The notes: generated by a model from the sequence alone, not told the origin. A stretch of DNA of 64,000 bases from Candidatus Bathyarchaeota archaeon (GCA_963733055.1 CAVTBR010000001.1:1508809-1572808), one strand, 5' to 3'. Shown: positions 1 to 64,000, numbered from the stretch's first letter. A program made the numbers and translations.

Positions 1-202
1 TCGTAGACATCGCCGCGCTGCTGCATCTCAATCTCGATTGGGCAGATTCCTACCTTAGCCCTCAACCATGCGGCTGCTCCGTTGAGGCCTTTGGTGATGC
101 GGCGTTCCGCGAGTTCCCTGAACTGTATCTTCGAAATCTACGCATCTCTTCGTCGTGATTCCCCCTGAAGAAAGTAATTTCATGGTTTCCTGCATGCCTG
201 CT

Positions 203-916
203 CTAAGAAGTGAAGATGCCGTCGATTTGTATTGTCATGGTCCACGAGTTGTCCAGTGCGTAGAGTGTTAGCGTTATGATCGTCAGGCCAGAGCCGGGGA
301 AGTGAGGGAGGTTATTTCCATAAACCCAGGCTTGGGTGGTTAAATTGTCTGGTACGAGGTGAATTTCGTGGTAAGAGTTGAGGCTAGAATTTGAGTGCAG
401 ACTATTGGGAATGTACCGTATGTTTACGTTGCAGCACCAGAAATCTAGTTCGAAGTCAGCATTGTTCTTGAAATGGATTTGGAATGTTACCGACTGGTTG
501 TCCGGAATAATTGCGAGCCGGCCATTCGTGGATGGAAGCCATCCGTAGTCCGCGTCGACTTCAATTGCTAAACTTGGTTTTTGGTATATTGTGGTGAGGC
601 TTGTCGTAGTTGAGGTTACGCTTGTTGAGTACTCCGTGGTTGAATATGTCGTCGAGGCGGAATATGTTGTTGAGGTTGACAGGGTTGTTGTCTGCTCGAA
701 AGTGAGCGTTGTGGATTGAGTCACGAGAGCCACGAACGCCGCATTATATCCGGTGAGATGCGCTATCCATGGAGCAAAGAAAGGCGAGCTGAGAATCAGA
801 ACCAAACTAAGCACCGTGGTAAGCAACACGCCTAGCCGTGTAAGTTTACCCCAGAATCCATTCTCTCGCTTTTCAGGCATAGTCAAGCATTCCCAAAGAT
901 CGCTTGGTTGCATCAA
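203..916 (-). CDS. Membrane-anchored hypothetical protein with Ser/Thr-rich linker
   Basis: N-terminal hydrophobic helix, long S/T tract, beta-rich C-terminal domain. Confidence 0.6.
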   Translation of the reverse strand: MMQPSDLWECLTMPEKRENGFWGKLTRLGVLLTTVLSLVLILSSPFFAPWIAHLTGYNAAFVALVTQSTTLTFEQTTTLSTSTTYSASTTYSTTEYSTSVTSTTTSLTTIYQKPSLAIEVDADYGWLPSTNGRLAIIPDNQSVTFQIHFKNNADFELDFWCCNVNIRYIPNSLHSNSSLNSYHEIHLVPDNLTTQAWVYGNNLPHFPGSGLTIITLTLYALDNSWTMTIQIDGIFTS

Positions 917-1144
917 GCCTTTAGAATTTACGTCATTCTATCAATTGCTGCACAATCGGTGATTTCCTCCTAGTTCAACACGGCTTCCCATTGAATGTCC
1001 TGTCAGGGGGCTGGTGGTGCGCACGCACAGGAAAATCCCTGAACGATCTCTCCGAAGGCGCTGAGAACGCACCAACTAGTTTGCGTTAGGAAACTCCTAG
1101 TGAACGATGGAGCTGACCTTTCGCGTGTGGACGGGTTCGAACAT

Positions 1145-2413
1145 TTACTTTTTGGGCGCGTGATCTTTACAATAGTGCTTCTTGGATATGATCCCCTTGG
1201 TTACGACGCAGCTAGAACACATGATCCTGCCGCATGTCGAGCAGTTCTTTGAATGTTCTGTCGCGCAAACTGCCTTTCCGCATTCTGAGCAGATCCATGA
1301 AGGAGTGTTACTGCACATGGAACACTTGGCCAGATCGTCGTGAATGAAGGCTCCAGTCGACGCCAGAAGTGTTCTGATGTAATTGAAGCTTTTCACCTGA
1401 TACAGGCCGATCAGCGTCGGAATCTTAAGGTGTTTGAAGTCAAGGATTTCGATATCCCGTTTCTTGGGTTGAATGACCTTTACTCTTCTGCTGTAGGTTG
1501 AGGGCGTCGTATATCGATAGTTAATTGAAAGCCGGTTAACCAGTTCCTCTTTTGCAGACTCCTTTGCAAGGCTAGAATCTAGTTTCGGAGGAATCACCGA
1601 AGTCCGCATCTTGTCCGGTGGTTGCATAGAATCCATCGGTTGCAGACTTAACAATTCGGCGAATGCCGCGTTGCTCGACGCTGGCTGAACACCCTCTCTT
1701 GCCCTGCTAGCAACAACATGACCATTAACGGCATCAAGCAAGAGAATTCCTTTGCTCTCGATAACTACCGCATTGCCTACGACTGAATGTTGCGAGAAAC
1801 ATCCATATTCCATGAGATAGAAAGGCCTCAGAGAGAGGTTAACGGACTCCTTTAGGGCCTGCCAATTCTTCAAGTGGCCGGGCCTAATTTCAGAGAAACC
1901 CGCTCTTACCGGGAGAACGTCATGAATCGCTCCGGTGTCCGGAATCCTTACTTTTGCTATCTTCTGTTCGAGTATTCTTTCGTCCCACAACTCCATGCCC
2001 AGCGCGGCTGCGTGCGATTGTGCATCAGATGTGAAACCACCCGTTGAGACGAAAATCCCCTTTGTAAAACCCAGCGCGGTAAGCTTGTCATGGAAATTCC
2101 TAATCTCCTTGATATCCATAGGACCGCTAACAAACTTGCACTCTACTGCGATTACTATCTTTCCAAACTCCTCTTGCTTCGACGCCACGACGTCAATCTC
2201 GTGATGTACATCGGAACGGTCCTTCATCTTGACTCTAACTTCTGTGTCAAACCCAATCTCACGAAAGTATTTTGCGACGGTGTCCTCTAGTTCGCTGCCC
2301 TTCTCTCTCATTGAAACTGTTTGCACTTGAACCGTGCCTACTCTCGTCCCACAACTCGGGCAGAAGGAGAGAGTGGATTCTAATTGAGTACCACAAGCCG
2401 GGCAATAGGGCAT
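1145..2413 (-). CDS. Mrr-like restriction endonuclease domain protein with N-terminal zinc ribbon and Cys-rich C-terminus
   Basis: CPACG..CPSCG ribbon; G.ELE...EIDV...VECK PD-(D/E)xK core; GIFVSTGGFT motif typical of Mrr_cat; multiple CxxC at the C-terminus. Confidence 0.8.
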   Translation of the reverse strand: MPYCPACGTQLESTLSFCPSCGTRVGTVQVQTVSMREKGSELEDTVAKYFREIGFDTEVRVKMKDRSDVHHEIDVVASKQEEFGKIVIAVECKFVSGPMDIKEIRNFHDKLTALGFTKGIFVSTGGFTSDAQSHAAALGMELWDERILEQKIAKVRIPDTGAIHDVLPVRAGFSEIRPGHLKNWQALKESVNLSLRPFYLMEYGCFSQHSVVGNAVVIESKGILLLDAVNGHVVASRAREGVQPASSNAAFAELLSLQPMDSMQPPDKMRTSVIPPKLDSSLAKESAKEELVNRLSINYRYTTPSTYSRRVKVIQPKKRDIEILDFKHLKIPTLIGLYQVKSFNYIRTLLASTGAFIHDDLAKCSMCSNTPSWICSECGKAVCATEHSKNCSTCGRIMCSSCVVTKGIISKKHYCKDHAPKK

Positions 2414-2534
2414 ACGAATTCAGCTTCAGATCACTAATGGGCTGATGAAATTATGCCTTTGCAGCCGAGAACCTGCGACGTGGATTTCAAGGTGGTGTAT
2501 TCGATCACTCCGTCCGATAAATCGCCACAGGTCT

Positions 2535-4106
2535 TCACCTTTTCCGCCCTTCTATTGCTAATTGTCCGGCAAGTGAGTCTAGGAAACCTTTGACCAAGCT
2601 AGTCGCTTCGCAATCTTCTTTGTTATACTGTTCTATCTTTAGCTTCTCATTTTGGTCTTGGTTCTTAAGGTAACTCAAATAGTGTGCGATCGAAAGGAAT
2701 CCGTCCATGCCCTGCTCACTCCAACTAAACCCCAATCTTTTCGCCACGTCCTTTAGTCCGAAGCTATAGGTAGGGAAAACTGCCGAATGTTTCAAGACTT
2801 GATTGAGGTCAAGCATCTTGCCAGTGATATCATCTTTAATCCCGTACTTCACTAGCATCTGGTTGACGTGAGTCTTCTCATAATTGCCGTAGTGGTAGAT
2901 TACGAAATTGTGCTTGGATCTTAGTAAGGAAATGAATCGTAGGAGTATTGACTTTTCGTCCTCGATGGTTTCTGCAAAATATGGAACGTATTCGCTTTTC
3001 CCATTTTCGACTACTAGAGTCCCTATCAAATAGATAGTGTTGACCCATCGCTCGCTTGAATCAACTCCAAGTTGTTCAAGAAATAGGTTTGAAAGATCAT
3101 AAGTGCCCTCAAAATCTAGAAAGATTTCAGTTTCACAGCGTGGGATGGGCGCAGTACCGATTGTGATTATCCTGTCTTGTAAAATTGCTTCAGCATGGGT
3201 TCGCCATTTGGCCAAGCTCTCGGGGCCAATTCCCTTTGTCTTGACTATGCTTAGGTTCGCGTTCTTCAAATCAGAAATTGTTCTTATCCTCACCCTTGCC
3301 AAAAGTTCTTTCTTTTGTGGGCCTATTCCTGAGATCAGTGATATGTCGCCAATCTCCTTGGCTCTTCTTAGACCGTAGGACTTCCACGGATCCTGAAGTG
3401 CGCCTTTGGTTGGTGTAACGATTTGACCCCCAACTATGTTTCTTACCCCCGCGATCGAATCCTGCAATTGGCTTGCAAAATCGTCGAAAGGAAAGCTGAA
3501 CTCTTCGTTGTCTCTGTTCAGGATGATGAATGCTGGTGGGGTGTAGTCTTGTATTTTGCCTAATATGTAATTGTTCAGTGCTGTTTGTAGAACATGTTTC
3601 CTTTGAGGCTGTTTTGTGGTCTTCTTTTCCTTCACGATATAATGATAGTTTCCAAAAATACTCTTGTGACCACTCGTTCTTTCCAATACATCTGGAATTC
3701 CCATCAGGCCTTCAGGCAAGTAGATTAACGAAGCCGAATGGAACGCCGATATTCCTTCAAAACAACCTTTCAATACTTCGAAGAACGCTTCCTCACGCGT
3801 TTCGACTTCGATAGTCTGCATTTGAGGATAGGTTTCCTGTATGTACTTCGCTTCTTCTATGTTTCCAATCTTCGCTAGAATCTTCATGGATTCTGGTATC
3901 GGATCTTTCTCAGTTTCAGGAGCAAAAAGATCACACCAAAGATTGAACGGTGACACCGTGTAAAGCAGAACCATCGACGGATTTACGACAGACTTGGAAT
4001 CTAGTGATTCGCGAGACAAGCACTTCTCGAAAAGGAGATTTAGTTTGGTGCTATCCTTCGAAGTAGGACGCGCCTTCTCTACATCAAGCAAACTCTGACT
4101 GACCAA
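2535..4106 (-). CDS. TM0106-family RecB-like nuclease with HhH and C-terminal RNase H-like domain
   Basis: PDVLER...SIFGNYHY..KEKK nuclease region, ISGIGP HhH, FLDFEG...YHYGNYEK...YNKEDC RNase_H_2 motifs. Confidence 0.8.
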   Translation of the reverse strand: MVSQSLLDVEKARPTSKDSTKLNLLFEKCLSRESLDSKSVVNPSMVLLYTVSPFNLWCDLFAPETEKDPIPESMKILAKIGNIEEAKYIQETYPQMQTIEVETREEAFFEVLKGCFEGISAFHSASLIYLPEGLMGIPDVLERTSGHKSIFGNYHYIVKEKKTTKQPQRKHVLQTALNNYILGKIQDYTPPAFIILNRDNEEFSFPFDDFASQLQDSIAGVRNIVGGQIVTPTKGALQDPWKSYGLRRAKEIGDISLISGIGPQKKELLARVRIRTISDLKNANLSIVKTKGIGPESLAKWRTHAEAILQDRIITIGTAPIPRCETEIFLDFEGTYDLSNLFLEQLGVDSSERWVNTIYLIGTLVVENGKSEYVPYFAETIEDEKSILLRFISLLRSKHNFVIYHYGNYEKTHVNQMLVKYGIKDDITGKMLDLNQVLKHSAVFPTYSFGLKDVAKRLGFSWSEQGMDGFLSIAHYLSYLKNQDQNEKLKIEQYNKEDCEATSLVKGFLDSLAGQLAIEGRKR

Positions 4107-4413
4107 TAGGTAGAGTTGCTTTCCCTTTCGATAGGTCCAGTGTCACGTAGATTGGAAAAGGTTGGTTACATGAGCAGTCAAGAAGACTGTGAACTACCCA
4201 TAATAGCGCGTATTACCTAGGAACATTGAGGTTTTCAGTACTGCAAACTGCACCAGGGTCTGTAAACTCTAAAGTGACATGTGTGTGGGGCTCGTAGTGC
4301 GCACACAATCTATAGCAATTTCTTCACTGCGGATCTAACATCTTTCACCAAGAATCTCAAATTCTAAGTGCTTGCTTGTTCTAACGGCCTGTCATTAAGT
4401 TGAATCCGGAGTT

Positions 4414-4614
4414 CTATCTTTGTTCTTCTCCGCAGTAAGGACAGTACACGTCGCGTGTCGTAATCCCCTCACGACATCTATTGCATCTCTTTGCCGTTCG
4501 ATACGGCTCTAAACCTCGATAGGATTCTTCTCGGTGTCCGCAAACCGGACAAACGTAGTACGAAACGTGTCGATCCAATATGGAACCGCATTTGGAGCAA
4601 AACCTGTCAGCCAT
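4414..4614 (-). CDS. Small multi-zinc-ribbon protein
   Basis: Four CxxC pairs in ~66 aa; start placed at MADRFC. Confidence 0.6.
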   Translation of the reverse strand: MADRFCSKCGSILDRHVSYYVCPVCGHREESYRGLEPYRTAKRCNRCREGITTRDVYCPYCGEEQR

Positions 4615-4743
4615 ATTCTTCTCCCCCAACGATTCTGGGGAATGCACCTAAATGAATTGTGTTACCAAATTGGTGTTGCAAATTGTGTTCCGGAAACCGG
4701 CTTTAGCGTTACTCGGATTGTGGCACCAATACGGGACACCACA

Positions 4744-4932
4744 ATGCTACAGGGCAAAGGCCGATTCCTGAACCGTCCGACCAAAACTGGCAAGCATGAA
4801 TATGACAAATTCTTCGTATACATACCCACGGAGATCGCGAGAGACGGACTCTTTCCCTTCCACGAAGGTGATGCAGTAACTGTAACGGTTGATGCTAAGA
4901 GCAAGCGAGTTATTCTGGCGAAATCATCTTAG
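4744..4932 (+). CDS. AbrB/MazE-like small DNA-binding protein
   Basis: FVYIPTEIARDGLFPFHEGDAVTVTVD swapped-hairpin signature; a homolog lies at 59559-59751; ATG at 4744. Confidence 0.6.
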   Translation: MLQGKGRFLNRPTKTGKHEYDKFFVYIPTEIARDGLFPFHEGDAVTVTVDAKSKRVILAKSS

Positions 4933-4980
4933 AGAAGTGTTAGTGTTAACTTTGCGCTCCTCTATATTGTGGGTTGAGAC

Positions 4981-5118
4981 TTATTCGCTTAGGATTGCCC
5001 GTATAGTTTCCGGAATCGTCCGTAGGCACCGGCGCTGTCGCTCCGCCTCTAATCGCTTCTCCATCTCACCGGTTAACATCAAAGTATGTTTGTAGGCGAA
5101 AAATGTCAGAGCGCTCAC
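4981..5118 (-). CDS. Small ribbon-helix-helix-like protein (45 aa, below ORF-track cutoff)
   Basis: Manual translation MSALTFFAYKHTLMLTGEMEKRLEAERQRRCLRTIPETIRAILSE. Confidence 0.45.
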   Translation of the reverse strand: MSALTFFAYKHTLMLTGEMEKRLEAERQRRCLRTIPETIRAILSE

Positions 5119-5362
5119 CCTACTCGCTGCCTATAGCCGCATTCTTGTAGACGTCTTCAGAAGGCCGGTTAGGTGCAGCCAGAACCTTTCCGCCCAAGAG
5201 TCCTTTTCCAGACTTGTCACACATGTGACATACTCGCTTCTCATTATTGTCAGGTTGAAGGTTATAGCCACCGATCCCCCCTCGTTGTCACACGTGCGAC
5301 ATGTCAAGTGGGCCGACGTGGGGTTCAGGAAGGGTCTGCTAGGCCGGGTGTTTGCATCCTGA

Positions 5363-5506
5363 CTACTTCTTGCTTTTGATCCAAAGTTCGATTGCTTCTT
5401 CAATTGCAAGTTGTAGGTTGCCCTTTTTCATACCTAACCGCTTGAATACTTCGTCCCTGAATCGTTTCTCCAGTTCGTCGCTAAGTGTGAGAGTTAATTT
5501 GCCCAT
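5363..5506 (-). CDS. Ribbon-helix-helix (CopG-like) protein (47 aa, below ORF-track cutoff)
   Basis: Manual translation MGKLTLTLSDELEKRFRDEVFKRLGMKKGNLQLAIEEAIELWIKSKK, with the strand-helix-helix RHH pattern. Confidence 0.7.
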   Translation of the reverse strand: MGKLTLTLSDELEKRFRDEVFKRLGMKKGNLQLAIEEAIELWIKSKK

Positions 5507-5603
5507 TTGCTGAGCCTCAACTTAGTTGGGCCATCTAGCTGGTTATATGGTTTACCATCTATCAGGTAGCTTTAACTGGACGGATAACATGATAGCCTGT
5601 TAG

Positions 5604-5885
5604 ATGGCTATGATGGTTGACCAACAACCTCAACCAGTGTCACAGTTGCGACCGATGGCCGGTTTGCTTTGGGTTGTAGACTACGACATACCTGTGGACA
5701 GTGTATCGGAGAGACGAGCTTTCTATCGTGCTCTGCACGAAGTATTGAGGTCTCATGATATTGTTGCTGATCGGAGTACGCAGAGTGTCTGGATTCTCGA
5801 CAATGAAGCGATCGCTAACGAAATTCACGTCTTAGCTTGCAAATTTGGGAAAAGCCACTTGTATTCGGCGTCTAGGCTCGACTGA
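5604..5885 (+). CDS. Stand-alone Cas2/VapD-like ferredoxin-fold protein
   Basis: WVVDYDIP...RRAFYRAL...RSTQSVW resembles the Cas2 YDI...R...QxSVF motifs. Confidence 0.5.
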   Translation: MAMMVDQQPQPVSQLRPMAGLLWVVDYDIPVDSVSERRAFYRALHEVLRSHDIVADRSTQSVWILDNEAIANEIHVLACKFGKSHLYSASRLD

Positions 5886-6060
5886 GCTTCCGAGCGCACG
5901 AGACACAGATCAACCGACCCCTAACGCGCTTGGCGTTCTCTTGCTTGGTGATGATCGCTTTGCAGTCGGGACATTGGAACGGTTTCAATTCCTTATCCGC
6001 TCTCTCGATTGCCTCTCTCAAGCCTAATATCATGTATGGCCGCCGAATCTCACCTTCCAT
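5872..6060 (-). CDS. Small zinc-finger protein
   Basis: CPDC...CVSC; start placed at MEGEIR. Confidence 0.45.
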   Translation of the reverse strand: MEGEIRRPYMILGLREAIERADKELKPFQCPDCKAIITKQENAKRVRGRLICVSCARKLSRA

Positions 6061-6226
6061 ACCGACAACCTGGTGTTTTTCGCATATATGCAACTCACGA
6101 TCAGACTGTAATCTTCCGACCTCCCTCGTTAATGATTGGCTGATGTTTGGGAAACGCCTAATGTTCCCAAGGTTCCCGAAGCGTAGTAACACGTGGCTTC
6201 TAGGGAGCCTCGTGTATCTGTAAAGC

Positions 6227-6922
6227 TTGATTCAATTGAAGCTTCCAGCTCGTCACTTAGGATTGACTACGTTACTAATTGCTATGGTTCTAGTAGCCGC
6301 TTGCATCACAATCAAACAGGTCGCTGCTGCGCCTAGGGCCGTGATCCAGCATGATGCTGGTTACGTAGACATTTCCGGATTCTATCATGTCGCGGGCGAA
6401 GTGAAGAATACTGGTAATGTCTGGTTGCAATTCATTGAAGTCTCAGCAAGCTTCAAAGACGAGAACGGAGTCGTCGTGGACATCAAACCTGCGCCTCCTT
6501 GGCTGCTTCACTTACCACCCAACGCGTCTGCGGGTTTCGACGCAATAGAATTGAACACCACTCTGGCAGCCACTATTCGCAGTTATACGCTAACCCTCAC
6601 TTATCAGATGTCGCAACCGATGTCTGCAAAGCTCGTCATTACCGGTCTTACTTCCTCGAAGAATAGCTTCGGTATGTTTCAAGTTCAAGGACAAGTAACA
6701 AACACCGGAGACTCGGTAAGCGAAAATACCTTCGTCACGGGAACTTTCTATGGCACGGATGGAAAAGTTGTCTATGTTGCCATTACGTCGCCTACCCAAT
6801 CGACAATTCAACCGGGTACTAGCCAACCGTTCACGCTCACGGTTTTCGACTCAACAAGGGTCAGCTTAATTGGCAATTATTCCATTGCTGCCGAGAGTCT
6901 ACAATATACTAGTGTAAGCTAA
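6227..6922 (+). CDS. Secreted protein with two FxLYD-type Ig-like domains
   Basis: Signal peptide; two repeats GEVKNTG..V.ASFKD..G.VV and GQVTNTG..VTGTFYG..G.VV. Confidence 0.7.
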   Translation: MIQLKLPARHLGLTTLLIAMVLVAACITIKQVAAAPRAVIQHDAGYVDISGFYHVAGEVKNTGNVWLQFIEVSASFKDENGVVVDIKPAPPWLLHLPPNASAGFDAIELNTTLAATIRSYTLTLTYQMSQPMSAKLVITGLTSSKNSFGMFQVQGQVTNTGDSVSENTFVTGTFYGTDGKVVYVAITSPTQSTIQPGTSQPFTLTVFDSTRVSLIGNYSIAAESLQYTSVS

Positions 6923-7098
6923 TCAGTCAAAGGGATAGCTCTAATCAAATCCTTGCCGTCCTTAATCCAGACTTGATGACAGTAGGCGCACGAGTAGCTT
7001 GATCTGGTTATCATTTGTTCTCCGTGCCAGCGATATTCGAGGGAATCGAGTTCAAGCATGCAACTACAGTTGGGGCAGTTCATAGTACGTGTACTCAT
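6919..7098 (-). CDS. Small zinc-ribbon protein (59 aa, below ORF-track cutoff)
   Basis: Manual translation MSTRTMNCPNCSCMLE...YSCAYCHQVWIKD... Confidence 0.5.
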   Translation of the reverse strand: MSTRTMNCPNCSCMLELDSLEYRWHGEQMITRSSYSCAYCHQVWIKDGKDLIRAIPLTD

Positions 7099-7232
7099 GG
7101 CAGAACGCCAACGGCAACTGAATGGTCAACGACCCGACCGTAGACGTGTACACTCTAATCGCAAGCGGTTAACTGCGATTCCACTCGACCCTGGCGACTT
7201 AACAGAAGCGGGGATTGAATGAGGCGAGTCGG

Positions 7233-7505
7233 TCAGGTTTCGGTTATTCGAGAGGCAGCCGCCGCCAGTTTCTTCATGGCGTCACTTAAGATGCCGCGTA
7301 TGTCGGGGGGCAGATTGCTGAGTTCTTCTCGCTTCGTTCTTGTAGCGCTTATGAGTTCAATTCCAATGATCTTTCCTTGCTCATCCAGCTTTGCGATTAC
7401 GCCGTCTCCAACCTCCTCACTTTCCGCTTCCTTCTCCTGATCCCCAAACCAGACATCTAGAGTGTCATATTCCGAAACATAGTACGTGCGCACTAGCTTT
7501 TCCAT
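7233..7505 (-). CDS. DUF2283-like protein (putative antitoxin)
   Basis: YY..EYDTLDVWFG...EVGDGVIAKLDEQGKIIGIELISA. Confidence 0.75.
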   Translation of the reverse strand: MEKLVRTYYVSEYDTLDVWFGDQEKEAESEEVGDGVIAKLDEQGKIIGIELISATRTKREELSNLPPDIRGILSDAMKKLAAAASRITET

Positions 7506-7764
7506 ATGGTTTCGCCCTTGCCCTTCTTGCGCGTTAGATACGGGGCTTATGTCTTTCGAAAAATCAATCGGCTTCTTCCAGCGAGCGAACTTCCTCTACT
7601 TGAAGATTTAGCGTCGTACTTCTCGAATTGCTCCGCTGCCGTTTCCTTGAGAACGGGTATTGGTTCTGGCAGCATTGCCCTTCCACCACACATGAGACAG
7701 GCTTGTTGCGCACTTATGTTTTAACTGTGCAACCGATACGATATCTATTGTAAACGGGGATAAA

Positions 7765-7905
7765 ATGACGCTACCCAAACGTCCCCTAGAGGCTTCGGGT
7801 AATTGGCTGCGAACCAAGCTGAGCAGGAAGGAGCTGAAGGCCATGGCTGAGAAGGCGGCGCGCAAGGATGCGGTCAAGAGGGCGAAGAGAAGAAGGCAGC
7901 TATGA
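7765..7905 (+). CDS. Small basic protein (46 aa)
   Basis: Manual translation MTLPKRPLEASGNWLRTKLSRKELKAMAEKAARKDAVKRAKRRRQL; no motif recognised. Confidence 0.3.
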   Translation: MTLPKRPLEASGNWLRTKLSRKELKAMAEKAARKDAVKRAKRRRQL

Positions 7906-8054
7906 TGATCGAGACAGACGTGCTTTTCAATCAACGTTCCTTACAATTTCGCTGATTAAATCGACAGGGACCGTGGGGTATTGTTCGTGGATCTTTTGTG
8001 CGTCATACCCCATTTTCCATAACTCTAAGATGTAATGAACGGGCGCGCGTAAGC

Positions 8055-8362
8055 GGGTCGGCGTTTTGGTGGTAACCCACCTTCTGTTTTAGGCGACATT
8101 TATCTGATCGGGATACCCGCGCCTCGGGCGGGGGTTCATTGGCGCCTATTATCCCTTTCACGGCGTGGGCGGGCATTTCACCCTTACCCCCAGCCTCATC
8201 AACGCAAGCGCATCATATTCCACGACTGGGGGAGGTTTCTTTCTGCGCCCTAACCCGGCCTCTCAGCCGACACCTCACGATGCCACGCGTCCGCCACGTG
8301 GGTGGAGTTTCCTCAGGCTCATCACATACCGAGCCCGGAGTCGCTCGCCAACTCGCCAACCC
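8055..8362 (-). ncRNA. rnpB: RNase P RNA
   Basis: Minus strand has the conserved P4 halves GAGGAAACTCCACCC and AACAGAAGGTGGGTTA; terminal P1 GGGTTGGCG/CGCCGACCC. Confidence 0.93.
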
Positions 8363-8452
8363 AAGAGATAGCGGTCGCCCGCCATAAACAAGGATTATGG
8401 AACTCGGCACCAAGCAGAATGTTGAGGAGAGAAGAAAAGGGAGGGCGGGGAT

Positions 8453-8995
8453 TTACTTCGATCGCATCGCGAGAATATACCCGACACCGCCGAGCGTAAA
8501 TCCGATTAGAGCTAGAAGGATAAGGTAAGCTATTGGTGTCGAGTAGTACTGGAGTACGTGTATGTGCACTTGATATGTTGTCCATCCTTGTCCGCCACTG
8601 CTGACTGGTTGCATGCCTGCACCGCCAAGGTAGCCTCCTATCATAGTCAGGATAGCAGCGCCAGCTACACCGATGTTTCCGAGGACTAGGTGTGCCCATG
8701 CAAATGCCTTCGCTGTTCCTGTGTATGTCTTGCCGAGTACGGTTTCAATGTAGAAGTAGAATAGTGAAGTGACAGCCATGGCGACAACGCCTACAATAAG
8801 GTACGTCAGATACCCCATGATGAACCATGTTCCAGCTTCACCCCCAGCGATCACGTGTCCCACGCCGACTGGATATAGGCCCAACTGATCGCCGAAAGCG
8901 CCAAGGAAAGTAACGAACGCTGCGATAGCACCTTGAATTATTGCCGCGTAAAGGAAGAACCCCGCCATTTTGCTTGTTTTACCTTTGAGTTCCAT
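8453..8995 (-). CDS. Four-TM membrane protein, resembling a heme-copper oxidase subunit I fragment
   Basis: Hydrophobic helices; LFYFYIE...AWAHLVLGNIG pattern. Confidence 0.55.
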   Translation of the reverse strand: MELKGKTSKMAGFFLYAAIIQGAIAAFVTFLGAFGDQLGLYPVGVGHVIAGGEAGTWFIMGYLTYLIVGVVAMAVTSLFYFYIETVLGKTYTGTAKAFAWAHLVLGNIGVAGAAILTMIGGYLGGAGMQPVSSGGQGWTTYQVHIHVLQYYSTPIAYLILLALIGFTLGGVGYILAMRSK

Positions 8996-9312
8996 TTTTC
9001 ATCTACTGAAGTTATGTAAGTACCATGAATTTGATTTAAGCCCCTTGTATATGCTTTTCATAGATTATGGCTGGAAAATGGATTGCGTTGAAAACGTTCC
9101 CTTAGAATCGAACTTCAACGCTGATTCGAAGAGCAAGAAGTAGTTATTATGGTTCCAGTGAAGGAAACTCCCTGTCGACAAACGGTTCTACACAGAGGAA
9201 AAACGAAAGCTTTGGGCCGTCGCCGACGGGATACCCGCTGAAATCTACTTTTCACTGCGTTGCCCTCGTGAAGTTTTCACTTAATAATATCCCTGTTCAA
9301 AACGGTTTAGCC

Positions 9313-9933
9313 ATGGGTTTCATGCCAATACGTTACGGGCAACAGCGCAGCCCCCTATCCTCGCCCACAACGTTACTGATCCTCGCCAACGTGATAGTCT
9401 TCTTGGTAATGTTGGTGAGTGGGGATTTTGGCGATTGCAGCTCCTTGACATGCCACGTGCTTGCGCAGGAGAACGATCTGGTCTGGGCAGGGGCGTATTG
9501 GCAGTTGTTCACCTCAATGTTCGTACACTTCGGCCCCGTCCATTTGCTGTTCAACATGTTCGGGCTCTACTTCTTCGGCCGCATCAATGAATCCACGTTC
9601 TCGCCCCCGAAATTTCTAACAATCTACTTGGGATCCGGGTTGCTGGGCAGCGTCATGTCTCTTGTTCTCTTGGCGCCGTCTACGGTCTCTGGGGGGGCGT
9701 CTGGCGCGATCTTCGGCTTGGTGGGTTCGTATGTGGCTATTGAGCGAAGTACGCAACGTATGGGTTTCGCACTGATCTACGCCGTCATCATATTTGTCGA
9801 AAGCAGCTTCTTGCCCGGCGTGAACATTTTCGCGCATCTGTTCGGGTTGGTGGGTGGTTTTGCTCTGGGTCTAATTTTCATTTCTAGGCGAAAGCCGATC
9901 GGCTACTCCGAAGGGTACACGTACTCAACATAG
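9313..9933 (+). CDS. Rhomboid intramembrane serine protease
   Basis: WQLFTSMFVH...HLLFNM, GASGAIFG catalytic Ser, AHLFG catalytic His. Confidence 0.93.
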   Translation: MGFMPIRYGQQRSPLSSPTTLLILANVIVFLVMLVSGDFGDCSSLTCHVLAQENDLVWAGAYWQLFTSMFVHFGPVHLLFNMFGLYFFGRINESTFSPPKFLTIYLGSGLLGSVMSLVLLAPSTVSGGASGAIFGLVGSYVAIERSTQRMGFALIYAVIIFVESSFLPGVNIFAHLFGLVGGFALGLIFISRRKPIGYSEGYTYST

Positions 9934-10005
9934 TTGCAAACCAACGGTTACGTTCGTTATGGTGGGAGCGGGTTGTCTCCTCGCAGGGCGGAGATTGGTT
10001 TCTGA

Positions 10006-10476
10006 TTAGATAGCGAGTGTGATGATGCCGCTAGGACCGTTGTAAACGAGAATGACGCTGCTCAATGCGTCACGACCAATCAGGGCGATGATTCCTTGGG
10101 CCTGAAGCACGCTGCCAATCGCTTGTTGAACGGTGAGTTCCGGAAGACTCGAACCAGGAAAACCGAACCTAACCGGGTACTGATTTTGAAGAGCTGAACC
10201 GGATGGCGTGTGAACCTCGATGAGGCCTACCGGCTGAACTTCCAACGAAGTGATTATGGAATTATCAACGGCTGAGATTGAAGCACCTGTATCGATAAGA
10301 GCCCGCCCACTAACCGGTTTGGGAATAGGTTTCCGTTGCTTAACCAGCAGGTCCTCGAATGCTTTGGGAACCCGGACTTCGACATCTAGCCATGGCCCCT
10401 CTAGCATGAGTGGGTCCGAATCGATTATTTGGCCTGTAGGTTGTTGCAGAAGATAGAAGCGGTTACAGACTGGCAT
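10006..10476 (-). CDS. Clan AA retropepsin-like aspartyl protease
   Basis: ALIDTGAS and LIGRD motifs. Confidence 0.85.
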   Translation of the reverse strand: MPVCNRFYLLQQPTGQIIDSDPLMLEGPWLDVEVRVPKAFEDLLVKQRKPIPKPVSGRALIDTGASISAVDNSIITSLEVQPVGLIEVHTPSGSALQNQYPVRFGFPGSSLPELTVQQAIGSVLQAQGIIALIGRDALSSVILVYNGPSGIITLAI

Positions 10477-10714
10477 GCAAGATACCCAAGCTCAGCGCAG
10501 GAATCTGATGAACCTGCTCCTCTCTGAGGACTTGCTTTATGAGAAACGGCGTGTTTCCGAAACGTTGCAGGCCTGCCTCATACGCCGCTTCAGCGTTCTC
10601 GAAGCTTCCGATGAGTTCGGAGCCTTTGATGAGGACGAACTTGCCTTCATACTTTGAAAGCAGCTCCGATCGATGCTGATTGTAATACGACAGTTCATCT
10701 TCCAGGAGCGGCAT
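10463..10714 (-). CDS. DUF5678-like small protein
   Basis: ELLSKYEGKFVLIKGSELIG...AYEAG..RFG..PFLIKQV. Confidence 0.7.
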   Translation of the reverse strand: MPLLEDELSYYNQHRSELLSKYEGKFVLIKGSELIGSFENAEAAYEAGLQRFGNTPFLIKQVLREEQVHQIPALSLGILHASL

Positions 10715-10897
10715 TGCGATCGCATTAAAGTAGCCACATAGTTCAGTTAAGGATTCCGTTCAACACATGACAAAGAGGGCCGCGAGCCATGAGCCTCCAT
10801 AATACGGTATCAACGATTCTGACGTTGATGAGGCCAGAGAGTCTAGCTCAAGATTCCGTTATGGAAGTTTGATTGATTGTACAATTGATGTTTGGCC

Positions 10898-12553
10898 TCA
10901 GCGTAGCATGGGCATCTTGATTCCTTTCTCTCGTGCAACCTTAATCGCGGAATCGTAGCCGGCGTCGGCGTGCCTGACGACCCCTAGGCCTGGGTCGGTG
11001 GTGAGAACATGTTCCGCCCGCTTCTCGATCTCCTTACTCCCATCCAAGACGAGGCACATGCCCGCGTGAATACTATACCCTATCCCTACCCCTCCGCCGT
11101 GGTGGACTGATACCCACGTCGCACCCGCGACTGCGTTCAGTAATGCGTTTAGGATCGGCCAGTCGGCGATGGCATCTGAGCCATCCTTCATGTTCTCAGT
11201 CTCCCTCCTCGGTGAAGCCACGCTTCCAGTATCCAGATGATCTCTGCCGACCCAGATCGGGCCGGAAAGTTCCCCAGAAGCAACCATGTCGTTCACAATT
11301 TTCCCGAACCTCGCCCTCTCACCATAACCCAACCAGCAAACCCTAGCCGGCAACCCTTGAAACTTCACCTTCTCGCGCGCCTTCTCAATCCAGCGTACGA
11401 GTTCCTTGTTGTAGCCAAACTCCTTAATGATCATCTGATCGATCTTGAAGATGTCGTCTGGTTCGCCTACGAGCGAAGTCCAGCGGAAAGGCCCACGCCC
11501 TTCGCAGAACATTGGCCGAATGTATTCCGGAACGAAACCTGAGAACGCGAACGCGTCCTTCAGTCCCGTATCGAAAGCCTGCTGCCGAATATTATTCCCA
11601 TACTCGAAGGTAATCGCGCCCTTCTTCATCATTTGCACCATCGCCTTCACATGCACGACCAGGCTTTCCTTCGCCCTACGAACGTACTCCTTAGGGTTGG
11701 ATTCGCGGAGCTTGTCCGCCTCCTCCTTACTCAGGCCGGCGGGGTAGTATCGCAAAGGGTCGTGGGCTGAGGTCTGATCCGTGACGACGTCGGGTACTAG
11801 GGCGCGTTCTACGAGGGCGGGATAAACATCGGCGGCGTTACCGAAGAGACCGACGCTGAGGCTTCGCTTCGACTTGCGCGCCTCCTCCACCATCCGCAAG
11901 GCCTCGTCCAGGTCGTCGGTCGACTGCATCAGGTAGCCGTGCTTAAGCCGACGATCAATCGCGGCCCTGCTCACCTCCACAACCAAAGCGACGCCGTCGT
12001 TCATTGTTACCGCGAGTGGTTGGGCTCCGCCCATCTCACCCAACCCAGCAGTAAGAACAAGTCTGCCTTTGAGTGAGCCATCGAAATGCTTCTTGGATAC
12101 GGAGGCCAAGGTCTCGTAGGTGCCCTGGAGTATTCCCTGCGTACCGATGAAAGCCCACGAGCCCGCGGTCATTTGGCCGTACATGATGAGCCCTTTCTGT
12201 TCTAGTTCGTAGAAGTAATCCCACGTGGCCCATTTCGGGACGAGCATCGCGTTGGAGATTAGAACGCGCGGCGCCCACTCGAAGGTTTCGAAAACAGCGA
12301 CAGGTTTTCCGCTTTGTATGAGCAGCGTTTCGTTCGGATTCAGTTCAAGCAGAGACTTGGTAATTTGTTCAAAGCACTCCCAGTTACGAGCGGCTTTTCC
12401 GGTTCCCCCATAGATGATCAGGTTATCAGGATCCTTCGCCACCTCCGGATCCAAGACGCTGTGAAGCATCCTGTAAGGCCCCTCAATCTGCCAATTCTTG
12501 CAGTGTAACCTCTTACCCATCACAGCTGCGGCGGAAGGTTTGAACTTTAACAA
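10898..12553 (-). CDS. hutU: Urocanate hydratase
   Basis: [40 protein letters not shown] motifs. Confidence 0.97.
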
Positions 12554-12605
12554 AATCAGTCACTCATTCATCGTCGGTTTGTGATTTTAAGTTTCGGAAC
12601 AAAAG

Positions 12606-13877
12606 TCAAGCGAGGTGCCCATCATCCACGACAACCCTTCCATTCTTGATGACCGTCTCAACCATGTTCCCTCCCAAACGATACCCCAAGAATCGATAAT
12701 CCTTGGCATCGAGAATCGTGAGGTCTGCCCTCTTACCCGCCTCGATACTTCCGATCTCTTTCGCTTCTTGGATTGAATGCGCTGCGTTGATTGTTGCCGC
12801 GATAATTGCCTCGGCGGGTGTCATCTTCAACTTGTAGCAAGCCAACGCTATAACCAACTGCTCATCCTCAACCCAACAGCTTGGGCTCAGGTCGCTCCCA
12901 AGCGCGACGGGCACACCGTGCGCTATGAATTTCCGCGCATCCGCATACCTATCAAGCATTAGCGTTAACGGCGCGGCCGGTAGCAGTGTCGCTATGACGC
13001 CCGCTTGCTTCATCCGGTCAACCCCCAAATCCGAGGCGAACAGAAGATGATCCGCTGAAACCGCTCCCACCTCCGCGGCCAGCTCAGCGCCCCCCAACGA
13101 GTACAATTCGTCCGCGTGAACCCTCGGCATCAGCCCTAGTCGCTTACCGGCAAGAAGAAGTCGCCGTGACTCGTCAATCTCGAACACGCCTTTTTCGCAG
13201 AACACGTCACAGAAACGTGCCAAGTGCCGTTCAGATATTTTCGGCAACCAATCGGCAATGATCAGGTCGATGTAGTCATCAGCCCTCCGATCAAATTCTG
13301 GGGGTATCGCGTGTGCTCCTAGAAATGTCGGGATTAGCGTGAGAGGTCCTTCGTCGTTTAGGGAGTTTATGACTTCAAGCGATTTGATTTCGTCTTGGAG
13401 TGATAAGCCGTAGCCGCTTTTCGCTTCAATCGTCGTTGTCCCATGTACGAGCAAACTCTTGGCTCGCTCCCTGCATGTTTGAAGCAGCCCTTCCTTGCTC
13501 GCTGCGCGTGTATCGCGAACCGTTCTGAGAATTCCGCCACCCTTCGCCAGGATTTCGAGGTAGCTCGCCCCTTTGATCTTCTGCTCCAATTCTGACTCGC
13601 GAGAGCCTGCGAAAACGAAGTGAGTGTGCGCGTCTATGAAACCTGGAGTTACAACCTTGCCGGCGGCATCTATCCTCTCACTTGCCACATATTTGCTGAG
13701 CATTTCATCGGTTTTTGAGGCTGCTACGATTCTTCCATCTTGAATGGCGACGGCGCCATCACTTATGATTCCCAGCTCCTCCATCTCGGGGCCCTTGGCC
13801 GGTTGTTGGGTGAATCCTTTGGCGGTGATCAGTTGGTGAGCGTGTTCAACGATGAGGTCTACGTTGGTTTTTGACAA
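12606..13877 (-). CDS. hutI: Imidazolonepropionase
   Basis: PGFIDAHTH, EAKSGYGL, FLGAHA, DVFCE, HADEL, SADHL motifs. Confidence 0.96.
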   Translation of the reverse strand: MSKTNVDLIVEHAHQLITAKGFTQQPAKGPEMEELGIISDGAVAIQDGRIVAASKTDEMLSKYVASERIDAAGKVVTPGFIDAHTHFVFAGSRESELEQKIKGASYLEILAKGGGILRTVRDTRAASKEGLLQTCRERAKSLLVHGTTTIEAKSGYGLSLQDEIKSLEVINSLNDEGPLTLIPTFLGAHAIPPEFDRRADDYIDLIIADWLPKISERHLARFCDVFCEKGVFEIDESRRLLLAGKRLGLMPRVHADELYSLGGAELAAEVGAVSADHLLFASDLGVDRMKQAGVIATLLPAAPLTLMLDRYADARKFIAHGVPVALGSDLSPSCWVEDEQLVIALACYKLKMTPAEAIIAATINAAHSIQEAKEIGSIEAGKRADLTILDAKDYRFLGYRLGGNMVETVIKNGRVVVDDGHLA

Positions 13878-14287
13878 AGGGGACCGGTTTTCTTTTTGCG
13901 GCTTCCGCAGCTATAATATGCGCCTTCGGATGAACGGGTTGGAACGTATTCTCAATTCTTTACCGTCGGCATGCTTATATTAACGCCGAAGCCTAAGCAA
14001 TAATTTGTCAACTCGTCCGTCCGACGCGTTGGCTTCCCGCGATTACCCGGCGGCGGCGTCAACTTGACTTGTAGGGCTTTGGCCCTTGGATGACATGTTG
14101 ACCTCCAATTGCGGGAACAATGATGAAGGCCTGAACAAACTTGGGGCTGTCCTCACGGCACCCATGAAAATTTAGGTCCAAGATAGGCTTACAGTCAAAA
14201 CACTCTGCAAAATTCCAGTCCGTTCAATTTCCTTAAACGGTCGTAAATCCGAAACGAATCGTCCTAACTGCAAGGTTTAGCTTGCTA

Positions 14288-15839
<1,552 letters not shown>

Positions 15840-16020
15840 TAGAAAACTATGAGCGGACTGGAATGCAAATGAGTAACGACTGTAAGCCTAACCGAACGAT
15901 AATGCGGCTGCTGAGCTTCGCTCAGTGGCTAAGGGTGTAGTGGTCATTCGCTAGAGTGATCATGATGAACACCGTGCATAGGCCTCTAACGTTAGACGAA
16001 TGTGGGTTCCATAGTAAGTT

Positions 16021-19000
16021 CGACATGATAAGCCACCTGAAGAATGGCTTGGCTTGGGCACTGAAGAAGGGCGTGGCAAGCTGCGATATGCTCCGGGTAG
16101 CCGCATGCAGGCTTCGATCCGGAGATACCCGAATAGGACTTCCTGCCGCGGGCGATACCTGCGGCGCTCCGACAAGGAGCGGGAACCTCCCGAACGGAAG
16201 CATCCAAGTAGGGAGAGGAAGAGATACCAATTGGTATTCCCTTAGTAGCAGCGAGCGAAGAGGGAAGAGCTCAAACTGAACCTGCATAGGAAACTATGCG
16301 GGGTTGTGGGGTTATAGGGCCCGACCGCGCCCTAACCAGAGAAGTTGAAGTGGCCTGGAACGGCCCACCGAAGAGGGTGAAAGTCCCGTAGACGCAATCT
16401 GGAAGGGTTTGGGTTGGGATCCCTGAGTACTACGCCCCGGATTGGGCGTAGGAAGTTGGGAGGAAACAACTTCCAAAGCTAAACATGTCCCAAGACCGAT
16501 AGCGCACTAGTACCGCGAGGGAAAGCTGAAAAGTACCCCGGAAGGGGGGCGAAAAGAGCCTGAAATCAGGTGGTCACAGTCAGTGCACGGCCCGAAAGGG
16601 TAGATCCCCTCCGAAGGAAACTGCGGCAACGCGGCTGTACGAGGAGGGGGGACCAGGGTCGTGCGTTCCGTTTTGTACCACGGGCCGGGGAGTTCATTCT
16701 TGTGGTGAGGCTAAGAGTTTGAAGCTCGAAGCCGCAGGGAAACCAACAAGTTCGCAACGTCGCAAGACGCGAGGAACGAGATCTGAAAGGGTCTGAAATC
16801 ACAGGGATGAAACTCGAAACCGAGTGATCTAGCCTTGGGCAGGGCGAAGCCGGGCGAAAGCCCGGTGGAGGTCCGAATGGGTGATGACGTGCAACTCTCT
16901 CCAATGACCTGGGGCTAGGAGTAAAAGGCCAATCTAACTCGGTGATAGCTAGTTCCCGCCGAAATATCTCTCAGGATAGCCTGGCTGGAGGTGGCTAACG
17001 GGGTAGAGTACTGATTGAAAAACAAGGACTCGAAAGGGTCCACTTTTCATTCAAACTCCGAATCCGTTAGCGCCGTAGAAGGCTGGAGACGGATGTAGGG
17101 CGTAAGGTCCTATGTCGCGAGGGGAACAACCCAGACTAGGGTTAAGGTCCCAAAATCCTGGCTAAGTGTAGAAATAGAAAGCGGTCCTCAACCACAGACA
17201 GCTGGAAGGTAGGCTTAGAAGCAGCCATCCTCCAAGCAGTGCGTAACAGCTGACCAGCCGAGGTTGGGGGCGCTGAAAACGAACGGGGCTAAGCCAGGTA
17301 CCGTTACCCTAGAACACGGTGCATAATCGTGTTGGTAGGCGGGCGTTGTGTCTGGGCGGAAGCTGGGTTTTGAGATCCAGTGGACCGGTCACAAGTGTAG
17401 ATCCCGGTGGTAGTAACAGCCATAGAGGGGTGAGAATCCCCTCCGTCGAAGGGGCAAGGGTTCCCCGGCAATGCGTCGTCAGCCGGGGGTAAGTCGGTCC
17501 TAAGGCTACCCTTAGCCGGATAAGCCGAAAGGGAAACCGGTTAAAATTCCGGTACCACGGAGATACGTGCGGCAACGCAAGTTCATGATCTGACGTTCAG
17601 GGATAGGTCGAGTGGGGCCGTCGCCCCATTTAACCCGTTAAGACCGGGGAGTACCGTAATGGTGAGAACCGGTCGAAGCGGGGAATAGCCGCCCGTCTTA
17701 GGGTGGTTCAGCTGATTCCTCGAGCCACTGAAAAGGAGCATGAAATGGATTCTCCGTGCCCGTACCTAGATCCGACACAGGTGCCCCTAGGTGAGAAGCC
17801 TTAGACGTATCGGGTTGAACTTAGGCGAGGGAACTCGGCAAATTAGCCCCGTAACTTCGGAAAAAGGGGTGCCTGAAGTTTTGGCGCAAGCTGGAACATC
17901 AGGTCGCAGTGACTCGGGTGAAGCGACTGTTTAATAAAAACATAGGGAACCGCCAGCGCGAAAGCGTGTGAACGGTTCCTGAGTCCTGGCCAGTGGCGGT
18001 ATCTGAAATTTGGGTTCAACCAAACCAAGGACCGCTAAACGCCGGGAGTAACTCTGACTCTCTTAAGGTGAACATGGTTTGCCTTAACCCAATCCGGCCA
18101 AATGCTGGAACACCTGAGAATGTCACGCTACCCCAACAAAACCTTCAAGGAAAATAAGGAAACTTGGAGGAAGAGTTGGAGTGACAAAGCGTTGACTGCA
18201 GGCAATCAGCAGGAAAGACTGGAATGAAATATTCCAGAATCCTCAGAGACTTTACGCCGGAAATCGCAGATCAGCGATTAAGATAAAGTCCGACCCCTTC
18301 AGCGATGTAGGGAGGCTTGCAATTTGCAGGTCCGCCTCGAATTTTCTTGCGAGGTCAAATCAAAGTAACAGATGTGAGCCAAATGCCTTGTCGGGTAAGT
18401 TCCGACGTGCATGAATGGATTAACGACTTCACCGCTGTCCCCGCCTAGGGCCCGGTGAACCCACAACCTGGACGAACAGTCCAAGGTCTTCCAGCGGGGC
18501 GAGAAGTCCCCGTGGAGTTTTACTGCAACCTGTCGCTGGGATGTGATTGCGGGTACAGAGCGTAGGTGGGAGCCTTCGAAGTCAACTCTTTGGGGTTGAT
18601 GGAGGCGCCAATGTAACACCACCTATCTGCGGTCGCATCTCTAACTGTACCTTGACGTACAGAACAACGGCTGGCGGGCAGTTCGGCTGGGGCGGCACCC
18701 CCTTGAAAAAATATCAAGGGGGCCCAAAGCTTGGCTCATCCCGGACAGAAACCGGGAGTAGAGGGCAAGACCAAAAGCCAGGCTGACTGGATGCTCATCA
18801 GCAAGGCATCCAGACGCGAAAGCGGGGTCTAGCGATCATTCATGTCCCCATTGTTGGGGGCTGGATGTGACAGAAAAATTACCCCGGGAGTAATTGGCTC
18901 GTCTCCTCTGAGAGTCCCCATCGACGAGGAGGATTGGTTCTCCGCCGTCGTCCCTTCCCATCCTGGGCCCGCAGCAGGGTCCAAGGGCGCGGCTGTTCGC

Positions 19001-19370
19001 CGATTAAAGGGGAATGCGAGATGGGTTTAGACCGTCGCGAGACAGGTCGGCCTCTACCTGCTGGAAGTGCTGGTTGCCTGAGGGGAAGGCGCCCCTAGTA
19101 CGAGAGGAACGGGGTATCGCAGCCTCTAGTTTACCGGTTGTCCGACAGGGCACTGCCGGGCAGCCACGCTGTCGAGGATAAGGGCTGAAAGCATCTAAGC
19201 CCGAAGCCTCTCCCGAAAAAAGGCAGCCATTCTAACCCACGACACTCGGTAACGGGCGTCAGGGTTGGACGAGGGCTCCCAAAGAAGATGGGTTTGATGG
19301 AGCAGGCGTGTACGCACGAAGACTTCGGTCGACGTGTTTAGCGCGCTGCCCCCAATCGCTCAAGGTGTTG
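16021..19370 (+). rRNA. rrl: 23S rRNA (intron-containing; ends approximate)
   Basis: Conserved segments AGTACCGCGAGGGAAAG, GACTCTCTTAAGGT/AGCCAAATGCC and sarcin-ricin loop AGTACGAGAGGAAC. Confidence 0.97.
18070..18376 (+). ncRNA. Group I intron (307 nt, no homing endonuclease) at 23S position ~1931
   Basis: Removal restores CTTAAGGT|AGCCAAAT; P1 TTAAGGT/GCCTTAA with U-G splice pair; P AAATGCTGGAA, Q AATCAGCAGG, R CCTCAGAGACTTTA, S AAGATAAAGTCC; P3 TCCGGC/GCCGGA; terminal G. Confidence 0.93.
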
Positions 19371-19562
19371 AATTGAAAATGGAATCCACCGTCTGATAAC
19401 GCAAAACGGAGGCCTATGCACGGTGCGAACCTAACACCACACCACCACCGTGCCACAGTTACATTGACTCAGCGGAGCGTCCGCGGCTACTCCGAATCAA
19501 GATTGAGGTTGTACGCGTGGCTTAAGTACTACTATTTACCTGAGTTGTACCTGGTCACCCCA

Positions 19563-19799
19563 TTGGCAGAGGAGACGGTTCTGGTCACAAGGAAGGGCCA
19601 AGTCACGATTCCAGTTGAGCATAGAAAGAAATTCGGAATCAGGGAAGGCATGCGTGTCGCAGTCAAGGATACGGGCGATGGGATACTGATCAGACCAATT
19701 ACCCCACTCGAAGACTTGGCTGGAATTGACGCGGGGAAAATGGCCATAACCGAAATGCGCAAGAAACTTGACGCGATGAGGGCTCACGACCGGTACTGA
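19563..19799 (+). CDS. vapB: AbrB/MazE-family antitoxin
   Basis: VTRKGQVTIP..RKKFGIREG; TTG start at 19563 inferred. Confidence 0.85.
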   Translation: MAEETVLVTRKGQVTIPVEHRKKFGIREGMRVAVKDTGDGILIRPITPLEDLAGIDAGKMAITEMRKKLDAMRAHDRY

Positions 19800-19801
19800 A
19801 T

Positions 19802-20200
19802 ATGACACGAACAATCGACACACGCTTCTTTCTTACACATTACATTGCTGATACAGTTGAACTGAAAGCCAAGACCTCTCGCCGACTTGTAGAACTCCAA
19901 CGGGAAGCCGCGATAGTACCCACTATCGTCCTTCACGAGATTTACAAATTCATGCACGACAACGTCGGCAGAGACGTTGCACAGCTTCGCGTCGACTCCG
20001 TACTGAACTCAAATTTCGAAATTGTCGACCTTACTCCGAAAATTGCTATTACCTCGGCAGCGTTGAGGTGCAGGTACAGACATCTCCCAACGGCCGATTC
20101 AATAGTTGCAGCAACCAGCATAGAAACCAAATCCCGTACGGTGCTTTCCGACGACCCACATTTCGAACAAATTCACGAAGTAAGACGTGAATGGCTCTAA
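19802..20200 (+). CDS. vapC: PIN-domain toxin
   Basis: IDT..., VLHE, ADSIVAAT, LSDDPHF acidic PIN motifs; coupled to the antitoxin gene. Confidence 0.88.
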   Translation: MTRTIDTRFFLTHYIADTVELKAKTSRRLVELQREAAIVPTIVLHEIYKFMHDNVGRDVAQLRVDSVLNSNFEIVDLTPKIAITSAALRCRYRHLPTADSIVAATSIETKSRTVLSDDPHFEQIHEVRREWL

Positions 20201-20283
20201 CGCCGACCATGCGAGATAGCCTCGCGAAACAGAAGAGAGAAGAATAAAGAGTAAGACGGGCCTTTGCGGCTTGCTGTTGTGAC

Positions 20284-21543
20284 ATGCCCATAGTCACGTC
20301 TCCAATGTCTCTCATGTTGTTTGTGATTGTGCTCTCTTTCGTGGCGGCCATCATCAGTTCCAAGTTGGGGGCATCCTACACGACGGTAATAATTGCTATC
20401 GGCCTTGTCCTCTCGCTCCTCAGGCTGGAAGTCGGGTTCGGTAGCATATCCATTGACAGTAATTTGATACTGGGAATTGTTGTTCCCCCATTGATATTTG
20501 AAGCGGCTATGCGAACCCGCTTTGAAATTTTCAGAACTGTTCAGAAGACGGTCATAGGGTTAGCGATATTTGGGGTTGTGATTTCCGCCTTCGTGAGCGC
20601 GTTTGTACTCAACATCACACTAGGACTGCCTCTGGCAGTTGCACTCCTGTTCGGCGTAATAGTTTCGCCCACTGACCCAGTGACCGTGGTGAGCGTTTTG
20701 AGGAGGGTTCACGCACCAGAGAGGCTGACGGCAATTCTGGAATCGGAAGCCTACCTTAACAACGCGACACCCGTCATCTTGTTTCCGATTGCTCTTTCCT
20801 TGTCCTTCAATGCTATGCGGAGCCTAACCCAGTTCGGCTTAATCTTGCTGGGAGGAATTGCCGTCGGTCTCCTTGTCTCAGGCATCGCCGAATTGCTGCA
20901 CAGATTAGTCACAGAGCCCTTGGCTGAAACTTCCTTCACGATAGCCGTCATGTATGGGTCCTACGCTCTTGCAGAGAGTTTGGGTGTGTCGGGGTTGATG
21001 GCAGTACCAATTGCCGGCTTGTACATGGGTAATCGTACGATGCGAACCGCCATGTCTGAAGAAACCCGTTTGACTATGACAAAGTTCTGGGAGGTGGTGA
21101 CTTTTCTCGCTACGTCGTTCGCGTTTTTACTTATCGGGCTGAAGACAGACTTCAAACTGCTGGTCGCTTTCGCTCCGTTCATAATCGTGGCTTTTGTCGC
21201 TATACTCGTTGCCAGGATCGTTAGCGTCTATCCGATCCTTTGGTTGGCGCAGCTGCTCGGAGAGAAGATCCCGAATTCATGGAGGAAGCTAGTGGCCTTT
21301 GCCGGTCTGCGAGGGGCAGTCTCAGTTGCTCTGGTACTGTCGTTGCCCCTAAGCAGTTCAGGAGGCATCATAACGGCTATGGTATTCGGAGTCGCCCTCA
21401 TCTCGCTGATTATCCAGGCAGAAATCTTACAAACCTACATCAAGAATGAATCTCTAAAGTTGAGCCTAGACACCACAGTAGACGGAGCGGCACGAGAAAC
21501 CGCCCTCCCCAAGGGGAACCTGATGTCGAAATCTTCAGCTTGA
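20284..21543 (+). CDS. CPA1-family Na+/H+ antiporter
   Basis: PPLIFEAA, SPTDPV, ILESE...NN, GLRGAVS motifs. Confidence 0.9.
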   Translation: MPIVTSPMSLMLFVIVLSFVAAIISSKLGASYTTVIIAIGLVLSLLRLEVGFGSISIDSNLILGIVVPPLIFEAAMRTRFEIFRTVQKTVIGLAIFGVVISAFVSAFVLNITLGLPLAVALLFGVIVSPTDPVTVVSVLRRVHAPERLTAILESEAYLNNATPVILFPIALSLSFNAMRSLTQFGLILLGGIAVGLLVSGIAELLHRLVTEPLAETSFTIAVMYGSYALAESLGVSGLMAVPIAGLYMGNRTMRTAMSEETRLTMTKFWEVVTFLATSFAFLLIGLKTDFKLLVAFAPFIIVAFVAILVARIVSVYPILWLAQLLGEKIPNSWRKLVAFAGLRGAVSVALVLSLPLSSSGGIITAMVFGVALISLIIQAEILQTYIKNESLKLSLDTTVDGAARETALPKGNLMSKSSA

Positions 21544-21798
21544 AACTTGCTCTCTTTCGCTATCCACTTGCTTGACCATGCCCTTCGCTGTCAAGCTGTA
21601 CGTGTGAGGCGCTATGAAGTCCCTATCAAGGAGGTAGCGAATCGCGTCTTGAATCATATTGTGCGAACACTGGGCTTCGAACGTTTTGTACAGAGATGTT
21701 GCGGAAATCTCTGCCGCACCCTTGCTCTTGGCTGTTTCCCGAAATACATCTAAGATTCGTGCCGCTATCTCCTTCACAGTTGCCAAATTACTACCCAT
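21535..21798 (-). CDS. Small winged-helix-like hypothetical protein
   Basis: DAIRYLLDRDFI...YSLTAKG wing motif. Confidence 0.5.
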   Translation of the reverse strand: MGSNLATVKEIAARILDVFRETAKSKGAAEISATSLYKTFEAQCSHNMIQDAIRYLLDRDFIAPHTYSLTAKGMVKQVDSEREQVSS

Positions 21799-21832
21799 CC
21801 GAACGTTCTTTCAATAAGGAACGATCGGGTAT

Positions 21833-22400
21833 TTACGAAATTGGCTTGCCGCAGTGCGAGCAGAATTCTTCGCTCGCCTGGGCGGGAGCTCCACAATTTG
21901 AGCAGAATCGAGTTGCTGTAGCCGGGATGGTTGTTCCGGTTGCGGGAATGCTCTCTGGCGGGGTCTTCTGCTCGCCGAAGAAAGCCCGAACGTTGGGTCT
22001 GAAGAGGTAGTAAATGATTATCGCGTCAAGAGCCAATACCACGATCGCACCAACGTCGGCCTCTTGCAAGCGAGATCAGAGAAATAATGAGACCCAACGC
22101 GGCCACTACCAGCGACAGAATCCAGGCCCATCCCTTACCCGTCCACAACCCCCACGCCAATACCAACGAAACCAACCCGATGACCACAACGACGACACCA
22201 ATCAGAGATACGACTCCATTCAGGAATCGAGGAAGACCGAACAGGCCTCTACCGATGAACGCGCCGAGGACAACCAGTACAATGCCACCGAGGAAAAAGA
22301 CGACTGCCTGAAGGATGTGAAGCACAGCAAGGAGTGTAACCCCGAGAGGGCGTGTACGAGTGTTCATTTCAGAATCGGATTCGGCAGTGACTCGCGGCAT
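21833..22400 (-). pseudogene. Membrane protein with C-terminal zinc ribbon, split by a +1 frameshift near 22060
   Basis: RPLGVTLLA...WGLWTGKGWAW in one frame continues as IIIYYLFRPNVRAFF...CSNCG..CSHCG in another; may be a sequencing error. Confidence 0.65.
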
Positions 22401-22473
22401 AAATAAACATTGAACACAATCATCATGGATCAGGAAAATCGATCGGCGGTTTTATCCTCTTGCTCGATCAAAC

Positions 22474-23619
22474 ATGTCGCCAGATGTGACTCACTTGTCG
22501 GACGATGTAATCTCGCTTCTTGCAGACCTAGTGAGGATTCCAAGCGTATGTGGAGAAGAAGGTAAAATCGCGGAATTCATTGCGAATTGGCTTACGGAAA
22601 ATGGACTACCTTCCGAGATTCTTCAAGTAAAGCCAGGTAGACCCAACGTGCTTAGCAGAGTAAAGGCCGAGCGGGAAGGGCCTTGCCTGATGCTCAACGG
22701 CCACATGGACACAGTTGCACCCGGCATCGGATGGGAACATGATCCGTTCGGTGCAGAAATCGAGAGTGGCCGAATGTATGGTCGCGGCACAGTTGACATG
22801 AAGTCGGGCTTGGCCTCCATGCTCTCCGCAGTGGCAGAGTGCAATCGTGAAGGCTTACCGAAGAAGGGGGAAGTAATCTTGGCTGCCGTCGTGGATGAAG
22901 AGGCGTTCGATTTGGGGTCCTATGCGCTGGTTCAGAGGGGTATAACGAAAGGCGTAGATTTGGCGATGGTCTCCGAAGCAAGCGACCTCAATGTTGTTAC
23001 CGCACATCGCGGTAGAACTGTAATGCAAGTGGTAATTCATGGCAAACCCGCCCACTCAATGTGGCCCAGACATGGCGTCAGCGCAATAGCCGGCGGAGCA
23101 ACCATCGTCAACGCCATATCAGAACTCAGTAGCCCTACTCATCCAAAGATGGGACATTCAACCGTCAACGTCTTGAAGATTGAGGGAGGGCAGGAGGAAG
23201 TGATGCTCGTGCCAGACCGCTGCAGAATTGTAATTGATCGATGCCTAGTCCCAGGTCACAATTCAAAAGACGCCCTTGAAGATCTCAACACGATGATCAA
23301 AAAACTCGGAATAGATGCTGAAGCGACTTTCATTGACCGCGAGACTCCATTCTGCGAACCCTTCGAGATACCGAACGACAACAAGTATGTACAGTTGGTC
23401 GTTGGCGCCGCAGCCAGAGTTCTTGGAAAAACGCCGGAAATAGATTTCCACGAAGGTCCCTGCGACTCATGCATTCTGGTAAACCAAGGAAAAGTGCCGA
23501 CTTTGGAGTTCGGGCCATCAGGCGGACGGCTGCATGAATCCGACGAATTCGTTAACCTTGAATCTGTAAGAAAAACCACCAAGGTCTACAAGGAAGTCAT
23601 CAGGACACTGCTCTCTTGA
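22474..23619 (+). CDS. M20-family metallopeptidase (ArgE/DapE-like deacylase)
   Basis: NGHMDTV, GRGTVDMKSG, VDEE, FGP...H..DE motifs. Confidence 0.92.
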   Translation: MSPDVTHLSDDVISLLADLVRIPSVCGEEGKIAEFIANWLTENGLPSEILQVKPGRPNVLSRVKAEREGPCLMLNGHMDTVAPGIGWEHDPFGAEIESGRMYGRGTVDMKSGLASMLSAVAECNREGLPKKGEVILAAVVDEEAFDLGSYALVQRGITKGVDLAMVSEASDLNVVTAHRGRTVMQVVIHGKPAHSMWPRHGVSAIAGGATIVNAISELSSPTHPKMGHSTVNVLKIEGGQEEVMLVPDRCRIVIDRCLVPGHNSKDALEDLNTMIKKLGIDAEATFIDRETPFCEPFEIPNDNKYVQLVVGAAARVLGKTPEIDFHEGPCDSCILVNQGKVPTLEFGPSGGRLHESDEFVNLESVRKTTKVYKEVIRTLLS

Positions 23620-23656
23620 ACCGGCATAACTCGACCACCGTTAACGGGTAGAACCC

Positions 23657-24655
23657 TTAGGAGTCGAGGTCGAATCGAGTTCCGACACCTAACCTGCAGG
23701 CTTTCTTGAACACAACCGCCGCGACGGCGGCGTCCTGGATTCCTAAGCCCACTGCCTTGAAAAGTGTCTTTTCCTCCTGTGATGTTCGGCCTGCTTTCTT
23801 TCCCGATACTATCTCTCCGAGTTGTGCCCAAATGTTCTCGCGCTGAATTACCCCTTCTTTCATGGGGATGATTATGTCCCCCGCTTCCGCTAGGGCTGCG
23901 TCCAGGGAATCAACCACGATCTTGGAGCTGGCAATTGTCTCGCTGTCGACTTCTCGTGATGAAGGCGTGAAAGCTCCAATCGCGTTGACATGCGTCCCAG
24001 GCCCTATGCTGTGGCCATTGAAGACAGGTGTTGCAGAGGTTGTGGCCGTGACGATGATATCGGATCCTTGAACAACTTCTTCCGGAGTGTTTGCGGCAGA
24101 GGCGCTAATGTCGCCTTGGGCAGTTGCTTCTGTGATGAATTCTCTCATCACCTCATTTCTCGTATCGAACACCAACACGGATTGGATCTCTCTAACTTCC
24201 TTGATGGCTTGAAATTGTTTCCTGGCTTGAACTCCCGCTCCAAAAATGCCCAGTCTATGTGCGTTACTGCGGGCAAGGTATTTCGTTGCGACTCCTGAGA
24301 CTGCTCCAGTTCTCATCGCTGTAATCTGTGAACCTTCCATTACTGCCTCTACCCGACCGGTCTCTACATCGTTTAGAACTACTGCGGCCAGCACGTTTGG
24401 GATTCCGTATCTTGTGGCGTTGTTTTGATAGACGGTAACTATTTTCGATGTCAACGATCCGGCTTTTGCGAGGTATGCGGGCATAACTCCTAGCCAACCT
24501 TGCTTTTCTGATATCGACATGCTGAGTCTTGTCGGCACCGTGGCGGTTCCCAGAGCAAGTTCCCTGAACGCTTTTTCAACCGCCTCAATGCTCTCGGCCA
24601 TCGATAGCAGCGAGCTTACTTGGCTCTTGGAGAGGAGAAGAACCATCGCTTGCAT
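23657..24655 (-). CDS. Ornithine cyclodeaminase/mu-crystallin family (archaeal alanine dehydrogenase-like)
   Basis: MPAYL, ITAMRTGA, GAGVQA, HVNAIG, GLGIQD motifs. Confidence 0.9.
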   Translation of the reverse strand: MQAMVLLLSKSQVSSLLSMAESIEAVEKAFRELALGTATVPTRLSMSISEKQGWLGVMPAYLAKAGSLTSKIVTVYQNNATRYGIPNVLAAVVLNDVETGRVEAVMEGSQITAMRTGAVSGVATKYLARSNAHRLGIFGAGVQARKQFQAIKEVREIQSVLVFDTRNEVMREFITEATAQGDISASAANTPEEVVQGSDIIVTATTSATPVFNGHSIGPGTHVNAIGAFTPSSREVDSETIASSKIVVDSLDAALAEAGDIIIPMKEGVIQRENIWAQLGEIVSGKKAGRTSQEEKTLFKAVGLGIQDAAVAAVVFKKACRLGVGTRFDLDS

Positions 24656-24699
24656 CTCTCAAGTGAGTAGACAGATTCGATTGGAGTGTTTTTAGTGGT

Positions 24700-25569
24700 T
24701 TACTCCATGAACTTTGACGGGCGTGGTTTCTTTTTCTTGCGTGAAAGGAGAACAACGGTAACGAGGGCGACGACTGCCGCGGCTAAAGTGAATGTGAATG
24801 ACGGTTGATTCCAGAAGTGATTTTGTGATAGACAATTATTGTTCGGTACCACGTTTTGAGGCGCTATCCCTGTTGCCTGTTTAATGGCAGGGTACCATTC
24901 AAGGTATGGAATCTGCGAGGGCAACGTTGCGGGTTCGTCGACCGAGAATTTGCATCCTTCTCCTAGAAGGTAGACGCCGTAAAGGTTGAGTGTTGACGGG
25001 TGCGAGAGTTCTCCGCCCGTGTAGGCGTCCTGCGACGGGGACATAAGGTCCGTAAGAATTTGTGTGTGATCCAAACCCAGTACATGTCCGAGCTCATGTT
25101 CCAACACCTGAACCAGATCATTAGGAGTTTGAAGCCTGCTTATGACTAACAATATTGTCTCATTCGAGATCGATCCAGATGTCGGTGTCTCAGTAATCCC
25201 CGACCAAATTTGGCCCGAGTCCGCGACGTAAACGATCGTAACTTGGGGGTTGGCGTTGTTCTTGCTATCTACAAGTGAGAATTCCGCATTGGTTTGATTT
25301 GGGAAGTATGTGTGAATAAACCAATCCTGTGCATTGTTCCAGTCAGCCATGGCTGTGTCGATTGCAGCTGGCGCCCAGGCGGGTGAAGAGGGAATACTAA
25401 CGAGTATTTCATGTGTGCTCCAACTCACACCCAGCATCGGCTGAGAGTATGTTTGCGCTTGGACGACCGGTAACGTTGCGAAAATGAACACGAGTGCTAG
25501 AGCTTGGGCCTTCAACCGCTTCACTTCTGAGGCACAAGTGAAAGCGACCATGAAATAATGTCCAATCAC
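24700..25569 (-). CDS. Membrane-anchored matrixin-like zinc metalloprotease
   Basis: HELGHVLGLDH and Met-turn LMSP; signal peptide; C-terminal TM followed by a basic tail. Confidence 0.85.
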   Translation of the reverse strand: MIGHYFMVAFTCASEVKRLKAQALALVFIFATLPVVQAQTYSQPMLGVSWSTHEILVSIPSSPAWAPAAIDTAMADWNNAQDWFIHTYFPNQTNAEFSLVDSKNNANPQVTIVYVADSGQIWSGITETPTSGSISNETILLVISRLQTPNDLVQVLEHELGHVLGLDHTQILTDLMSPSQDAYTGGELSHPSTLNLYGVYLLGEGCKFSVDEPATLPSQIPYLEWYPAIKQATGIAPQNVVPNNNCLSQNHFWNQPSFTFTLAAAVVALVTVVLLSRKKKKPRPSKFME

Positions 25570-25601
25570 TTGACCAACGGTTTGGCGGGAGCGACCTACT
25601 T

Positions 25602-26348
25602 TTATTCTGACATCAAACCAAGATAAAGACGTGCGATTTCTTTGTGAGCAAGTAAGTCCTTAGCAGGTCCTTCAAAGTTTCTCTTGCCACTCACTAGCAG
25701 GTATGCTTGGTCTCCTATCTCTAGAGCTCTCTTTGCGTTTTGCTCGACCAGCAGTACCGTCATGTTCATTGTGTCAGCTAACGATGAGATTGTCGTCAGA
25801 ACCTGTGTTGCGATTCTTGGGGCGAGGTTGGCCGTGGGCTCATCGAACATCATGATGGTGGGTTTTCGCAGGAGTGCCATCGCCATCGCGAGCATCTGCC
25901 GTTCCCCTCCGCTCAGGTTTGTAGCTTTCGTGGAAAGATACTTCCTAAGCTGAGGGAAGACCTCCAGCACCTCATTCTCGCGGCCTTCGGCTTGCTCGCG
26001 GTTGAGCGTGTAGGCGGCCAAAGTGATGTTCTCTTGGGTCGTTAGATTTGTGAAAACGTTTTCAGTTTGAGGGAGATACGCGACACCCATTCGTGCAATA
26101 ACATGTGGAGGAAGATTAGTTAGCTCCTTTTCCCCATCCATTTTGATGGCGCCGCCGAAGATCGTGGTAAGTCCAGAGATACTTTTCAGGAGGGTGCTCT
26201 TTCCGGATCCGTTAGGCCCTACGATCACTGTCACTTCACTGGGTTTAGCTTCCATTGAAATGCCATTTAGCACCTGTAGTTTTCCGTAGCCGGCGAGTAG
26301 GTCCTTGACTTGCAGCATTTTTCTAAACTCCCAGATATGATTCCACAA
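25602..26348 (-). CDS. livF: Branched-chain amino acid ABC transporter ATPase
   Basis: GPNGSGKST, LSGGERQMLA, DEPT, LLVEQNA; true start probably near MLQVKD. Confidence 0.9.
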   Translation of the reverse strand: MWNHIWEFRKMLQVKDLLAGYGKLQVLNGISMEAKPSEVTVIVGPNGSGKSTLLKSISGLTTIFGGAIKMDGEKELTNLPPHVIARMGVAYLPQTENVFTNLTTQENITLAAYTLNREQAEGRENEVLEVFPQLRKYLSTKATNLSGGERQMLAMAMALLRKPTIMMFDEPTANLAPRIATQVLTTISSLADTMNMTVLLVEQNAKRALEIGDQAYLLVSGKRNFEGPAKDLLAHKEIARLYLGLMSE

Positions 26349-27081
26349 CCTTCTTGTCGCTAACGACTTCGTTAGGCGGTCCGGCGGCGATGACTCTGCC
26401 CAGTGCCATTGCTGTCATGTGGTCGACATACCTCATCGCAATGTCTAGTCTATGCTCTACTATGAAGAATGATAATCCAGATTCGTCCCTTAATTTCAGG
26501 ATCTTGGAAAAGATATCATGGGCTAAAGTTGGGTTGACCCCAGAGACAGGCTCATCGAGGAGAATGAGCTTCGAATCGCTCATAAGTGCTCGGCCCATCT
26601 CAAGGAGTTTCATCTGCCCTCCGCTGAGGAGATAGGACGGCGTGTCAGCTTGCCCCATCAAGCCTAAGGTTTGTAGAATTCGCCCTGCCTTCTCAACCGC
26701 TGCCTCCTCATTTCGCACCCAGAACTTCTTGAACAGAGCTTTGTTGAAAGAGTCGCCCGGGTTTCCCTTCTCCGCCACGAGGAGATTCTCAAGGACCGTT
26801 AGCTTCGAAAACAATGCAGGTATCTGGAAGGTTCTCGCGATCCCCATTCTATACAGGGAGTGGGGAGTCATGCCCGTAATGTCCATCGAATTGTACTTGA
26901 CGTTGCCCGAATCGGGTTTGTAGAATCCTGTTATTACATTGATTAGGGTCGTCTTTCCCGATCCGTTCGGCCCGATTAGAATACTTACGGTTTTCTCGCC
27001 CACATTTAACGTTACGCCATCGAGCGCGGCGAGTCGGCCAAATGATTTCCGTAGATCAGTTACTTGAAGTATAGTTGACAG
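26323..27081 (-). CDS. livG: Branched-chain amino acid ABC transporter ATPase (inferred CTG start)
   Basis: GPNGSGKTT, GIARTFQ, DEP, VEH; frame extends upstream as (L)STILQVTDLRKSFGRLAALDGV to CTG at 27081. Confidence 0.88.
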   Translation of the reverse strand: MSTILQVTDLRKSFGRLAALDGVTLNVGEKTVSILIGPNGSGKTTLINVITGFYKPDSGNVKYNSMDITGMTPHSLYRMGIARTFQIPALFSKLTVLENLLVAEKGNPGDSFNKALFKKFWVRNEEAAVEKAGRILQTLGLMGQADTPSYLLSGGQMKLLEMGRALMSDSKLILLDEPVSGVNPTLAHDIFSKILKLRDESGLSFFIVEHRLDIAMRYVDHMTAMALGRVIAAGPPNEVVSDKKVVESYLGV

Positions 27082-27091
27082 ATTACATCAC

Positions 27092-27124
27092 AAAAAAGGG
27101 AGGTTAGCTGGAGTTAATCCAGCT
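27092..27124 (-). terminator. Hairpin plus T-tract after the substrate-binding protein gene
   Basis: AGCTGGA-ttaac-TCCAGCT stem followed by T6 on the minus strand. Confidence 0.5.
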
Positions 27125-27127
27125 CGT

Positions 27128-28438
27128 TTAAGTGCTCATTGTGTAGGCTGCTGCGTCGGCGGATGAACTCCAGGTGCCAACATTCACCCATGTGTAGGAC
27201 GTGGCGTTGACACTTTGGACTTCCCAAATGTCGTAGTCGGATATTGCCCTGTCTCCGTTTGCATTGAGGTCTGGCCAACCTGCGACTCCGTAGTAGTTGT
27301 TCGCGACACCAGCGATGTTCTTCTGAACTGCAACTCCATCATTCTTGCCAACGGACAAGATTGTGAGCGCTGCAACCCAGGCGGCATCGTACGCTGAATA
27401 TGCGTATGCGTCTGGTTGTCCGCCGTACGTGGATACGTAGCGGCTGGTAAATGCTGCGTACTTGTCGCCCCTAGTGGGTGCGTAGATTGTACTTAGTGAT
27501 TTGACTTGGGTGGCTGTACTGCCTGCGGTCGAAGAGACGGTCGAACTTTGGGCTGTTCCGTCCGTTCCGAACCAAACTGCTTTGGTCAGGTCTGGGTAGC
27601 TTGATAGCTGTTGGTAGATTACTGACAGTTCGTCGAAAGCTACTGCGATGATTGCGACTTTGCTAGCGCCGTATTTGGCGACTGCAGCGGTGTAGTCGCT
27701 CTTTGCGGTAGTTAGTTGGGCCGAAAAGTCATAGGTTCCGGATGAGATCGGGGTATACTGGATTGTATCGACGACGGTTCCACCGAGCGCTTGGTACCTT
27801 GATTCAATGGCGCCGCTGAGGCCGTCACCCCATGTATCATGGCGGGCGATGACTATGGCGTCTTGAATGCCGTATTCCCAAACTACACGTGCGACTGCTT
27901 TGCTTTGCGCGAAATCGGTTGGGACCAACCTAAAGAGGAAATCATTCGGGATTCCTAAGTTCTCAGCAGTCGAGGATTGGCTGATGAGGACTAGGTGGTT
28001 GGTGTTGGCGTAGGGTAGCACGTTTCTTACCTCGGCGCTTGTCATTGGGCCAATGTAGACCTGAATTCCTTGGGCGGCTAGGGTTTGAAGTTTCGACAAA
28101 CATGTAGCTGGGTCTGTCGCGGTGTCTTCGTGGGTTACCGCGAACTGGACGCTCATGCCCGTTGTCGACAACCAGGAGTTGATGTCTGTTATGGCCATGT
28201 CAACAGAGTTCTTGCTTCTTTGACCATACGCTGACAAGTCTCCGGTTAGTGCAACAAGGTCACCGATCGTGATGGTGCCAGAGAGTCCTGGTGCCACTGT
28301 TGCCGTCATGCTTGTGCTGGATGTTCCTGTCAGCCCCAACGAGGGAGCTGCCGCGTACATTACGACCATGCCGACTAGTAGACCGACGATTAGAGTAGCA
28401 ATTGCCATTTTCGAGGATGATTTCTTGCTTTCTGACAT
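27128..28438 (-). CDS. livK: Branched-chain amino acid ABC substrate-binding protein
   Basis: N-terminal anchor; IG.L..LTGDLS..G, IGPMTS, FRLVPTD, AYDA motifs. Confidence 0.88.
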   Translation of the reverse strand: MSESKKSSSKMAIATLIVGLLVGMVVMYAAAPSLGLTGTSSTSMTATVAPGLSGTITIGDLVALTGDLSAYGQRSKNSVDMAITDINSWLSTTGMSVQFAVTHEDTATDPATCLSKLQTLAAQGIQVYIGPMTSAEVRNVLPYANTNHLVLISQSSTAENLGIPNDFLFRLVPTDFAQSKAVARVVWEYGIQDAIVIARHDTWGDGLSGAIESRYQALGGTVVDTIQYTPISSGTYDFSAQLTTAKSDYTAAVAKYGASKVAIIAVAFDELSVIYQQLSSYPDLTKAVWFGTDGTAQSSTVSSTAGSTATQVKSLSTIYAPTRGDKYAAFTSRYVSTYGGQPDAYAYSAYDAAWVAALTILSVGKNDGVAVQKNIAGVANNYYGVAGWPDLNANGDRAISDYDIWEVQSVNATSYTWVNVGTWSSSADAAAYTMST

Positions 28439-28553
28439 AGAAATTCCTTAAACCTAAACCGGGCGTTGGAAAGATATTTAACACTTCCCACAGAGTACTA
28501 CTAAGCCCTTTCAGGCTAAGCTGAGTGAACATATCTCTGGCCTAGAGCCGTTT

Positions 28554-29465
28554 ATGGCAGACGCGTTAGTCTACGGTTGTCTATTTGCCCTGATGGCTAT
28601 GGGCCTGACGCTAACGTACATGACCACGAAGGTCCCGAATTTCGCACACGGGTCTTTCGTTACGGTCGGGGTTTATCTCACTTTCACGCTTTTTCATTTT
28701 GATAATTTGTCAGCCTACTACTCCATCCCATTCTCATTCCTGCTCGTAGGGGCGACGGGAGCTGCCATGTATCGCATGGTTCTAAAGCCATTGTCCGCAA
28801 GAGGCGCCTCTTTGGTTTCATTGATGATAGCAACGCTCGCAATTGACATTGCGTTCATAGGAATCTTCGGTATCTTCTCGGACATGCTTTCCAATGTGTA
28901 CAAGGTCTTCAACAGCAAATTCTTCCTTCTAGCAAATACGGACATCAGCATCTTCGGTTTGAGAGGCTTGACGTTGGTAGCGCCGATTTTTGTTGTGTTG
29001 GTCACGATAATTCTATGGCTATCATTAACCAAGACTAAGTTCGGAATTGCGATGCGCACCGCGGTTGAGAATCCAAGCCTAGCTGGGGTTCTCGGGATTA
29101 ATATTGAACGTGTGTACCTTGTTTCTTGGTTTGTTGCTGGCGGATTAGCGGGGCTCGCTGGGTCCCTTATGGTTCTGTGGCTTCCTGGGAATCCTCACGT
29201 TGGGTCAGATTTCATCGTAGCGATTTTCGCGTCTAGCATTCTCGGCGGTCTTCTGAGTGTGTACGGGGCAGTAATCGGGGGGCTGATGGTGGGAGGGTTA
29301 ACGGTGCTTCTTACCGTCTATGCCGGTGAGCTTCTGGGGTCGTGGGTTTCGGCTTGGGAGGTCGCGATGCCGATGTTGATCATGGCGGTGTCGCTTTTGG
29401 TAGTCCCGCAGGGTGTCACGGGAGTAAACTGGAAACGCTTGCTTGCAGCTATCCGGAAGCGATGA
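28554..29465 (+). CDS. livH: Branched-chain amino acid ABC permease
   Basis: ALMAMGLTL...NFAHG, TKFGIAMR..EN...A..LGIN. Confidence 0.9.
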   Translation: MADALVYGCLFALMAMGLTLTYMTTKVPNFAHGSFVTVGVYLTFTLFHFDNLSAYYSIPFSFLLVGATGAAMYRMVLKPLSARGASLVSLMIATLAIDIAFIGIFGIFSDMLSNVYKVFNSKFFLLANTDISIFGLRGLTLVAPIFVVLVTIILWLSLTKTKFGIAMRTAVENPSLAGVLGINIERVYLVSWFVAGGLAGLAGSLMVLWLPGNPHVGSDFIVAIFASSILGGLLSVYGAVIGGLMVGGLTVLLTVYAGELLGSWVSAWEVAMPMLIMAVSLLVVPQGVTGVNWKRLLAAIRKR

Positions 29466-30577
29466 ATACTATGTCGCTCCCAAGCATAATATTTCTTGGC
29501 ATTAACGTCGTGCTCTTCGGCCTGGATTTGCTCGCGTTCTTCGCCCTCTATTTAGCCATCAGTCTAACTTTGAACTTAGAATTTGGTTATACTGGCATTG
29601 CGAATTTCGGTAAAGTATTGTTCATAGCGGCAGGTGCCGCCATTGGCGGATCGTTTGCTGGTAGATTCGCTGCATGGATCTTCAACGTAAGTACGCAGGG
29701 CGATTTCATAACCAACAACGCGAGTATTATGCCGCAAGTCGATGCGGCCTTAAGCAGAAGCATTCCCGCATCGATTGGGCTTCTACTTGTTTCCGTACTC
29801 GTGGCAGCGGGAGTTGGTGCCTTGTTCGGTTTCCTGTTCTCGTACCCCGCTATCAGGCTCAAGCAGGATTACTTGGCGATGACGCTGCTAGCTATGGCGC
29901 AGTTCTTCCAGATCTTTCTTAACAATTATTACCCGTTGATCGGTGGGAGTTTGGGGTTGGAGCTCCCGGATCCGTATGTTTGGGCTGGGGACCTTAGGTA
30001 TGTCGTTGCGACGGGAGTGCTGGTGTTATTCGCCGCGCTCGTCTACATCTATTGCGAAAGGATAGCGCATGCTCCGCTTGCGAGAACATTGAGGGCGGTG
30101 CGGGACAATGAATCTGCATCGGAAGCGTTGGGTAAGGACGATGTTGCTATTCGACGAAAGACTTTGATGGTTGCATCGGCCATTAGCGCAATCGCTGGGC
30201 TGCTATACTCATTCTATACCGTAGACGTGCTTCCCGCAACTTTCGGCCGTGTAGTTTGGACTTTCTGGCCGTGGGTGATGGTAATCATGGGTGGGGCGGC
30301 GAACAATTTAGGCGTAGGGATCGGTGTCTTCGTCTTCTGGTTTATGATCAAGGCCATCGATTCAGGAAAATTCATCTTCTCGCGCTACATTCCGTTTGAC
30401 GTCACTTGGCTCGAATACTTGCTGATAGGTGGAATTCTAGTCGTAATTTTGCTGCTAAGACCAGAAGGTATTCTGCCCGAGAAATCTACTCCGACTCTGC
30501 CTAAATCGAGACTTCGAGCGATCTTAGCGAAGTATGGGAAAAAGCCCGAGGATATTCCGAAAGCCAGCACCGCATGA
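29462..30577 (+). CDS. livM: Branched-chain amino acid ABC permease
   Basis: LNLEFGYTGIANFG, RL..DYLA, LRAVRDNE.A..ALG, RPEGILPE; start at ATG 29462 overlaps the upstream stop. Confidence 0.9.
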   Translation: MNTMSLPSIIFLGINVVLFGLDLLAFFALYLAISLTLNLEFGYTGIANFGKVLFIAAGAAIGGSFAGRFAAWIFNVSTQGDFITNNASIMPQVDAALSRSIPASIGLLLVSVLVAAGVGALFGFLFSYPAIRLKQDYLAMTLLAMAQFFQIFLNNYYPLIGGSLGLELPDPYVWAGDLRYVVATGVLVLFAALVYIYCERIAHAPLARTLRAVRDNESASEALGKDDVAIRRKTLMVASAISAIAGLLYSFYTVDVLPATFGRVVWTFWPWVMVIMGGAANNLGVGIGVFVFWFMIKAIDSGKFIFSRYIPFDVTWLEYLLIGGILVVILLLRPEGILPEKSTPTLPKSRLRAILAKYGKKPEDIPKASTA

Positions 30578-30617
30578 TGAAATCTTCGGTTACAGTCCTC
30601 TCCGGCGAGCCTTCAGG

Positions 30618-30869
30618 TTAGCTCTTTCTCTTATTCCTGCGTTTCACGATTGAGTACGTCGCGAAAGAAAGAAGCAAGGCTGCGAGGAGGAGTAGAACGG
30701 GTGCGAGTGGTCTGCAGGAACTCGGTGGAGAATTCAACGGGTAGTCCATGCACTCGGAAAATGGGGATGGTTGCGATGGGCCTGAAGCAAGGAATGCTAT
30801 CAGCAAACCGACAGATACTGAAAGAACAATGGTGATCATGACTCCGACGGCTAGCCGCAAATCCCACAC
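30618..30869 (-). CDS. Small two-TM hypothetical protein
   Basis: Two hydrophobic helices and a basic tail. Confidence 0.45.
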   Translation of the reverse strand: MWDLRLAVGVMITIVLSVSVGLLIAFLASGPSQPSPFSECMDYPLNSPPSSCRPLAPVLLLLAALLLSFATYSIVKRRNKRKS

Positions 30870-30995
30870 TCGACAACTCAGGCTTTTCCTTGGATAGCAT
30901 ATAACCGAATCGGGTCCTCGCTCATGATAGTCGGAATCTTAAACGATCCCCTAAGTTAGGAGAAGCCGAATGCAACCCCTATTCGTGGAGCTGCT

Positions 30996-32384
30996 GTGTT
31001 GAGCGGAATTAGACGAACTTTAGATTCACGTTTACCGCCCAAACACGATGAAAGTCGAAAAGTGACTAAACTCGAGGGACTCGCCGCATTTTCTCCTGAT
31101 GCACTTTCATCTATTGGATATGCTAATCAGGAGATCTATCTGGGGCTGGTTGTCGCTGGGAGCGTTGGGCTCGCTCTAGCATTTCCCATTGCTCTGACGA
31201 TTACCGTGCTTCTGTCACTTCTGGCCGTATCTTACTACCAGATTACGCAAGCATTCCCTTCTGGGGGAGGATCGTATACAGTCGCCCGCACAAACTTCGG
31301 AACGGTCCCCGGCTTAGTGGCTGCAGCTGCGCTGATTGTCGACTATTTACTGAACGTTGCGGTGAGTCTGACAACAGGCGTTGACGCTATTACTTCAGCT
31401 TTCCCGCAACTGTTGTCCGACAAAGTCGTCTTATCCTTGCTACTTCTGGCCGCCATAACACTCCTGAATCTGAGAGGTATGCGTGAAACCGGTATTGTGA
31501 TGGCCATCCCTGTGTATCTATTCATTCTAGCCTACCTGTCTATGCTGACTTATGGTGGAATACGTCTCGCGATTCAGGGACCAGTATCAGTCGCCCCTAC
31601 TACACTTCCAGCCATAGAACCCCTAACCACACTCCTCCTGCTGCGCACCTTTTCTACTGGGTGCACCGCGGTGACCGGGATTGAGGCTATCAGTAACGGT
31701 GTTCGGTCTTTCCGTTCTCCCTCGGCGAAGAATGCGGGGGAGACGATGATGATTATGCCCCTCCTAATGGGCACCCTATTTCTAGGAAGCGTTGGGCTTA
31801 CGCAAATTCTCGGAGTCACCGCCGGCCCCCAGGAAACGATTCTATCCGCCTTAACTCGACACCTGCTGGGAAGCGGCCCGGCATATCTGATAATACAAGC
31901 TGTTACACTGATAATGCTCACTGTCGGAGCAAACACCAGTTTTGTCGGCTTACCACGTCTCTTAAGCGTCATGGCAAAAGACAATTTTCTTCCCAAGCCA
32001 ATGGCCAAAGTCAACTCTCGCGGAGTATTCGGTTATGGAATTTTGTTATTGGCATTGGCAGCGGGAATTTTGATCGTAGCGTTCTCGGGAAGCAGCCATG
32101 AGTTGGTTCCTTTGTTTGCCGTAGGCGTGTTTCTTGCCTACACCCTTTCACAGACTGGCATGGTGCGGCACTGGTACCGCCAACGGGGTAGAAGATGGAA
32201 ATTGAAGGCGGTCTTGAATGGTGTTGGAGCTCTCGTGACTGGAGTGACTTTCATTATAGTTGGCTTCACGAAATTCGCTGGCGGAGCTTGGATTGCTCTT
32301 CTTCTGATACCGATGCTCGTCCTTCTCTTCATGCAGATTCACAGCCGTCGCAAAGAAAATCTCGGGCCAACAGTTTCACAATAA
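30996..32384 (+). CDS. APC-family permease (KimA/YdaO-like), apparently lacking the cytoplasmic C-terminal domain
   Basis: DALSS..YA..E, SY.Q...AFPSGGGSY.VA, GCTA.TGIEAISNGV motifs. Confidence 0.85.
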   Translation: MLSGIRRTLDSRLPPKHDESRKVTKLEGLAAFSPDALSSIGYANQEIYLGLVVAGSVGLALAFPIALTITVLLSLLAVSYYQITQAFPSGGGSYTVARTNFGTVPGLVAAAALIVDYLLNVAVSLTTGVDAITSAFPQLLSDKVVLSLLLLAAITLLNLRGMRETGIVMAIPVYLFILAYLSMLTYGGIRLAIQGPVSVAPTTLPAIEPLTTLLLLRTFSTGCTAVTGIEAISNGVRSFRSPSAKNAGETMMIMPLLMGTLFLGSVGLTQILGVTAGPQETILSALTRHLLGSGPAYLIIQAVTLIMLTVGANTSFVGLPRLLSVMAKDNFLPKPMAKVNSRGVFGYGILLLALAAGILIVAFSGSSHELVPLFAVGVFLAYTLSQTGMVRHWYRQRGRRWKLKAVLNGVGALVTGVTFIIVGFTKFAGGAWIALLLIPMLVLLFMQIHSRRKENLGPTVSQ

Positions 32385-32512
32385 CGTACTAGCCATACGC
32401 TTCGCTTTCTTTTGCAAGGTTTTCGCGCCATGTTAATGCTGTTTTGATCTAGAACTTCTCTGACAGAGCAACTTTATATCGACCAGGTTATCGTTGAACG
32501 GTGTGGTCAACG

Positions 32513-32722
32513 ATGGAGACTGTGACCGTATCCAAGAAATTCCAGGTTGTGATACCCGAGAGGTTGCGTAAGGAAGCGGGGATCAGGCCAGGCGATAAGA
32601 TGCTTGCAATCGCCAAGCATGGTGTTCTACAGTATGTTCCTGTGCGTTCGCTAAAGGATACCAAGGGCATGGTACCCGGGCTTAATCCGAGAGGTCTGCG
32701 CGACGAGTCAGACAGAATTTGA
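32513..32722 (+). CDS. vapB: AbrB/MazE-family antitoxin
   Basis: VTVSKKFQVVIP..LR...GI.PGD. Confidence 0.88.
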   Translation: METVTVSKKFQVVIPERLRKEAGIRPGDKMLAIAKHGVLQYVPVRSLKDTKGMVPGLNPRGLRDESDRI

Positions 32723-33090
32723 TCGGCATAGATAGCTACGGCTGGATAGAACGGTTTACAAATGGGCCAAAAGCGGAGCAGTACAATAGAATCATCGACA
32801 AAGTTCGGCCTGAAGAAATCGTTACCTCCGTCGTCGTCATCTATGAAGTGTACAGGAAGGTGAAGCAATTCAAAGGGGAGGAAGTAGCCTTGGAGGCGGT
32901 TGCAAGCTTGAGTCAAACAAAAGTCGTGGAGGTTGACCAAACGCTATCCCTCGAGGCTGCGGATTACAGCCTGTCACACGGACTCCACTTTGCGGACGCA
33001 CTCATCTTTGCGACTGCTCAACATTTTGGTGCTGAACTGCACACGAGCGACCCGGATCTCAGAGGGTTGAAGTCAGTTACGTTCATCTAG
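32719..33090 (+). CDS. vapC: PIN-domain toxin
   Basis: IDSYGWIE, IYEV, ADALI, TSDPD; overlaps the antitoxin stop. Confidence 0.9.
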   Translation: MIGIDSYGWIERFTNGPKAEQYNRIIDKVRPEEIVTSVVVIYEVYRKVKQFKGEEVALEAVASLSQTKVVEVDQTLSLEAADYSLSHGLHFADALIFATAQHFGAELHTSDPDLRGLKSVTFI

Positions 33091-33380
33091 CGCTTTGTTC
33101 TGCGCAAATCCAAGCGAGTAATGTACCCGCGGGGAATTCAAATCTCTACCCCCGGCGTCTATACCGACCCAACATACTGTGCAAGTGCTTGGAAACTTTC
33201 TGACAACTCACCAAAGGAGAAGAACTGCTCATTTCCTTTGTCATGGAAAATGGTGGGCCTGGCCGGCCATGATTCTGCGCTGGGTCATGTCCGACTCCCC
33301 TATGGCCATGTCGGACAACCGTTCTACCCTTTGACTGGGCAGGATATGGGTTTGTCGGCACGACCGAATTGGAACTTTTT

Positions 33381-33471
33381 CCGTTTTTTGCCCCGGTTTA
33401 AATGCGTTTCAACACAGACTTGTTGTGGGCGTGACGGCCCACTGACAGGGAGCAAGAGCTGGAAGAACATG
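33381..33471 (+). repeat. Left copy of a 91-bp inverted repeat (promoter/leader-like)
   Basis: Reverse complement of 38329-38419 with 2 mismatches; 82-bp perfect core (33385-33466 / 38334-38415). Confidence 0.95.
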
Positions 33472-33614
33472 GCAATCGCGGAGACAGTGTGTTATCGGGT
33501 TTGGTAAGTTTTATGGGGTGATTCCGCAGCGGCGGCTCGAAGCTTACTGCCAGACGGGTTTGGAAGCGTTCATCAGTTAGACTTTCCAACAACTTTCTTT
33601 CAGGATGCGAGCCG

Positions 33615-34238
33615 TTGGAGACCGGAGCACTGGATGCGTACCTTCTCTGGGAAGCCGCCAGCAAAACCATTCACGACAATCGACTTCTGGAACACTCGCC
33701 AGTCGACCAAGGTCGCATATCCGCCACGCTGGCTTCAGCCACAGAGCAGATCACCAGACTCCCCACCGAAACGAAACTGAACGCCGTTGCGGTGCAGGCC
33801 CCGCACCGGGCCAACCTGCTTCGGGCCAAGCGTTGGGCGCTCGAACAGTACCCCGTTCGCCGCCTCGGCACGGTGCTCCCCTACATGGGCGACGTGCCGA
33901 TCGAGGAGATCGTGAAGAGCTTCGTTGAAGTTGCGGGGTTCGTGGAACGGCAGCCGGCGAACAGCGCAGGGAGCGTCCACTACATCCGTGCCCTCGCAAC
34001 AATCCCCGACATCCTTGAAAAGATTCCAATCATGGTCATCGAGCCTGGAAGCCAGCAGCGGCGACCCGAAGTGCTGAGGGAGCGTGGCAGAGAAGACCTG
34101 GCGATCACGCCGACCGACGCCTACATCGAGGACGGAAACCACAGAGCACTGGCGCTGATGATCGCAAACCCCGACCGAACCACAATCCCGGGTTGGGTCG
34201 GTCGAAACTCGGACGGGGCGGCGTTGTCGCAGGTTTAG
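33615..34238 (+). CDS. Hypothetical protein with ParB/Srx-like motif
   Basis: YIEDGNHRALA resembles the ParB/sulfiredoxin DGxHR motif. Confidence 0.55.
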   Translation: METGALDAYLLWEAASKTIHDNRLLEHSPVDQGRISATLASATEQITRLPTETKLNAVAVQAPHRANLLRAKRWALEQYPVRRLGTVLPYMGDVPIEEIVKSFVEVAGFVERQPANSAGSVHYIRALATIPDILEKIPIMVIEPGSQQRRPEVLRERGREDLAITPTDAYIEDGNHRALALMIANPDRTTIPGWVGRNSDGAALSQV

Positions 34239-34726
34239 TGCGGCCAGCCTCGCTCCAGTTCGTCCATCAGTCTTCTCGTCTCGCTGACGGTGTGTTCCGC
34301 AGCGTTTCTCATGTCATCCGCCTGTGGCGTGAGCCATTTTCCTCCGTAGTAGTTCACGTACAAGCCCCGCTCCTTCAGGGATTGAAGGTTCCCGCCGATC
34401 TCCGTGATCCGCTGCTTCAGTTCCTCGGTCATCGTCTGCCCCCTGACCGAGAGCAGCCCGGTCAGTGCGACCATGAACTTGGAGACGTGATCCCTGTTTG
34501 CGATCCTCTCGGACAACTGGTCTCTGAGTGCGGGGTCGAATTTCATCGCCCTGAAGACGCCCGACTTTGCGTACTCCTCGAACGCCAGCATCGCCAGTGC
34601 GATTGCGTGCCCGTGGCTGCCACGTGAGGACAGGTGCTCGGCGTCCTCCAGGAACTGCCACGCATTGGCACGGGCCACCTCGGCGCCCTCGTCCAGCTTG
34701 TCCACCGGGATTCTCATCGTCTGCAT
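34235..34726 (-). CDS. AbiV-like HEPN protein
   Basis: NA...LEDA..L...G..GHAIALA.LA.EE.AK, RDH..K, LKERGLYV. Confidence 0.75.
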   Translation of the reverse strand: MQTMRIPVDKLDEGAEVARANAWQFLEDAEHLSSRGSHGHAIALAMLAFEEYAKSGVFRAMKFDPALRDQLSERIANRDHVSKFMVALTGLLSVRGQTMTEELKQRITEIGGNLQSLKERGLYVNYYGGKWLTPQADDMRNAAEHTVSETRRLMDELERGWPH

Positions 34727-34744
34727 TCTTCCCGCCCGAGCGTC

Positions 34745-35965
34745 CTATTTGGAATCGCCACGTCTGATCTTGCCCTCAATCGTTTTCGTGAACTCATCCC
34801 GCGTCGGCTCCCGCTTCTCGGCGGTCACCAGCTCGTCGAGACCGGTCATAATCGTGAGTGGGTTGATTAGCATCTGGCGTTGGTTTGCGAGTTTCACCTG
34901 CATTCCCAGGACGTCGAGCAGCATCTCGTCCGTGATGTGCAGGACTTCGGGGGAGGCTGTTTCTCGACCACTCGAATCGTAGAGGGCGTCCCTCCCAGAG
35001 ACCACGATCGTGTGGAGAGCGTAGTTCGGGTAGACTTCTTCGATCTTCACCTTCAGGTTTCTCGCCTGGGAGACGGCGCGGCTTCCTATTGCACCGCCGG
35101 TTGCTTTCGCCTCGCAAGCGATGGCACACCCCGACTTTGTCTTCCCGCCCGCCACCGTTGGGAAGTGGCAGAACACTCCCACGTCACCCCCACCCTTCCG
35201 CTGGAAGGTCAGGTTCAGCTTCTGCTCCCTCGACCCGTCCCTCGTCCTCGATGAGAACCCCAGGCGGGAGAACGCTGCGGCGATGAATTTCTCGAACGCC
35301 TCTCCTTTCTCTTCGTCGTTCGTTTCCGTGCTGACGGTCTTTAGGAGGCGGTTGGGTTCGTCGAGGAGGTTGTGGTACGTTTGGAATGATTCGGTCAGGT
35401 AGTCGTAGGTAGCCCTGTCGAGGAGGTCTTCAGCCTCCTTCACAGCAAGAATCTCTAGCCCCTCAACCCGCCCCGCTGTGTAGTTGAGACCTTTTCCGTC
35501 AGGCTTTGCGACTCGCAGAGTTTCCAACCAAGCGCCGTACGTCTTCGCATAGGTGGTCTGATCGCTTACGGAAGTGACACTGAACTTGGTCTGGAATAGT
35601 TTGCGGAATCTTTCCCAAGAGATCGTGCCCTGGTCTTTCAGTTGCTGTCTCAGGAAGTCGAAGGGCTCCTTCTCGGCTAGCCTTACGCTCAGAACGAGGA
35701 AATCGATCCGAGCGTTGCCGGAGAACCTGAGCAACCTATCGCCCAGCGGTTCGAGCCGAAAACCTCCACTCGCAGAAACCACAAAGCCGTGGCTGGTTGC
35801 GAATGCGATTGCCGACCTCACTGCGCCGACGTTTGGAGCCTTCACCACCGTTGAGAGGTCTGAGCATAGTTGTTTGAGCGTTGCGGGCTGGAGCCGCTTC
35901 ACGCTTTCGAGGAATGCGAAGAAGATCTCGGGCGGAGTTTTTGTCAACTGCAAAATTTCTCTCAT
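34745..35965 (-). CDS. Putative restriction endonuclease (N-terminal winged-helix domains, C-terminal PD-(D/E)xK)
   Basis: KGEAFEKFI..AF..LGF...GGGD...ACEAK. Confidence 0.7.
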   Translation of the reverse strand: MREILQLTKTPPEIFFAFLESVKRLQPATLKQLCSDLSTVVKAPNVGAVRSAIAFATSHGFVVSASGGFRLEPLGDRLLRFSGNARIDFLVLSVRLAEKEPFDFLRQQLKDQGTISWERFRKLFQTKFSVTSVSDQTTYAKTYGAWLETLRVAKPDGKGLNYTAGRVEGLEILAVKEAEDLLDRATYDYLTESFQTYHNLLDEPNRLLKTVSTETNDEEKGEAFEKFIAAAFSRLGFSSRTRDGSREQKLNLTFQRKGGGDVGVFCHFPTVAGGKTKSGCAIACEAKATGGAIGSRAVSQARNLKVKIEEVYPNYALHTIVVSGRDALYDSSGRETASPEVLHITDEMLLDVLGMQVKLANQRQMLINPLTIMTGLDELVTAEKREPTRDEFTKTIEGKIRRGDSK

Positions 35966-36028
35966 CCGGCTACTATAACCACAAATGATTTAGTGCCCTT
36001 TAGTCGTTGTTATGCCACTGGTAAGAGT

Positions 36029-36766
36029 TTGTCAAAGCAGACGGAAACCAGAGTCCAAGTCCCCCACTTCCAAATCCCAAAGGACATCAGCGGATACTTC
36101 GACAGCGTCATAGAGACCTACTACAAACTGGGAAGACCATCAACCCCCAAAGAGTACTACGCGGCTAACAAAACAGCCCTGAAAGGCGACCACCCAACCC
36201 AGCGAGCACTACTCTACCTCAAGTATCTGGGAGTCATGGAGAGCGGCGAACGGGGCAAGTACGTACTTAGCGAAAAGGGAACGGTAATAGGAAATCAACT
36301 CAAAAGCAAACATGCTGACGAAGCACATCGGAGCTGGCAGAAGCTACTGAGCGAACACCCCCTCTACGGGATGCTGAAGACCTACTACAAAGAATCACGA
36401 GAGGCAGGAACAGGCGGAGGATTCGGCGACTACCTCTCCAAACACGGAGCAACGATAACTCAAAGGTATGTGAAAACGAGCGGACAGAAACTCTGCAGGC
36501 TCTTCAACTCAAAAGGACTCATCAAGTACAAGGAGGACGATGACACCTTCACATTTGAAGAAGTGAAAACCCCCCCACCGACCCCACACGCAGGGGCCAC
36601 CACGCCTCAAGGCCCCCCAGCGCCTGGCACCGCCATGACCTACCACATCGAGATCAACGTCAACGTCGACGCCAACACACCACCCGAACTAGCTGCGAAG
36701 CTCTTCGAGTTCTACTGGACAACAACGCAGAAGAAACCAGAACCCGAGAAGAAAGCAACTAAATAA
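36029..36766 (+). CDS. Winged-helix protein (DUF5343-like architecture)
   Basis: LKYLGVME...Y.LSEKG; Pro-rich linker; C-terminal IEINVNVD strand; TTG start at 36029 inferred. Confidence 0.55.
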   Translation: MSKQTETRVQVPHFQIPKDISGYFDSVIETYYKLGRPSTPKEYYAANKTALKGDHPTQRALLYLKYLGVMESGERGKYVLSEKGTVIGNQLKSKHADEAHRSWQKLLSEHPLYGMLKTYYKESREAGTGGGFGDYLSKHGATITQRYVKTSGQKLCRLFNSKGLIKYKEDDDTFTFEEVKTPPPTPHAGATTPQGPPAPGTAMTYHIEINVNVDANTPPELAAKLFEFYWTTTQKKPEPEKKATK

Positions 36767-36904
36767 TTCCGACTGACGACGGTTCGCTAGCTCTCAACTG
36801 ATGCCCACAGGTCTCACAGACTCCCGGCAACTCAGCCTCGGGGTAGCGGCGACCACACTGCTCGCAGATACGATCATAGTGGTTTGTGTCAAACACTCTT
36901 TGCG

Positions 36905-38341
36905 TCAACGCTCAACGGCTACTTCTATTTGCGTCCGCACCAAAGAATTCTGTGATCTTTCCCTTTGATCGAACAGAATGCCAGACATCTTTCTGCCAAC
37001 AGCCTCAACCACGTTGACAGTTACCGCGTTCCCCATCTGCCGATAACTCTGTGTATCCGAGCAGGGCAGAACGAAACTGTCGGGGAATCCTTGGAGTCGA
37101 GCGCATTCTCTTGGAGTGAGCCGACGCAATCGCCCGCACCCAATCATCTTCTCAAACGCCCCCGCGATCGTGTTCATCGTGTCCGGCTCGGCAACGGCTT
37201 GTTGGCGGTCGCTCATCGGGTTGGCGGGAATAGTGTTGGCGATTTCTCTAACCGAAACCCCGGGGCTGTCACGGTCGCCTGTGAGCTGCACAACCTTCGG
37301 TTCAAAGACCGCCTGCGCCTTCCCCTGAGCATTCGCCTGCACCGTGTTCGCCTCATCCCTGACGCTGACGGAGCGGTTGTCGCGGTCGCCGACAAGCTGA
37401 ACCACCACGGGAACATTCTGTCCTCCTGTGCCCATTTTGCCGGTTAGGGTTGGAGAAAATCCCTTTGAAATCTGCGGTGCGCTCCCGCCTCCCTTTCGAT
37501 AGTGTGGAAGCGTGTATGAGGTTGTATCTTCCGTTTTCGGCTCAAGCACATCAACTGTTGAGACGCCTCGCTTGCCACCCCTCGTCTTCTTTCCGTTGGC
37601 TTGCTTCTCTGCCAGATGCTGCATTAAGGATTGGACGAGCTTGTCGCTCAGATAGTATTTCTCAACAACGTTTTCTTCAAGGATGTCTGCCAGTCTTCCT
37701 CCGTCGGGAAACTTGAAGGGCTTGCTTGGCGGATCTCTGAAGCCGACGATGAAGATGCGCCGCCTGTTCTGCGGCACACCAAAATCCTTCGAGTTCAGAA
37801 CCTTCCAGTGGACGTGGTAGCCGAGGCTCTCGTGACCGTACTCAATTCGAGCCTGACCGTTCACGTCAGCCGCCAGCAAATCCAAGATCGTGCTCAACGT
37901 CTTTCCCTTGTCATGGAAGACGAGACCCTGAACATTCTCAAACAAGAAGGCTCGCGGTTTCCTGTCACGCAGGATTCGAACAAGCTCGAAGAACAGCGTA
38001 CCACGAGCATCGTTGAAGCCGAGCCGGTGACCCGCTAATGAAAATGACTGGCATGGGAACCCTCCAACGAGAACATCAAAGTCAGGCATCGTTGAAGTGT
38101 CAAGGCTCGTTGCATCTGGCCAGAAAAACTCCCCCGCCGTTTCAAAGTTGGCTTGGTAGGTCTGGCGAGCATACTTGTCAATCTCGCACGATCCAACACA
38201 CTTCCAACCCAGCCTCTGCAACCCGAGGCGAAACCCGCCCACGCCGGCGAAGGTGTCGAAGAATGTTACGGGCTTTGCTGGAAGTTGTTGGAGAACTTCT
38301 TTGGCGTCTCCCTGAACGATCCGGTTCTCATGCTCTTCCAG
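36905..38341 (-). CDS. C5 DNA cytosine methyltransferase (inferred CTG start inside the inverted repeat)
   Basis: FAGVGG (motif I, upstream of the track start), GFPCQ, ENV, PQNRRR, RRLTPRECARLQGF, MGNAV. Confidence 0.92.
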   Translation of the reverse strand: MEEHENRIVQGDAKEVLQQLPAKPVTFFDTFAGVGGFRLGLQRLGWKCVGSCEIDKYARQTYQANFETAGEFFWPDATSLDTSTMPDFDVLVGGFPCQSFSLAGHRLGFNDARGTLFFELVRILRDRKPRAFLFENVQGLVFHDKGKTLSTILDLLAADVNGQARIEYGHESLGYHVHWKVLNSKDFGVPQNRRRIFIVGFRDPPSKPFKFPDGGRLADILEENVVEKYYLSDKLVQSLMQHLAEKQANGKKTRGGKRGVSTVDVLEPKTEDTTSYTLPHYRKGGGSAPQISKGFSPTLTGKMGTGGQNVPVVVQLVGDRDNRSVSVRDEANTVQANAQGKAQAVFEPKVVQLTGDRDSPGVSVREIANTIPANPMSDRQQAVAEPDTMNTIAGAFEKMIGCGRLRRLTPRECARLQGFPDSFVLPCSDTQSYRQMGNAVTVNVVEAVGRKMSGILFDQRERSQNSLVRTQIEVAVER

Positions 38342-38419
38342 CTCTTGCTCCCTGTCAGTGGGCCGTCACGCCCACAACAAGTCTGTGTTGAAACGCATTT
38401 AAACCGGGGCAAAAACCGG
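38329..38419 (-). repeat. Right copy of the 91-bp inverted repeat
   Basis: Contains the integrase stop codon, a TTTAAA box, an AGGGAG SD-like motif and the MTase start. Confidence 0.95.
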
Positions 38420-39790
38420 GTTAGACATGTCAGTGTCACGGAGCGGAAGAGGACTGAAAAGTAGTGGCTGTCGGCGGATTACTGCTTCTTTGCTGGGTAG
38501 TGTTTGGACGAAGAGCCATCCTTGAGTTATCCACTTCTTGACCTCGTCCATCGGCACTATCTTTTGGAGGCTCTCGGCTGATTTCTCGTTAATCAACTCC
38601 TGCACTTGCTGCTCCGTCAGGTTTGAGAGATCGCCTTGTTTTTCGATTTCTTCATCCGAGTAACCTGCCCAGGATAGGAATCGCCGATTGATTACGGCGA
38701 GGACTTGGTCGTTTGCCTCTTGTTTCCTGGTTCGTGTTGTGAGATATTTCTCAGCGGCTTTTCGGTATCCTTCCCGCATCCTCTCGATGTTCTCTTCGAG
38801 CATGCCCTTTGCGAAGGTGTAGGTGAATTCGATGTGGCCCTTGTGGCCCATCCAGTAGGTTCGCCAGTCGGGTTCGATGAGGTGATCAGCGAGAGCTGAT
38901 TCTAGTCGGACGTCCGTAAACCTTCGCATCACATACGGCCGCCACATGAACCCTGCTGCTCGGATGGGTTTGCGCATCATGTCGCCGATGTTCGTCGTTC
39001 TCACATACTTTCCTTGGTGATGAGGATGGAAGATGTCGGCTGTGATAATTGGCGAGTCGGGGGTCAGTATTTCCTGAAGTCTGCGCATCCTCCACTCAAG
39101 GTAGCTCTTCAATAAATCGCAGGCTTCAGCGCACAAGAAGCTCGTGTACTTGCGGCGGATCTTCGAGATGGGCTTGCGGACGATCAGTAGTGTCGGCACG
39201 GTCTGAAATTCAACCGTCTTGCCGTCATTGTTGATGGACATTTCTGGAAGGTCTTCGGCTTTCAGCCCGTCATACCCTTGACGTGTCTTCTTTCCCAACA
39301 CTTCCAAGCGTACCCCGCTGAATGCGACGATGGCTAGTGCTGCCCTGGCTCTGAGGTCTGCGTGTTCGAGTATGGTTTTGAGTTGGGCGGGTGTTGGTGG
39401 TACCTCGTTCTCGTAGAGCGCGGACTGGTCGGCTCCCTCTGCGAAGACTTTTCGGGGTGGGGGTATGTCGTTGTATTCGAGCCAGCGGTTGACCACCTTC
39501 ACGTATCCTTGGATGTAGCTCCCTGCCAGGCCGCTTCCGTCCTCTCCCCCTTTCGTCTCGAAGTCATCAATGACTGTGAGTAGGAATCTCTTCGCGCGTT
39601 TCGTCGTCATCCTGGCGAACTGCCTTGGAAGTTTGTGGAACCGTTTGTGTAGGATTCCAAACCTGCGTAGAATCCCGAGGGCTGAATCTTCGCTGCGCCG
39701 TCGCACGCTTTGGATGAACAGGTTGAAGTCCGGATCGTCGAGGAGATAGTGGTAGTTAGAGGCTGCGGCGAAGTCCTCTTTGTCGCTCAA
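38399..39790 (-). CDS. Tyrosine recombinase/integrase
   Basis: FSGVR, PYVMRRF, WMGH...Y catalytic motifs; TTG start at 39790, though the frame stays open through the att site. Confidence 0.9.
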   Translation of the reverse strand: MSDKEDFAAASNYHYLLDDPDFNLFIQSVRRRSEDSALGILRRFGILHKRFHKLPRQFARMTTKRAKRFLLTVIDDFETKGGEDGSGLAGSYIQGYVKVVNRWLEYNDIPPPRKVFAEGADQSALYENEVPPTPAQLKTILEHADLRARAALAIVAFSGVRLEVLGKKTRQGYDGLKAEDLPEMSINNDGKTVEFQTVPTLLIVRKPISKIRRKYTSFLCAEACDLLKSYLEWRMRRLQEILTPDSPIITADIFHPHHQGKYVRTTNIGDMMRKPIRAAGFMWRPYVMRRFTDVRLESALADHLIEPDWRTYWMGHKGHIEFTYTFAKGMLEENIERMREGYRKAAEKYLTTRTRKQEANDQVLAVINRRFLSWAGYSDEEIEKQGDLSNLTEQQVQELINEKSAESLQKIVPMDEVKKWITQGWLFVQTLPSKEAVIRRQPLLFSPLPLRDTDMSNPVFAPV

Positions 39791-39854
39791 CCCGGTATGG
39801 GATCGGAAAACAGGTTTTCCGATGAAGCGCGTATTCGGACCTGAACCAGCGCAA

Positions 39855-39968
39855 TGGTGGGCCTGGCCGGATTCGAACCGGCGACCCCACGATCTCAAAG
39901 CTGTGCTTATCAGTCGTGTGCTCCAGTTGCACTCCCACGTCTAAAGATCCATGCTGAGCTACAGGCCC
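39855..39968 (-). tRNA. tRNA-Ile(GAU) with two introns (D-loop ~22 nt; 37/38 14 nt), CCA encoded
   Basis: Acceptor GGGCCTG/CAGGCCC, anticodon arm CACGA-CT-GAT-A..A-TCGTG, T arm GCCGG-TTCGAAT-CCGGC. Confidence 0.9.
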
Positions 39969-40130
39969 TCGGGTTCGCTCGTACTCTCGGTTTTGTTTAA
40001 GGGTTTTTAACGTCCCGGTTCCATGCCTTGTTTTCGGCCTGAATTGGCCCGTAGTATATGCCATCTATAGAAATGATGCGGCACTATAATTAGCATTTAC
40101 TCACCAAACGCATCCAATTACCGGAGCTAT

Positions 40131-40691
40131 GTGAAGATGCAGGAGATCCGATTTCACGGACGCGCTGGGCAAGGCATCTTAACCGCCAGCCGCCTGTTCG
40201 CGCAAGCCGCCATTACCGACGGCAAATACGCGCAAGCGTTTCCCGACTTCGGCCCCGAAAGGTTAGGATCGCCAGTTGCAGCGTTCGCGCGCCTTGATGA
40301 CGAAACCATCGAAATCCGAAGCCAAGTCTACACACCGAATGCAGTAGTTGTCTTCGAGGAAAGCCTTCTGGAAACCGTCCCAGTCACAAAAGGAATGCCG
40401 TCCAAGGCTTTCTTTGTTGTGAACTCTCCTGACCCCAAACTCGCGGATGTCAAGAAACGAGGTGAGGAGGCGGGGGTTGTTCCCTATACTATCGATGCGT
40501 CGAAGATCGCGATTGACCTCATCGGCAAACCCACTGTGAGTACGATTATGCTCGGCGCCTTGGCCGGAGCATCAGGTTTTGTTACAGTAGATGCGTTGGA
40601 ATCAGTCGTCAAACAGCGTTTCCATGGGGCCATGGGTGAGACCAACGCGAAAATGGTTAGGTCAGGGTTCAAGGAGGTTCATGAGATTTGA
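40131..40691 (+). CDS. porG: 2-oxoacid (pyruvate-type):ferredoxin oxidoreductase gamma subunit
   Basis: EIRFHGRAGQG, AQAFP.FGPER.G.PV. Confidence 0.9.
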   Translation: MKMQEIRFHGRAGQGILTASRLFAQAAITDGKYAQAFPDFGPERLGSPVAAFARLDDETIEIRSQVYTPNAVVVFEESLLETVPVTKGMPSKAFFVVNSPDPKLADVKKRGEEAGVVPYTIDASKIAIDLIGKPTVSTIMLGALAGASGFVTVDALESVVKQRFHGAMGETNAKMVRSGFKEVHEI

Positions 40692-40971
40692 GTCAAGAAA
40701 CGAAGCCCGGTTGGCGGCATCTCCCGCGCGGAGCCGTAATCGTCGAACCGGGGTCAGCCAAGAAATTTCTGACGGGCGATTGGCGAACAAAGAGACCCAT
40801 ACTACAAGAATCAAAGTGCACCAACTGCCTCTTCTGTTGGATCTGGTGCCCCGAACCCGCGATAATGCGTGGCCCTAAGGTAGTCTCATTCGACTATGAC
40901 CATTGCAAAGGGTGCGGCATCTGCGCCGTAGAATGCCCAGTTCACCGATCACAATGGTAGAGGAGCGATGA
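40688..40971 (+). CDS. porD: Oxidoreductase delta subunit (2x[4Fe-4S]); apparent 1-nt deletion near 40946
   Basis: TGDWRT.RP, CTNCLFCWIWCP, CKGCGICAVECP; the expected AITMVEE tail is in another frame. Confidence 0.85.
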
Positions 40972-42162
40972 ACTCGATGAGCATCAAGAAGACCCAAGTA
41001 GTTCCGATGAGCGGTTCTGAAGCAGTAGCCAAAGCAGCGATACAATCAGGCATAGACTTCATTTCCGCATACCCAATCACGCCACAAACAATAATCGTAG
41101 AACGCCTAAGCGACCTTGTCGCCGAAGGAGAGACGAAAGCAAAGTTCGTGAACGTTGAATCCGAACACTCAGCGATGTCGGCTTGCGTCGGCGCAAGCCT
41201 AGCCGGCGGCCGACGCCTTCACAGCAACATCAAGCCAAGGCCTCGCCCTCATGCATGAGGTTCTATACTTGGCATCGGGGTTGCGGTGCCCAATCACAAT
41301 GGCTGTAGCCAACAGAGCACTCTCGGCGCCAATCAACATTCACGGCGACCACTCCGACATGATGGGGTCGAGGGACTGTGGTTGGATTCAGTTGTACGTA
41401 GAGAACGGTCAAGAAGCCTACGATTGGGTCCTACAAGCGTACCGGATCGCGGAAGACGAACGAGTCTCCTTACCCTTTTCGGTTAACATGGACGGGTACG
41501 TAATCACTCACTCCGTAGAACCAATCGCGTTGATCGATCGAGATGCTACCAGCAAGTTTCTGCCCCCAAGACAGGCGTTGCTTAAACTTGATACCGAGAA
41601 ACCCATCACCATCGGGACCCTTACGCTTCCGGACTATTACACGGAATTCAAACGACAGCAAGAGGAAGCGATGCGAAACGTTCCTCAAGCGTTCGCCGAG
41701 GTAACAAGTGACTTCACGAAGCTGAGCGGGCGAAGCTACGATCGGTATCTACCGTATGAACTCGAAGACGCGAAAGTCGCTATCGTTTCGCTCGGAAGCG
41801 CAAGTGGTACGGTCAGATATGTTGCGAGAAACCTGCGCAAGAAGGGCCTGCCCGTTGGGGCATTGAAGATTGCGCTCTACAGGCCATTCCCACACGAGGA
41901 AGTCGGGAAAATGTTGGAAGGACTTGACGTTGTAATAGTGCTTGAACGCGCCCTTAGTTTAGGCTCTCATTGCGGACCACTCGGGAGCGACATAGTCTGT
42001 TCACTCTACAACCGCTCAGAACAACCGAAAGTTTTGGACGTGGTCGCGGGACTAGGTGGACGTGACCTCTCACCCGACAGCATCGAACAAATATTTCGAA
42101 CCGGCCTAGGAACAACCAAGCCTAGTGGGTTGGAGATGGAGTTTGTGGGGGTGCGTGAATAA
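40968..42162 (+). CDS. porA: Oxidoreductase alpha subunit, split by a +1 frameshift near 41214
   Basis: AYPITPQ, ESEHSA, then AFTATSSQGLALMHE in a shifted frame; probably a sequencing error. Confidence 0.85.
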
Positions 42163-43083
42163 ATGGTAACGCTAAAGGAATTACAGGTCGAAGAACTCTA
42201 CGGCCCAGGCCATCGTATGTGCGCTGGCTGCGGCGGCGCCGTCACCGCAAGAATGACCATGAAAGCGTTGAACCGGCCAACATACGTCGTAAACGCAACC
42301 GGCTGCATGGAAGTTGCCACCACCATTTACCCCTTCACCGCATGGCGAGTCCCATGGGTCCACGGCCTGTTCGAGAACGCCCCCGCCATCGCAAGCGGAA
42401 TGGAAACCTACCTCAAGGCAAAGAACGACGGCAATCTCCAAGCCGACATCATAATCTTCGGAGGCGACGGCGGAACATTCGACATCGGCCTCCAAGCGCT
42501 CTCAGGCGCATTTGAAAGAAGACACGACTTCGTATATGTGTGCTACGACAACGAAGCTTATATGAACACTGGAGTGCAACGGTCGAGCGCAACTCCTGAA
42601 GGGGCGTGGACGACTACGACTCCCGTTGGTGTTGCGTCTCCGGGTAAGATCGGGCCGAAGAAGGATCTAGTTGCCTTCTCCTTAGCTCATCGCGTCGACT
42701 ATGTGGCCACCGCCTGCACAACGTACTGGAGTGATTTCATCACCAAGGTTCGGAAGGCCGCGGAAGTCGATGGCCCCGCCCTGATTCATGCAATTGCCCC
42801 GTGCCCTCTGGGATGGCGCTTCCCGACCGACCAAACGATTCAGATGGGACGACTAGCCGTGCAAAGCCGATACTTCCCGCTCTACGAAGTTGAGAGGGGC
42901 AAATATAAGATGAGCATCAACCCACACCAAGTCCCGGTTGAAGACTTCCTGCGCCTGCAAGGCCGCTTCAACCACCTCTTCCAACCACAATACGCCCAGG
43001 AGCTTACGGCGTTGAAGACCCAAGTTGAACAGCGTTGGGCAGCGTTACAGGATCTCTGCCAGGGAAAGCATCCCACGTGGTAA
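42163..43083 (+). CDS. porB: Oxidoreductase beta subunit (TPP-binding)
   Basis: GHRMCAGCG, GGDGG..DIG, YDNEAYMNTG, PCPLGW. Confidence 0.92.
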   Translation: MVTLKELQVEELYGPGHRMCAGCGGAVTARMTMKALNRPTYVVNATGCMEVATTIYPFTAWRVPWVHGLFENAPAIASGMETYLKAKNDGNLQADIIIFGGDGGTFDIGLQALSGAFERRHDFVYVCYDNEAYMNTGVQRSSATPEGAWTTTTPVGVASPGKIGPKKDLVAFSLAHRVDYVATACTTYWSDFITKVRKAAEVDGPALIHAIAPCPLGWRFPTDQTIQMGRLAVQSRYFPLYEVERGKYKMSINPHQVPVEDFLRLQGRFNHLFQPQYAQELTALKTQVEQRWAALQDLCQGKHPTW

Positions 43084-43102
43084 AGTTACAGGGAATGGTT
43101 CG

Positions 43103-43255
43103 ATGAGTGGAGGTGATGGATTCTTGGGTACGATCGGCAGGTGCGCCGAATGCCGGGATTGTTACGGGGACGACTGCGCAGTATGCACGATTTGCGGAGC
43201 CGGTCTTCACGAAGTGTGCCTGCACTGCCCTCCTAGCCTAACGCTCAGCGGATAA
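43103..43255 (+). CDS. Tiny Cys-rich protein
   Basis: CAECRDC...CAVCTICG...CLHC in 50 aa. Confidence 0.4.
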   Translation: MSGGDGFLGTIGRCAECRDCYGDDCAVCTICGAGLHEVCLHCPPSLTLSG

Positions 43256-43322
43256 ATCGTTCTCCGCTGGGATTGAGGGTCGGATAAACCGTTTAAGGTA
43301 GAGTAGGTTTTGTACGTCTTTA

Positions 43323-43436
43323 GGGCCGGTAGTTCAGCCTGGTATGCCCATATCCCGTAAGGGGCCAAAGAACGTCCGGTTCGCATCCACGCTAAGAAAA
43401 ACCGGAAGGCCGCGGGTTCAAATCCCGCCCGGTCCA
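43323..43436 (+). tRNA. tRNA-Ala(CGC) with two introns (43346-43369 in the D-loop; 43386-43400 at 37/38)
   Basis: G3-U70 acceptor GGGCCGG/CCGGTCC; BHB TGGT/GCCA with ATG and AAG bulges; anticodon arm TCCGG-TT-CGC-A..A-CCGGA. Confidence 0.9.
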
Positions 43437-43483
43437 CTATCAACTGAATATAGGCTGTCGGAAAATTATTCCGGAGGATGAAC

Positions 43484-43521
43484 TCTTAGGCCATAAGACG
43501 AGTTCTTCTTAGGCCCGCAGA
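43484..43521 (+). repeat. Left subterminal tandem boxes
   Basis: TCTTAGGCCATAAGA (43484-43498) and TCTTAGGCCCGCAGA (43507-43521), 23-bp period. Confidence 0.85.
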
Positions 43522-43550
43522 ATCCGTCATGGTTTATGAATATGTGATAT

Positions 43551-43861
43551 GCGGCCTTAATGTGTCGAAAGGCGGCTCGCGCCGTGCGTTCGTTACGCAT
43601 CGCGGGTACCTGAGACTAAAGGAAGACCCAGTATTCATCCGGGCCCCTAGTGGCTTAGTGGATCGCTCTGCTGTCGTCTCCTGAGCAACGTGCGTCCCGT
43701 TTCCGGGCAGGGTTTCGGGCGCGAAGCTTCAGGAGATGGTACGAATGGTAGAGACAAGCACAAGTGAAAATAGAAAACTAGATGATCACCAGGCCGTTGC
43801 GGTTGGGGCAAGGAATCCGTATCCCGTTCTCAGTTGCTTGCCTCAAAGAGTGGTTACTGGG
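43551..43861 (+). ncRNA. Candidate structured ncRNA inside the transposon left end
   Basis: At least six helices with plus-strand G-U pairs, a GAAA tetraloop and two possible pseudoknots; TTTATG box upstream. Confidence 0.55.
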
Positions 43862-43880
43862 CTAATTCCCTCGATTATGG

Positions 43881-43930
43881 GGTCACATGGAAATCATTTT
43901 ATAGTCATATCACATAGTTACCATGTGACC
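43881..43930. promoter_or_regulatory. Transposase promoter flanked by a 10-bp inverted repeat (putative operator)
   Basis: GGTCACATGG (43881-43890) and CCATGTGACC (43921-43930) surround TTTTATA; followed by a leader hairpin and GGAGG. Confidence 0.6.
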
Positions 43931-43985
43931 ATCAAATGGGCGGGCAGGGTTGCACCCCTACCCACCCTGAAAGGAGGTCGAAACC

Positions 43986-45032
43986 ATGGAAGGAAACGAC
44001 TCCTCAAGGAAAAAATGCGGGAAGATTAGCCTCTCCGACCCCTCCATAGGGCTCCTGTTCACCAGCATCGATCTAGAATGGGCTGAGGTTGTCGTAGCGA
44101 CCAAGTATTCACTTCTCAAACGGCGACCCCGAGTCGAAGCGAAACCACAGATTCTTGCGCACCTCTTCAAGGCACTCCGCCAGATCAAATCGTTTAGGAA
44201 GCTGGAGGAAGAACTCGGTGAAAATGATGGACTTTGGGCCCATATGCTCGGCTTCGAGAAGCCGCCTAAGCACCAAAGTTTTTCAGATTTTCGGAGAAGA
44301 GTAGGTTCAGTACTTTTCATCGAAATCCTCCGAGAACTGCGCACACGTCTCGTTGAGCTGAAACCAGATCTAGCGGAAATTGTGGTCTTAGATTCAACCA
44401 ATATTCCAGCATACGCGAAGCCTGGAAGAGGCCGAAGAAAGTCGTCTGACAAAGACGCCAAGTGGGGAATCCGCATCAATCCGAAGACGGGTAAGAAGGA
44501 ATACTTCTTCGGACACAAGCTTCACATGGCTCTCTCTGCCAAATATGGTGCGCCTCTCGAAGTTCGAGTGACGCCTGGCAAATGTGCTGACAGCCCAGAA
44601 TTTCCCAAACTCCTTCAATCTCTCTCCGAGGCAAACGTGCATTTTGGTGTGGCCGTGGCTGACGCGGGTTACGATGCCCGAACTAACTACTACGCGGCGA
44701 TTAGGCACAAAGCGAAACCAATAATCGCATTCAATCGCCGAGGTAAACCCGCAGGCACAACAGGAAGATCGCTCGACCACGAAATGCCAGTTCTGCGTCA
44801 CTCCAAAGAGTGGAAACAATTCTATGCAATGAGAGGAGCCATTGAGCGACAATTCTCCGAACTCAAAGAACAGCTAGGAATGAGGCTCCTGACGCTACGA
44901 GGCCTAGAGCGCGTCACAATCCACCTCTACCTCTCTCTAATCGTTCTGCTTGCAATCAATCTTGTCGCTCACCTAACAGGGAATCCAGAACTCCTGCGTT
45001 CAATCGAACCGTGGAGGTACAGCGATGTCTGA
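43986..45032 (+). CDS. DDE transposase (IS5/IS1182-like, IS4 superfamily)
   Basis: VLDST, DAKWG...FFGHKLH, ADAGYD, Y..R..IERQFSELK. Confidence 0.93.
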   Translation: MEGNDSSRKKCGKISLSDPSIGLLFTSIDLEWAEVVVATKYSLLKRRPRVEAKPQILAHLFKALRQIKSFRKLEEELGENDGLWAHMLGFEKPPKHQSFSDFRRRVGSVLFIEILRELRTRLVELKPDLAEIVVLDSTNIPAYAKPGRGRRKSSDKDAKWGIRINPKTGKKEYFFGHKLHMALSAKYGAPLEVRVTPGKCADSPEFPKLLQSLSEANVHFGVAVADAGYDARTNYYAAIRHKAKPIIAFNRRGKPAGTTGRSLDHEMPVLRHSKEWKQFYAMRGAIERQFSELKEQLGMRLLTLRGLERVTIHLYLSLIVLLAINLVAHLTGNPELLRSIEPWRYSDV

Positions 45033-45525
45033 TCGAGAATGCCGCTGGACATTAGGCGTCCAGGTGAACAGAAAGATCGGAGAGAAAGTCTACCCGAGCC
45101 TCAGAATTTACGTACCCAGCGCCGACAGCGAGCTACTCCTCAAGCGGCTGCAAGCCGAAGGAGGCGAAGCCGCAAAACTATACTTCAACGCCAAGATCAA
45201 CGGCTCAACAATCACGCTACGACAAGTTAAACTCCAAACACAAACGAAGGCCGCCCGTCCCAGCCTGACAGAGCGAGCGGACCAAATAATCACGATCATC
45301 GCTCAACAAGGAGGAACCACAACCTGGCCCGCCGTGCGAGAAAAACTCGGATTACCCCCTGAAAGCATGCCTGGCCCATTCCTCGTCAAACAACTCAGAG
45401 ACAGAGGACTCCTAACAATTAAGAACCCGAAGACATCAACAATGACCTGGAAGCTCATAAACAGGCAAAAACTGAACGGATGGACAAGTATTCAAACGAC
45501 TAAGCATGAAGTGCAAGAAAGGTAA
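45025..45525 (+). CDS. Transposase-coupled putative DNA-binding protein (AbrB-like N-terminus, winged-helix C-terminus)
   Basis: Overlaps the transposase stop; YPSLRIYVP; IITIIAQQGG..W..VREKLG...LVKQLRDRGLL. Confidence 0.55.
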   Translation: MSDRECRWTLGVQVNRKIGEKVYPSLRIYVPSADSELLLKRLQAEGGEAAKLYFNAKINGSTITLRQVKLQTQTKAARPSLTERADQIITIIAQQGGTTTWPAVREKLGLPPESMPGPFLVKQLRDRGLLTIKNPKTSTMTWKLINRQKLNGWTSIQTTKHEVQER

Positions 45526-45558
45526 CTCGCCCACCATCATCTGGGAAGTGAATGAACT

Positions 45559-46479
45559 CTGGCTACGAATATTGAGCAACGGAGCAAACGCGAAACCGAA
45601 ACAGTAACCAGACTTAAGATCGCAAATACGCGAACCTGTGATTGCCCAGACAATCACATAAACTGCATGACCGCAAAGGAATGGATTAAAGCACAGATTG
45701 GCGTCTGGCAGGTTTTTTACGAGACACGGGACACACGTGACAAAGATATCCATCCAGCCGTAATGCCCATTTCACTTGCAAAACGTGCCATCGGGCTATT
45801 CACTCACAAGGGCGAACTCGTGGTCGACCCATTCAATGGGATAGGCACAACTCTTCTAGCGGCCAAGGACTTAGACAGAAATGCTGTCGGTTTCGACATC
45901 AATTCACGCTATTGCAAAGTCTCCGAAGAACGCTTAGCCCAGACTAAGCTGACGGCATCAGCGATGCAAATAGTTGTTTGCGACGATGCCCGCAATATTC
46001 CGCATTATTTCGAAAATGAAAGCATCCAACTGCTTTTCACTTCTCCTCCTTATGCAAACCTGTTGAATCGTCGTCGTCTTAACAAGAGTAGGAGAGGTGA
46101 TTTGCGGAAGAACGATCAGTTTCTACGAGTTGAACAATACAGTCAAGATGAACGCGACTTGGGAACATTAACGATTGAACGGTATGCAGAACAGATTAAG
46201 GAAATCTACGGAGAATTGTTTCCACTTCTTGTGCCAGGCGGGCATAGTGTTATCAACGTTCCTGACATGTGGTGGAGCGACGGAAAATTCGGAAAGAGAA
46301 TACCGATACACATCTATGTCTACCACGCAATGCTGGATACTGGTTATGAACTGCGCAACACGATAATCTGGGACCGAACCAACATAGTTAATCGAGTTGG
46401 CATATTCGGATGGCCATCGAACTACATCACGATGGGTACAACATTCGAATACCTCTTGGACTTCTGGAAGCCGCTCTAA
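45559..46479 (+). CDS. N4-cytosine/N6-adenine DNA methyltransferase (inferred CTG start; first ATG 45667)
   Basis: HPA, DPFNGIGTT, then TSPPY; partner of the convergent MvaI-like REase. Confidence 0.9.
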   Translation: MATNIEQRSKRETETVTRLKIANTRTCDCPDNHINCMTAKEWIKAQIGVWQVFYETRDTRDKDIHPAVMPISLAKRAIGLFTHKGELVVDPFNGIGTTLLAAKDLDRNAVGFDINSRYCKVSEERLAQTKLTASAMQIVVCDDARNIPHYFENESIQLLFTSPPYANLLNRRRLNKSRRGDLRKNDQFLRVEQYSQDERDLGTLTIERYAEQIKEIYGELFPLLVPGGHSVINVPDMWWSDGKFGKRIPIHIYVYHAMLDTGYELRNTIIWDRTNIVNRVGIFGWPSNYITMGTTFEYLLDFWKPL

Positions 46480-46483
46480 AGAG

Positions 46484-47263
46484 TCAGAATATTTGCTGCA
46501 CGATTCCATAGAAATCATTCCACATGTTCCTTCTCATTCGGAACTTTGTTCCGTGATTATGAGAACTACTTGCATCGAAGTCTACCAACACTGTTCCTTT
46601 TTCGATAGCTTCTAAGAAGTTACTAAAGCCAAAATGCCCTAACATAACGCAGCTATCGTACTTGAACTCCTCTTTCTCGTCTGTTGTTCTGCTCGCGGCT
46701 TCGATGTAGAATGAATTAGTCAGCTTCTTCCGAGTAATTCCATCTAGAAGATCGAAGGACCATTGAGGTTCCGGATTAATCGATCCTAATCCCACCCTAC
46801 GCCTCACAGTCTCTAGCCACTGGGCATGTTTAGGGTCAGTTTGCTCATGTTCGAAATCTATTCGGACGAGCTTTTGGTCACGATCAACGACGACCTTGAA
46901 TCCACGGTCGGTGTAATTGACGGCGGATATGGTTTGGCGGAAACTGTTTTCTTTGGGTTTCGTAGCGTGGGGCCAGCCGTACTTTGGCAGAAGGACTCTC
47001 TCAACAATTTTCTCCCTCGGATACGGCTCGAAGTGAAAAAGTGTCGTTAGCGAACCGGATTCGCGACGTTGAGCCTTAAGTTCCCAAGCGCCTGCGTTTG
47101 CGATGGGCAGATTGTTTTCTTTTATGCCTAGTAAGTCTTCCAGCGTGTTGCCCACGGAACCTACGTTAGTTTTTGCGCGATGGCTCGGAATCCAACCCAT
47201 ATCTTTGATCTTGCGTAGTTCTGAGATGAACTCGGCCTTGGAATATTTTCGACTTGCTAACAA
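46484..47263 (-). CDS. MvaI/BcnI-family type II restriction endonuclease
   Basis: G.VGNTLEDLLGIKENN, ELKA.R, LTTLF..EP, HNHGTKFR. Confidence 0.88.
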   Translation of the reverse strand: MLASRKYSKAEFISELRKIKDMGWIPSHRAKTNVGSVGNTLEDLLGIKENNLPIANAGAWELKAQRRESGSLTTLFHFEPYPREKIVERVLLPKYGWPHATKPKENSFRQTISAVNYTDRGFKVVVDRDQKLVRIDFEHEQTDPKHAQWLETVRRRVGLGSINPEPQWSFDLLDGITRKKLTNSFYIEAASRTTDEKEEFKYDSCVMLGHFGFSNFLEAIEKGTVLVDFDASSSHNHGTKFRMRRNMWNDFYGIVQQIF

Positions 47264-47313
47264 GAGCGTGATTTAGGGCGGTTGTATCAAATTTAACAGT
47301 ATGGAATTTCTCC

Positions 47314-47661
47314 TCATTGACCTCTCCACTTTGTTAGTCTGGATTGGAATTCGTTAACTGCCTGTGGGTTTATCGGCGTAAATTGACCTTGTAATCTTCC
47401 TTTGGAGGTTCTGGAAACAATGAAATCTCCCAGTAGTGCATTTCGGAACGAAATCTCTCTGAGTTCCCCGTCTTTCATTTCGTGCAGCAGGGAAACAAGG
47501 TCAATTGTGAAAGCGTCAAAACGCTGGACAAATAATCTCTTCTTGGTTCTGGTGTTGGTGGTGATGTGAATGTCTTTGGAGGTTAAAATATATGGCAGCG
47601 CGTTTACCTCGGACTCGGAAAGCACAATCGATTCGGGTGCGGGAGCCAAATGAATACCCAT
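47314..47661 (-). CDS. Hypothetical protein
   Basis: 115-aa ORF filling the intergenic space; no motif recognised. Confidence 0.45.
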   Translation of the reverse strand: MGIHLAPAPESIVLSESEVNALPYILTSKDIHITTNTRTKKRLFVQRFDAFTIDLVSLLHEMKDGELREISFRNALLGDFIVSRTSKGRLQGQFTPINPQAVNEFQSRLTKWRGQ

Positions 47662-47739
47662 CTCAAAGCAAATAGGTTAGGGTGAATAGATTAACTTCAT
47701 TGGATTTGGGTTCGGTAGACTTAGGAGATTGAACGAAGC

Positions 47740-48090
47740 ATGTCCCTGGTCGATAGTCTGAATTTCTATCCCTATTATGAACATCTCTTGAAAGAGAGAC
47801 GAAAAACCAAGACCGTTCGGTTGGGAGACCAGGTATCGAAATATCACAACGGCGCGATAGTCAAGCTGACATGTGGCTGGAACCCTACCGACGCCGTCGT
47901 GCTAGCTAAAATCAAAATAATGGATGTTTTTTCAGCGCCAATAGCCTCTCTGAAAGATGAGGATTTACTAGGCGAGAGTCCTGACTGCTTGACTGTTGTC
48001 GCGGTACCATATGTCTTGTCGGCAATCTACAGAAAGGTTGTGAACGAGAGCGATGTCGTCACTGTGATTCGGTGGGCGTATGTCGACTGA
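47740..48090 (+). CDS. ASCH-domain protein
   Basis: LNF...Y..LL..RRKTKTVRLG, C-terminal VTVIRW. Confidence 0.8.
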   Translation: MSLVDSLNFYPYYEHLLKERRKTKTVRLGDQVSKYHNGAIVKLTCGWNPTDAVVLAKIKIMDVFSAPIASLKDEDLLGESPDCLTVVAVPYVLSAIYRKVVNESDVVTVIRWAYVD

Positions 48091-49156
48091 TACTCCGCTT
48101 GTACTTATCACATCAACTCGATGGCCATACCTCCGAGATATACTGGACATAATGTTTCTTCCTTCGCATCTCACCTACCGTTTCAGATACTCGCCCTCCT
48201 ATGTTCCACCTCAAATTTTCACAAACCCTGCTAGTCTCACCAAGCGGAAGGGCTACATCGTTCACGCTAATACACGACAAAGACCACATCTGAAAGATGC
48301 ACTTCTGGAATTTCTTCCTATCAGAGAAGTCACAATTAGAGACGCGAAACAATTTGGGCAGTTCTTGTGGATCCATTTCGAGCTGGGCAATTGGGTAATT
48401 TACAAAGCGCCTAGTAGTTCACAACCCAATGAATACGATAAAACGTTACGCGGCGTCACCCCTAAAGGCTCTCGCAATATCGTGACTCTTACACTCTATG
48501 AAGCCCCGTCTCTGAAATTAGAAACACTTCCAGATGATCCATCTGGACGTTCAGAGCAAGTCGCGAGCAACTGGATGCAAATTGTGAAACGGATGAAAGA
48601 GTTCGAAGGGCATAAGAACTATGAACCAACCTACTTGAAACTCTTAGCCCTGAAAAATATAACATGTGAAAATGCTGTTGTCCCTGGCTTAATTTCGGGT
48701 CTAGATAGCGGGTACAAGCTACAATCCGGTAATGATTATCGTTTGGAAGTCTTGGAGTACAATCCGTATCGCGTTCCGGACGAACCGTTTCCTTTGAAAC
48801 TGAAGTTTGACGAAAATAGAATCGTCCCGCTGGTGAATGAAGCCACAATTCTGGGTGGTTACGACTTTCTCATCACATCCTTTCGACCGACAGCTACACT
48901 GAGTCCGTATCGGACAATCCTACATGTCCAAGTTGAATCTGCAAACAAAATGAAGGTAGCAGTGAGTTTACACGCAAAGATATTGAGGAGCAGTAGTCGA
49001 ATGATCTCTGCGGTATGTGTAGCGGTTGGTATTGGCCTATCAACCGTTGCACCAAGCATAGCGGAAGGCCACCTTACCATCGACTATGCACTCGTGGGCA
49101 CGCTCGTCGCGGTTGCTGGGTTCATTTCCCTCTTATGGAGCGGTGAACGACCCTAA
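48080..49156 (+). CDS. Hypothetical protein with two C-terminal TM helices, coupled to the ASCH gene
   Basis: Overlaps the ASCH stop; hydrophobic C-terminus. Confidence 0.65.
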   Translation: MSTDTPLVLITSTRWPYLRDILDIMFLPSHLTYRFRYSPSYVPPQIFTNPASLTKRKGYIVHANTRQRPHLKDALLEFLPIREVTIRDAKQFGQFLWIHFELGNWVIYKAPSSSQPNEYDKTLRGVTPKGSRNIVTLTLYEAPSLKLETLPDDPSGRSEQVASNWMQIVKRMKEFEGHKNYEPTYLKLLALKNITCENAVVPGLISGLDSGYKLQSGNDYRLEVLEYNPYRVPDEPFPLKLKFDENRIVPLVNEATILGGYDFLITSFRPTATLSPYRTILHVQVESANKMKVAVSLHAKILRSSSRMISAVCVAVGIGLSTVAPSIAEGHLTIDYALVGTLVAVAGFISLLWSGERP

Positions 49157-49177
49157 ACGTTCGAACAGTCGCTCGAT

Positions 49178-50311
49178 CTAAATGGACCTCATAGCCCTAC
49201 TAATGAAACTCCGAGAACTGAACATCTGCCAATCTGACGTTCTCTGGGACCTCGGAATACACCATCTCGTTTTCCAGTATTCGAACAATCTCTGGAAGGG
49301 ATGAGAAATCCATTCAGGTCTACTATTTTCATGTATAACCTGCTCTAGGTTCTTGACATGCGGGAACAAGTAGAATCCTCTCCGAATATTGTTCTCGCAA
49401 TACCCACGCAGGTTGAGAAGCTGAAACGCTTGATGAATTAGAACCCGCTTACGTGAAGGTCCCGATCCGTAACCCCTGGTTGTATCAATCTCTTTTGACT
49501 CTAAGAACGCTACTATATCCTTGAAATGTTTATCCGAGACATGAAACGTCCCAGACCCCGCTGTGTAACCTAAGAATGAGCAGACTTTTTGTTCTTGGAG
49601 TCTGAGTCTTTCGTAGACGCTACTCTTGCCGTATGCACCTGTCGTGGAGACGAAAAGAAGACGTGGCGGTATGCTTCGGCTGCGGATGATGGTTTTGCTT
49701 CCATAATATTTTCGTCTGTAGCTGTTGCGTAACTCTTCGGTCACGAGAGAAAGTGCCATCATTTTGGCTCCTAGAAGTCTGTTGTATGGTGGTAGCGCCC
49801 CGACTCTCTGGGCGTATAGAGATTGGTTGATCCAATAGTCAAGATCTTCTTTCTCTATCCCGAGATATTTGTCGCGCACTCCCATTCTCAAAGGGGGACT
49901 TTGCAGCAGGAGTAGACCAAAGGGGGCGTCGTGATATGTATCCCACGCCAAGAATCGCATCTGGCGTCCTACGGGTTGCTCAAAGGGGAGACTCCACCAC
50001 ATCAAGTTCCACCAGAAAAAGATCCTGGAAGTAATAGCACTGGAACTTGGTTTTTCGATTTCTAGAAGTTGCAGTCTGATTTTCTCTGGTTGAACATCTC
50101 GCCCATCAATTGCGTATTCTTTTACAGCTGGAAGTGACTCTTCAAGCAATTTCCTGTGTTGTTTCAGCCTCTCAAGTCTACGTGTAGCATGGACACTCTT
50201 TAGGTAGGTCTTGGAGACATGTGCAGGTCTAAGATGAGGATTGTAGAGGAATCCCTGGGAGACGACGCTCCTGACGAGCCTCCGTCGGAGTAGCCGCGCT
50301 TCCCGGTTCAA
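49178..50311 (-). CDS. DUF4338 / Druantia DruA-like protein
   Basis: WSLP....GR.MRF..WD, RD.YLG, GALPPYN.LLG.K, TT.AYG.SSVY.RL, G.T.G.G.FH. Confidence 0.8.
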   Translation of the reverse strand: MNREARLLRRRLVRSVVSQGFLYNPHLRPAHVSKTYLKSVHATRRLERLKQHRKLLEESLPAVKEYAIDGRDVQPEKIRLQLLEIEKPSSSAITSRIFFWWNLMWWSLPFEQPVGRQMRFLAWDTYHDAPFGLLLLQSPPLRMGVRDKYLGIEKEDLDYWINQSLYAQRVGALPPYNRLLGAKMMALSLVTEELRNSYRRKYYGSKTIIRSRSIPPRLLFVSTTGAYGKSSVYERLRLQEQKVCSFLGYTAGSGTFHVSDKHFKDIVAFLESKEIDTTRGYGSGPSRKRVLIHQAFQLLNLRGYCENNIRRGFYLFPHVKNLEQVIHENSRPEWISHPFQRLFEYWKTRWCIPRSQRTSDWQMFSSRSFISRAMRSI

Positions 50312-50331
50312 TTCAATTCAACAGAAAAATG

Positions 50332-52074
50332 TCATTTCTCGTCGAAAGAATTTGCTTTCATGAAATCAGTCGGATAATCTAACGCTGTAAAGAACAATGG
50401 CGCACCTGAGAACGAAAGGGGCGAGATGGGGCCCCATGTCATGAAGCTGTATTCTCGGTTGCCTAGTGCCGCTTGTGGATCTTTGAAGAGTTGATAGAGT
50501 TTAATTGCTTCTTCGTTTCCCCCGATTAAGTCCGTCAACGCCCTGAGTTCTGCTCCCCATCCCAATCCAAAACCGAATATGTAGATTCGAAGTTGGCGAA
50601 TGATTTCCACTTCTAGAGCCGAGAGGGACTGGCTTATGAAGAGCCATCCAAGGCCATACTTCCTCGTTGTTCGGCATGCATCGACAAGCGTTCTTTTGAC
50701 TTCTCCAAGTTCCAGATCCTCTCCGGTATCACGAGGAGCGAGGCGGTGCGCTTCGTCGATGACTACTAAAGTATTCAGTAGCCTGCCACCTTTGTATGTC
50801 TGCTCTGCTAGCGTTGTCAGTTCCAGCAAGAGATGATTTATCACGATTAGTCTAATTGAGTCGTTCCATAGTATAGACTCGGGCACTTGGGTTTCAGATA
50901 AGTCGATGATGGCGATATTGCTCTTGGTACCAATTCCTTTACCAACAAAATCCTTTGACTTAACGGCTTTCGTTTTTCCATCGTACGCAAATAATCGAGC
51001 AACTCGTGACCAAACAAGAGTGTAAGCTTCATCCGCAGGCCAATCGCGATGTGCGTTTCTAACTCGGTCTTGATACTCCTGGCCAGAGTAAATGTTGGCT
51101 AGTACCTGAGGCGTCACTAGCTGGTCCCACACGTAATCAAAGACTGCTTGTCGATAGAGGTCCCAAGGTTTAGCCGGGAGAGTTACTCCCGTCAGCAGCT
51201 GCTGTTTGCGCTTTAGAATCGACCGTATTTGCGATTCCGCTCTGTCTTTGTTTTCGTCCGCATAAATGGCCAACTTTGTGTAGAATTCTGTTGTGCGAAG
51301 TATTCTCAGGAACAATGTAAAATTCGAGTCATCATTGACAACCAGGTCATGAAGGTCGTGAAAACTCACCTCTCTTTGGCCACCTCGGTTCAGTATCGCC
51401 ACAACTTTAGAGTCTTCCTTCAGCTTGGAAAACTCCCCTTGCGGATCGAGTACAATTAGAGACATTTCAGGATGCAGAGAATAGCCGACCATCATCATTT
51501 TCGAAAGAACTGACTTTCCGGAACCAGTTTTGCCGAAAATGCCAATGTGATATGCTTCATCGGCACCCCCTTTGCCGAAGTGTTTCAACCACAAGGGAAG
51601 TAGTAGTTCTGTACCATATGCATAGCCCAGACAGAATAGTTGAGAGAGATAGTCCTTCAACAGAACATTCATGAGTTCAGCAGTGATCAGGCGAACTGAT
51701 GTTCCAGTTGCCGGAACAGTTCCTAGGACACTACCTTCGGTGCTGGTGCTCAGCGCAAGAACCGTGCTGACCGTCATACTCGCGGTATGCGTGTCTTGGC
51801 GTTCTGTTACCGGATCAACCCGCCCCTTCTGGCGAATCAACCCACGCATCGTTGGATCTTCACTCCAGACATTTCTCAACTTAATTTCCGTGATTTGACC
51901 AAGCGTGTACGTGTCTTTGCCATCTTGGTGGAATTTGAAGACGGAGAGTGTACCAACAAGTCGTTTGTCAACGGCTGTGCCGAGAATGTCTATTGTGAGC
52001 TGACTCGTAGAAGACGGCGACCCTATTACGCCGATCCTTTCCGACCCATCGAAGGCTTTCGAGATCTCAGACAT
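50332..52074 (-). CDS. HerA/DUF87-family ATPase
   Basis: N-terminal HAS barrel, HIGIFGKTGSGKS, LDPQGEF, IDEAHRLAP, RKYGLG...SQ. Confidence 0.9.
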   Translation of the reverse strand: MSEISKAFDGSERIGVIGSPSSTSQLTIDILGTAVDKRLVGTLSVFKFHQDGKDTYTLGQITEIKLRNVWSEDPTMRGLIRQKGRVDPVTERQDTHTASMTVSTVLALSTSTEGSVLGTVPATGTSVRLITAELMNVLLKDYLSQLFCLGYAYGTELLLPLWLKHFGKGGADEAYHIGIFGKTGSGKSVLSKMMMVGYSLHPEMSLIVLDPQGEFSKLKEDSKVVAILNRGGQREVSFHDLHDLVVNDDSNFTLFLRILRTTEFYTKLAIYADENKDRAESQIRSILKRKQQLLTGVTLPAKPWDLYRQAVFDYVWDQLVTPQVLANIYSGQEYQDRVRNAHRDWPADEAYTLVWSRVARLFAYDGKTKAVKSKDFVGKGIGTKSNIAIIDLSETQVPESILWNDSIRLIVINHLLLELTTLAEQTYKGGRLLNTLVVIDEAHRLAPRDTGEDLELGEVKRTLVDACRTTRKYGLGWLFISQSLSALEVEIIRQLRIYIFGFGLGWGAELRALTDLIGGNEEAIKLYQLFKDPQAALGNREYSFMTWGPISPLSFSGAPLFFTALDYPTDFMKANSFDEK

Positions 52075-53214
52075 CTAATAGTCGCTCCGATATGCATGCA
52101 TTGCCATGTAGACATCACCAATATTGCCATCCCAGTTACTTGCGATCTCCTGTGTCGCCGTTTGGGTCAACGCTGGAAGAGCAACGGCCAGGTGCTTTAC
52201 CATGCGGTCGGCTAAGTAGAGAGGATATGGTTCCATCATCGAAGGCGACCCGCATTGGAGTTTCAAAGCCTCAAGGATAATGGCTATTCTCTGTTTATTC
52301 TTTGCAATAGACTCGGGGACTTCGATCCTGAACGCGGGAAGATGCATAAACGGTCTGTAATAGAAGATATGGAGTCGAGAAAGGGACCTACTTATTTTGT
52401 CAGCAATCTGGCCCTCGATTGGCAAATGATAGGGACTCTCTGGTTCCGTCATCTTGAGTGGAGGTGTCAATTCGCCGGGTTCAAGAATTAGTGTCAACAG
52501 TGCACGGTCCTCATATCCCTTCACGTTCAAACGAGAGCAAATCTCGTTCTTGCTTGTGTATTTTGGGACTCCGGCAAATGCCCTATCGGTACGTGTACTT
52601 GCCGCAATTTCGTCGTAATATTTCAGAGTCTCATCAAGTCTCGCAGAGAGAACGCTTTTGATATTCGCAGGGGCTTCATTGATTTTTGAGAGTCCTTGAT
52701 TTAGGTATATCAGAGGTGTTACCAATGAATTGTCTATGAAAATGACATCATGTGGGGCCTTGCCTGCCAGTTCGATTTCCATTGCCACCATGATGGCTCG
52801 TGAAACCACTCCGGTTGCTTCACTATGAGGCGCGGTTTCTGTAAGAACACGATGATGCGGTCTAGGCCAGTGTCGTATTTCTGAGGGTGGAGTCAAACCT
52901 TCGACTGCCAGTCCCGCAACTGCTGCGATGTCTGTGGTAAGCAATCTCTCTATGGTGTAGCTACCATCGACGCCACACGTCGTTGGATAGGTAGGCGTGG
53001 ACGCGAAGTCAGATTCCCTGGCCAGCAGGTTTTGATTCTTGAGCGAGTCTCTGAGTTCCTTCTTGCGTTTTACCACTCCTCTCAACGCAATGAGTAATTC
53101 CTGTCCCAACTTGATCGAATTGCCGAGCATTTCCTCCACAAGAGCTTCCGGTAGCTCAGCGAATGGCGATTGTAAGCTTTCCAAGTCCTTTCCTACACCA
53201 TTGCAAATCATCAA
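52075..53214 (-). CDS. NurA-domain nuclease
   Basis: CGVDGS, IDNSL, PK, EPYPLYLAD.MVK; abuts the HerA gene. Confidence 0.8.
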   Translation of the reverse strand: MMICNGVGKDLESLQSPFAELPEALVEEMLGNSIKLGQELLIALRGVVKRKKELRDSLKNQNLLARESDFASTPTYPTTCGVDGSYTIERLLTTDIAAVAGLAVEGLTPPSEIRHWPRPHHRVLTETAPHSEATGVVSRAIMVAMEIELAGKAPHDVIFIDNSLVTPLIYLNQGLSKINEAPANIKSVLSARLDETLKYYDEIAASTRTDRAFAGVPKYTSKNEICSRLNVKGYEDRALLTLILEPGELTPPLKMTEPESPYHLPIEGQIADKISRSLSRLHIFYYRPFMHLPAFRIEVPESIAKNKQRIAIILEALKLQCGSPSMMEPYPLYLADRMVKHLAVALPALTQTATQEIASNWDGNIGDVYMAMHAYRSDY

Positions 53215-53415
53215 GTTGGAAATATCACTTTCGATTGAGTCAGCGTCGAGATTCGGTGTCTACAAGTAGGTCGCTCATGACGAATTATGCAATATAGCGC
53301 TTATCGCTCAAAGTGCCTCAATACGCTCCACTTTTCACGCTTACTTACTGATTTCTCTGTGCCAGGTTCGCGACTACATTTGACCAAAACAATCCTATTT
53401 TTCTTTTGAACACAA

Positions 53416-53670
53416 ATGATTGTGGAACTCGCAGAACGAGTGCAGACAACAACTAACCACAATTACGCATGGTTCGGTGAACTTTGGCCTTGGTTCCTAC
53501 TCGTTTCATTTTTTGGATTATTGATTGTCGACGGTCCATTAACCCCCACCATCATTGGCGACTTCTTTAGAAGTAGTATTCTAGTTTGGCAATTGCTTCT
53601 AGTTATTTCGACATTCTCAAGTGCCTTAGCTATCCCATCTGTGCTTCTTGATGAAACGCTGGCAGCCTAA
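53416..53670 (+). CDS. Small membrane protein
   Basis: Two hydrophobic segments. Confidence 0.35.
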   Translation: MIVELAERVQTTTNHNYAWFGELWPWFLLVSFFGLLIVDGPLTPTIIGDFFRSSILVWQLLLVISTFSSALAIPSVLLDETLAA

Positions 53671-54260
53671 CCAGACTTCACATCAGTACAAACTGGTACT
53701 GTAGTCAAGGAGGAAACATACAGTTCAGGATAAACGGGAAAATGTTCAATCCCAACTTGGCCGCCTTCAATAGATACATAGACAGTCAAAAGGGCACCAG
53801 TTACGAGTGCGTGCGGATAATGGAATAGGCTTCCGTTCACTGGCAGGTAGATATAGAATGTTAGATTCGCTCCGTGAAGTACCCACCATGAGAATGGGAT
53901 ATGTAGCGGGGCTGTTGGATCTAGCGGGCTGTATCCCATTCCATTGGAAAAAGTAGTGCTATTCATTGCAACTGAGACATCCACAAAAGTTACAGGCCAG
54001 TTAAGACGATTCGTTACATTGATGTAGACTCGATAAAGGCTTGTTAGCGTTGTCATGTTTCGAACTAGACATGCCTTGCCAAGTCTATCGTAGAAATCGG
54101 AGGGTTGAGGTGGTCTGGATGTTGGCGTCGGATGGTAGTAAAAATAGGTTATCAGCGAACCGAACATTATGACTGCAATAAGGACGATGGCTGAAACATA
54201 TCGTCCCTTGTGAGACTTACGAGGTTCAATTTCTATGTCAGTAGGTTTATGGTGTGGCAT
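53667..54260 (-). CDS. Membrane-anchored hypothetical protein
   Basis: Single N-terminal TM and beta-rich ectodomain; 3 bp downstream of the ImmA-like gene. Confidence 0.55.
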   Translation of the reverse strand: MPHHKPTDIEIEPRKSHKGRYVSAIVLIAVIMFGSLITYFYYHPTPTSRPPQPSDFYDRLGKACLVRNMTTLTSLYRVYINVTNRLNWPVTFVDVSVAMNSTTFSNGMGYSPLDPTAPLHIPFSWWVLHGANLTFYIYLPVNGSLFHYPHALVTGALLTVYVSIEGGQVGIEHFPVYPELYVSSLTTVPVCTDVKSG

Positions 54261-54263
54261 ACA

Positions 54264-55169
54264 TCATGCATCCTTTACATTATGGTTTCCCAGTCGACTG
54301 CAAGTATGGGAAGGTATCGTAATTCCGTCTATAGTCTCAATGCGATTGACGTCTAAGAATTCCGAAAGGCTTGTTGTTTTTTGACCGGAATTAATTCTCT
54401 TCAGGAGCAGTACGGCTGGCCGACAAACGAGTTGATTGTCATATCTGCGGAACTCAAGAGCGATTGGTCCAGCCGATACGTAGCCTTCTATTGTACCGGC
54501 TGAATCATGAAATCGGTTCCTGTATTTCGAAATCGATTGGAGAAGGTTTTCACGATAAGGCTCGCTGATTCTGTGTGAATGTTCATAATAGCGTGGCCAG
54601 AGCTTTACGCTATCATTGGACCCAATCTCGACGAAGATTATGCCATAAATGTCGTGTAAGCGTCGGTAGAAAGTCGTTCGAGAGACTCTGAACACACTGG
54701 ATCCACTGAAGACGACCCTTGAGTCTCCCAGTTGTGTGTATTGTCCAACAAAACGATAGATCCACGAAGTAGGGAGCAACAAGGATGCTGCAAACCGGTT
54801 GCACCATGATTCGATGTTACTTGTTTTGCTGCTTCGACAAGCACATTTCTCCATGGATCTGTTTACGACCCAATGACCCAGCTCATGAGCTATTGTAAAC
54901 CTCCTTCTAGTTGATTCCGCATCGGCTTTTACAAGGATTTCAGCACAGCTTCGTCCGAACTCGATAAGATAACCGTCGCCGTCAATCTTATCAAGAATTA
55001 TTGACATTCCAAGTGCTTCGGCAATCTCGGTCAACATCAGGTGAGGAAACACTTGCTTTGAGAAGACGATTAGGCTGTTCGCTATTGTGTCCGGGTTTAG
55101 AGTTCTTAACCGATCCCAGGACGGAATCGCATCGTGAACAAAACTAGCGGCGGTTTCACTCACGTTCAA
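54264..55169 (-). CDS. ImmA/IrrE-family metallopeptidase
   Basis: RRRFTIAHELGH...E.WCN.FAA.LLLP. Confidence 0.88.
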   Translation of the reverse strand: MNVSETAASFVHDAIPSWDRLRTLNPDTIANSLIVFSKQVFPHLMLTEIAEALGMSIILDKIDGDGYLIEFGRSCAEILVKADAESTRRRFTIAHELGHWVVNRSMEKCACRSSKTSNIESWCNRFAASLLLPTSWIYRFVGQYTQLGDSRVVFSGSSVFRVSRTTFYRRLHDIYGIIFVEIGSNDSVKLWPRYYEHSHRISEPYRENLLQSISKYRNRFHDSAGTIEGYVSAGPIALEFRRYDNQLVCRPAVLLLKRINSGQKTTSLSEFLDVNRIETIDGITIPSHTCSRLGNHNVKDA

Positions 55170-56052
55170 ATTCCTCTGCCGCTTTTCGCATTATTCTCGC
55201 CCAGATATGCTTCCTGTCTTTAGGAGTGACCTCACGGCCTCTCATTTGGGCGGGGGTCGACTTGGAGTGATACAGTATCTCCGCAACTTTCGCGGCAATA
55301 TCCTCCTCATAGTCAGCCACTAAGATGTTTTGAAGGTTCGTGTGGAGTGATTTCGCTACTTGTTTTAGTTGTAGAATACTGAAGTTAGTCAAGTAGTCTG
55401 GACATTCTTCCAGTAGCTTAACCTCATCTTCAGGGACGCCAAGGTTAGCGGCAAGATCCGCGGCTGATAGGCCAGTCTGAAGTCTGAGTCGGTGAATGTT
55501 TCGACCGATTGAGAGATTTGAGTTTTCCCGCATATTCCTCTTTCTTTCCAACATTGCTGGCAATAGAATATCTATCGCTTGCGACAATTTGTCAGACAAA
55601 TCAGCGCCGCTTTCATACCGAACAGAGTACATCCTCCCGGGTATGCCGCGCACCATTCTACTGATTGATTTTTCGCCCAGCGCTACGCTTAGAATCGGCA
55701 GTAATGCGGTTCCGGCAATCTCAAGTTCTTGACCTACTCCGAAGCTTGGCTCGTTAGCCAAGAATATGAAAACGTCTGATGATAGGACATTCCTCCTGTC
55801 CATTCGATAGACCTGTTCAGGGGTTAGAGACGGATTTAGAAGCGGGTCCGAGATCTTTCGTGGTTCATAGAATTCCACTCCCTTAGCTTTACAAGTCATC
55901 TCGATTACGTTTAGCGTTTCGTCGATGCTGACCCTTTGAGACTCTGATAACCCAGTCAAGGCACAAGCAATGTAGGCGCGAACTGGAACTGGTGTATGCT
56001 CCTCGATAGGCTGTTCCGGTTGCGCAGGAAGCTGAACATTTAAGGTTGCCAT
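55156..56052 (-). CDS. Nucleoside 2-deoxyribosyltransferase-like domain fused to an XRE HTH
   Basis: AYIA..LT, Y.P, D...V..SD, PSFGVGQELE.A, ISRMV.G; then IGRNI.RLR...GLS..DLA..LGV. Confidence 0.75.
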   Translation of the reverse strand: MATLNVQLPAQPEQPIEEHTPVPVRAYIACALTGLSESQRVSIDETLNVIEMTCKAKGVEFYEPRKISDPLLNPSLTPEQVYRMDRRNVLSSDVFIFLANEPSFGVGQELEIAGTALLPILSVALGEKSISRMVRGIPGRMYSVRYESGADLSDKLSQAIDILLPAMLERKRNMRENSNLSIGRNIHRLRLQTGLSAADLAANLGVPEDEVKLLEECPDYLTNFSILQLKQVAKSLHTNLQNILVADYEEDIAAKVAEILYHSKSTPAQMRGREVTPKDRKHIWARIMRKAAEEFERE

Positions 56053-56053
56053 T

Positions 56054-56632
56054 CTAGTGTCCTTCCTCTTCGAAGGGGAACTCTATGGTAAGCGGCGCTA
56101 CGATGGCATTGAGATTCCTGACCGCAATCTGCACGTGGGTTAGGTTTGAGAAGGAACCTTCAGGGAAAATAGAGTCGCCTTCCAGAAACGGCCCTCGGAC
56201 CGTGTCTATTTCGTAGAGATTCTCGCATACGTGGTTTATAACGGCTCGGTCAAGCGCATGATTTCCGCGGTGGTTTGCCGGGGGCGAAGCGCCTCTTATC
56301 GTATAGGTGTTCAGAAGTTGCTTATGGGCGGCGCGGACAACTGTGACCCACTTGGTATCGAATAGGTCTAAACATCGACCCAATCGAACTTCGGTCACTA
56401 TAACCGCAGCGGAACTCCCATTTTTCTTCTGTGCCCAGGCGATCGCTCGATCAGGGCTCTCCTCCCAGAAGTAGATCCCGTCTCCCAGCCAATCCCACTC
56501 GTTGTGGCTAGATACTAGCTCCTGACATGCGATTGCAAGAGTAGCTCTCTCGATAGAAGTACCGTGATAAACGGTTACAATTCTCATGTCTGGTGCCAGA
56601 GATATCCTGGGGCAAACGACAGCTGACATCAT
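56054..56632 (-). CDS. ADP-ribosyltransferase-fold protein (DUF3990-like)
   Basis: VYHGT, WLGDGIYFWE, A..WA, H.QIAVRN. Confidence 0.7.
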   Translation of the reverse strand: MMSAVVCPRISLAPDMRIVTVYHGTSIERATLAIACQELVSSHNEWDWLGDGIYFWEESPDRAIAWAQKKNGSSAAVIVTEVRLGRCLDLFDTKWVTVVRAAHKQLLNTYTIRGASPPANHRGNHALDRAVINHVCENLYEIDTVRGPFLEGDSIFPEGSFSNLTHVQIAVRNLNAIVAPLTIEFPFEEEGH

Positions 56633-56925
56633 GCCATCACCTGGATTCTTTCCATCACCCAGTAGCCCTTTGTGCTACACACTTTGCAGATCCAGCACAT
56701 TCGTTCGCCCGTCTTTGTTGAATAGTACACACTGGTCTCACCAGAACATTTTGGGCATGGAAATTCGTTTTCGATACTTGCCGAGATCATTGCAGGTCAA
56801 CCTCGTCTTACTCGGCGCCTCTTATAATCTCTGACTTTCTCATTAATTCAGGAAATAAACAGTTAACAGATTCCGTTAGTGTTATTAACTAATTACCAAT
56901 TTGCAGTAAATTCGTAGAACAGAAG

Positions 56926-57255
56926 TTGTCAGACGAATCGGAGATGTTATGGAAACGGGTAAGACTGCTCACAAATTCATCGGTTCGCGAAATTGTCTGT
57001 GCATTGATACAGACTCTAGACGGTATCCCGACCGATTTTAGACCCTTAGCAAAAAAGCTCCTTGAACAGAAGAAGATTCCTTACTCAACAGCTAACCAGT
57101 TGATAAGACAGATGGCCACGCTAAAGATGGTAGATCTAACTGGGGGCCCAAGAACGGGTCTAGAGGTTCGCCTGAATCAGTTCGACATTCCTGCTCTCAA
57201 TCCTAAGACAGTTTACAGACTAGAGAGAGGGAGGAGCGTTCTTCCCTCAAGCTAG
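56926..57255 (+). CDS. Winged-helix-like protein
   Basis: IPYSTANQLIRQMATLKMV recognition helix and wing; abuts the TS-like gene. Confidence 0.5.
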   Translation: MSDESEMLWKRVRLLTNSSVREIVCALIQTLDGIPTDFRPLAKKLLEQKKIPYSTANQLIRQMATLKMVDLTGGPRTGLEVRLNQFDIPALNPKTVYRLERGRSVLPSS

Positions 57256-57969
57256 GTGGTTCAGATGAAACAGGCCGATGGTAAGCCCGTCGTGATTGAA
57301 GGAGACGGATTCGAAAACACTTGGCTGAAGTTGCTCGTGTATGTATTGCAAGGTCAGACGGTAAATGATGTACGAAGCAAGGAAACGACAGAGGTATTGA
57401 ACTGCATCACTTACATAGCGAACCCCCAATCGAAGAAGTACCCACAACGATTCGTCGAGCAGGCAAATAGAACCGAATACAAAGTTGCCTTACTCGAAGC
57501 GCTTGCCGAGCCCAGCCTAGATTGGAAGCCATGCCTCAGGCTGAAGGAATATCCCGCCCCTAAGTCTGGGACGATAAATCAACTTGAGCATCTTGTTAAG
57601 ATGATTAAGAAGTGGCCGACTACTAGAAGGGCCGTCGCTTCGACATACTATCCTGCCGAAGATTGCTACGGCTCCCTTGAGGTGGTAAGCTATGATCTAC
57701 CCGCAATTCAGGTAATTGACATGAAGCCCAGAGATGGACGACTGAACCTGACTTGCTACTTCCGCTCGTCAGAAGTCTTCTTTTGGTGGCCCATCAACGC
57801 GTACCAATTAACCAAACTTATGGAGGAAACCGCGCTAGAATGTCACCTTTCAAATGGCAGTCTGACAATGGTACTGTCAAGTGCGCACATAGTTGAGAAG
57901 AACTTGAAAGAAGCCCAGTCAGCCGTTAATCAGCTAACCAAACTAGCGACCAAGTCTACTTCTAAATAG
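57256..57969 (+). CDS. Thymidylate-synthase-like protein lacking the catalytic Cys
   Basis: INQL...P.TRRA, FRS, P.N, SAHI retained; LPAIQ where PC is expected. Confidence 0.8.
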   Translation: MVQMKQADGKPVVIEGDGFENTWLKLLVYVLQGQTVNDVRSKETTEVLNCITYIANPQSKKYPQRFVEQANRTEYKVALLEALAEPSLDWKPCLRLKEYPAPKSGTINQLEHLVKMIKKWPTTRRAVASTYYPAEDCYGSLEVVSYDLPAIQVIDMKPRDGRLNLTCYFRSSEVFFWWPINAYQLTKLMEETALECHLSNGSLTMVLSSAHIVEKNLKEAQSAVNQLTKLATKSTSK

Positions 57970-58291
57970 ACTTCTCGATAATCTCCGCGATTGTTTCCTT
58001 AATGTCCAAACCGTCAAGCACGCATTTTTCAACTAATTTGTTGAAAGTCGCAAGCTTGACTGAAATCGTCATATTGATTTGGCTAGGAGGCTCGTGAAAT
58101 CCCGCAGCGATTTCCATTTCGGTTAGGCCCATAGTTGCTCTGCTCCTTCGGTCGAAATGAACCACTTTAGTTCCCTGTATTTAACACGCGTGGTAGGACA
58201 TGTACCTGGAAAAGTGGAAGTGAATCTTAACATATTGACAACTTGGCGCTTCGAGAAGAAGCACTGGTGTTTCATCCGCGAAGGATGCAAA

Positions 58292-58801
58292 TCAATTATT
58301 GGAAGCGATTGAGACGGTCTGGTCGAGTTTAGAGTTCAGTTCACTGAGCAGGTCATTCAATCTTGTTATCAGCATTCCGACTTCGTTGATCAACCAGACT
58401 ATCTCCGCGGGTTTTGATTCTGTACGATTCTGAACATGTGGAATTGAGAATTTTCTCTGGCAGTCATTGCATCGGAACCGTCTTGCAATACCCCTCGCAT
58501 TGTACCGGAATCCGCATCTCGCGATATCAATTGAGCCGCAATATCTGCATTTGAGATGCGCTTCGTCAAAGTCTTCTTGCTTGTCCTGTGACGCGTAGCG
58601 ATGGAATTGGGTTGCATACAAATGGGAACATGCAGGTCCGTCGGACTGGCAATCACACCCCCATTTTCCATCCTTGAGTTCGATTAGATGCCAGCCGTTA
58701 CTTCCTTGAGATTTTACGACGTAATGAGTTGGAGCAAGTCTTCTCACCATTCCGTTCTTGAAGATGGCGAATCCCTCCTCTCGGAGGGTATCCTCGTTCA
58801 A
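58292..58801 (-). CDS. SWIM zinc finger plus zinc ribbon protein with C-terminal coiled coil
   Basis: CDC....CSH; CRYCGS...G......RFRCNDC. Confidence 0.75.
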   Translation of the reverse strand: MNEDTLREEGFAIFKNGMVRRLAPTHYVVKSQGSNGWHLIELKDGKWGCDCQSDGPACSHLYATQFHRYASQDKQEDFDEAHLKCRYCGSIDIARCGFRYNARGIARRFRCNDCQRKFSIPHVQNRTESKPAEIVWLINEVGMLITRLNDLLSELNSKLDQTVSIASNN

Positions 58802-59529
58802 CGTATTGCCTCTTTCAGAGTTACCGTAGTCGTCTTACTGGGGCACTGGTCGAGGTACGGACAGTAGTGGCACATGGGTCCAGGTTCAGCTGCGGGCAGA
58901 ACGGAATCTTTCGTTGATTGGTGTAATGCGGTGGCTCTTTGAATCATCCACTCCTTCCGGTACCCGAGTGGGACTTCTTTAGGGATGATCTCTTTGTCAT
59001 CCACGTAAATTAGCACAAGTCGGGTAACTGCGATTCCATATTCGCCGAGTAATGTGGCGTAACATTGAACCTGAGCGGTATGGTTTTCGCGTGGGATGTG
59101 CCCCTTCTCTGCTTGCCAGTTTGCAAATCGCGTCGTCTTTAGATCGTAAAGAGTCGAAGTCTCAATGTCAAGAGCATCAACATATCCAACAATCGTTATT
59201 GTCTCATCACCGAGCGGGAATGTCATTTTGACTCGCAGTTCGCTCCAGCCGAGAGATCTGACCATGTAGTGGAGTAAGGTTCCCCGAAGTTTAGCCCACG
59301 CAGACCCTACGGGCTCGTCCACGGGCGAAGTTCTTTCGAAGTATGCTTTCGCTAAGCAATTTGTGAGGGTTGAAACATGGTAGGTGTTGGGTTCTGGTTG
59401 GAACCTTTGCCATGTCATTCTGCTCCAGAACGAACTTGGTAGAAGCGAGTTACATTCCGAACAATCCTGAACTCTCTGGTTATGGTTGCAGATCAGAGAT
59501 TTCCGAACGGCAGGCATATATTCCGTCAT
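58798..59529 (-). CDS. Solo Cas4-like PD-(D/E)xK nuclease
   Basis: C..., RGT.LH, G.VD...YDLKT, Q...Y, C..C.Y...C Fe-S-type Cys pattern. Confidence 0.8.
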   Translation of the reverse strand: MTEYMPAVRKSLICNHNQRVQDCSECNSLLPSSFWSRMTWQRFQPEPNTYHVSTLTNCLAKAYFERTSPVDEPVGSAWAKLRGTLLHYMVRSLGWSELRVKMTFPLGDETITIVGYVDALDIETSTLYDLKTTRFANWQAEKGHIPRENHTAQVQCYATLLGEYGIAVTRLVLIYVDDKEIIPKEVPLGYRKEWMIQRATALHQSTKDSVLPAAEPGPMCHYCPYLDQCPSKTTTVTLKEAIR

Positions 59530-59558
59530 GTGAGAATCACTTTACAGAGTCGAATCGT

Positions 59559-59751
59559 GTTGACCCTAAAGGCGGAGGTTCGGGTCGTACAGAATCCGGA
59601 TGCCAAGACTCAGTACATTGCAATACCGTCCGCGGTCGTTCAGGACTCATTGTATCCATTTCACAAGAACGAGATCTTAGACCTGGAAATTGATCCAAAG
59701 ACACAGACCGCAACGCTTCGGCCGCATGATTCCACGGGTAAGAAACATTAG
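59559..59751 (+). CDS. AbrB/MazE-like small DNA-binding protein
   Basis: YIAIPSAVVQDSLYPFHKNE...LEID; divergent from the Cas4-like gene; start approximate. Confidence 0.6.
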
Positions 59752-59819
59752 CCATTTCTGAATCATGTGATACTCACGTGGTACACGGTTAAGGTTTGCG
59801 CCTCAACCGGAGCTTAATC

Positions 59820-59857
59820 TCTTATGGCCTAAGACAAACTCCTCTTATGGCAACAGC
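59820..59857 (-). repeat. Right subterminal tandem boxes
   Basis: TCTTATGGCCTAAGA (59820-59834, exact reverse complement of the left box) and TCTTATGGCAACAGC (59843-59857), 23-bp period. Confidence 0.85.
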
Positions 59858-59906
59858 CAAAACCTAGCTACCCAAAGGTTGGGAATTTTCCGACAACCTA
59901 ACTGAA

Positions 59907-59923
59907 TAGGCTGTTGAAAAATT
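59907..59923 (+). repeat. Second transposon-end-like sequence
   Basis: TAGGCTGTTGAAAAATT matches the left TIR at 15/17 and overlaps the right TSD by 2 bp. Confidence 0.7.
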
Positions 59924-60262
59924 GACCTTTCAGCCTTATCCAATCATCGAGCAAACTTCGACTAACGAGACAGTCCTTATCAATTTTCAACGTGTCGATC
60001 CTACTGAGACGCTTACTCATACTCGTATTCTCCGTACTCGTCCTCATCTGACTCGTCGTCTTCCTCTTCATCGTCGTCCTGCTCATCGAATTCTTCGATT
60101 CGTCAAATCCACTGGCATATCATTCTGAGGATACGCGTAAAGTGAAAGTGTAGCCTCCGTGTAAATAGAATCTTAGACTAAGTTTTGATGGCCTTTGTTC
60201 AACAATCCAGAAATTGAATTGTCCTTCCGTCGTTCCGTGTGTGCGCACCAGGCTACCACACA

Positions 60263-60460
60263 TTACCATCGATCGTAATGAGTACACTGCACTACCGGTA
60301 ATCGTCTTGTTCTAACGAATGGCTCGGCAGCATACCCCAAGTAAATGATCGCTACTGGTTCAACATGTTTGGGAATTCCTAGAATTGACTCGACCTTGCC
60401 TTTGGAGACAAATGACCACATGCTGAGCCGAGTGGCCAATCCTAGCCCTCTCGCAGCCAA
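60263..60460 (-). pseudogene. Nitroreductase C-terminal fragment
   Basis: LAARGLGLAT...LGIP....PVAIIYLGY.AE...R.RLP; N-terminal half not seen. Confidence 0.65.
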
Positions 60461-60579
60461 GAATAGCTACGGCGGACAAGATTGAGAACATCGAACGATT
60501 CCTTAAGGTCGAGATCTTCTCTCGTCTCCTCTAGAAGGAGTTAGGAAGCAAGCAGTCGTATCAAAGCCGAAAAAGCAGA

Positions 60580-61005
60580 CTATTGTCGACTAGACTTTCG
60601 GCGTCCAAACGCAACAGCTGCTAAAACGACGCTGACTAATCCGATCAATGCTAGGTAAGGTGACAGTATGGCTAACTTGTTTGATACGATGCGTCTCATG
60701 CTTTCTTTAGAGGTAACTTCATGACGTGGAGTTCTGTCTTGGAGTCTCGGTAACACGGCATGCAATATGTCATCCCAATTCTCTAACCTTGCCATGTCTG
60801 CAACTGCGCGAACTTCTGTGAGGTTGACGTCGCGTCCAATATAGCGGGGGAGCACCCATTCTTTCCCTCCATCCACTCTCTCCATAACCAAGTACGATTG
60901 GCGACTCGTAAATGTTTCTGAAGGCGGCGAAAAATGTAGTCCGTGCAGAGTTGCGGTTGCATATCTCCATGAACACTCGTTAAATCTCTTGATGATACCT
61001 TCCAT
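60580..61005 (-). CDS. Hypothetical protein with C-terminal TM anchor
   Basis: LSPYLALIGLVSVVLAAVAF followed by a basic tail. Confidence 0.45.
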   Translation of the reverse strand: MEGIIKRFNECSWRYATATLHGLHFSPPSETFTSRQSYLVMERVDGGKEWVLPRYIGRDVNLTEVRAVADMARLENWDDILHAVLPRLQDRTPRHEVTSKESMRRIVSNKLAILSPYLALIGLVSVVLAAVAFGRRKSSRQ

Positions 61006-61147
61006 GTTTTCGTCGAATCTGTTGGCCCACGGTAATTGTAGGTGGAAGTGTGTGTGTGCGCACCACTAATACCGGCGACGATCCGTATTCTCCGCGCTGG
61101 TGTGCCATGGGCTATTAAGTAGATAACGATAATTCAGAACGCAAGAG

Positions 61148-61387
61148 CTAGGTCAAGTCGTTAAGCCCTTTCCTACATTCACCCACAGCTGTCTTTGGAT
61201 TGTCAACGATCTTGTAACAAAACGTGTATTGTCCATGTTTTCCTAGATCGTTATGGCTATGTTCAACTTCGATCAGCCATGCGTTTTCGATCTTCTTGCT
61301 TAACGGATGGGGATGTGGAATAATGGCGTGAGTGCACTCATGACCCATTCTCAAAAGCGCATAGAAGAGGGCATCGTCTTTCTCCAA
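61148..61387 (-). CDS. Small hypothetical protein
   Basis: 79-aa ORF; no motif recognised. Confidence 0.35.
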   Translation of the reverse strand: MEKDDALFYALLRMGHECTHAIIPHPHPLSKKIENAWLIEVEHSHNDLGKHGQYTFCYKIVDNPKTAVGECRKGLNDLT

Positions 61388-61748
61388 AGGAGACCACTAT
61401 TACGAGTGCTTGCTATATCTAATGATGCAGGACTCACTTGCGGAAGAAGTCAATCGGTCTTGGAATTTCCAGAAACCGGTCGCAATCCGGGCAGATGTAA
61501 TGTTCCGAATACGCGTCACTAGAATAGAAAATCATTTTTCGACCGCAGCCTGGACACCCAGGAACAACTCTCTCCATTCTTACATGCGCCCACCAGCTAC
61601 TTGCGGTTCCCGAGAGATGGACCTTTTGCTTGACTATCTCGTATGCGTGGCCTACGATCAACGTAACAGATTCAGCACTCCGAACCGCACGTTCGAGGAG
61701 AAGCGGATCGAAAATCAAATTCAATGCTTGGTATGGTTTGATTGATGA

Positions 61749-62507
61749 TTGTTGTGGCGGTTTGATGTTGGGGGTCGCTTTAATACTCATGGCGTCGTAT
61801 TGATTGAGAGTCGAAATATCTTAACTGCGCTGAGGAACCTAACAGGGATACGTGGTCTCGACAAGGACTTCATCTACCTACTTCAGATCGCAAAGAAACA
61901 TAATCTAAAGCCCAATCTTCTTCGCGCCTCGATTCTAGTTGCTCGAAACCGCGGTAACTCTCGGTGTGGAAAGGTTTCTATTCAAACGCGTCGACACGGT
62001 GAAGCTTCTTCAACGTACATGTTCTCGGCTGAGGGCGAGTGGTGGGCGCAAGCGGACATCCCTAATGTTTCGGTTGAAATGTTGAGGAATCCGCCGGAAC
62101 GATTTTCACGCTACATTGATGTCATTCAAGAACGCGAACCAAGCAAACTTGACGCGAAGGGCGAGAGAAGCATTAGAGATCTGAGGCTAGGTTGGAAGAA
62201 TGTATGTTTCAAGGCGGTTGTGGTCAAGAAATCAGAAGCGAGAGCTGTTACCTCAAGGGATGGAGTCCCTCTCTTGGTCTGTTCCGTTACGCTCTCCGAC
62301 GGTACCGGAGAAATACCTCTCTCTATATGGAACAATCAGATAGCAACAATCTCTAAGGGCGACCGAGTCGAGGTTCACGATGCCATAGTTAGAAGTTTCA
62401 GAGGCCAAATCCAACTCTCACTTAGGAAGACAGGCAGACTTACCGTCCTCGAAGGGGCGAAGAAACCTCCAATCACAGGAATCCTCTCCCACCTCATTGC
62501 CACCTAG
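61749..62507 (+). CDS. Protein with C-terminal OB-fold (SSB/RPA-like)
   Basis: IRDL..G.KNV...A.V, LSDGTGEI.LSIWN.Q...I.KGD.V.V; start uncertain. Confidence 0.8.
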   Translation: MLWRFDVGGRFNTHGVVLIESRNILTALRNLTGIRGLDKDFIYLLQIAKKHNLKPNLLRASILVARNRGNSRCGKVSIQTRRHGEASSTYMFSAEGEWWAQADIPNVSVEMLRNPPERFSRYIDVIQEREPSKLDAKGERSIRDLRLGWKNVCFKAVVVKKSEARAVTSRDGVPLLVCSVTLSDGTGEIPLSIWNNQIATISKGDRVEVHDAIVRSFRGQIQLSLRKTGRLTVLEGAKKPPITGILSHLIAT

Positions 62508-62560
62508 TTTTCATGCGGAAGTTCGATGGCTCCACATTTCAGGATAAAGCATAGTGTGGG

Positions 62561-63529
62561 TTGATGAAAAAAATGAGTGCGAGTACGACAACCAGAAAGA
62601 TAGGGAAAGTCAGGAACTGTCCCGAGTGCGGTAGCGCAAACCTCGTTGAAGATTATGATCTAGGGGAGATGATTTGCCATGATTGTGGCCTTGTTCTGAG
62701 CGAACACGCGTTGAACCAAGGACCTGAGTGGCGTGCCTTCACAAAGGAGGAAAAAGATGAACGTGGTCGAGTTGGCTTGCCGACGACCTTCTCCATTCAC
62801 GACAAAGGTCTCTCCACTGTAATTGATAGTGTGAATCGTGATGCTTCCGGTCGCCAACTTCCACTTGCCACAAGGTTAGAGATGCTCCGCTTAAGGAAAT
62901 GGCAGATCAGGACCAGGGTCCATTCGTCAGCTGAACGGAATTTGGCTCAAGCTATGGCTGAACTTGACCGACTCACGGATATGCTTCACATTCCAGCCTC
63001 AATCAAAGAACGTGCTGCAATGGTTTATCGTAAGACTCTGGACAAAGCGCTCGTGCGAGGACGACCTATAGCCACAATGACCGCAGCCTCGTTGTATGCC
63101 GCTTGCAGAATGTCTGAAACTCCAAGGACTCTGAAAGATGTCTCGGCTGCAAGCAGGATTCGTAAAAAAGATGTGGCAAGATGCTACAGATTGCTTGTAA
63201 GAGAGCTCGACTTGCGCATGCCTGTTCTGGACCCTGTGAAGTGCATCTCGAAGATCGCTACGAAAGTGGAAATCTCTATGCTAACTCAACACAGAGCAAT
63301 ACGAATCATCAACGAAGCGAAGAAGAAAGGAATAGTCACGGGCAAAGATCCGATGGGGCTTGCAGCTGCCTCGCTATACGTTGCATGCGTCTTGGAAGGA
63401 GAAAAGAAGACACAGAAGGAAATCGCTGAAGTTGCGGACGTAACCGAGGTCACTGTTCGAAACAGATACAAGGGGCTTAGGGAAGCACTGAACATTCTTT
63501 TTACTGACACGGTCAGACAGGTCCCATGA
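62561..63529 (+). CDS. tfb: Transcription initiation factor IIB
   Basis: CPECG...CHDCG ribbon, GPEWRAF, RLRKW, ERNL, GKDP.G.AAA.LY, VTEVTVRNRYK. Confidence 0.96.
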   Translation: MMKKMSASTTTRKIGKVRNCPECGSANLVEDYDLGEMICHDCGLVLSEHALNQGPEWRAFTKEEKDERGRVGLPTTFSIHDKGLSTVIDSVNRDASGRQLPLATRLEMLRLRKWQIRTRVHSSAERNLAQAMAELDRLTDMLHIPASIKERAAMVYRKTLDKALVRGRPIATMTAASLYAACRMSETPRTLKDVSAASRIRKKDVARCYRLLVRELDLRMPVLDPVKCISKIATKVEISMLTQHRAIRIINEAKKKGIVTGKDPMGLAAASLYVACVLEGEKKTQKEIAEVADVTEVTVRNRYKGLREALNILFTDTVRQVP

Positions 63530-64000
63530 GCCCCCACCAGCCAGTCCGCATCCATCACGTCCAACACGGCTTTTTTCCTCTAATGAAAGGTAACTAATCA
63601 GGAAACGGTGTGACGTGGAACATTATTCTGCTAACTGATGTACTATTTCCTGTTACTGAGAAGATAGGCGATTTCCTCTTCTAACTAAGATTGCTAACGA
63701 AACTTGTCTTTCTATCCTTATATGGAACCAAGGCCGGAATACACAAAGTTAGTTGTCGAGAACGAGAGACACGAGTCATTCACAACGATTGCCCGCATGT
63801 TCTTCTTCTTGCTGCAACTGATCGAAGTCGCCGACGTCTGAGGAACGAACCGAAGTCTCGTTTCCGCAATGAGACAAAGACGGAACCAGTCCTCGGCCTT
63901 CATCTCAGACCTGCGACGTGATTGGAAGATAAGGAGAAAAAAATCAATGAGTACTTTCGAGAAACTGAGCTCTTATTCTGAGAGAATGAGAGAATGAGTA

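Follow-up and report, generated by a model that had tools for sequence, protein, structure and literature searches.

A large cargo-carrying transposon behind a tRNA gene in a Bathyarchaeota genome, and its archaeal relatives

Introduction

The Tn7-family transposons, archaeal ones included, are described in the available part of 10.1101/2025.07.27.667033 as having large, defence-rich cargo and more than one protein-binding site per end. Insertion takes place past the 3' end of a conserved gene, in many cases one for a tRNA, at a set distance; the gene is left unbroken, and the elements stack in tandem (10.1101/2025.07.27.667033, same part). Casposons, according to the accessible portion of PMC6563490, are often found at the 3' ends of tRNA or other conserved genes, form tandem arrays, and sometimes encode Cas4-like nucleases. 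In TnSha1, made of IS1272 and a passenger gene, one transposase copy moves extra DNA; the text available of PMC4923244 has it hitting hairpins and making no duplication.

The locus considered here lies in a window (the whole stretch of DNA analysed, 64,000 nucleotides) from a Candidatus Bathyarchaeota archaeon. A preliminary description had proposed a unit transposon at 43443-59908. That observation is confirmed, and its extension to a whole family now finds support in the relatives described below. With a probability of roughly 0.8, the element is an intact, autonomous member of an archaeal DNA transposon family with a conserved core and a variable cargo. The family had been called undescribed, and full-text searching of the literature, the basis of that term, indeed found no description of it.

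Boundaries and ends of the element

The features are collected in Table 1. The 17-bp inverted repeats, the exact 8-bp target duplication and the tandem 15-bp boxes at a 23-bp period inside both ends, all proposed earlier, are borne out. When the end motif is searched with up to three mismatches, the window holds 3 sites against 0.32 expected, a number reached in 0 of 100 shuffles; with up to two mismatches, the same 3 sites are the only ones in the whole 2.88-Mb genome. Inside the element, no end-like site with up to three mismatches was found, and so there is no internal right end just after the transposase, the presence of which the preliminary description had named as telling against its reading.

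With regard to the boxes, the 15 nt at 43484-43498 are 100% complementary to 59820-59834, and a second copy lies 23 bp off at either end. Both boxes are kept in the ends of relatives (6 left, 3 right), and they are presumed to be protein-binding sites. The term "Tn7-like end architecture" applies loosely: there are repeated boxes, two per end.

The preliminary description had overlooked a third end-like copy after the right duplication, with which it shares 2 nt. An earlier insertion of a related element at this site has probably left the copy behind as a relic; in an analogous arrangement, at L058/L014 (L numbers denote loci), an intact related element follows.

Table 1. Coordinates of the features in the window
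Feature	Position	Strand	Basis or remark
tRNA-Ala(CGC), target gene, two introns (D-loop, anticodon loop)	43324..43436	+	parsed by hand, G3:U70
Left target-site duplication copy, 8 bp, ACTGAATA	43443..43450	.	
Transposon body, 16,450 bp	43451-59900		inverted ends and 8-bp duplication
Left 17-bp terminal inverted repeat	43451..43467	+	repeat-pair and motif searches
Two subterminal boxes, left end, CTTAGGCC-type, 23 bp apart	43483..43519	+	repeat search
Conserved leader before transposase gene	43868..43985	+	repeat search; 6-locus alignment
DDE transposase, DUF772 + DDE_Tnp_1	43986..45032	+	Pfam, NCBIfam, alignment
166-aa partner protein	45025..45525	+	tblastn, model; start overlaps transposase stop by 8 nt
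Variable cargo, about 15 ORFs	45667..57969	.	Pfam scans, tblastn
SWIM zinc finger (CxC..CxH) + IS1/IS1595-type zinc ribbon (CxxC..CxxC) protein, 169 aa	58292..58801	-	
Cas4-like PD-(D/E)XK nuclease, four Fe-S cysteines, N-terminal CxH..CxxC	58798..59529	-	
Small ORF, listed at 89 aa, conservation starting near residue 20	59482..59751	+	tblastn
Two subterminal boxes, right end	59819..59861	-	repeat search
Right 17-bp terminal inverted repeat	59884..59900	-	16/17 vs left one
Right target-site duplication copy, exact, ACTGAATA	59901..59908	.	
Third, solitary end-like sequence (left-end orientation)	59907..59923	+	15/17; motif search
Older non-syntenic island DNA, OB-fold ORF + TFB paralogue, outside transposon	59909..64000	.	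to contig end

Transposase, leader and partner gene

The coupling of one intact DDE transposase to a putative DNA-binding gene, noted earlier, is confirmed, and so is the lack of a second IS copy, the transposase being single-copy in the genome. In Pfam it scores 91 bits for PF01609 (DDE_Tnp_1; cut-off 23) and 30.5 for DUF772 (cut-off 23.1). Across an alignment of 20 transposases, D136, D226/D230, Y280, R283, E287 and K294 are invariant or nearly so, and both the acidic triad and a Y-x2-R-x3-E-x6-K block are present. This spacing is the signature of the IS4/IS5/IS1182 superfamily, to which the enzyme belongs as judged from its sequence. Membership of a curated IS family was considered and rejected: the transposase falls below the cut-off of every such family in NCBIfam (IS1182, 116.1 vs 270; IS5_4, 73.7 vs 140; IS4_1, 65.4 vs 115).

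In the leader, the arms of a palindrome (43881-43903 and 43908-43930) enclose a TTTATA motif, and a AAGGAGGT ribosome-binding site follows; the leader is presumed to be a promoter/operator. A 97-aa ORF within it was rejected as a conserved gene, since the six-locus alignment shows it closed in L058 and lying in a different frame in L060.

The partner protein, with 47 homologues, adjoins the transposase in L055, L056, L058/L046, L059, L060 and L061 at 64-77% identity. In its structural model, residues 81-145 reach a pLDDT of about 85, and an N-terminal beta-rich domain is of low confidence. The fold search returned weak matches to MarR-type winged helices; the C-terminal domain is taken as winged-helix-like.

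Relatives and the conserved core

The protein search returned 44 transposase relatives. A close homologue with enough upstream DNA is available at six distinct loci (the window, L055, L056=L057, L058=L046, L059 and L060), and in 6/6 a distance of 494-613 bp separates the transposase start codon from the left end upstream of it. The left inverted repeat is identical in L055, L056/L057, L059 and L060 and has one mismatch in L058/L046. The right end is within reach in L058 alone among the five relatives, giving 10.6 kb; in L059 the right module at 10.2-11.6 kb indicates a size of about 11.6 kb. No right end was found within 11.6 kb in L056 and L060, and L055, on a 2.6-kb contig, was left out of the sizing. 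Ordinary short insertion sequences, which the preliminary description had set against its own reading, are thus not seen among close relatives of measurable size: these are of 10.6 kb, about 11.6 kb or larger. L058 is also flanked by an exact 8-bp duplication, GATCAGTA; flanking repeats of 6 to 8 bases occur in L099 and L100, and matching ones are absent from the end pairs of L096, L097 and L098.

What do these elements share? Twenty-one window ORFs were compared with 22 loci by tblastn. The transposase and its partner are matched in 6 distinct close loci, and the SWIM protein, the Cas4-like nuclease and the small ORF in L058, L059 and G034. The leader, transposase and partner thus make up a left module common to the family, and the other three genes a right one. 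In the middle cargo, only the methyltransferase (in three loci) and ThyA (in one) are matched, and weakly. The expectation that ends, boxes and partner gene would be conserved in transposase homologues has therefore come true for the close ones.

The same ends are carried by short elements of about 0.9-4.6 kb, in which tblastn gave no match to the transposase or the partner; one of them retains two right-module genes.

Right module and cargo

The conserved gene module at the right end had been overlooked. Three of the genes first listed as cargo belong, by tblastn, to the core, and about 15 ORFs, instead of about 17 cargo genes, are counted between the partner and this module. The SWIM/zinc-ribbon protein has 210 homologues, with its Cys and His residues invariant in a 27-sequence alignment. 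The Cas4-like nuclease is 84% identical in L058, 70% in L059 and 63% in G034, and C58, C220, C223, C229, D118, K131, Q153 and Y157 are invariant in 7 sequences. It passes the Pfam cut-offs for PDDEXK_1 (38.7 vs 22) and Cas_Cas4 (26.1 vs 22.7) and stays below the curated one of TIGR00372 (41 vs 65). Archaeal viruses and casposons commonly encode nucleases of this Cas4-like kind. The small ORF, without a match in Pfam or NCBIfam, is found by tblastn in L058 (75% identity), L059 (72%), L098 (50%) and L108 (42%); by eye only, it looked AbrB/SpoVT-like.

The cargo of the window includes a type II methyltransferase with an MvaI/BcnI-type endonuclease, an ASCH protein, DruA with a HerA-like ATPase and a NurA-like nuclease, a CapP-like M78 peptidase with a CapH-like HTH protein, a weak PARP-like match and a ThyA-like protein, together with several ORFs without any family. 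L058 carries an N6/N4 methylase, PRTase-CE and two ParB_N proteins; L059 a HATPase protein, a C5 methylase and Vsr; L060 PAPS reductase and ParB_N-DUF488. The cargo is different in each member and, going by these family assignments, is made up largely of genes for defence and DNA modification, in agreement with the variable defence cargo predicted at the outset.

The tRNA gene and its surroundings

The element begins 14 nt past the discriminator base of the tRNA gene, the spacing given originally, and leaves this gene intact. Neither ARAGORN nor Rfam calls a tRNA at 43324-43436 in the unedited sequence; when the D-loop intron is taken out on trial, ARAGORN reports one here in 87/220 trials, placing the second intron otherwise and naming 85/87 of the calls Phe(aaa). 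Because the program names another anticodon, the Ala identity is taken from the hand-parsed G3:U70 pair and from paralogues that have the same acceptor and T-arm, with GGC, TGC or CGC loops. Orthologues are present in G019 (87% identity) and G013 (81%).

The pattern of CCGGTCCA, then 8-30 nt, then an end occurs in 8/105 genomes of the order, the reversed control giving 0. The complete tRNA-Ala genes read there number 7 (CGC 3, GGC 3, TGC 1) and comprise all three isoacceptors. Among 60 distinct end-like sites, 14 immediately follow a tRNA-type 3' end (4/15 with no mismatch, 5/21 with one, 5/24 with two). The distance from tRNA to element is 11-15 nt in 13/14 cases and 25 nt in the remaining one, and adjacency at 11-15 nt is far commoner than chance allows; landing a fixed short distance behind the gene leaves it unbroken. 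Such ends are seen, chiefly behind tRNA-Ala genes, at many independent places and in either orientation to the tRNA; in related genomes, some of them may have been inherited and so not be independent. The other 46/60 sites, including 4/6 autonomous relatives (L055, L056, L058 and L059), are away from tRNA genes, so that the preference is not strict. The site-preferring, tRNA-adjacent behaviour proposed earlier is supported as a preference.

The element occupies the tRNA-proximal edge of an older variable island of ~38 kb, and the window ends where contig C1 ends. An empty site with a single ACTGAATA had been predicted, and its lack in relatives named as evidence to the contrary; no clean empty site is seen in the relatives G019 and G013, which formally counts against the prediction. 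It is missing there because the element is bordered on its right by the non-syntenic island. Moreover, the DNA that follows the tRNA in G019 and G013 is on another contig here, so excision or insertion can be inferred only indirectly.

Comparison with described systems and alternative explanations

A Pfam scan of 20 window ORFs gave no match to TnsB (Mu/rve-type), TnsC AAA+ or TniQ/TnsD, nor to a family B polymerase; Cas1 is absent from both Pfam and NCBIfam matches. The preliminary description had likewise seen no TnsB/C/D or Cas1. A Tn7-like transposon was rejected as an identity on these grounds, the only ATPase being the HerA-like cargo gene, which relatives do not share. Features in common with Tn7 are large defence-rich cargo, more than one presumed binding site per end, tandem stacking and a set distance between the insertion and the 3' end of a conserved gene, here a preference instead of a rule. 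By analogy only, the Cas4-like nuclease and the transposase may be likened to TnsA and TnsB, each pair placing a restriction-endonuclease-fold nuclease beside a DDE enzyme. In contrast to Tn7, the transposase is of the DDE_Tnp_1 type, both orientations at the tRNA occur, many members lie off tRNAs, and the duplication is 8 bp, against 5 bp in Tn7. Casposons, as portrayed in the accessible portion of PMC6563490, share archaeal hosts, inverted ends, target duplication, tRNA 3' ends, tandem arrays and a Cas4-like nuclease with this family, which differs in having neither Cas1 nor family B polymerase and in integrating by a DDE enzyme; this identity was rejected too.

At 16.45 kb and with about 15 ORFs of cargo, the element is no simple insertion sequence (1-2.5 kb, transposition genes only). 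Could the element still be an ordinary IS5/IS1182-type sequence that lost its outer end and moves neighbours by chance, through one-ended or alternative-end capture of the TnSha1 kind, next to a tRNA by coincidence? The transposase falls in that superfamily, with DUF772, DDE_Tnp_1, the same residue spacing and short inverted ends, and the available text of PMC4923244 records that IS1182-family elements can take up a passenger gene via a substitute end; TnSha1, too, moves extra DNA with one transposase copy. Even so, this is hardly credible. Elements of 10-16 kb with four further conserved genes contrast with the usual 1-2 kb, the right module is conserved with the left one in L058 and L059, two loci otherwise without common cargo, the element contains no internal right end, no close homologue of measurable size is short, tRNA adjacency recurs in 14 places, and an 8-bp duplication is seen here, unlike at the hairpin targets of TnSha1 (PMC4923244, same text). 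An integrated plasmid- or virus-like replicon, otherwise episomal and using the DDE transposase as its integrase, is very improbable as well. The Cas4-like nuclease, given where such enzymes are found (PMC6563490, accessible portion), and the ParB_N genes of L058 and L060 would suit it; against it, replication, capsid and packaging families are absent from the Pfam matches of 20 window ORFs, none is conserved across members, and a viral contig collection held no relative.

The alternative that elements are drawn to resident related ends or existing islands, which already lay beside tRNAs, is unlikely, if less so than the other two. It accounts for the third end-like copy directly after the right duplication, for L058/L014, where a related element in the same orientation (transposase 36% identical) starts, left end first, directly at the right duplication, and for the left flank of L056, whose boxes resemble those inside that second element. 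Yet in 14/14 tRNA-adjacent cases the end itself is 11-25 nt from the tRNA, where the first arrival had no resident end to meet, no end-like motif is present in the native sequence behind the tRNA orthologues of G019 and G013, and the narrow spacing fits a distance measured from the tRNA. Attraction to resident ends and reading of the tRNA are not mutually exclusive.

Proposed mechanism and outlook

If the element is indeed an autonomous member of a transposon family, its transposase would bind the ends and boxes and join them to a cut with an 8-bp stagger. One or more DNA-binding accessory proteins would read the T-arm/acceptor DNA shared by tRNA genes and fix the insertion distance, and the Cas4-like nuclease may cut or trim the second strand, or process gaps. 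The short elements would be mobilised in trans. Repeated use of a single tRNA site would lead to tandem stacking, which would explain both the relic end past the right duplication and the downstream island. The element is single-copy here and none of the public sequencing runs holds it, so there is no sign of current activity.

A bolder proposal, tentative and on balance doubtful when its parts are taken jointly, is that of a separate archaeal "homing" transposon lineage that reached Tn7-like behaviour independently. Here an IS4/IS1182-type transposase and a Cas4-like nuclease would handle one strand each, by analogy with TnsB and TnsA, and a zinc-finger or winged-helix protein would read the T-arm/acceptor DNA and set the 11-15 nt. 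If this is true, the system would shuttle defence cassettes and mobilise short passenger elements in trans. The family itself, as far as reported literature goes, would be a new one for the archaea, in which swappable sets of anti-virus genes tend to land behind tRNA genes.

The element and its ends

The 16,450-bp element at 43451-59900 and its relatives are classed here as unit transposons that form a new family. The 17-bp ends and the exact 8-bp duplication claimed in the preliminary description are present (43443-43467 and 59884-59908), as are the tandem boxes, with two of them 23 bp apart inside each end. The end motif occurs three times in the window at up to three mismatches, where 0.32 copies are expected, and a whole-genome scan at up to two mismatches returned none beyond the three window sites. 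The interior of the element contains no end-like site at up to three mismatches, and in particular no internal right end. As had been claimed, the transposase gene is single-copy in the genome.

Features of the element by window position, with genes listed from left to right and gene families taken from Pfam, NCBIfam and PADLOC scans
Feature	Position	Remark
Direct repeat, exact 8 bp	43443-43450 and 59901-59908	flanks the inverted repeats
Inverted repeats, 17 nt	43451-43467 and 59884-59900	16/17 complementary
Transposase, DDE_Tnp_1/DUF772	43986-45032	first gene at left; under every curated IS-family cut-off (best IS1182, 116 vs 270 bits)
Partner, 166 aa	45025-45525	second gene; overlaps transposase stop codon
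Type II methylase, MvaI/BcnI-type endonuclease		cargo
ASCH protein		cargo
DruA, HerA-like ATPase, NurA-like nuclease	49178-53214	cargo
CapP-like peptidase, CapH-like HTH protein		cargo
PARP-like ORF (weak); ThyA-like ORF		cargo
169-aa zinc protein, Cas4-like nuclease, 89-aa ORF	58798-59529 (nuclease)	right side of element

In keeping with the claimed absence of TnsB/C/D and Cas1, the Pfam, NCBIfam and PADLOC results for the element include neither Tn7-type families nor Cas1. With regard to the partner, its C-terminal half gives a winged-helix model of fair confidence, and a fold search with this model produced no match at E <= 0.001, the top hits being weak; the winged-helix reading is adopted because of the secondary structure of the model and these top hits. 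The complex prediction for transposase and partner scored 0.00, which speaks neither for nor against binding. What is conserved in the leader is a palindrome that surrounds a TTTATA motif, together with the ribosome-binding site after it, and from its sequence this region is a putative promoter with operator. A 97-aa leader ORF was rejected as a gene: it is closed in one related element (L058) and lies in another frame in a second (L060).

Two other points concern the cargo and the nuclease. The DruA-family gene (PADLOC 221 bits) stands directly beside the HerA-like ATPase and NurA-like nuclease genes, with no other Druantia gene, and this set may be an undescribed defence gene combination. 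A second Cas4-like gene of the same genome (C1:230922-231587), 76% identical to the transposon's copy, is solitary: neither an end motif nor another gene of the modules occurs within 25 kb of it.

Relatives and the conserved core

A protein search returned 44 transposase homologues, the 32 full-length ones at 56-76% identity, and contig scans for relatives located 11 loci in metagenomes and one in a genome; viral contigs yielded no transposase relative. A close homologue with sufficient upstream DNA is available at six distinct loci: the window, L055, L056 (identical with L057), L058 (identical with L046), L059 and L060. In all six, the left end lies 494-613 bp upstream of the start codon, with no mismatch or one relative to the window's, and is followed by the same two boxes. 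Only L058 has a right end in reach, and its element measures 10.6 kb with an exact 8-bp duplication, while right-module genes occur at 10.2-11.6 kb in L059. The right end is absent within 11.6 kb in L056 and L060, and the contig of L055 (2.6 kb) is too short to size the element. Could the relatives be ordinary short insertion sequences? Given these dimensions, no close homologue of measurable size is short.

Conserved ends, boxes and partner gene around a variable cargo had been predicted for the homologues, and this arrangement was borne out. When 21 window ORFs were compared with 22 loci by tblastn, the left module (transposase and partner) proved to be conserved, and the right module (zinc protein, Cas4-like nuclease and small ORF) is kept in L058, L059 and the genome G034. 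For the Cas4-like nuclease, identity in these three amounts to 84%, 70% and 63%, respectively, and in the first two it is lower for the transposase (64% and 62%). Catalytic or metal-binding residues are invariant in the alignments of the transposase, the zinc protein and the Cas4-like nuclease. The middle cargo is unshared among the loci, except for weak methylase and ThyA similarity by tblastn; what the relatives carry differs and is again defence-like. As for the labels of the source genomes, the homologues have source names in Bathyarchaeia, a candidate host group. The public entry behind L065/L046 (G010:C135) bears the name of a bacterial genus, yet its contig encodes a protein that by eye resembles an archaeal TBP, and the present archaeon and this genome are assigned to one genus; the bacterial label is probably wrong.

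The same ends also bound much smaller elements in other genomes of the order, with sizes of 0.94, 1.0, 1.24, 1.65 and 4.6 kb and genes that are HicB-like, PemK-like and helicase, Fic, or unknown. By tblastn, none of them contains a match to the transposase or the partner, and the 4.6-kb element retains the zinc protein and the small ORF. These short elements would be mobilised in trans. The 1.65-kb element (L096, G138:C4:594687-596340) has one 521-aa ORF, dissimilar to the transposase; a TnpB-like assignment of this ORF was dropped, as Pfam gives no match.

Target choice behind tRNA genes

ARAGORN and Rfam report no tRNA at 43324-43436; a hand parse of this stretch gives a tRNA-Ala(CGC) that contains two introns and has a G3:U70 pair. 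When the D-loop intron was taken out on trial, ARAGORN found a tRNA in 87 of 220 trials, with the second intron sited differently and another anticodon; the Ala assignment is made because of the acceptor pair and the paralogues. The left end begins 14 nt after the discriminator base, so that the claimed insertion 14 bp past tRNA-Ala holds, with Ala being the hand parse.

Does the family as a whole favor such sites? The pattern 'CCGGTCCA, 8-30 nt, end core' is found in 8 of 105 scanned genomes of the order, and the reversed control in none. The neighboring tRNAs include seven complete tRNA-Ala genes, with anticodons CGC (3), GGC (3) and TGC (1), and two that are 3' fragments only. For counting ends, the 13-mer end core was discarded as too short (110 sites in 105 genomes, with the reversed control scoring in most). 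The count was made on 60 distinct end-like sites with at most two mismatches and at least 45 nt of flank, one of which, in G276, entered only via the tRNA-linked pattern. A tRNA-type T-arm/acceptor end immediately precedes 14 of the 60: 4 of the 15 perfect sites, 5 of the 21 that have a single mismatch, and 5 of the 24 that have two. Because many two-mismatch sites are chance matches, the real proportion is probably higher. The discriminator-to-end spacing is 11-15 nt in 13 sites and 25 nt in one, and the acceptor is Ala-type at nine; at the remaining five, the T-arm is similar and the acceptor is of another type.

The prediction that homologues insert beside tRNA genes stands for these 14 sites, but not for the remaining 46, which are away from tRNAs; four of the six autonomous relatives are among the latter. 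The G034 element has its right-module end towards the tRNA. The adjacency is a preference without fixed orientation. In two places (L114 in G060:C17 and L170 in G138:C3), the ends are beside tRNA 3' fragments that stand by themselves and lack the 5' half; the spacer is 25 nt in G060 and 13 nt in G138, and a GC-rich repeat expansion seems to have lengthened the former.

The insertion site and its probable island

The window is the final 64 kb of contig C1, in a genome of 2.88 Mb in three contigs. It contains archaeal 16S and 23S rRNA and RNase P genes (Rfam), and the 23S rRNA gene harbors a group I intron (18060-18312; Rfam 56 bits, gathering score 50).

The left flank of the element is conserved in 23/23 genomes of the genus; for the right flank (59909-61100), 9 of 22 relatives show matches, and these are only 22-57 nt long. 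Nearest to this genome are G019 and G013, although their syntenic DNA is just 78-88% identical; in both, homology to the window breaks off at the tRNA and is taken up again by the present genome's contig C2, at position 517782. The tail of the window and the terminal 17 kb of C2 have only scattered matches in relatives, at 74-96% identity. Because the homologues of the C1 and C2 contig ends lie 2 bp apart in G015, what comes after the tRNA is probably an island of about 38 kb that lacks synteny. The element is probably the tRNA-proximal part of this island and presumably its youngest. Such an island would account for the failure of one prediction, a single-copy empty site in relatives: none is clean, and in G019 and G013 the DNA behind the tRNA corresponds to C2. 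Elements may also stack in tandem: the right duplication is followed by another end-like copy, the third (15/17), and in L058/L014 the same place is occupied by the left end of a related element, with a transposase 36% identical.

Behind the transposon is a mosaic of about 21 kb (window 59909-64000 and C2:517783-535070), within which C1 and C2 probably join. A TFB paralogue and an OB-fold ORF are among its genes. Its pieces resemble, at 74-96% identity, dispersed sites in the genomes of congeneric species, and the syntenic DNA of those species is less similar. One piece (60509-61068), covering a 141-aa ORF without Pfam family, is repeated at C1:812928-813511 with 89% identity. Among public sequencing runs, the best contains 0.10 of the sampled words; contigs from four runs over 43250-44250 gave tRNA pieces and related left ends only, with no bridge of the junction and no joints, and are uninformative on excision or habitat.

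Comparison with known systems and outlook

Tn7-family elements resemble this one in cargo, multi-site ends and safe-site insertion, so that these Tn7-like hallmarks, as first claimed, are retained, the end architecture only loosely; however, the defining Tn7 gene set is missing. Likewise, the supposed IS5/IS1182-like transposase does share a superfamily with IS1182, IS5 and IS4, but it misses the curated family cut-offs, and the element is outside the IS definition. Casposons differ in that the element is without Cas1.

In a 2019 discussion, cargo-carrying DNA transposons were stated to be undetected in archaea (PMC6563490), and later reports from archaea describe only Tn7-family elements (preprint 10.1101/2025.07.27.667033). 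The claim of an undescribed class agrees with full-text literature searches, in which no description of the family was found; supplements, e.g., the IS/element tables of PMC6563490, might list relatives.

A bolder, possible reading is that of a two-nuclease homing machine. With this family, safe-site targeting would have been solved a second time, independently and by means of a different transposase, and nature would have provided an experiment on whether a DDE transposase can make use of a Cas4-type nuclease. The family would also supply a small group of proteins, with a defined DNA target, for tests of programmable or site-specific insertion in archaea, and a vehicle accounting for the defence islands beside archaeal tRNA genes.

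Follow-up and report, generated by a model that had tools for sequence, protein, structure and literature searches.

A comparison of five related transposons supports the existence of a conserved, covarying structured RNA element, predicted on the plus strand and preceded by a putative TATA-like box of its own, directly upstream of the transposase gene of an archaeal DDE transposon. One of the five lies in the window, by which we mean the whole 64,000-nucleotide stretch of Candidatus Bathyarchaeota DNA analysed here. The reading that we favour, and to which we give about an even chance, is that positions 43533-44029 (+) form the structured 5′ leader of an outer transcript, which would gate an upstream reading frame and so the translation of the transposase. 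Such a leader most likely throttles the amount of transposase, rather than guiding where the element lands.

The transposon and its relatives

The DNA is archaeal, as judged from the archaeal 16S and 23S rRNA genes and the RNase P RNA present in the window. End repeats, together with ACTGAATA at both flanks, place the RNA region inside a 16.4-kb transposon with ends at 43449 and 59902, between its left end and a DDE transposase gene. The left terminal/subterminal repeat (TATAGGCTGTCGGAAAATT ... CTTAGGCCATAAGA; 43449-43525, +) opens with TATAGGCTGTCGGAAAATT at 43449, which is found again, inverted, at 59884-59902 (3 matches in 0/100 shuffles). Both TATAGGCTGTCGGAAAATT and CTTAGGCCATAAGA occur at the right end (59820-59902), and the element bears terminal inverted repeats and an 8-bp target duplication. 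The RNA region and the transposase gene are each single-copy in the genome.

The transposase (348 aa; 43986-45032, +) matches Pfam DDE_Tnp_1 (1.2e-25) plus DUF772, and its best NCBIfam matches, to IS1182, IS5 and IS4, all fall below their own cut-offs. Its stop codon is overlapped by a partner ORF (166 aa; 45025-45525, +), which is kept after the transposase gene in close elements (64-77% identity) and in distant ones (22-29%). The partner has no Pfam or NCBIfam match. Its AlphaFold model is confident only over residues 81-144 (pLDDT about 86), a winged-helix-like domain in the C-terminal half; a Foldseek search against the PDB returned weak fold hits, all with E above 1e-3, and nothing in these analyses of the partner pointed to RNA binding. 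The cargo includes a methylase with an MvaI/BcnI endonuclease, DruA-like and HerA/NurA genes, an M78 peptidase with an HTH, and PARP-like and thymidylate-synthase-like genes, with a Cas4-like nuclease gene at the right end of the transposon. Elements of this family carry defence cargo, represented here by the restriction-modification, DruA-like and HerA/NurA genes.

Two putative promoters precede the transposase gene. The outer one, P1, is a TATA-like box, TTTATGAA, at 43533-43540 (+), which reads TTTAWGA in all five elements that carry the RNA; an earlier reading of the sequence alone (hereafter the sequence-only reading) had indeed pointed to this TTTATG box as separate from the transposase promoter. 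The inner one, P2, is a TATA box (TTTATA, 43898-43903) within a palindrome at 43881-43930 (inverted repeat I4, no strand assigned) that may double as an operator. This palindrome is about 80% conserved in a related genome, G010, its middle being replaced there, and CATGTG/CACGTG palindromic repeats can be recognised by eye at the same position in two relatives, G325 and G180, at 40% identity. On the other side of the transposon end, a gene at about 43323-43440 looks by eye like an intron-bearing tRNA. ARAGORN made no tRNA or tmRNA call across the whole window, and Rfam gave only weak T-arm hits in that interval; a similar GTTTAAGG was noted, again by eye, about 31 nt before the 5′ end of the gene.

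Among 40 related genomes, only G010 matches this DNA, and solely at the left end and the transposase promoter, on either side of the region; the approximately 340 nt between its two matching flanks cannot be aligned to the window. Taken alone, this comparison first suggested a non-conserved spacer, an idea overturned by metagenomic homologues. A metagenome scan with an alignment of the transposase yielded 45 loci, of which seven are close (57-71% transposase identity to the window), and the left end is separated from the transposase ATG by 494-624 nt in every one of these. Three of the seven are identical to G010 in the segment, and locus L038 is identical to L037. Loci L036, L037, L040 and L059 have conserved blocks in common with the window across the middle segment, so that five of the six distinct close elements carry a homologous segment (the window, L036, L037/L038, L040 and L059). 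The sixth, the G010 type, has an unrelated insert with a strong fold on either strand (z -3.5 and -5.0). It is without the RNA and the upstream frame, yet it retains the ends, the promoter, the transposase and the partner. The module can therefore be dispensed with or replaced, which counts against the leader reading.

A second, partly similar module of about 430 nt lies directly upstream of the transposase gene in four more distant loci (L042, L044, L046 and L047), whose transposases are about 40% identical to that of the window. This L044 type has a TTTAAGAG box, a long hairpin that pairs GCUCCUG with UAGGAGC, and two motifs reminiscent of the window type, GAGAAAGGAAGACC and GAAGCGAAGAAGG. 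Its upstream frame contains no stop in any of the four and, as in the window type, terminates shortly after the transposase gene has begun. Between the left end and the module there are 1.8-2 kb in L042 and L047, and we conclude that the RNA follows the transposase gene and not the transposon end. Without exception, the RNA immediately precedes the transposase gene, on the same strand.

A scan of genome contigs for more members of the family returned the G010 contig only. Three pattern scans of viral contigs gave 74, 11 and 0 stretches, and none of the resulting 85 loci matched the covariance model R1 (described below) better than E 0.47. A search of 73 sources with R1 recovered only the five elements, and neither the 40%-identity transposase group nor the G010 type matched it. 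In 151 genomes, R1 found the window's own copy and one marginal hit (G158, E 0.0031).

Architecture and covariation of the RNA

The predicted RNA opens with D1, a long hairpin closed by GUC/GAC (43564-43616, +), whose first G follows the P1 box at a fixed distance of 30-31 nt in all five homologues. The minimum-energy fold pairs GUC with GAC here, where the sequence-only reading had drawn TGTC-GAAA-GGCG. In the window D1 (CTCGCG..GTGCGT/ACGCAT..CGCGGG) has a z of -2.45, with 2 of 200 shuffles as good; in the homologues the corresponding hairpins are 71-84 nt long (z -2.7 to -6.0), with 31 pairs predicted for D1 in L037, L040 and L059. The D1 sequences of the window and L036 do not align with those of the other elements and, more generally, D1, the linker V2 and the apex of D3 are largely unalignable among the five. 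D1 is followed by a conserved single-stranded block, B1 (UAAAGGWAGAC; 43617-43627, +), which is invariant in all five sequences except at W, and by the variable linker V2 (43628-43663, +), the length of which differs by insertions (alignments A3 and A4).

The second large domain, D3 (43664-43766, +), is defined by the R1 pair map and is the most stable in the window relative to shuffles (z -4.22, 0 of 200). It consists of helix P2a (43664-75/43753-66, +), 88.3% paired across the five sequences, helix P2b (43676-86/43727-37, +), 97.5% paired, and a variable apex (43687-43726, +) that ranges from about 25 to about 80 nt across elements. Within D3 are an SD-like AGGAG (43731-35) and two start codons, one at 43736 and the other at 43748. 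A purine-rich unpaired linker (43767-43788, +), which folds weakly in all five (-1.7 to -5.4 kcal/mol) and would hold the first codons of the upstream frame, leads to D5 (43789-43860, +), composed of P3a (43789-93/43856-60) and P3b (43803-11/43838-46). D5 is identified by covariation; its stability in the window, measured around GGGGCAAG/CTTGCCTC, is not above that of shuffles (z -0.86, 38 of 200).

The covariance model R1 extends from D3 to D5 and has 200 positions and 41 pairs. With the five sequences realigned to R1, and the structure itself derived from those same sequences (n = 5), 89.4% of 199 cells are standard pairs; sliding the 3′ partners by 1-3 columns leaves 27-43%. Both sides have changed in six pairs (0-3 in the slid controls), the covariation score is 0.217 (at most 0.066 in the controls), and neither the pairing nor the score was reached by any of 500 shuffles. 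The second pair of P3a, for example, is CG in two sequences, UA in two and AU in one, and four pairs of P3b are altered on both sides; in L037 the latter helix is rewritten from GGGGCAAG/CTTGCCTC to GTCGTGG/CCACGAC.

The sense strand of the structure is the plus strand, the same as that of the transposase gene. Plus-strand z values (-2.0, -1.0, -2.6, -2.9 and -3.0) are lower than their minus-strand counterparts (-1.5, 0.1, -1.3, -1.0 and -2.0) in all five elements, and reading R1 on the other strand lowers its pairing from 89.4% to 79.4%. The bias of G-U pairs towards the plus strand, already pointed out in the sequence-only reading, is borne out by 25 G-U against 5 A-C cells, a count that is itself biased by the structure having been predicted on that strand. 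An antisense regulator of the IS10 RNA-OUT type does not fit, since both the G-U count and the z values of all five elements put the predicted structure on the transposase's own strand.

How do these domains compare with the approximately 310-nt pseudoknotted non-coding RNA originally proposed for 43551-43861? All the helices listed for it are found in the sequence. Its fold is only marginally more stable than shuffled controls: the 311-nt plus strand gives -116.3 kcal/mol (z -1.73, 6 of 100 shuffles as good) and the minus strand a z of -1.60 (5 of 100), and whole-region plus-strand values for the window remain weak, at -1.7 to -2.0. Two of its helices are well kept in the four homologous elements, namely the 12-bp helix (43673-84/43729-40; 9-11 of 12 positions paired) and GGGGCAAG/CTTGCCTC (43805-12/43837-44; 6-7 of 8 paired, with compensatory changes in L037). 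The outer helix GCGGCCT/AGGCCGT is not conserved (4-5 of 7 paired); the transcript probably starts beyond its 5′ arm, and the covarying P3a competes with it for the 3′ arm. CTCTGCT/GGTAGAG fares no better (2-5 of 7), the conserved partner being 43753-66 instead, in P2a. The two crossing pairings, CCCAGTA/TACTGGG and CTGAGA/TCTCAG, combined have 73.8% of their cells paired, against 26-45% in slid controls, but CCCAGTA/TACTGGG had to be given up as a conserved pseudoknot because it clashes with P3a, whose second pair covaries (CG/UA/AU) in 5/5 sequences; CTGAGA/TCTCAG stays a candidate. What survives of the proposal is therefore a conserved plus-strand structured element with its own TATA-like box, tied to the transposase gene; the outer closing helix and the first pseudoknot do not, and nor does the notion of a discrete molecule. 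There is no sign of a discrete 310-nt RNA, because no oligo-T terminator is conserved and a reading frame runs from the RNA into the transposase gene in all five elements. Between D1 and the transposase ATG, runs of at least five T are absent from four elements and the fifth has a single T5, in the loop of D5.

The search of Rfam that had been suggested as a check gave no match to any family, unrelated ones included: Rfam 15 yielded nothing in 43441-43985, whether the gathering threshold was applied or E up to 10 was allowed. A search of the corresponding regions of L036, L037, L040, L059, L044 and L006, with E up to 1, hit only the tRNA-like gene of L044. A permuted or second SRP RNA was also considered and rejected, as the SRP RNA of the genome is on another contig (154.8 bits). 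Of the roles put forward for the RNA, a ribozyme gains nothing from Rfam, where no ribozyme family matched, and that of a regulator is the best-fitting part of the original proposal.

A reading frame from the RNA into the transposase gene

The upstream frame (43736-44029, +) has 97 codons when counted from the ATG at 43736 and 94 from the conserved ATGGT at 43748, and it overlaps D5, the transposase promoter, a leader hairpin, the SD and the first 44 nt of the transposase gene. Counted from ATGGT (TTG in L040), it is 91-95 codons long and open in all five elements, with no stop in any of them; the other five frames contain 1-7. Counted from the first base of the transposase ATG, its own stop comes 32-56 nt later in each element, so that the frame is open and ends just inside the transposase gene in 5/5, as in a uORF or an instance of translational coupling. 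The SD-like AGGAG (AGGGG in two elements) is 8-11 nt upstream of ATGGT, and the 16S rRNA of the host ends in CACCTCCT. This motif belongs to P2b and is paired in all five; in the window, AGGAG (43731-35) and the ATG at 43736 are within P2b and the codons after 43748 within P2a. In silico, the structure thus has an SD-masking helix, and the masked frame is the upstream frame, not the transposase.

Several observations bear on whether the frame is maintained and, if so, as what. When random substitutions were introduced at the observed numbers, only 5-24% of the trials for a given pair left the frame open. L036 and L059 each have a +1 shift that is undone about 45 nt further on, so that about 45 nt of D5 is read in another frame. 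Substitutions are flat by codon position in all ten pairs (for example 25/21/21, 19/18/22 and 11/8/8). These flat codon positions, together with the stretch of about 45 nt over which the frame differs in L036 and L059, led us to reject the upstream frame as a conserved protein. It has no Pfam match. Three more homologues of 96-97 aa are present in the protein collection, one of them named 'hypothetical protein'; they have next to nothing in common over their N-terminal halves, and the C-terminal halves correspond to the conserved promoter/leader DNA. Since the evidence consists of five related sequences and three gene-called proteins, the latter biased towards open frames, the significance of the openness seems to us moderate. 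The transposase frame is offset from the upstream frame by +1 in the window type and by -1 in the L044 type, and these opposite offsets make a common frameshift fusion unlikely.

These features suggest a mechanism in which transcription would start about 30 nt after the TATA-like box, just inside the left end, and the RNA would fold as three long hairpin domains, D1, D3 and D5. The two stacked helices of D3 would lock the AGGAG, the start codon and the first codons of the approximately 94-codon upstream frame. Were D3 to open, ribosomes could translate the frame through D5, the transposase promoter, the leader hairpin and the ribosome-binding site, and would halt 32-56 nt inside the transposase gene. 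Translation of the upstream frame would then set, up or down, the yield of transposase from outer or read-through transcripts. The trigger might be the conserved GGWAGAC of B1, competing for the anti-SD strand; alternatively, it might be the binding of a protein. B1 can pair with the anti-SD strand GUCUCC in all five elements (-8.3 to -8.7 kcal/mol), the pairing of the SD strand with that same strand being stronger (-15.6 to -17.6 kcal/mol). B1 could act as such a switch, its two partners being invariant and so offering no covariation to read. We infer from sequence that the RNA is made and its frame translated, and likewise the direction of control and its trigger. Two further points count against the leader reading, in addition to the G010-type element. 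With a strongly conserved TATA box and palindrome of its own 90 nt ahead of the ATG, the transposase does not need the outer transcript, and some 300 nt of conserved structure far exceeds what is needed to mask an SD.

Rival readings and known systems

The same module could be read as a stand-alone RNA acting in trans, whether as cofactor, scaffold or guide of the transposase, the partner or the Cas4-like nuclease, or as a trans regulator processed from the leader; we regard this as possible, but rather unlikely. A TATA-like box of its own, at constant spacing from the first helix, is what such an RNA would have, and three large hairpins with conserved stems, freely varying tips and conserved unpaired blocks would suit it, as would a transposase served by a separate downstream promoter. 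In addition, IS110 bridge RNAs occupy the same position between left end and recombinase gene (PMC11208160), the RNA of all five window-type elements being likewise encoded in the non-coding end ahead of the gene for the enzyme, and the 5′UTR of IS200 tnpA is reported to be processed into trans-acting RNAs (PMC5435999). However, the maintained open frame links the RNA physically to the transposase start, no conserved terminator sets its 3′ end, the related module of L042 and L047 lies away from the element end, and the G010-type element manages without it. A guide role in particular, raised as a speculation in the sequence-only reading, is not supported: among exact matches to 60-nt flanks, the longest between each RNA and its own insertion flanks is 6-8 nt, against 5-10 nt for non-cognate flanks (complementarity to the donor ends was judged by eye). 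Two guide RNA classes were rejected on the enzyme next to them. An IS110 bridge or seek RNA does not fit an adjacent DDE_Tnp_1 + DUF772 enzyme that is not of the DEDD type, nor an RNA without target-matching loops; an omega or reRNA of TnpB or IscB does not fit an RNA 5′ of a DDE transposase, and a comparison with Pfam showed no TnpB/IscB-type domain in 24 of the predicted ORFs of the element (mostly at least 90 aa, picked from ORF lists with minimum lengths of 50 and 90 aa). Nor was an RNA cofactor for a transposase of this DDE superfamily, or a structured RNA tied to one, found in those parts of the literature that were searched. The narrower proposal, that the RNA or a released D1-D3 portion is a trans-acting cofactor for the transposase, the partner or the Cas4-like end nuclease, in assembly or in site choice, strikes us as a long shot. 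If true, it would mean that the varying hairpin tips carry specificity and that the G010-type insert is a swapped specificity module. The IS4/IS5/IS1182 DDE superfamily would also gain its first RNA-dependent transposase, an archaeal one, and RNA-dependent transposition would extend to the largest transposase superfamily.

Other readings take the RNA to be secondary or absent. That the region is a gene for a small protein (94-97 aa, 43736-44029), overlapping the transposase promoter and with the helices incidental, is improbable in our view. Its attractions are the SD-like motif and ATG at the head of a frame open in 5/5 elements, the three gene-called homologues in public data and the compensated frameshift of L036 and L059; these are outweighed by substitutions spread evenly over codon positions and by homologous columns that are read in different frames in two of the five sequences. 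Moreover, the N-terminal half is barely alignable as protein over the very DNA that keeps its helices by compensatory changes, while the conserved C-terminal half falls on promoter, leader and transposase start, a stretch whose DNA is also kept in an element that has no such frame, the G010 type. Added to the lack of a Pfam match, a protein would leave D1 to D3 unexplained, as there are stops there in all three frames. We consider it very improbable that the hairpins act as DNA, either as palindromes bound by the transposase or the partner or as single-stranded hairpins, with no RNA involved. The region does adjoin the subterminal repeats, and the G010-type replacement folds strongly on both strands, as DNA palindromes do. 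Against this, the G-U excess, the drop in pairing on the other strand and the better plus-strand z values in 5/5 all favour RNA, and the helices span up to 100 nt with variable interiors and covary instead of keeping a binding sequence; DDE_Tnp_1 enzymes, furthermore, act on double-stranded ends. Least probable of all is a non-functional spacer, its structure due to chance and shared ancestry. The weak whole-region z of the window (-1.7), the small number of related sequences (five) and the replacement of the segment in one close element would be compatible with it. Shared ancestry, however, is retained in the slid controls, which reach only 27-43% pairing against 89%; stable domains recur in sequences that defy mutual alignment, and the conserved unpaired blocks, promoter spacing and open frame argue for function.

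The leader reading has counterparts in bacterial elements. Transposons must keep their transposase scarce, and bacterial ones do so by means of antisense RNAs, masked ribosome-binding sites and upstream frames. In IS1 (insA/insB) and in IS3 and IS911 (orfA/orfB) an upstream frame overlaps the transposase start in another frame; these upstream frames encode conserved DNA-binding proteins, and fusion occurs by -1 frameshifting. In IS10 and IS50, fold-back masking of the start site protects against transcription from outside. The module described here resembles the former in its upstream frame overlapping the transposase start, and the latter in a structure that hides initiation signals on long transcripts. 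It differs from IS1 and IS3 in that the peptide is not conserved and a common frameshift fusion is unlikely.

Closest in mechanism are IS200 and the 5′UTR control of ISPpu9. The 5′UTR of IS200 tnpA is reported to have an SD-masking stem-loop, an antisense RNA (art200) and UTR-derived sRNAs (PMC4513863, PMC5435999). Like the module in the window, it is a structured RNA borne by a transposon; it precedes the transposase gene in the same orientation and has a hairpin in which a ribosome-binding site is hidden. IS200 is a bacterial element with a Y1 (HUH) transposase and a short UTR, and it masks the SD of the transposase itself. The present element is archaeal and has a DDE enzyme; its RNA is about 300 nt long, with three domains, and the SD hidden in it belongs to an upstream frame that overlaps the transposase start. 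No antisense partner was seen, and there is no sequence or Rfam relationship. In ISPpu9, of the IS110 family, the structure of a long 5′UTR and sRNAs encoded by the element are reported to set transposase expression (PMC8450116). The likeness lies in control of the transposase by 5′UTR secondary structure; ISPpu9 is bacterial, with a DEDD enzyme and an unrelated RNA, and the abstract of that report mentions no upstream frame. The bridge (seek) RNA of IS110/IS1111, in turn, comes from a long non-coding left end upstream of the recombinase gene (PMC11208160, PMC11187229). It is comparable in that position, and differs in serving a DEDD recombinase and in having two loops that are complementary to target and donor; the enzyme here is of the DDE_Tnp_1 type, with terminal inverted repeats, an 8-bp target duplication and no cognate flank complementarity.

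For archaeal elements we know of almost nothing comparable that has been described. On the leader reading, a large covarying RNA and a maintained upstream frame that crosses a second promoter would be combined in one archaeal element. The module would then offer a testable system for translational control in an uncultivated archaeal lineage, and in a family of transposons that carries defence cargo.

Boundaries, cargo and insertion site of the transposon

Imperfect terminal and subterminal inverted repeats of ~70 nt, together with an 8-bp direct repeat (ACTGAATA), delimit a transposon of 16.4 kb at window 43449-59902. As cargo it carries what resembles a defence island, comprising an N6/N4 methylase with an MvaI/BcnI endonuclease, ASCH, DruA-like and HerA/NurA genes, and further genes for an M78 peptidase with an HTH, a PARP-like protein and a thymidylate-synthase-like protein.

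The target duplication on the right is followed immediately by AATAGGCTGTTGAAAAATT (window 59905-59923), a degenerate sequence that resembles the left end with 3 mismatches; the transposon seems to have inserted at the extremity of a pre-existing solo end. The junction of L036, a close element from a metagenomic locus, reads AACTGAA|TAGG and shares the flank word.

On the left, the transposon starts ~10 nt from the 3' end of a tRNA-like gene (window ~43323-43440) with two apparent introns and the anticodon loop TTCGCA.., which was recognised by eye; ARAGORN made no call for this gene. The element of L044, whose transposase is ~40% identical, starts 9 nt past an apparent tRNA gene (L044 ~1-117) that looks orthologous to the tRNA-like gene of the window. 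Elsewhere in the window, a group I intron lies within the 23S rRNA gene (18060-18312; Rfam RF00028, 56.2 bits).

The transposase promoter and structured segments upstream

The TATA box of the transposase gene is surrounded by a palindrome, GGTCACATG..CATGTGACC (window 43881-43930), followed on its 3' side by a GC-rich leader hairpin and then a perfect GGAGGT (window 43940-43985). Reading by eye, CATGTG/CACGTG palindromic repeats are still discernible in relatives at 40% transposase identity. The palindrome is likely an operator, perhaps one for the partner ORF with its winged-helix-like C-terminal half.

At the position of the window RNA, the related genome G010 carries an unrelated insert of ~320 nt (L007 7755-8075), which is identical in L039 and L041. 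Its fold is far more stable than those of shuffled sequences whichever strand is taken, with z -3.5 for the plus and -5.0 for the minus strand; an Rfam search gave no match for it, and it lacks an upstream frame that extends across the promoter. The transposases at 40% identity are preceded by a second conserved structured segment, of ~430 nt (L044 270-700; L042 1899-2327; L047 2180-2597; L046 1443-1859). This module has 98 predicted pairs, with compensatory changes in 7, among sequences too alike for a firm covariation test, as well as its own predicted SD-masking hairpin and an upstream frame.

Mosaic elements and a mosaic RNA

A Cas4-like PD-(D/E)XK nuclease gene adjoins the right end (window 58798-59529, minus strand); we take the combination of a DDE transposase and an end-proximal nuclease to be reminiscent of TnsA/TnsB. 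The nuclease is 89% identical to one encoded beside a right end on another G010 contig (L024 4-570), whereas the transposases of the two elements are only 64% identical. On this sequence comparison, the window and G010 elements are mosaics.

Judged from pairwise alignments of close elements, the candidate RNA is itself a mosaic. L036 and L059 share 85% identity from domain D3 onward, while domain D1 and the variable linker V2 are unalignable. L037 and L040 are 85% identical across the left end, D1 and the conserved single-stranded block B1, but only 68% identical thereafter. Such patchwork identity suggests that recombination has taken place between modules.
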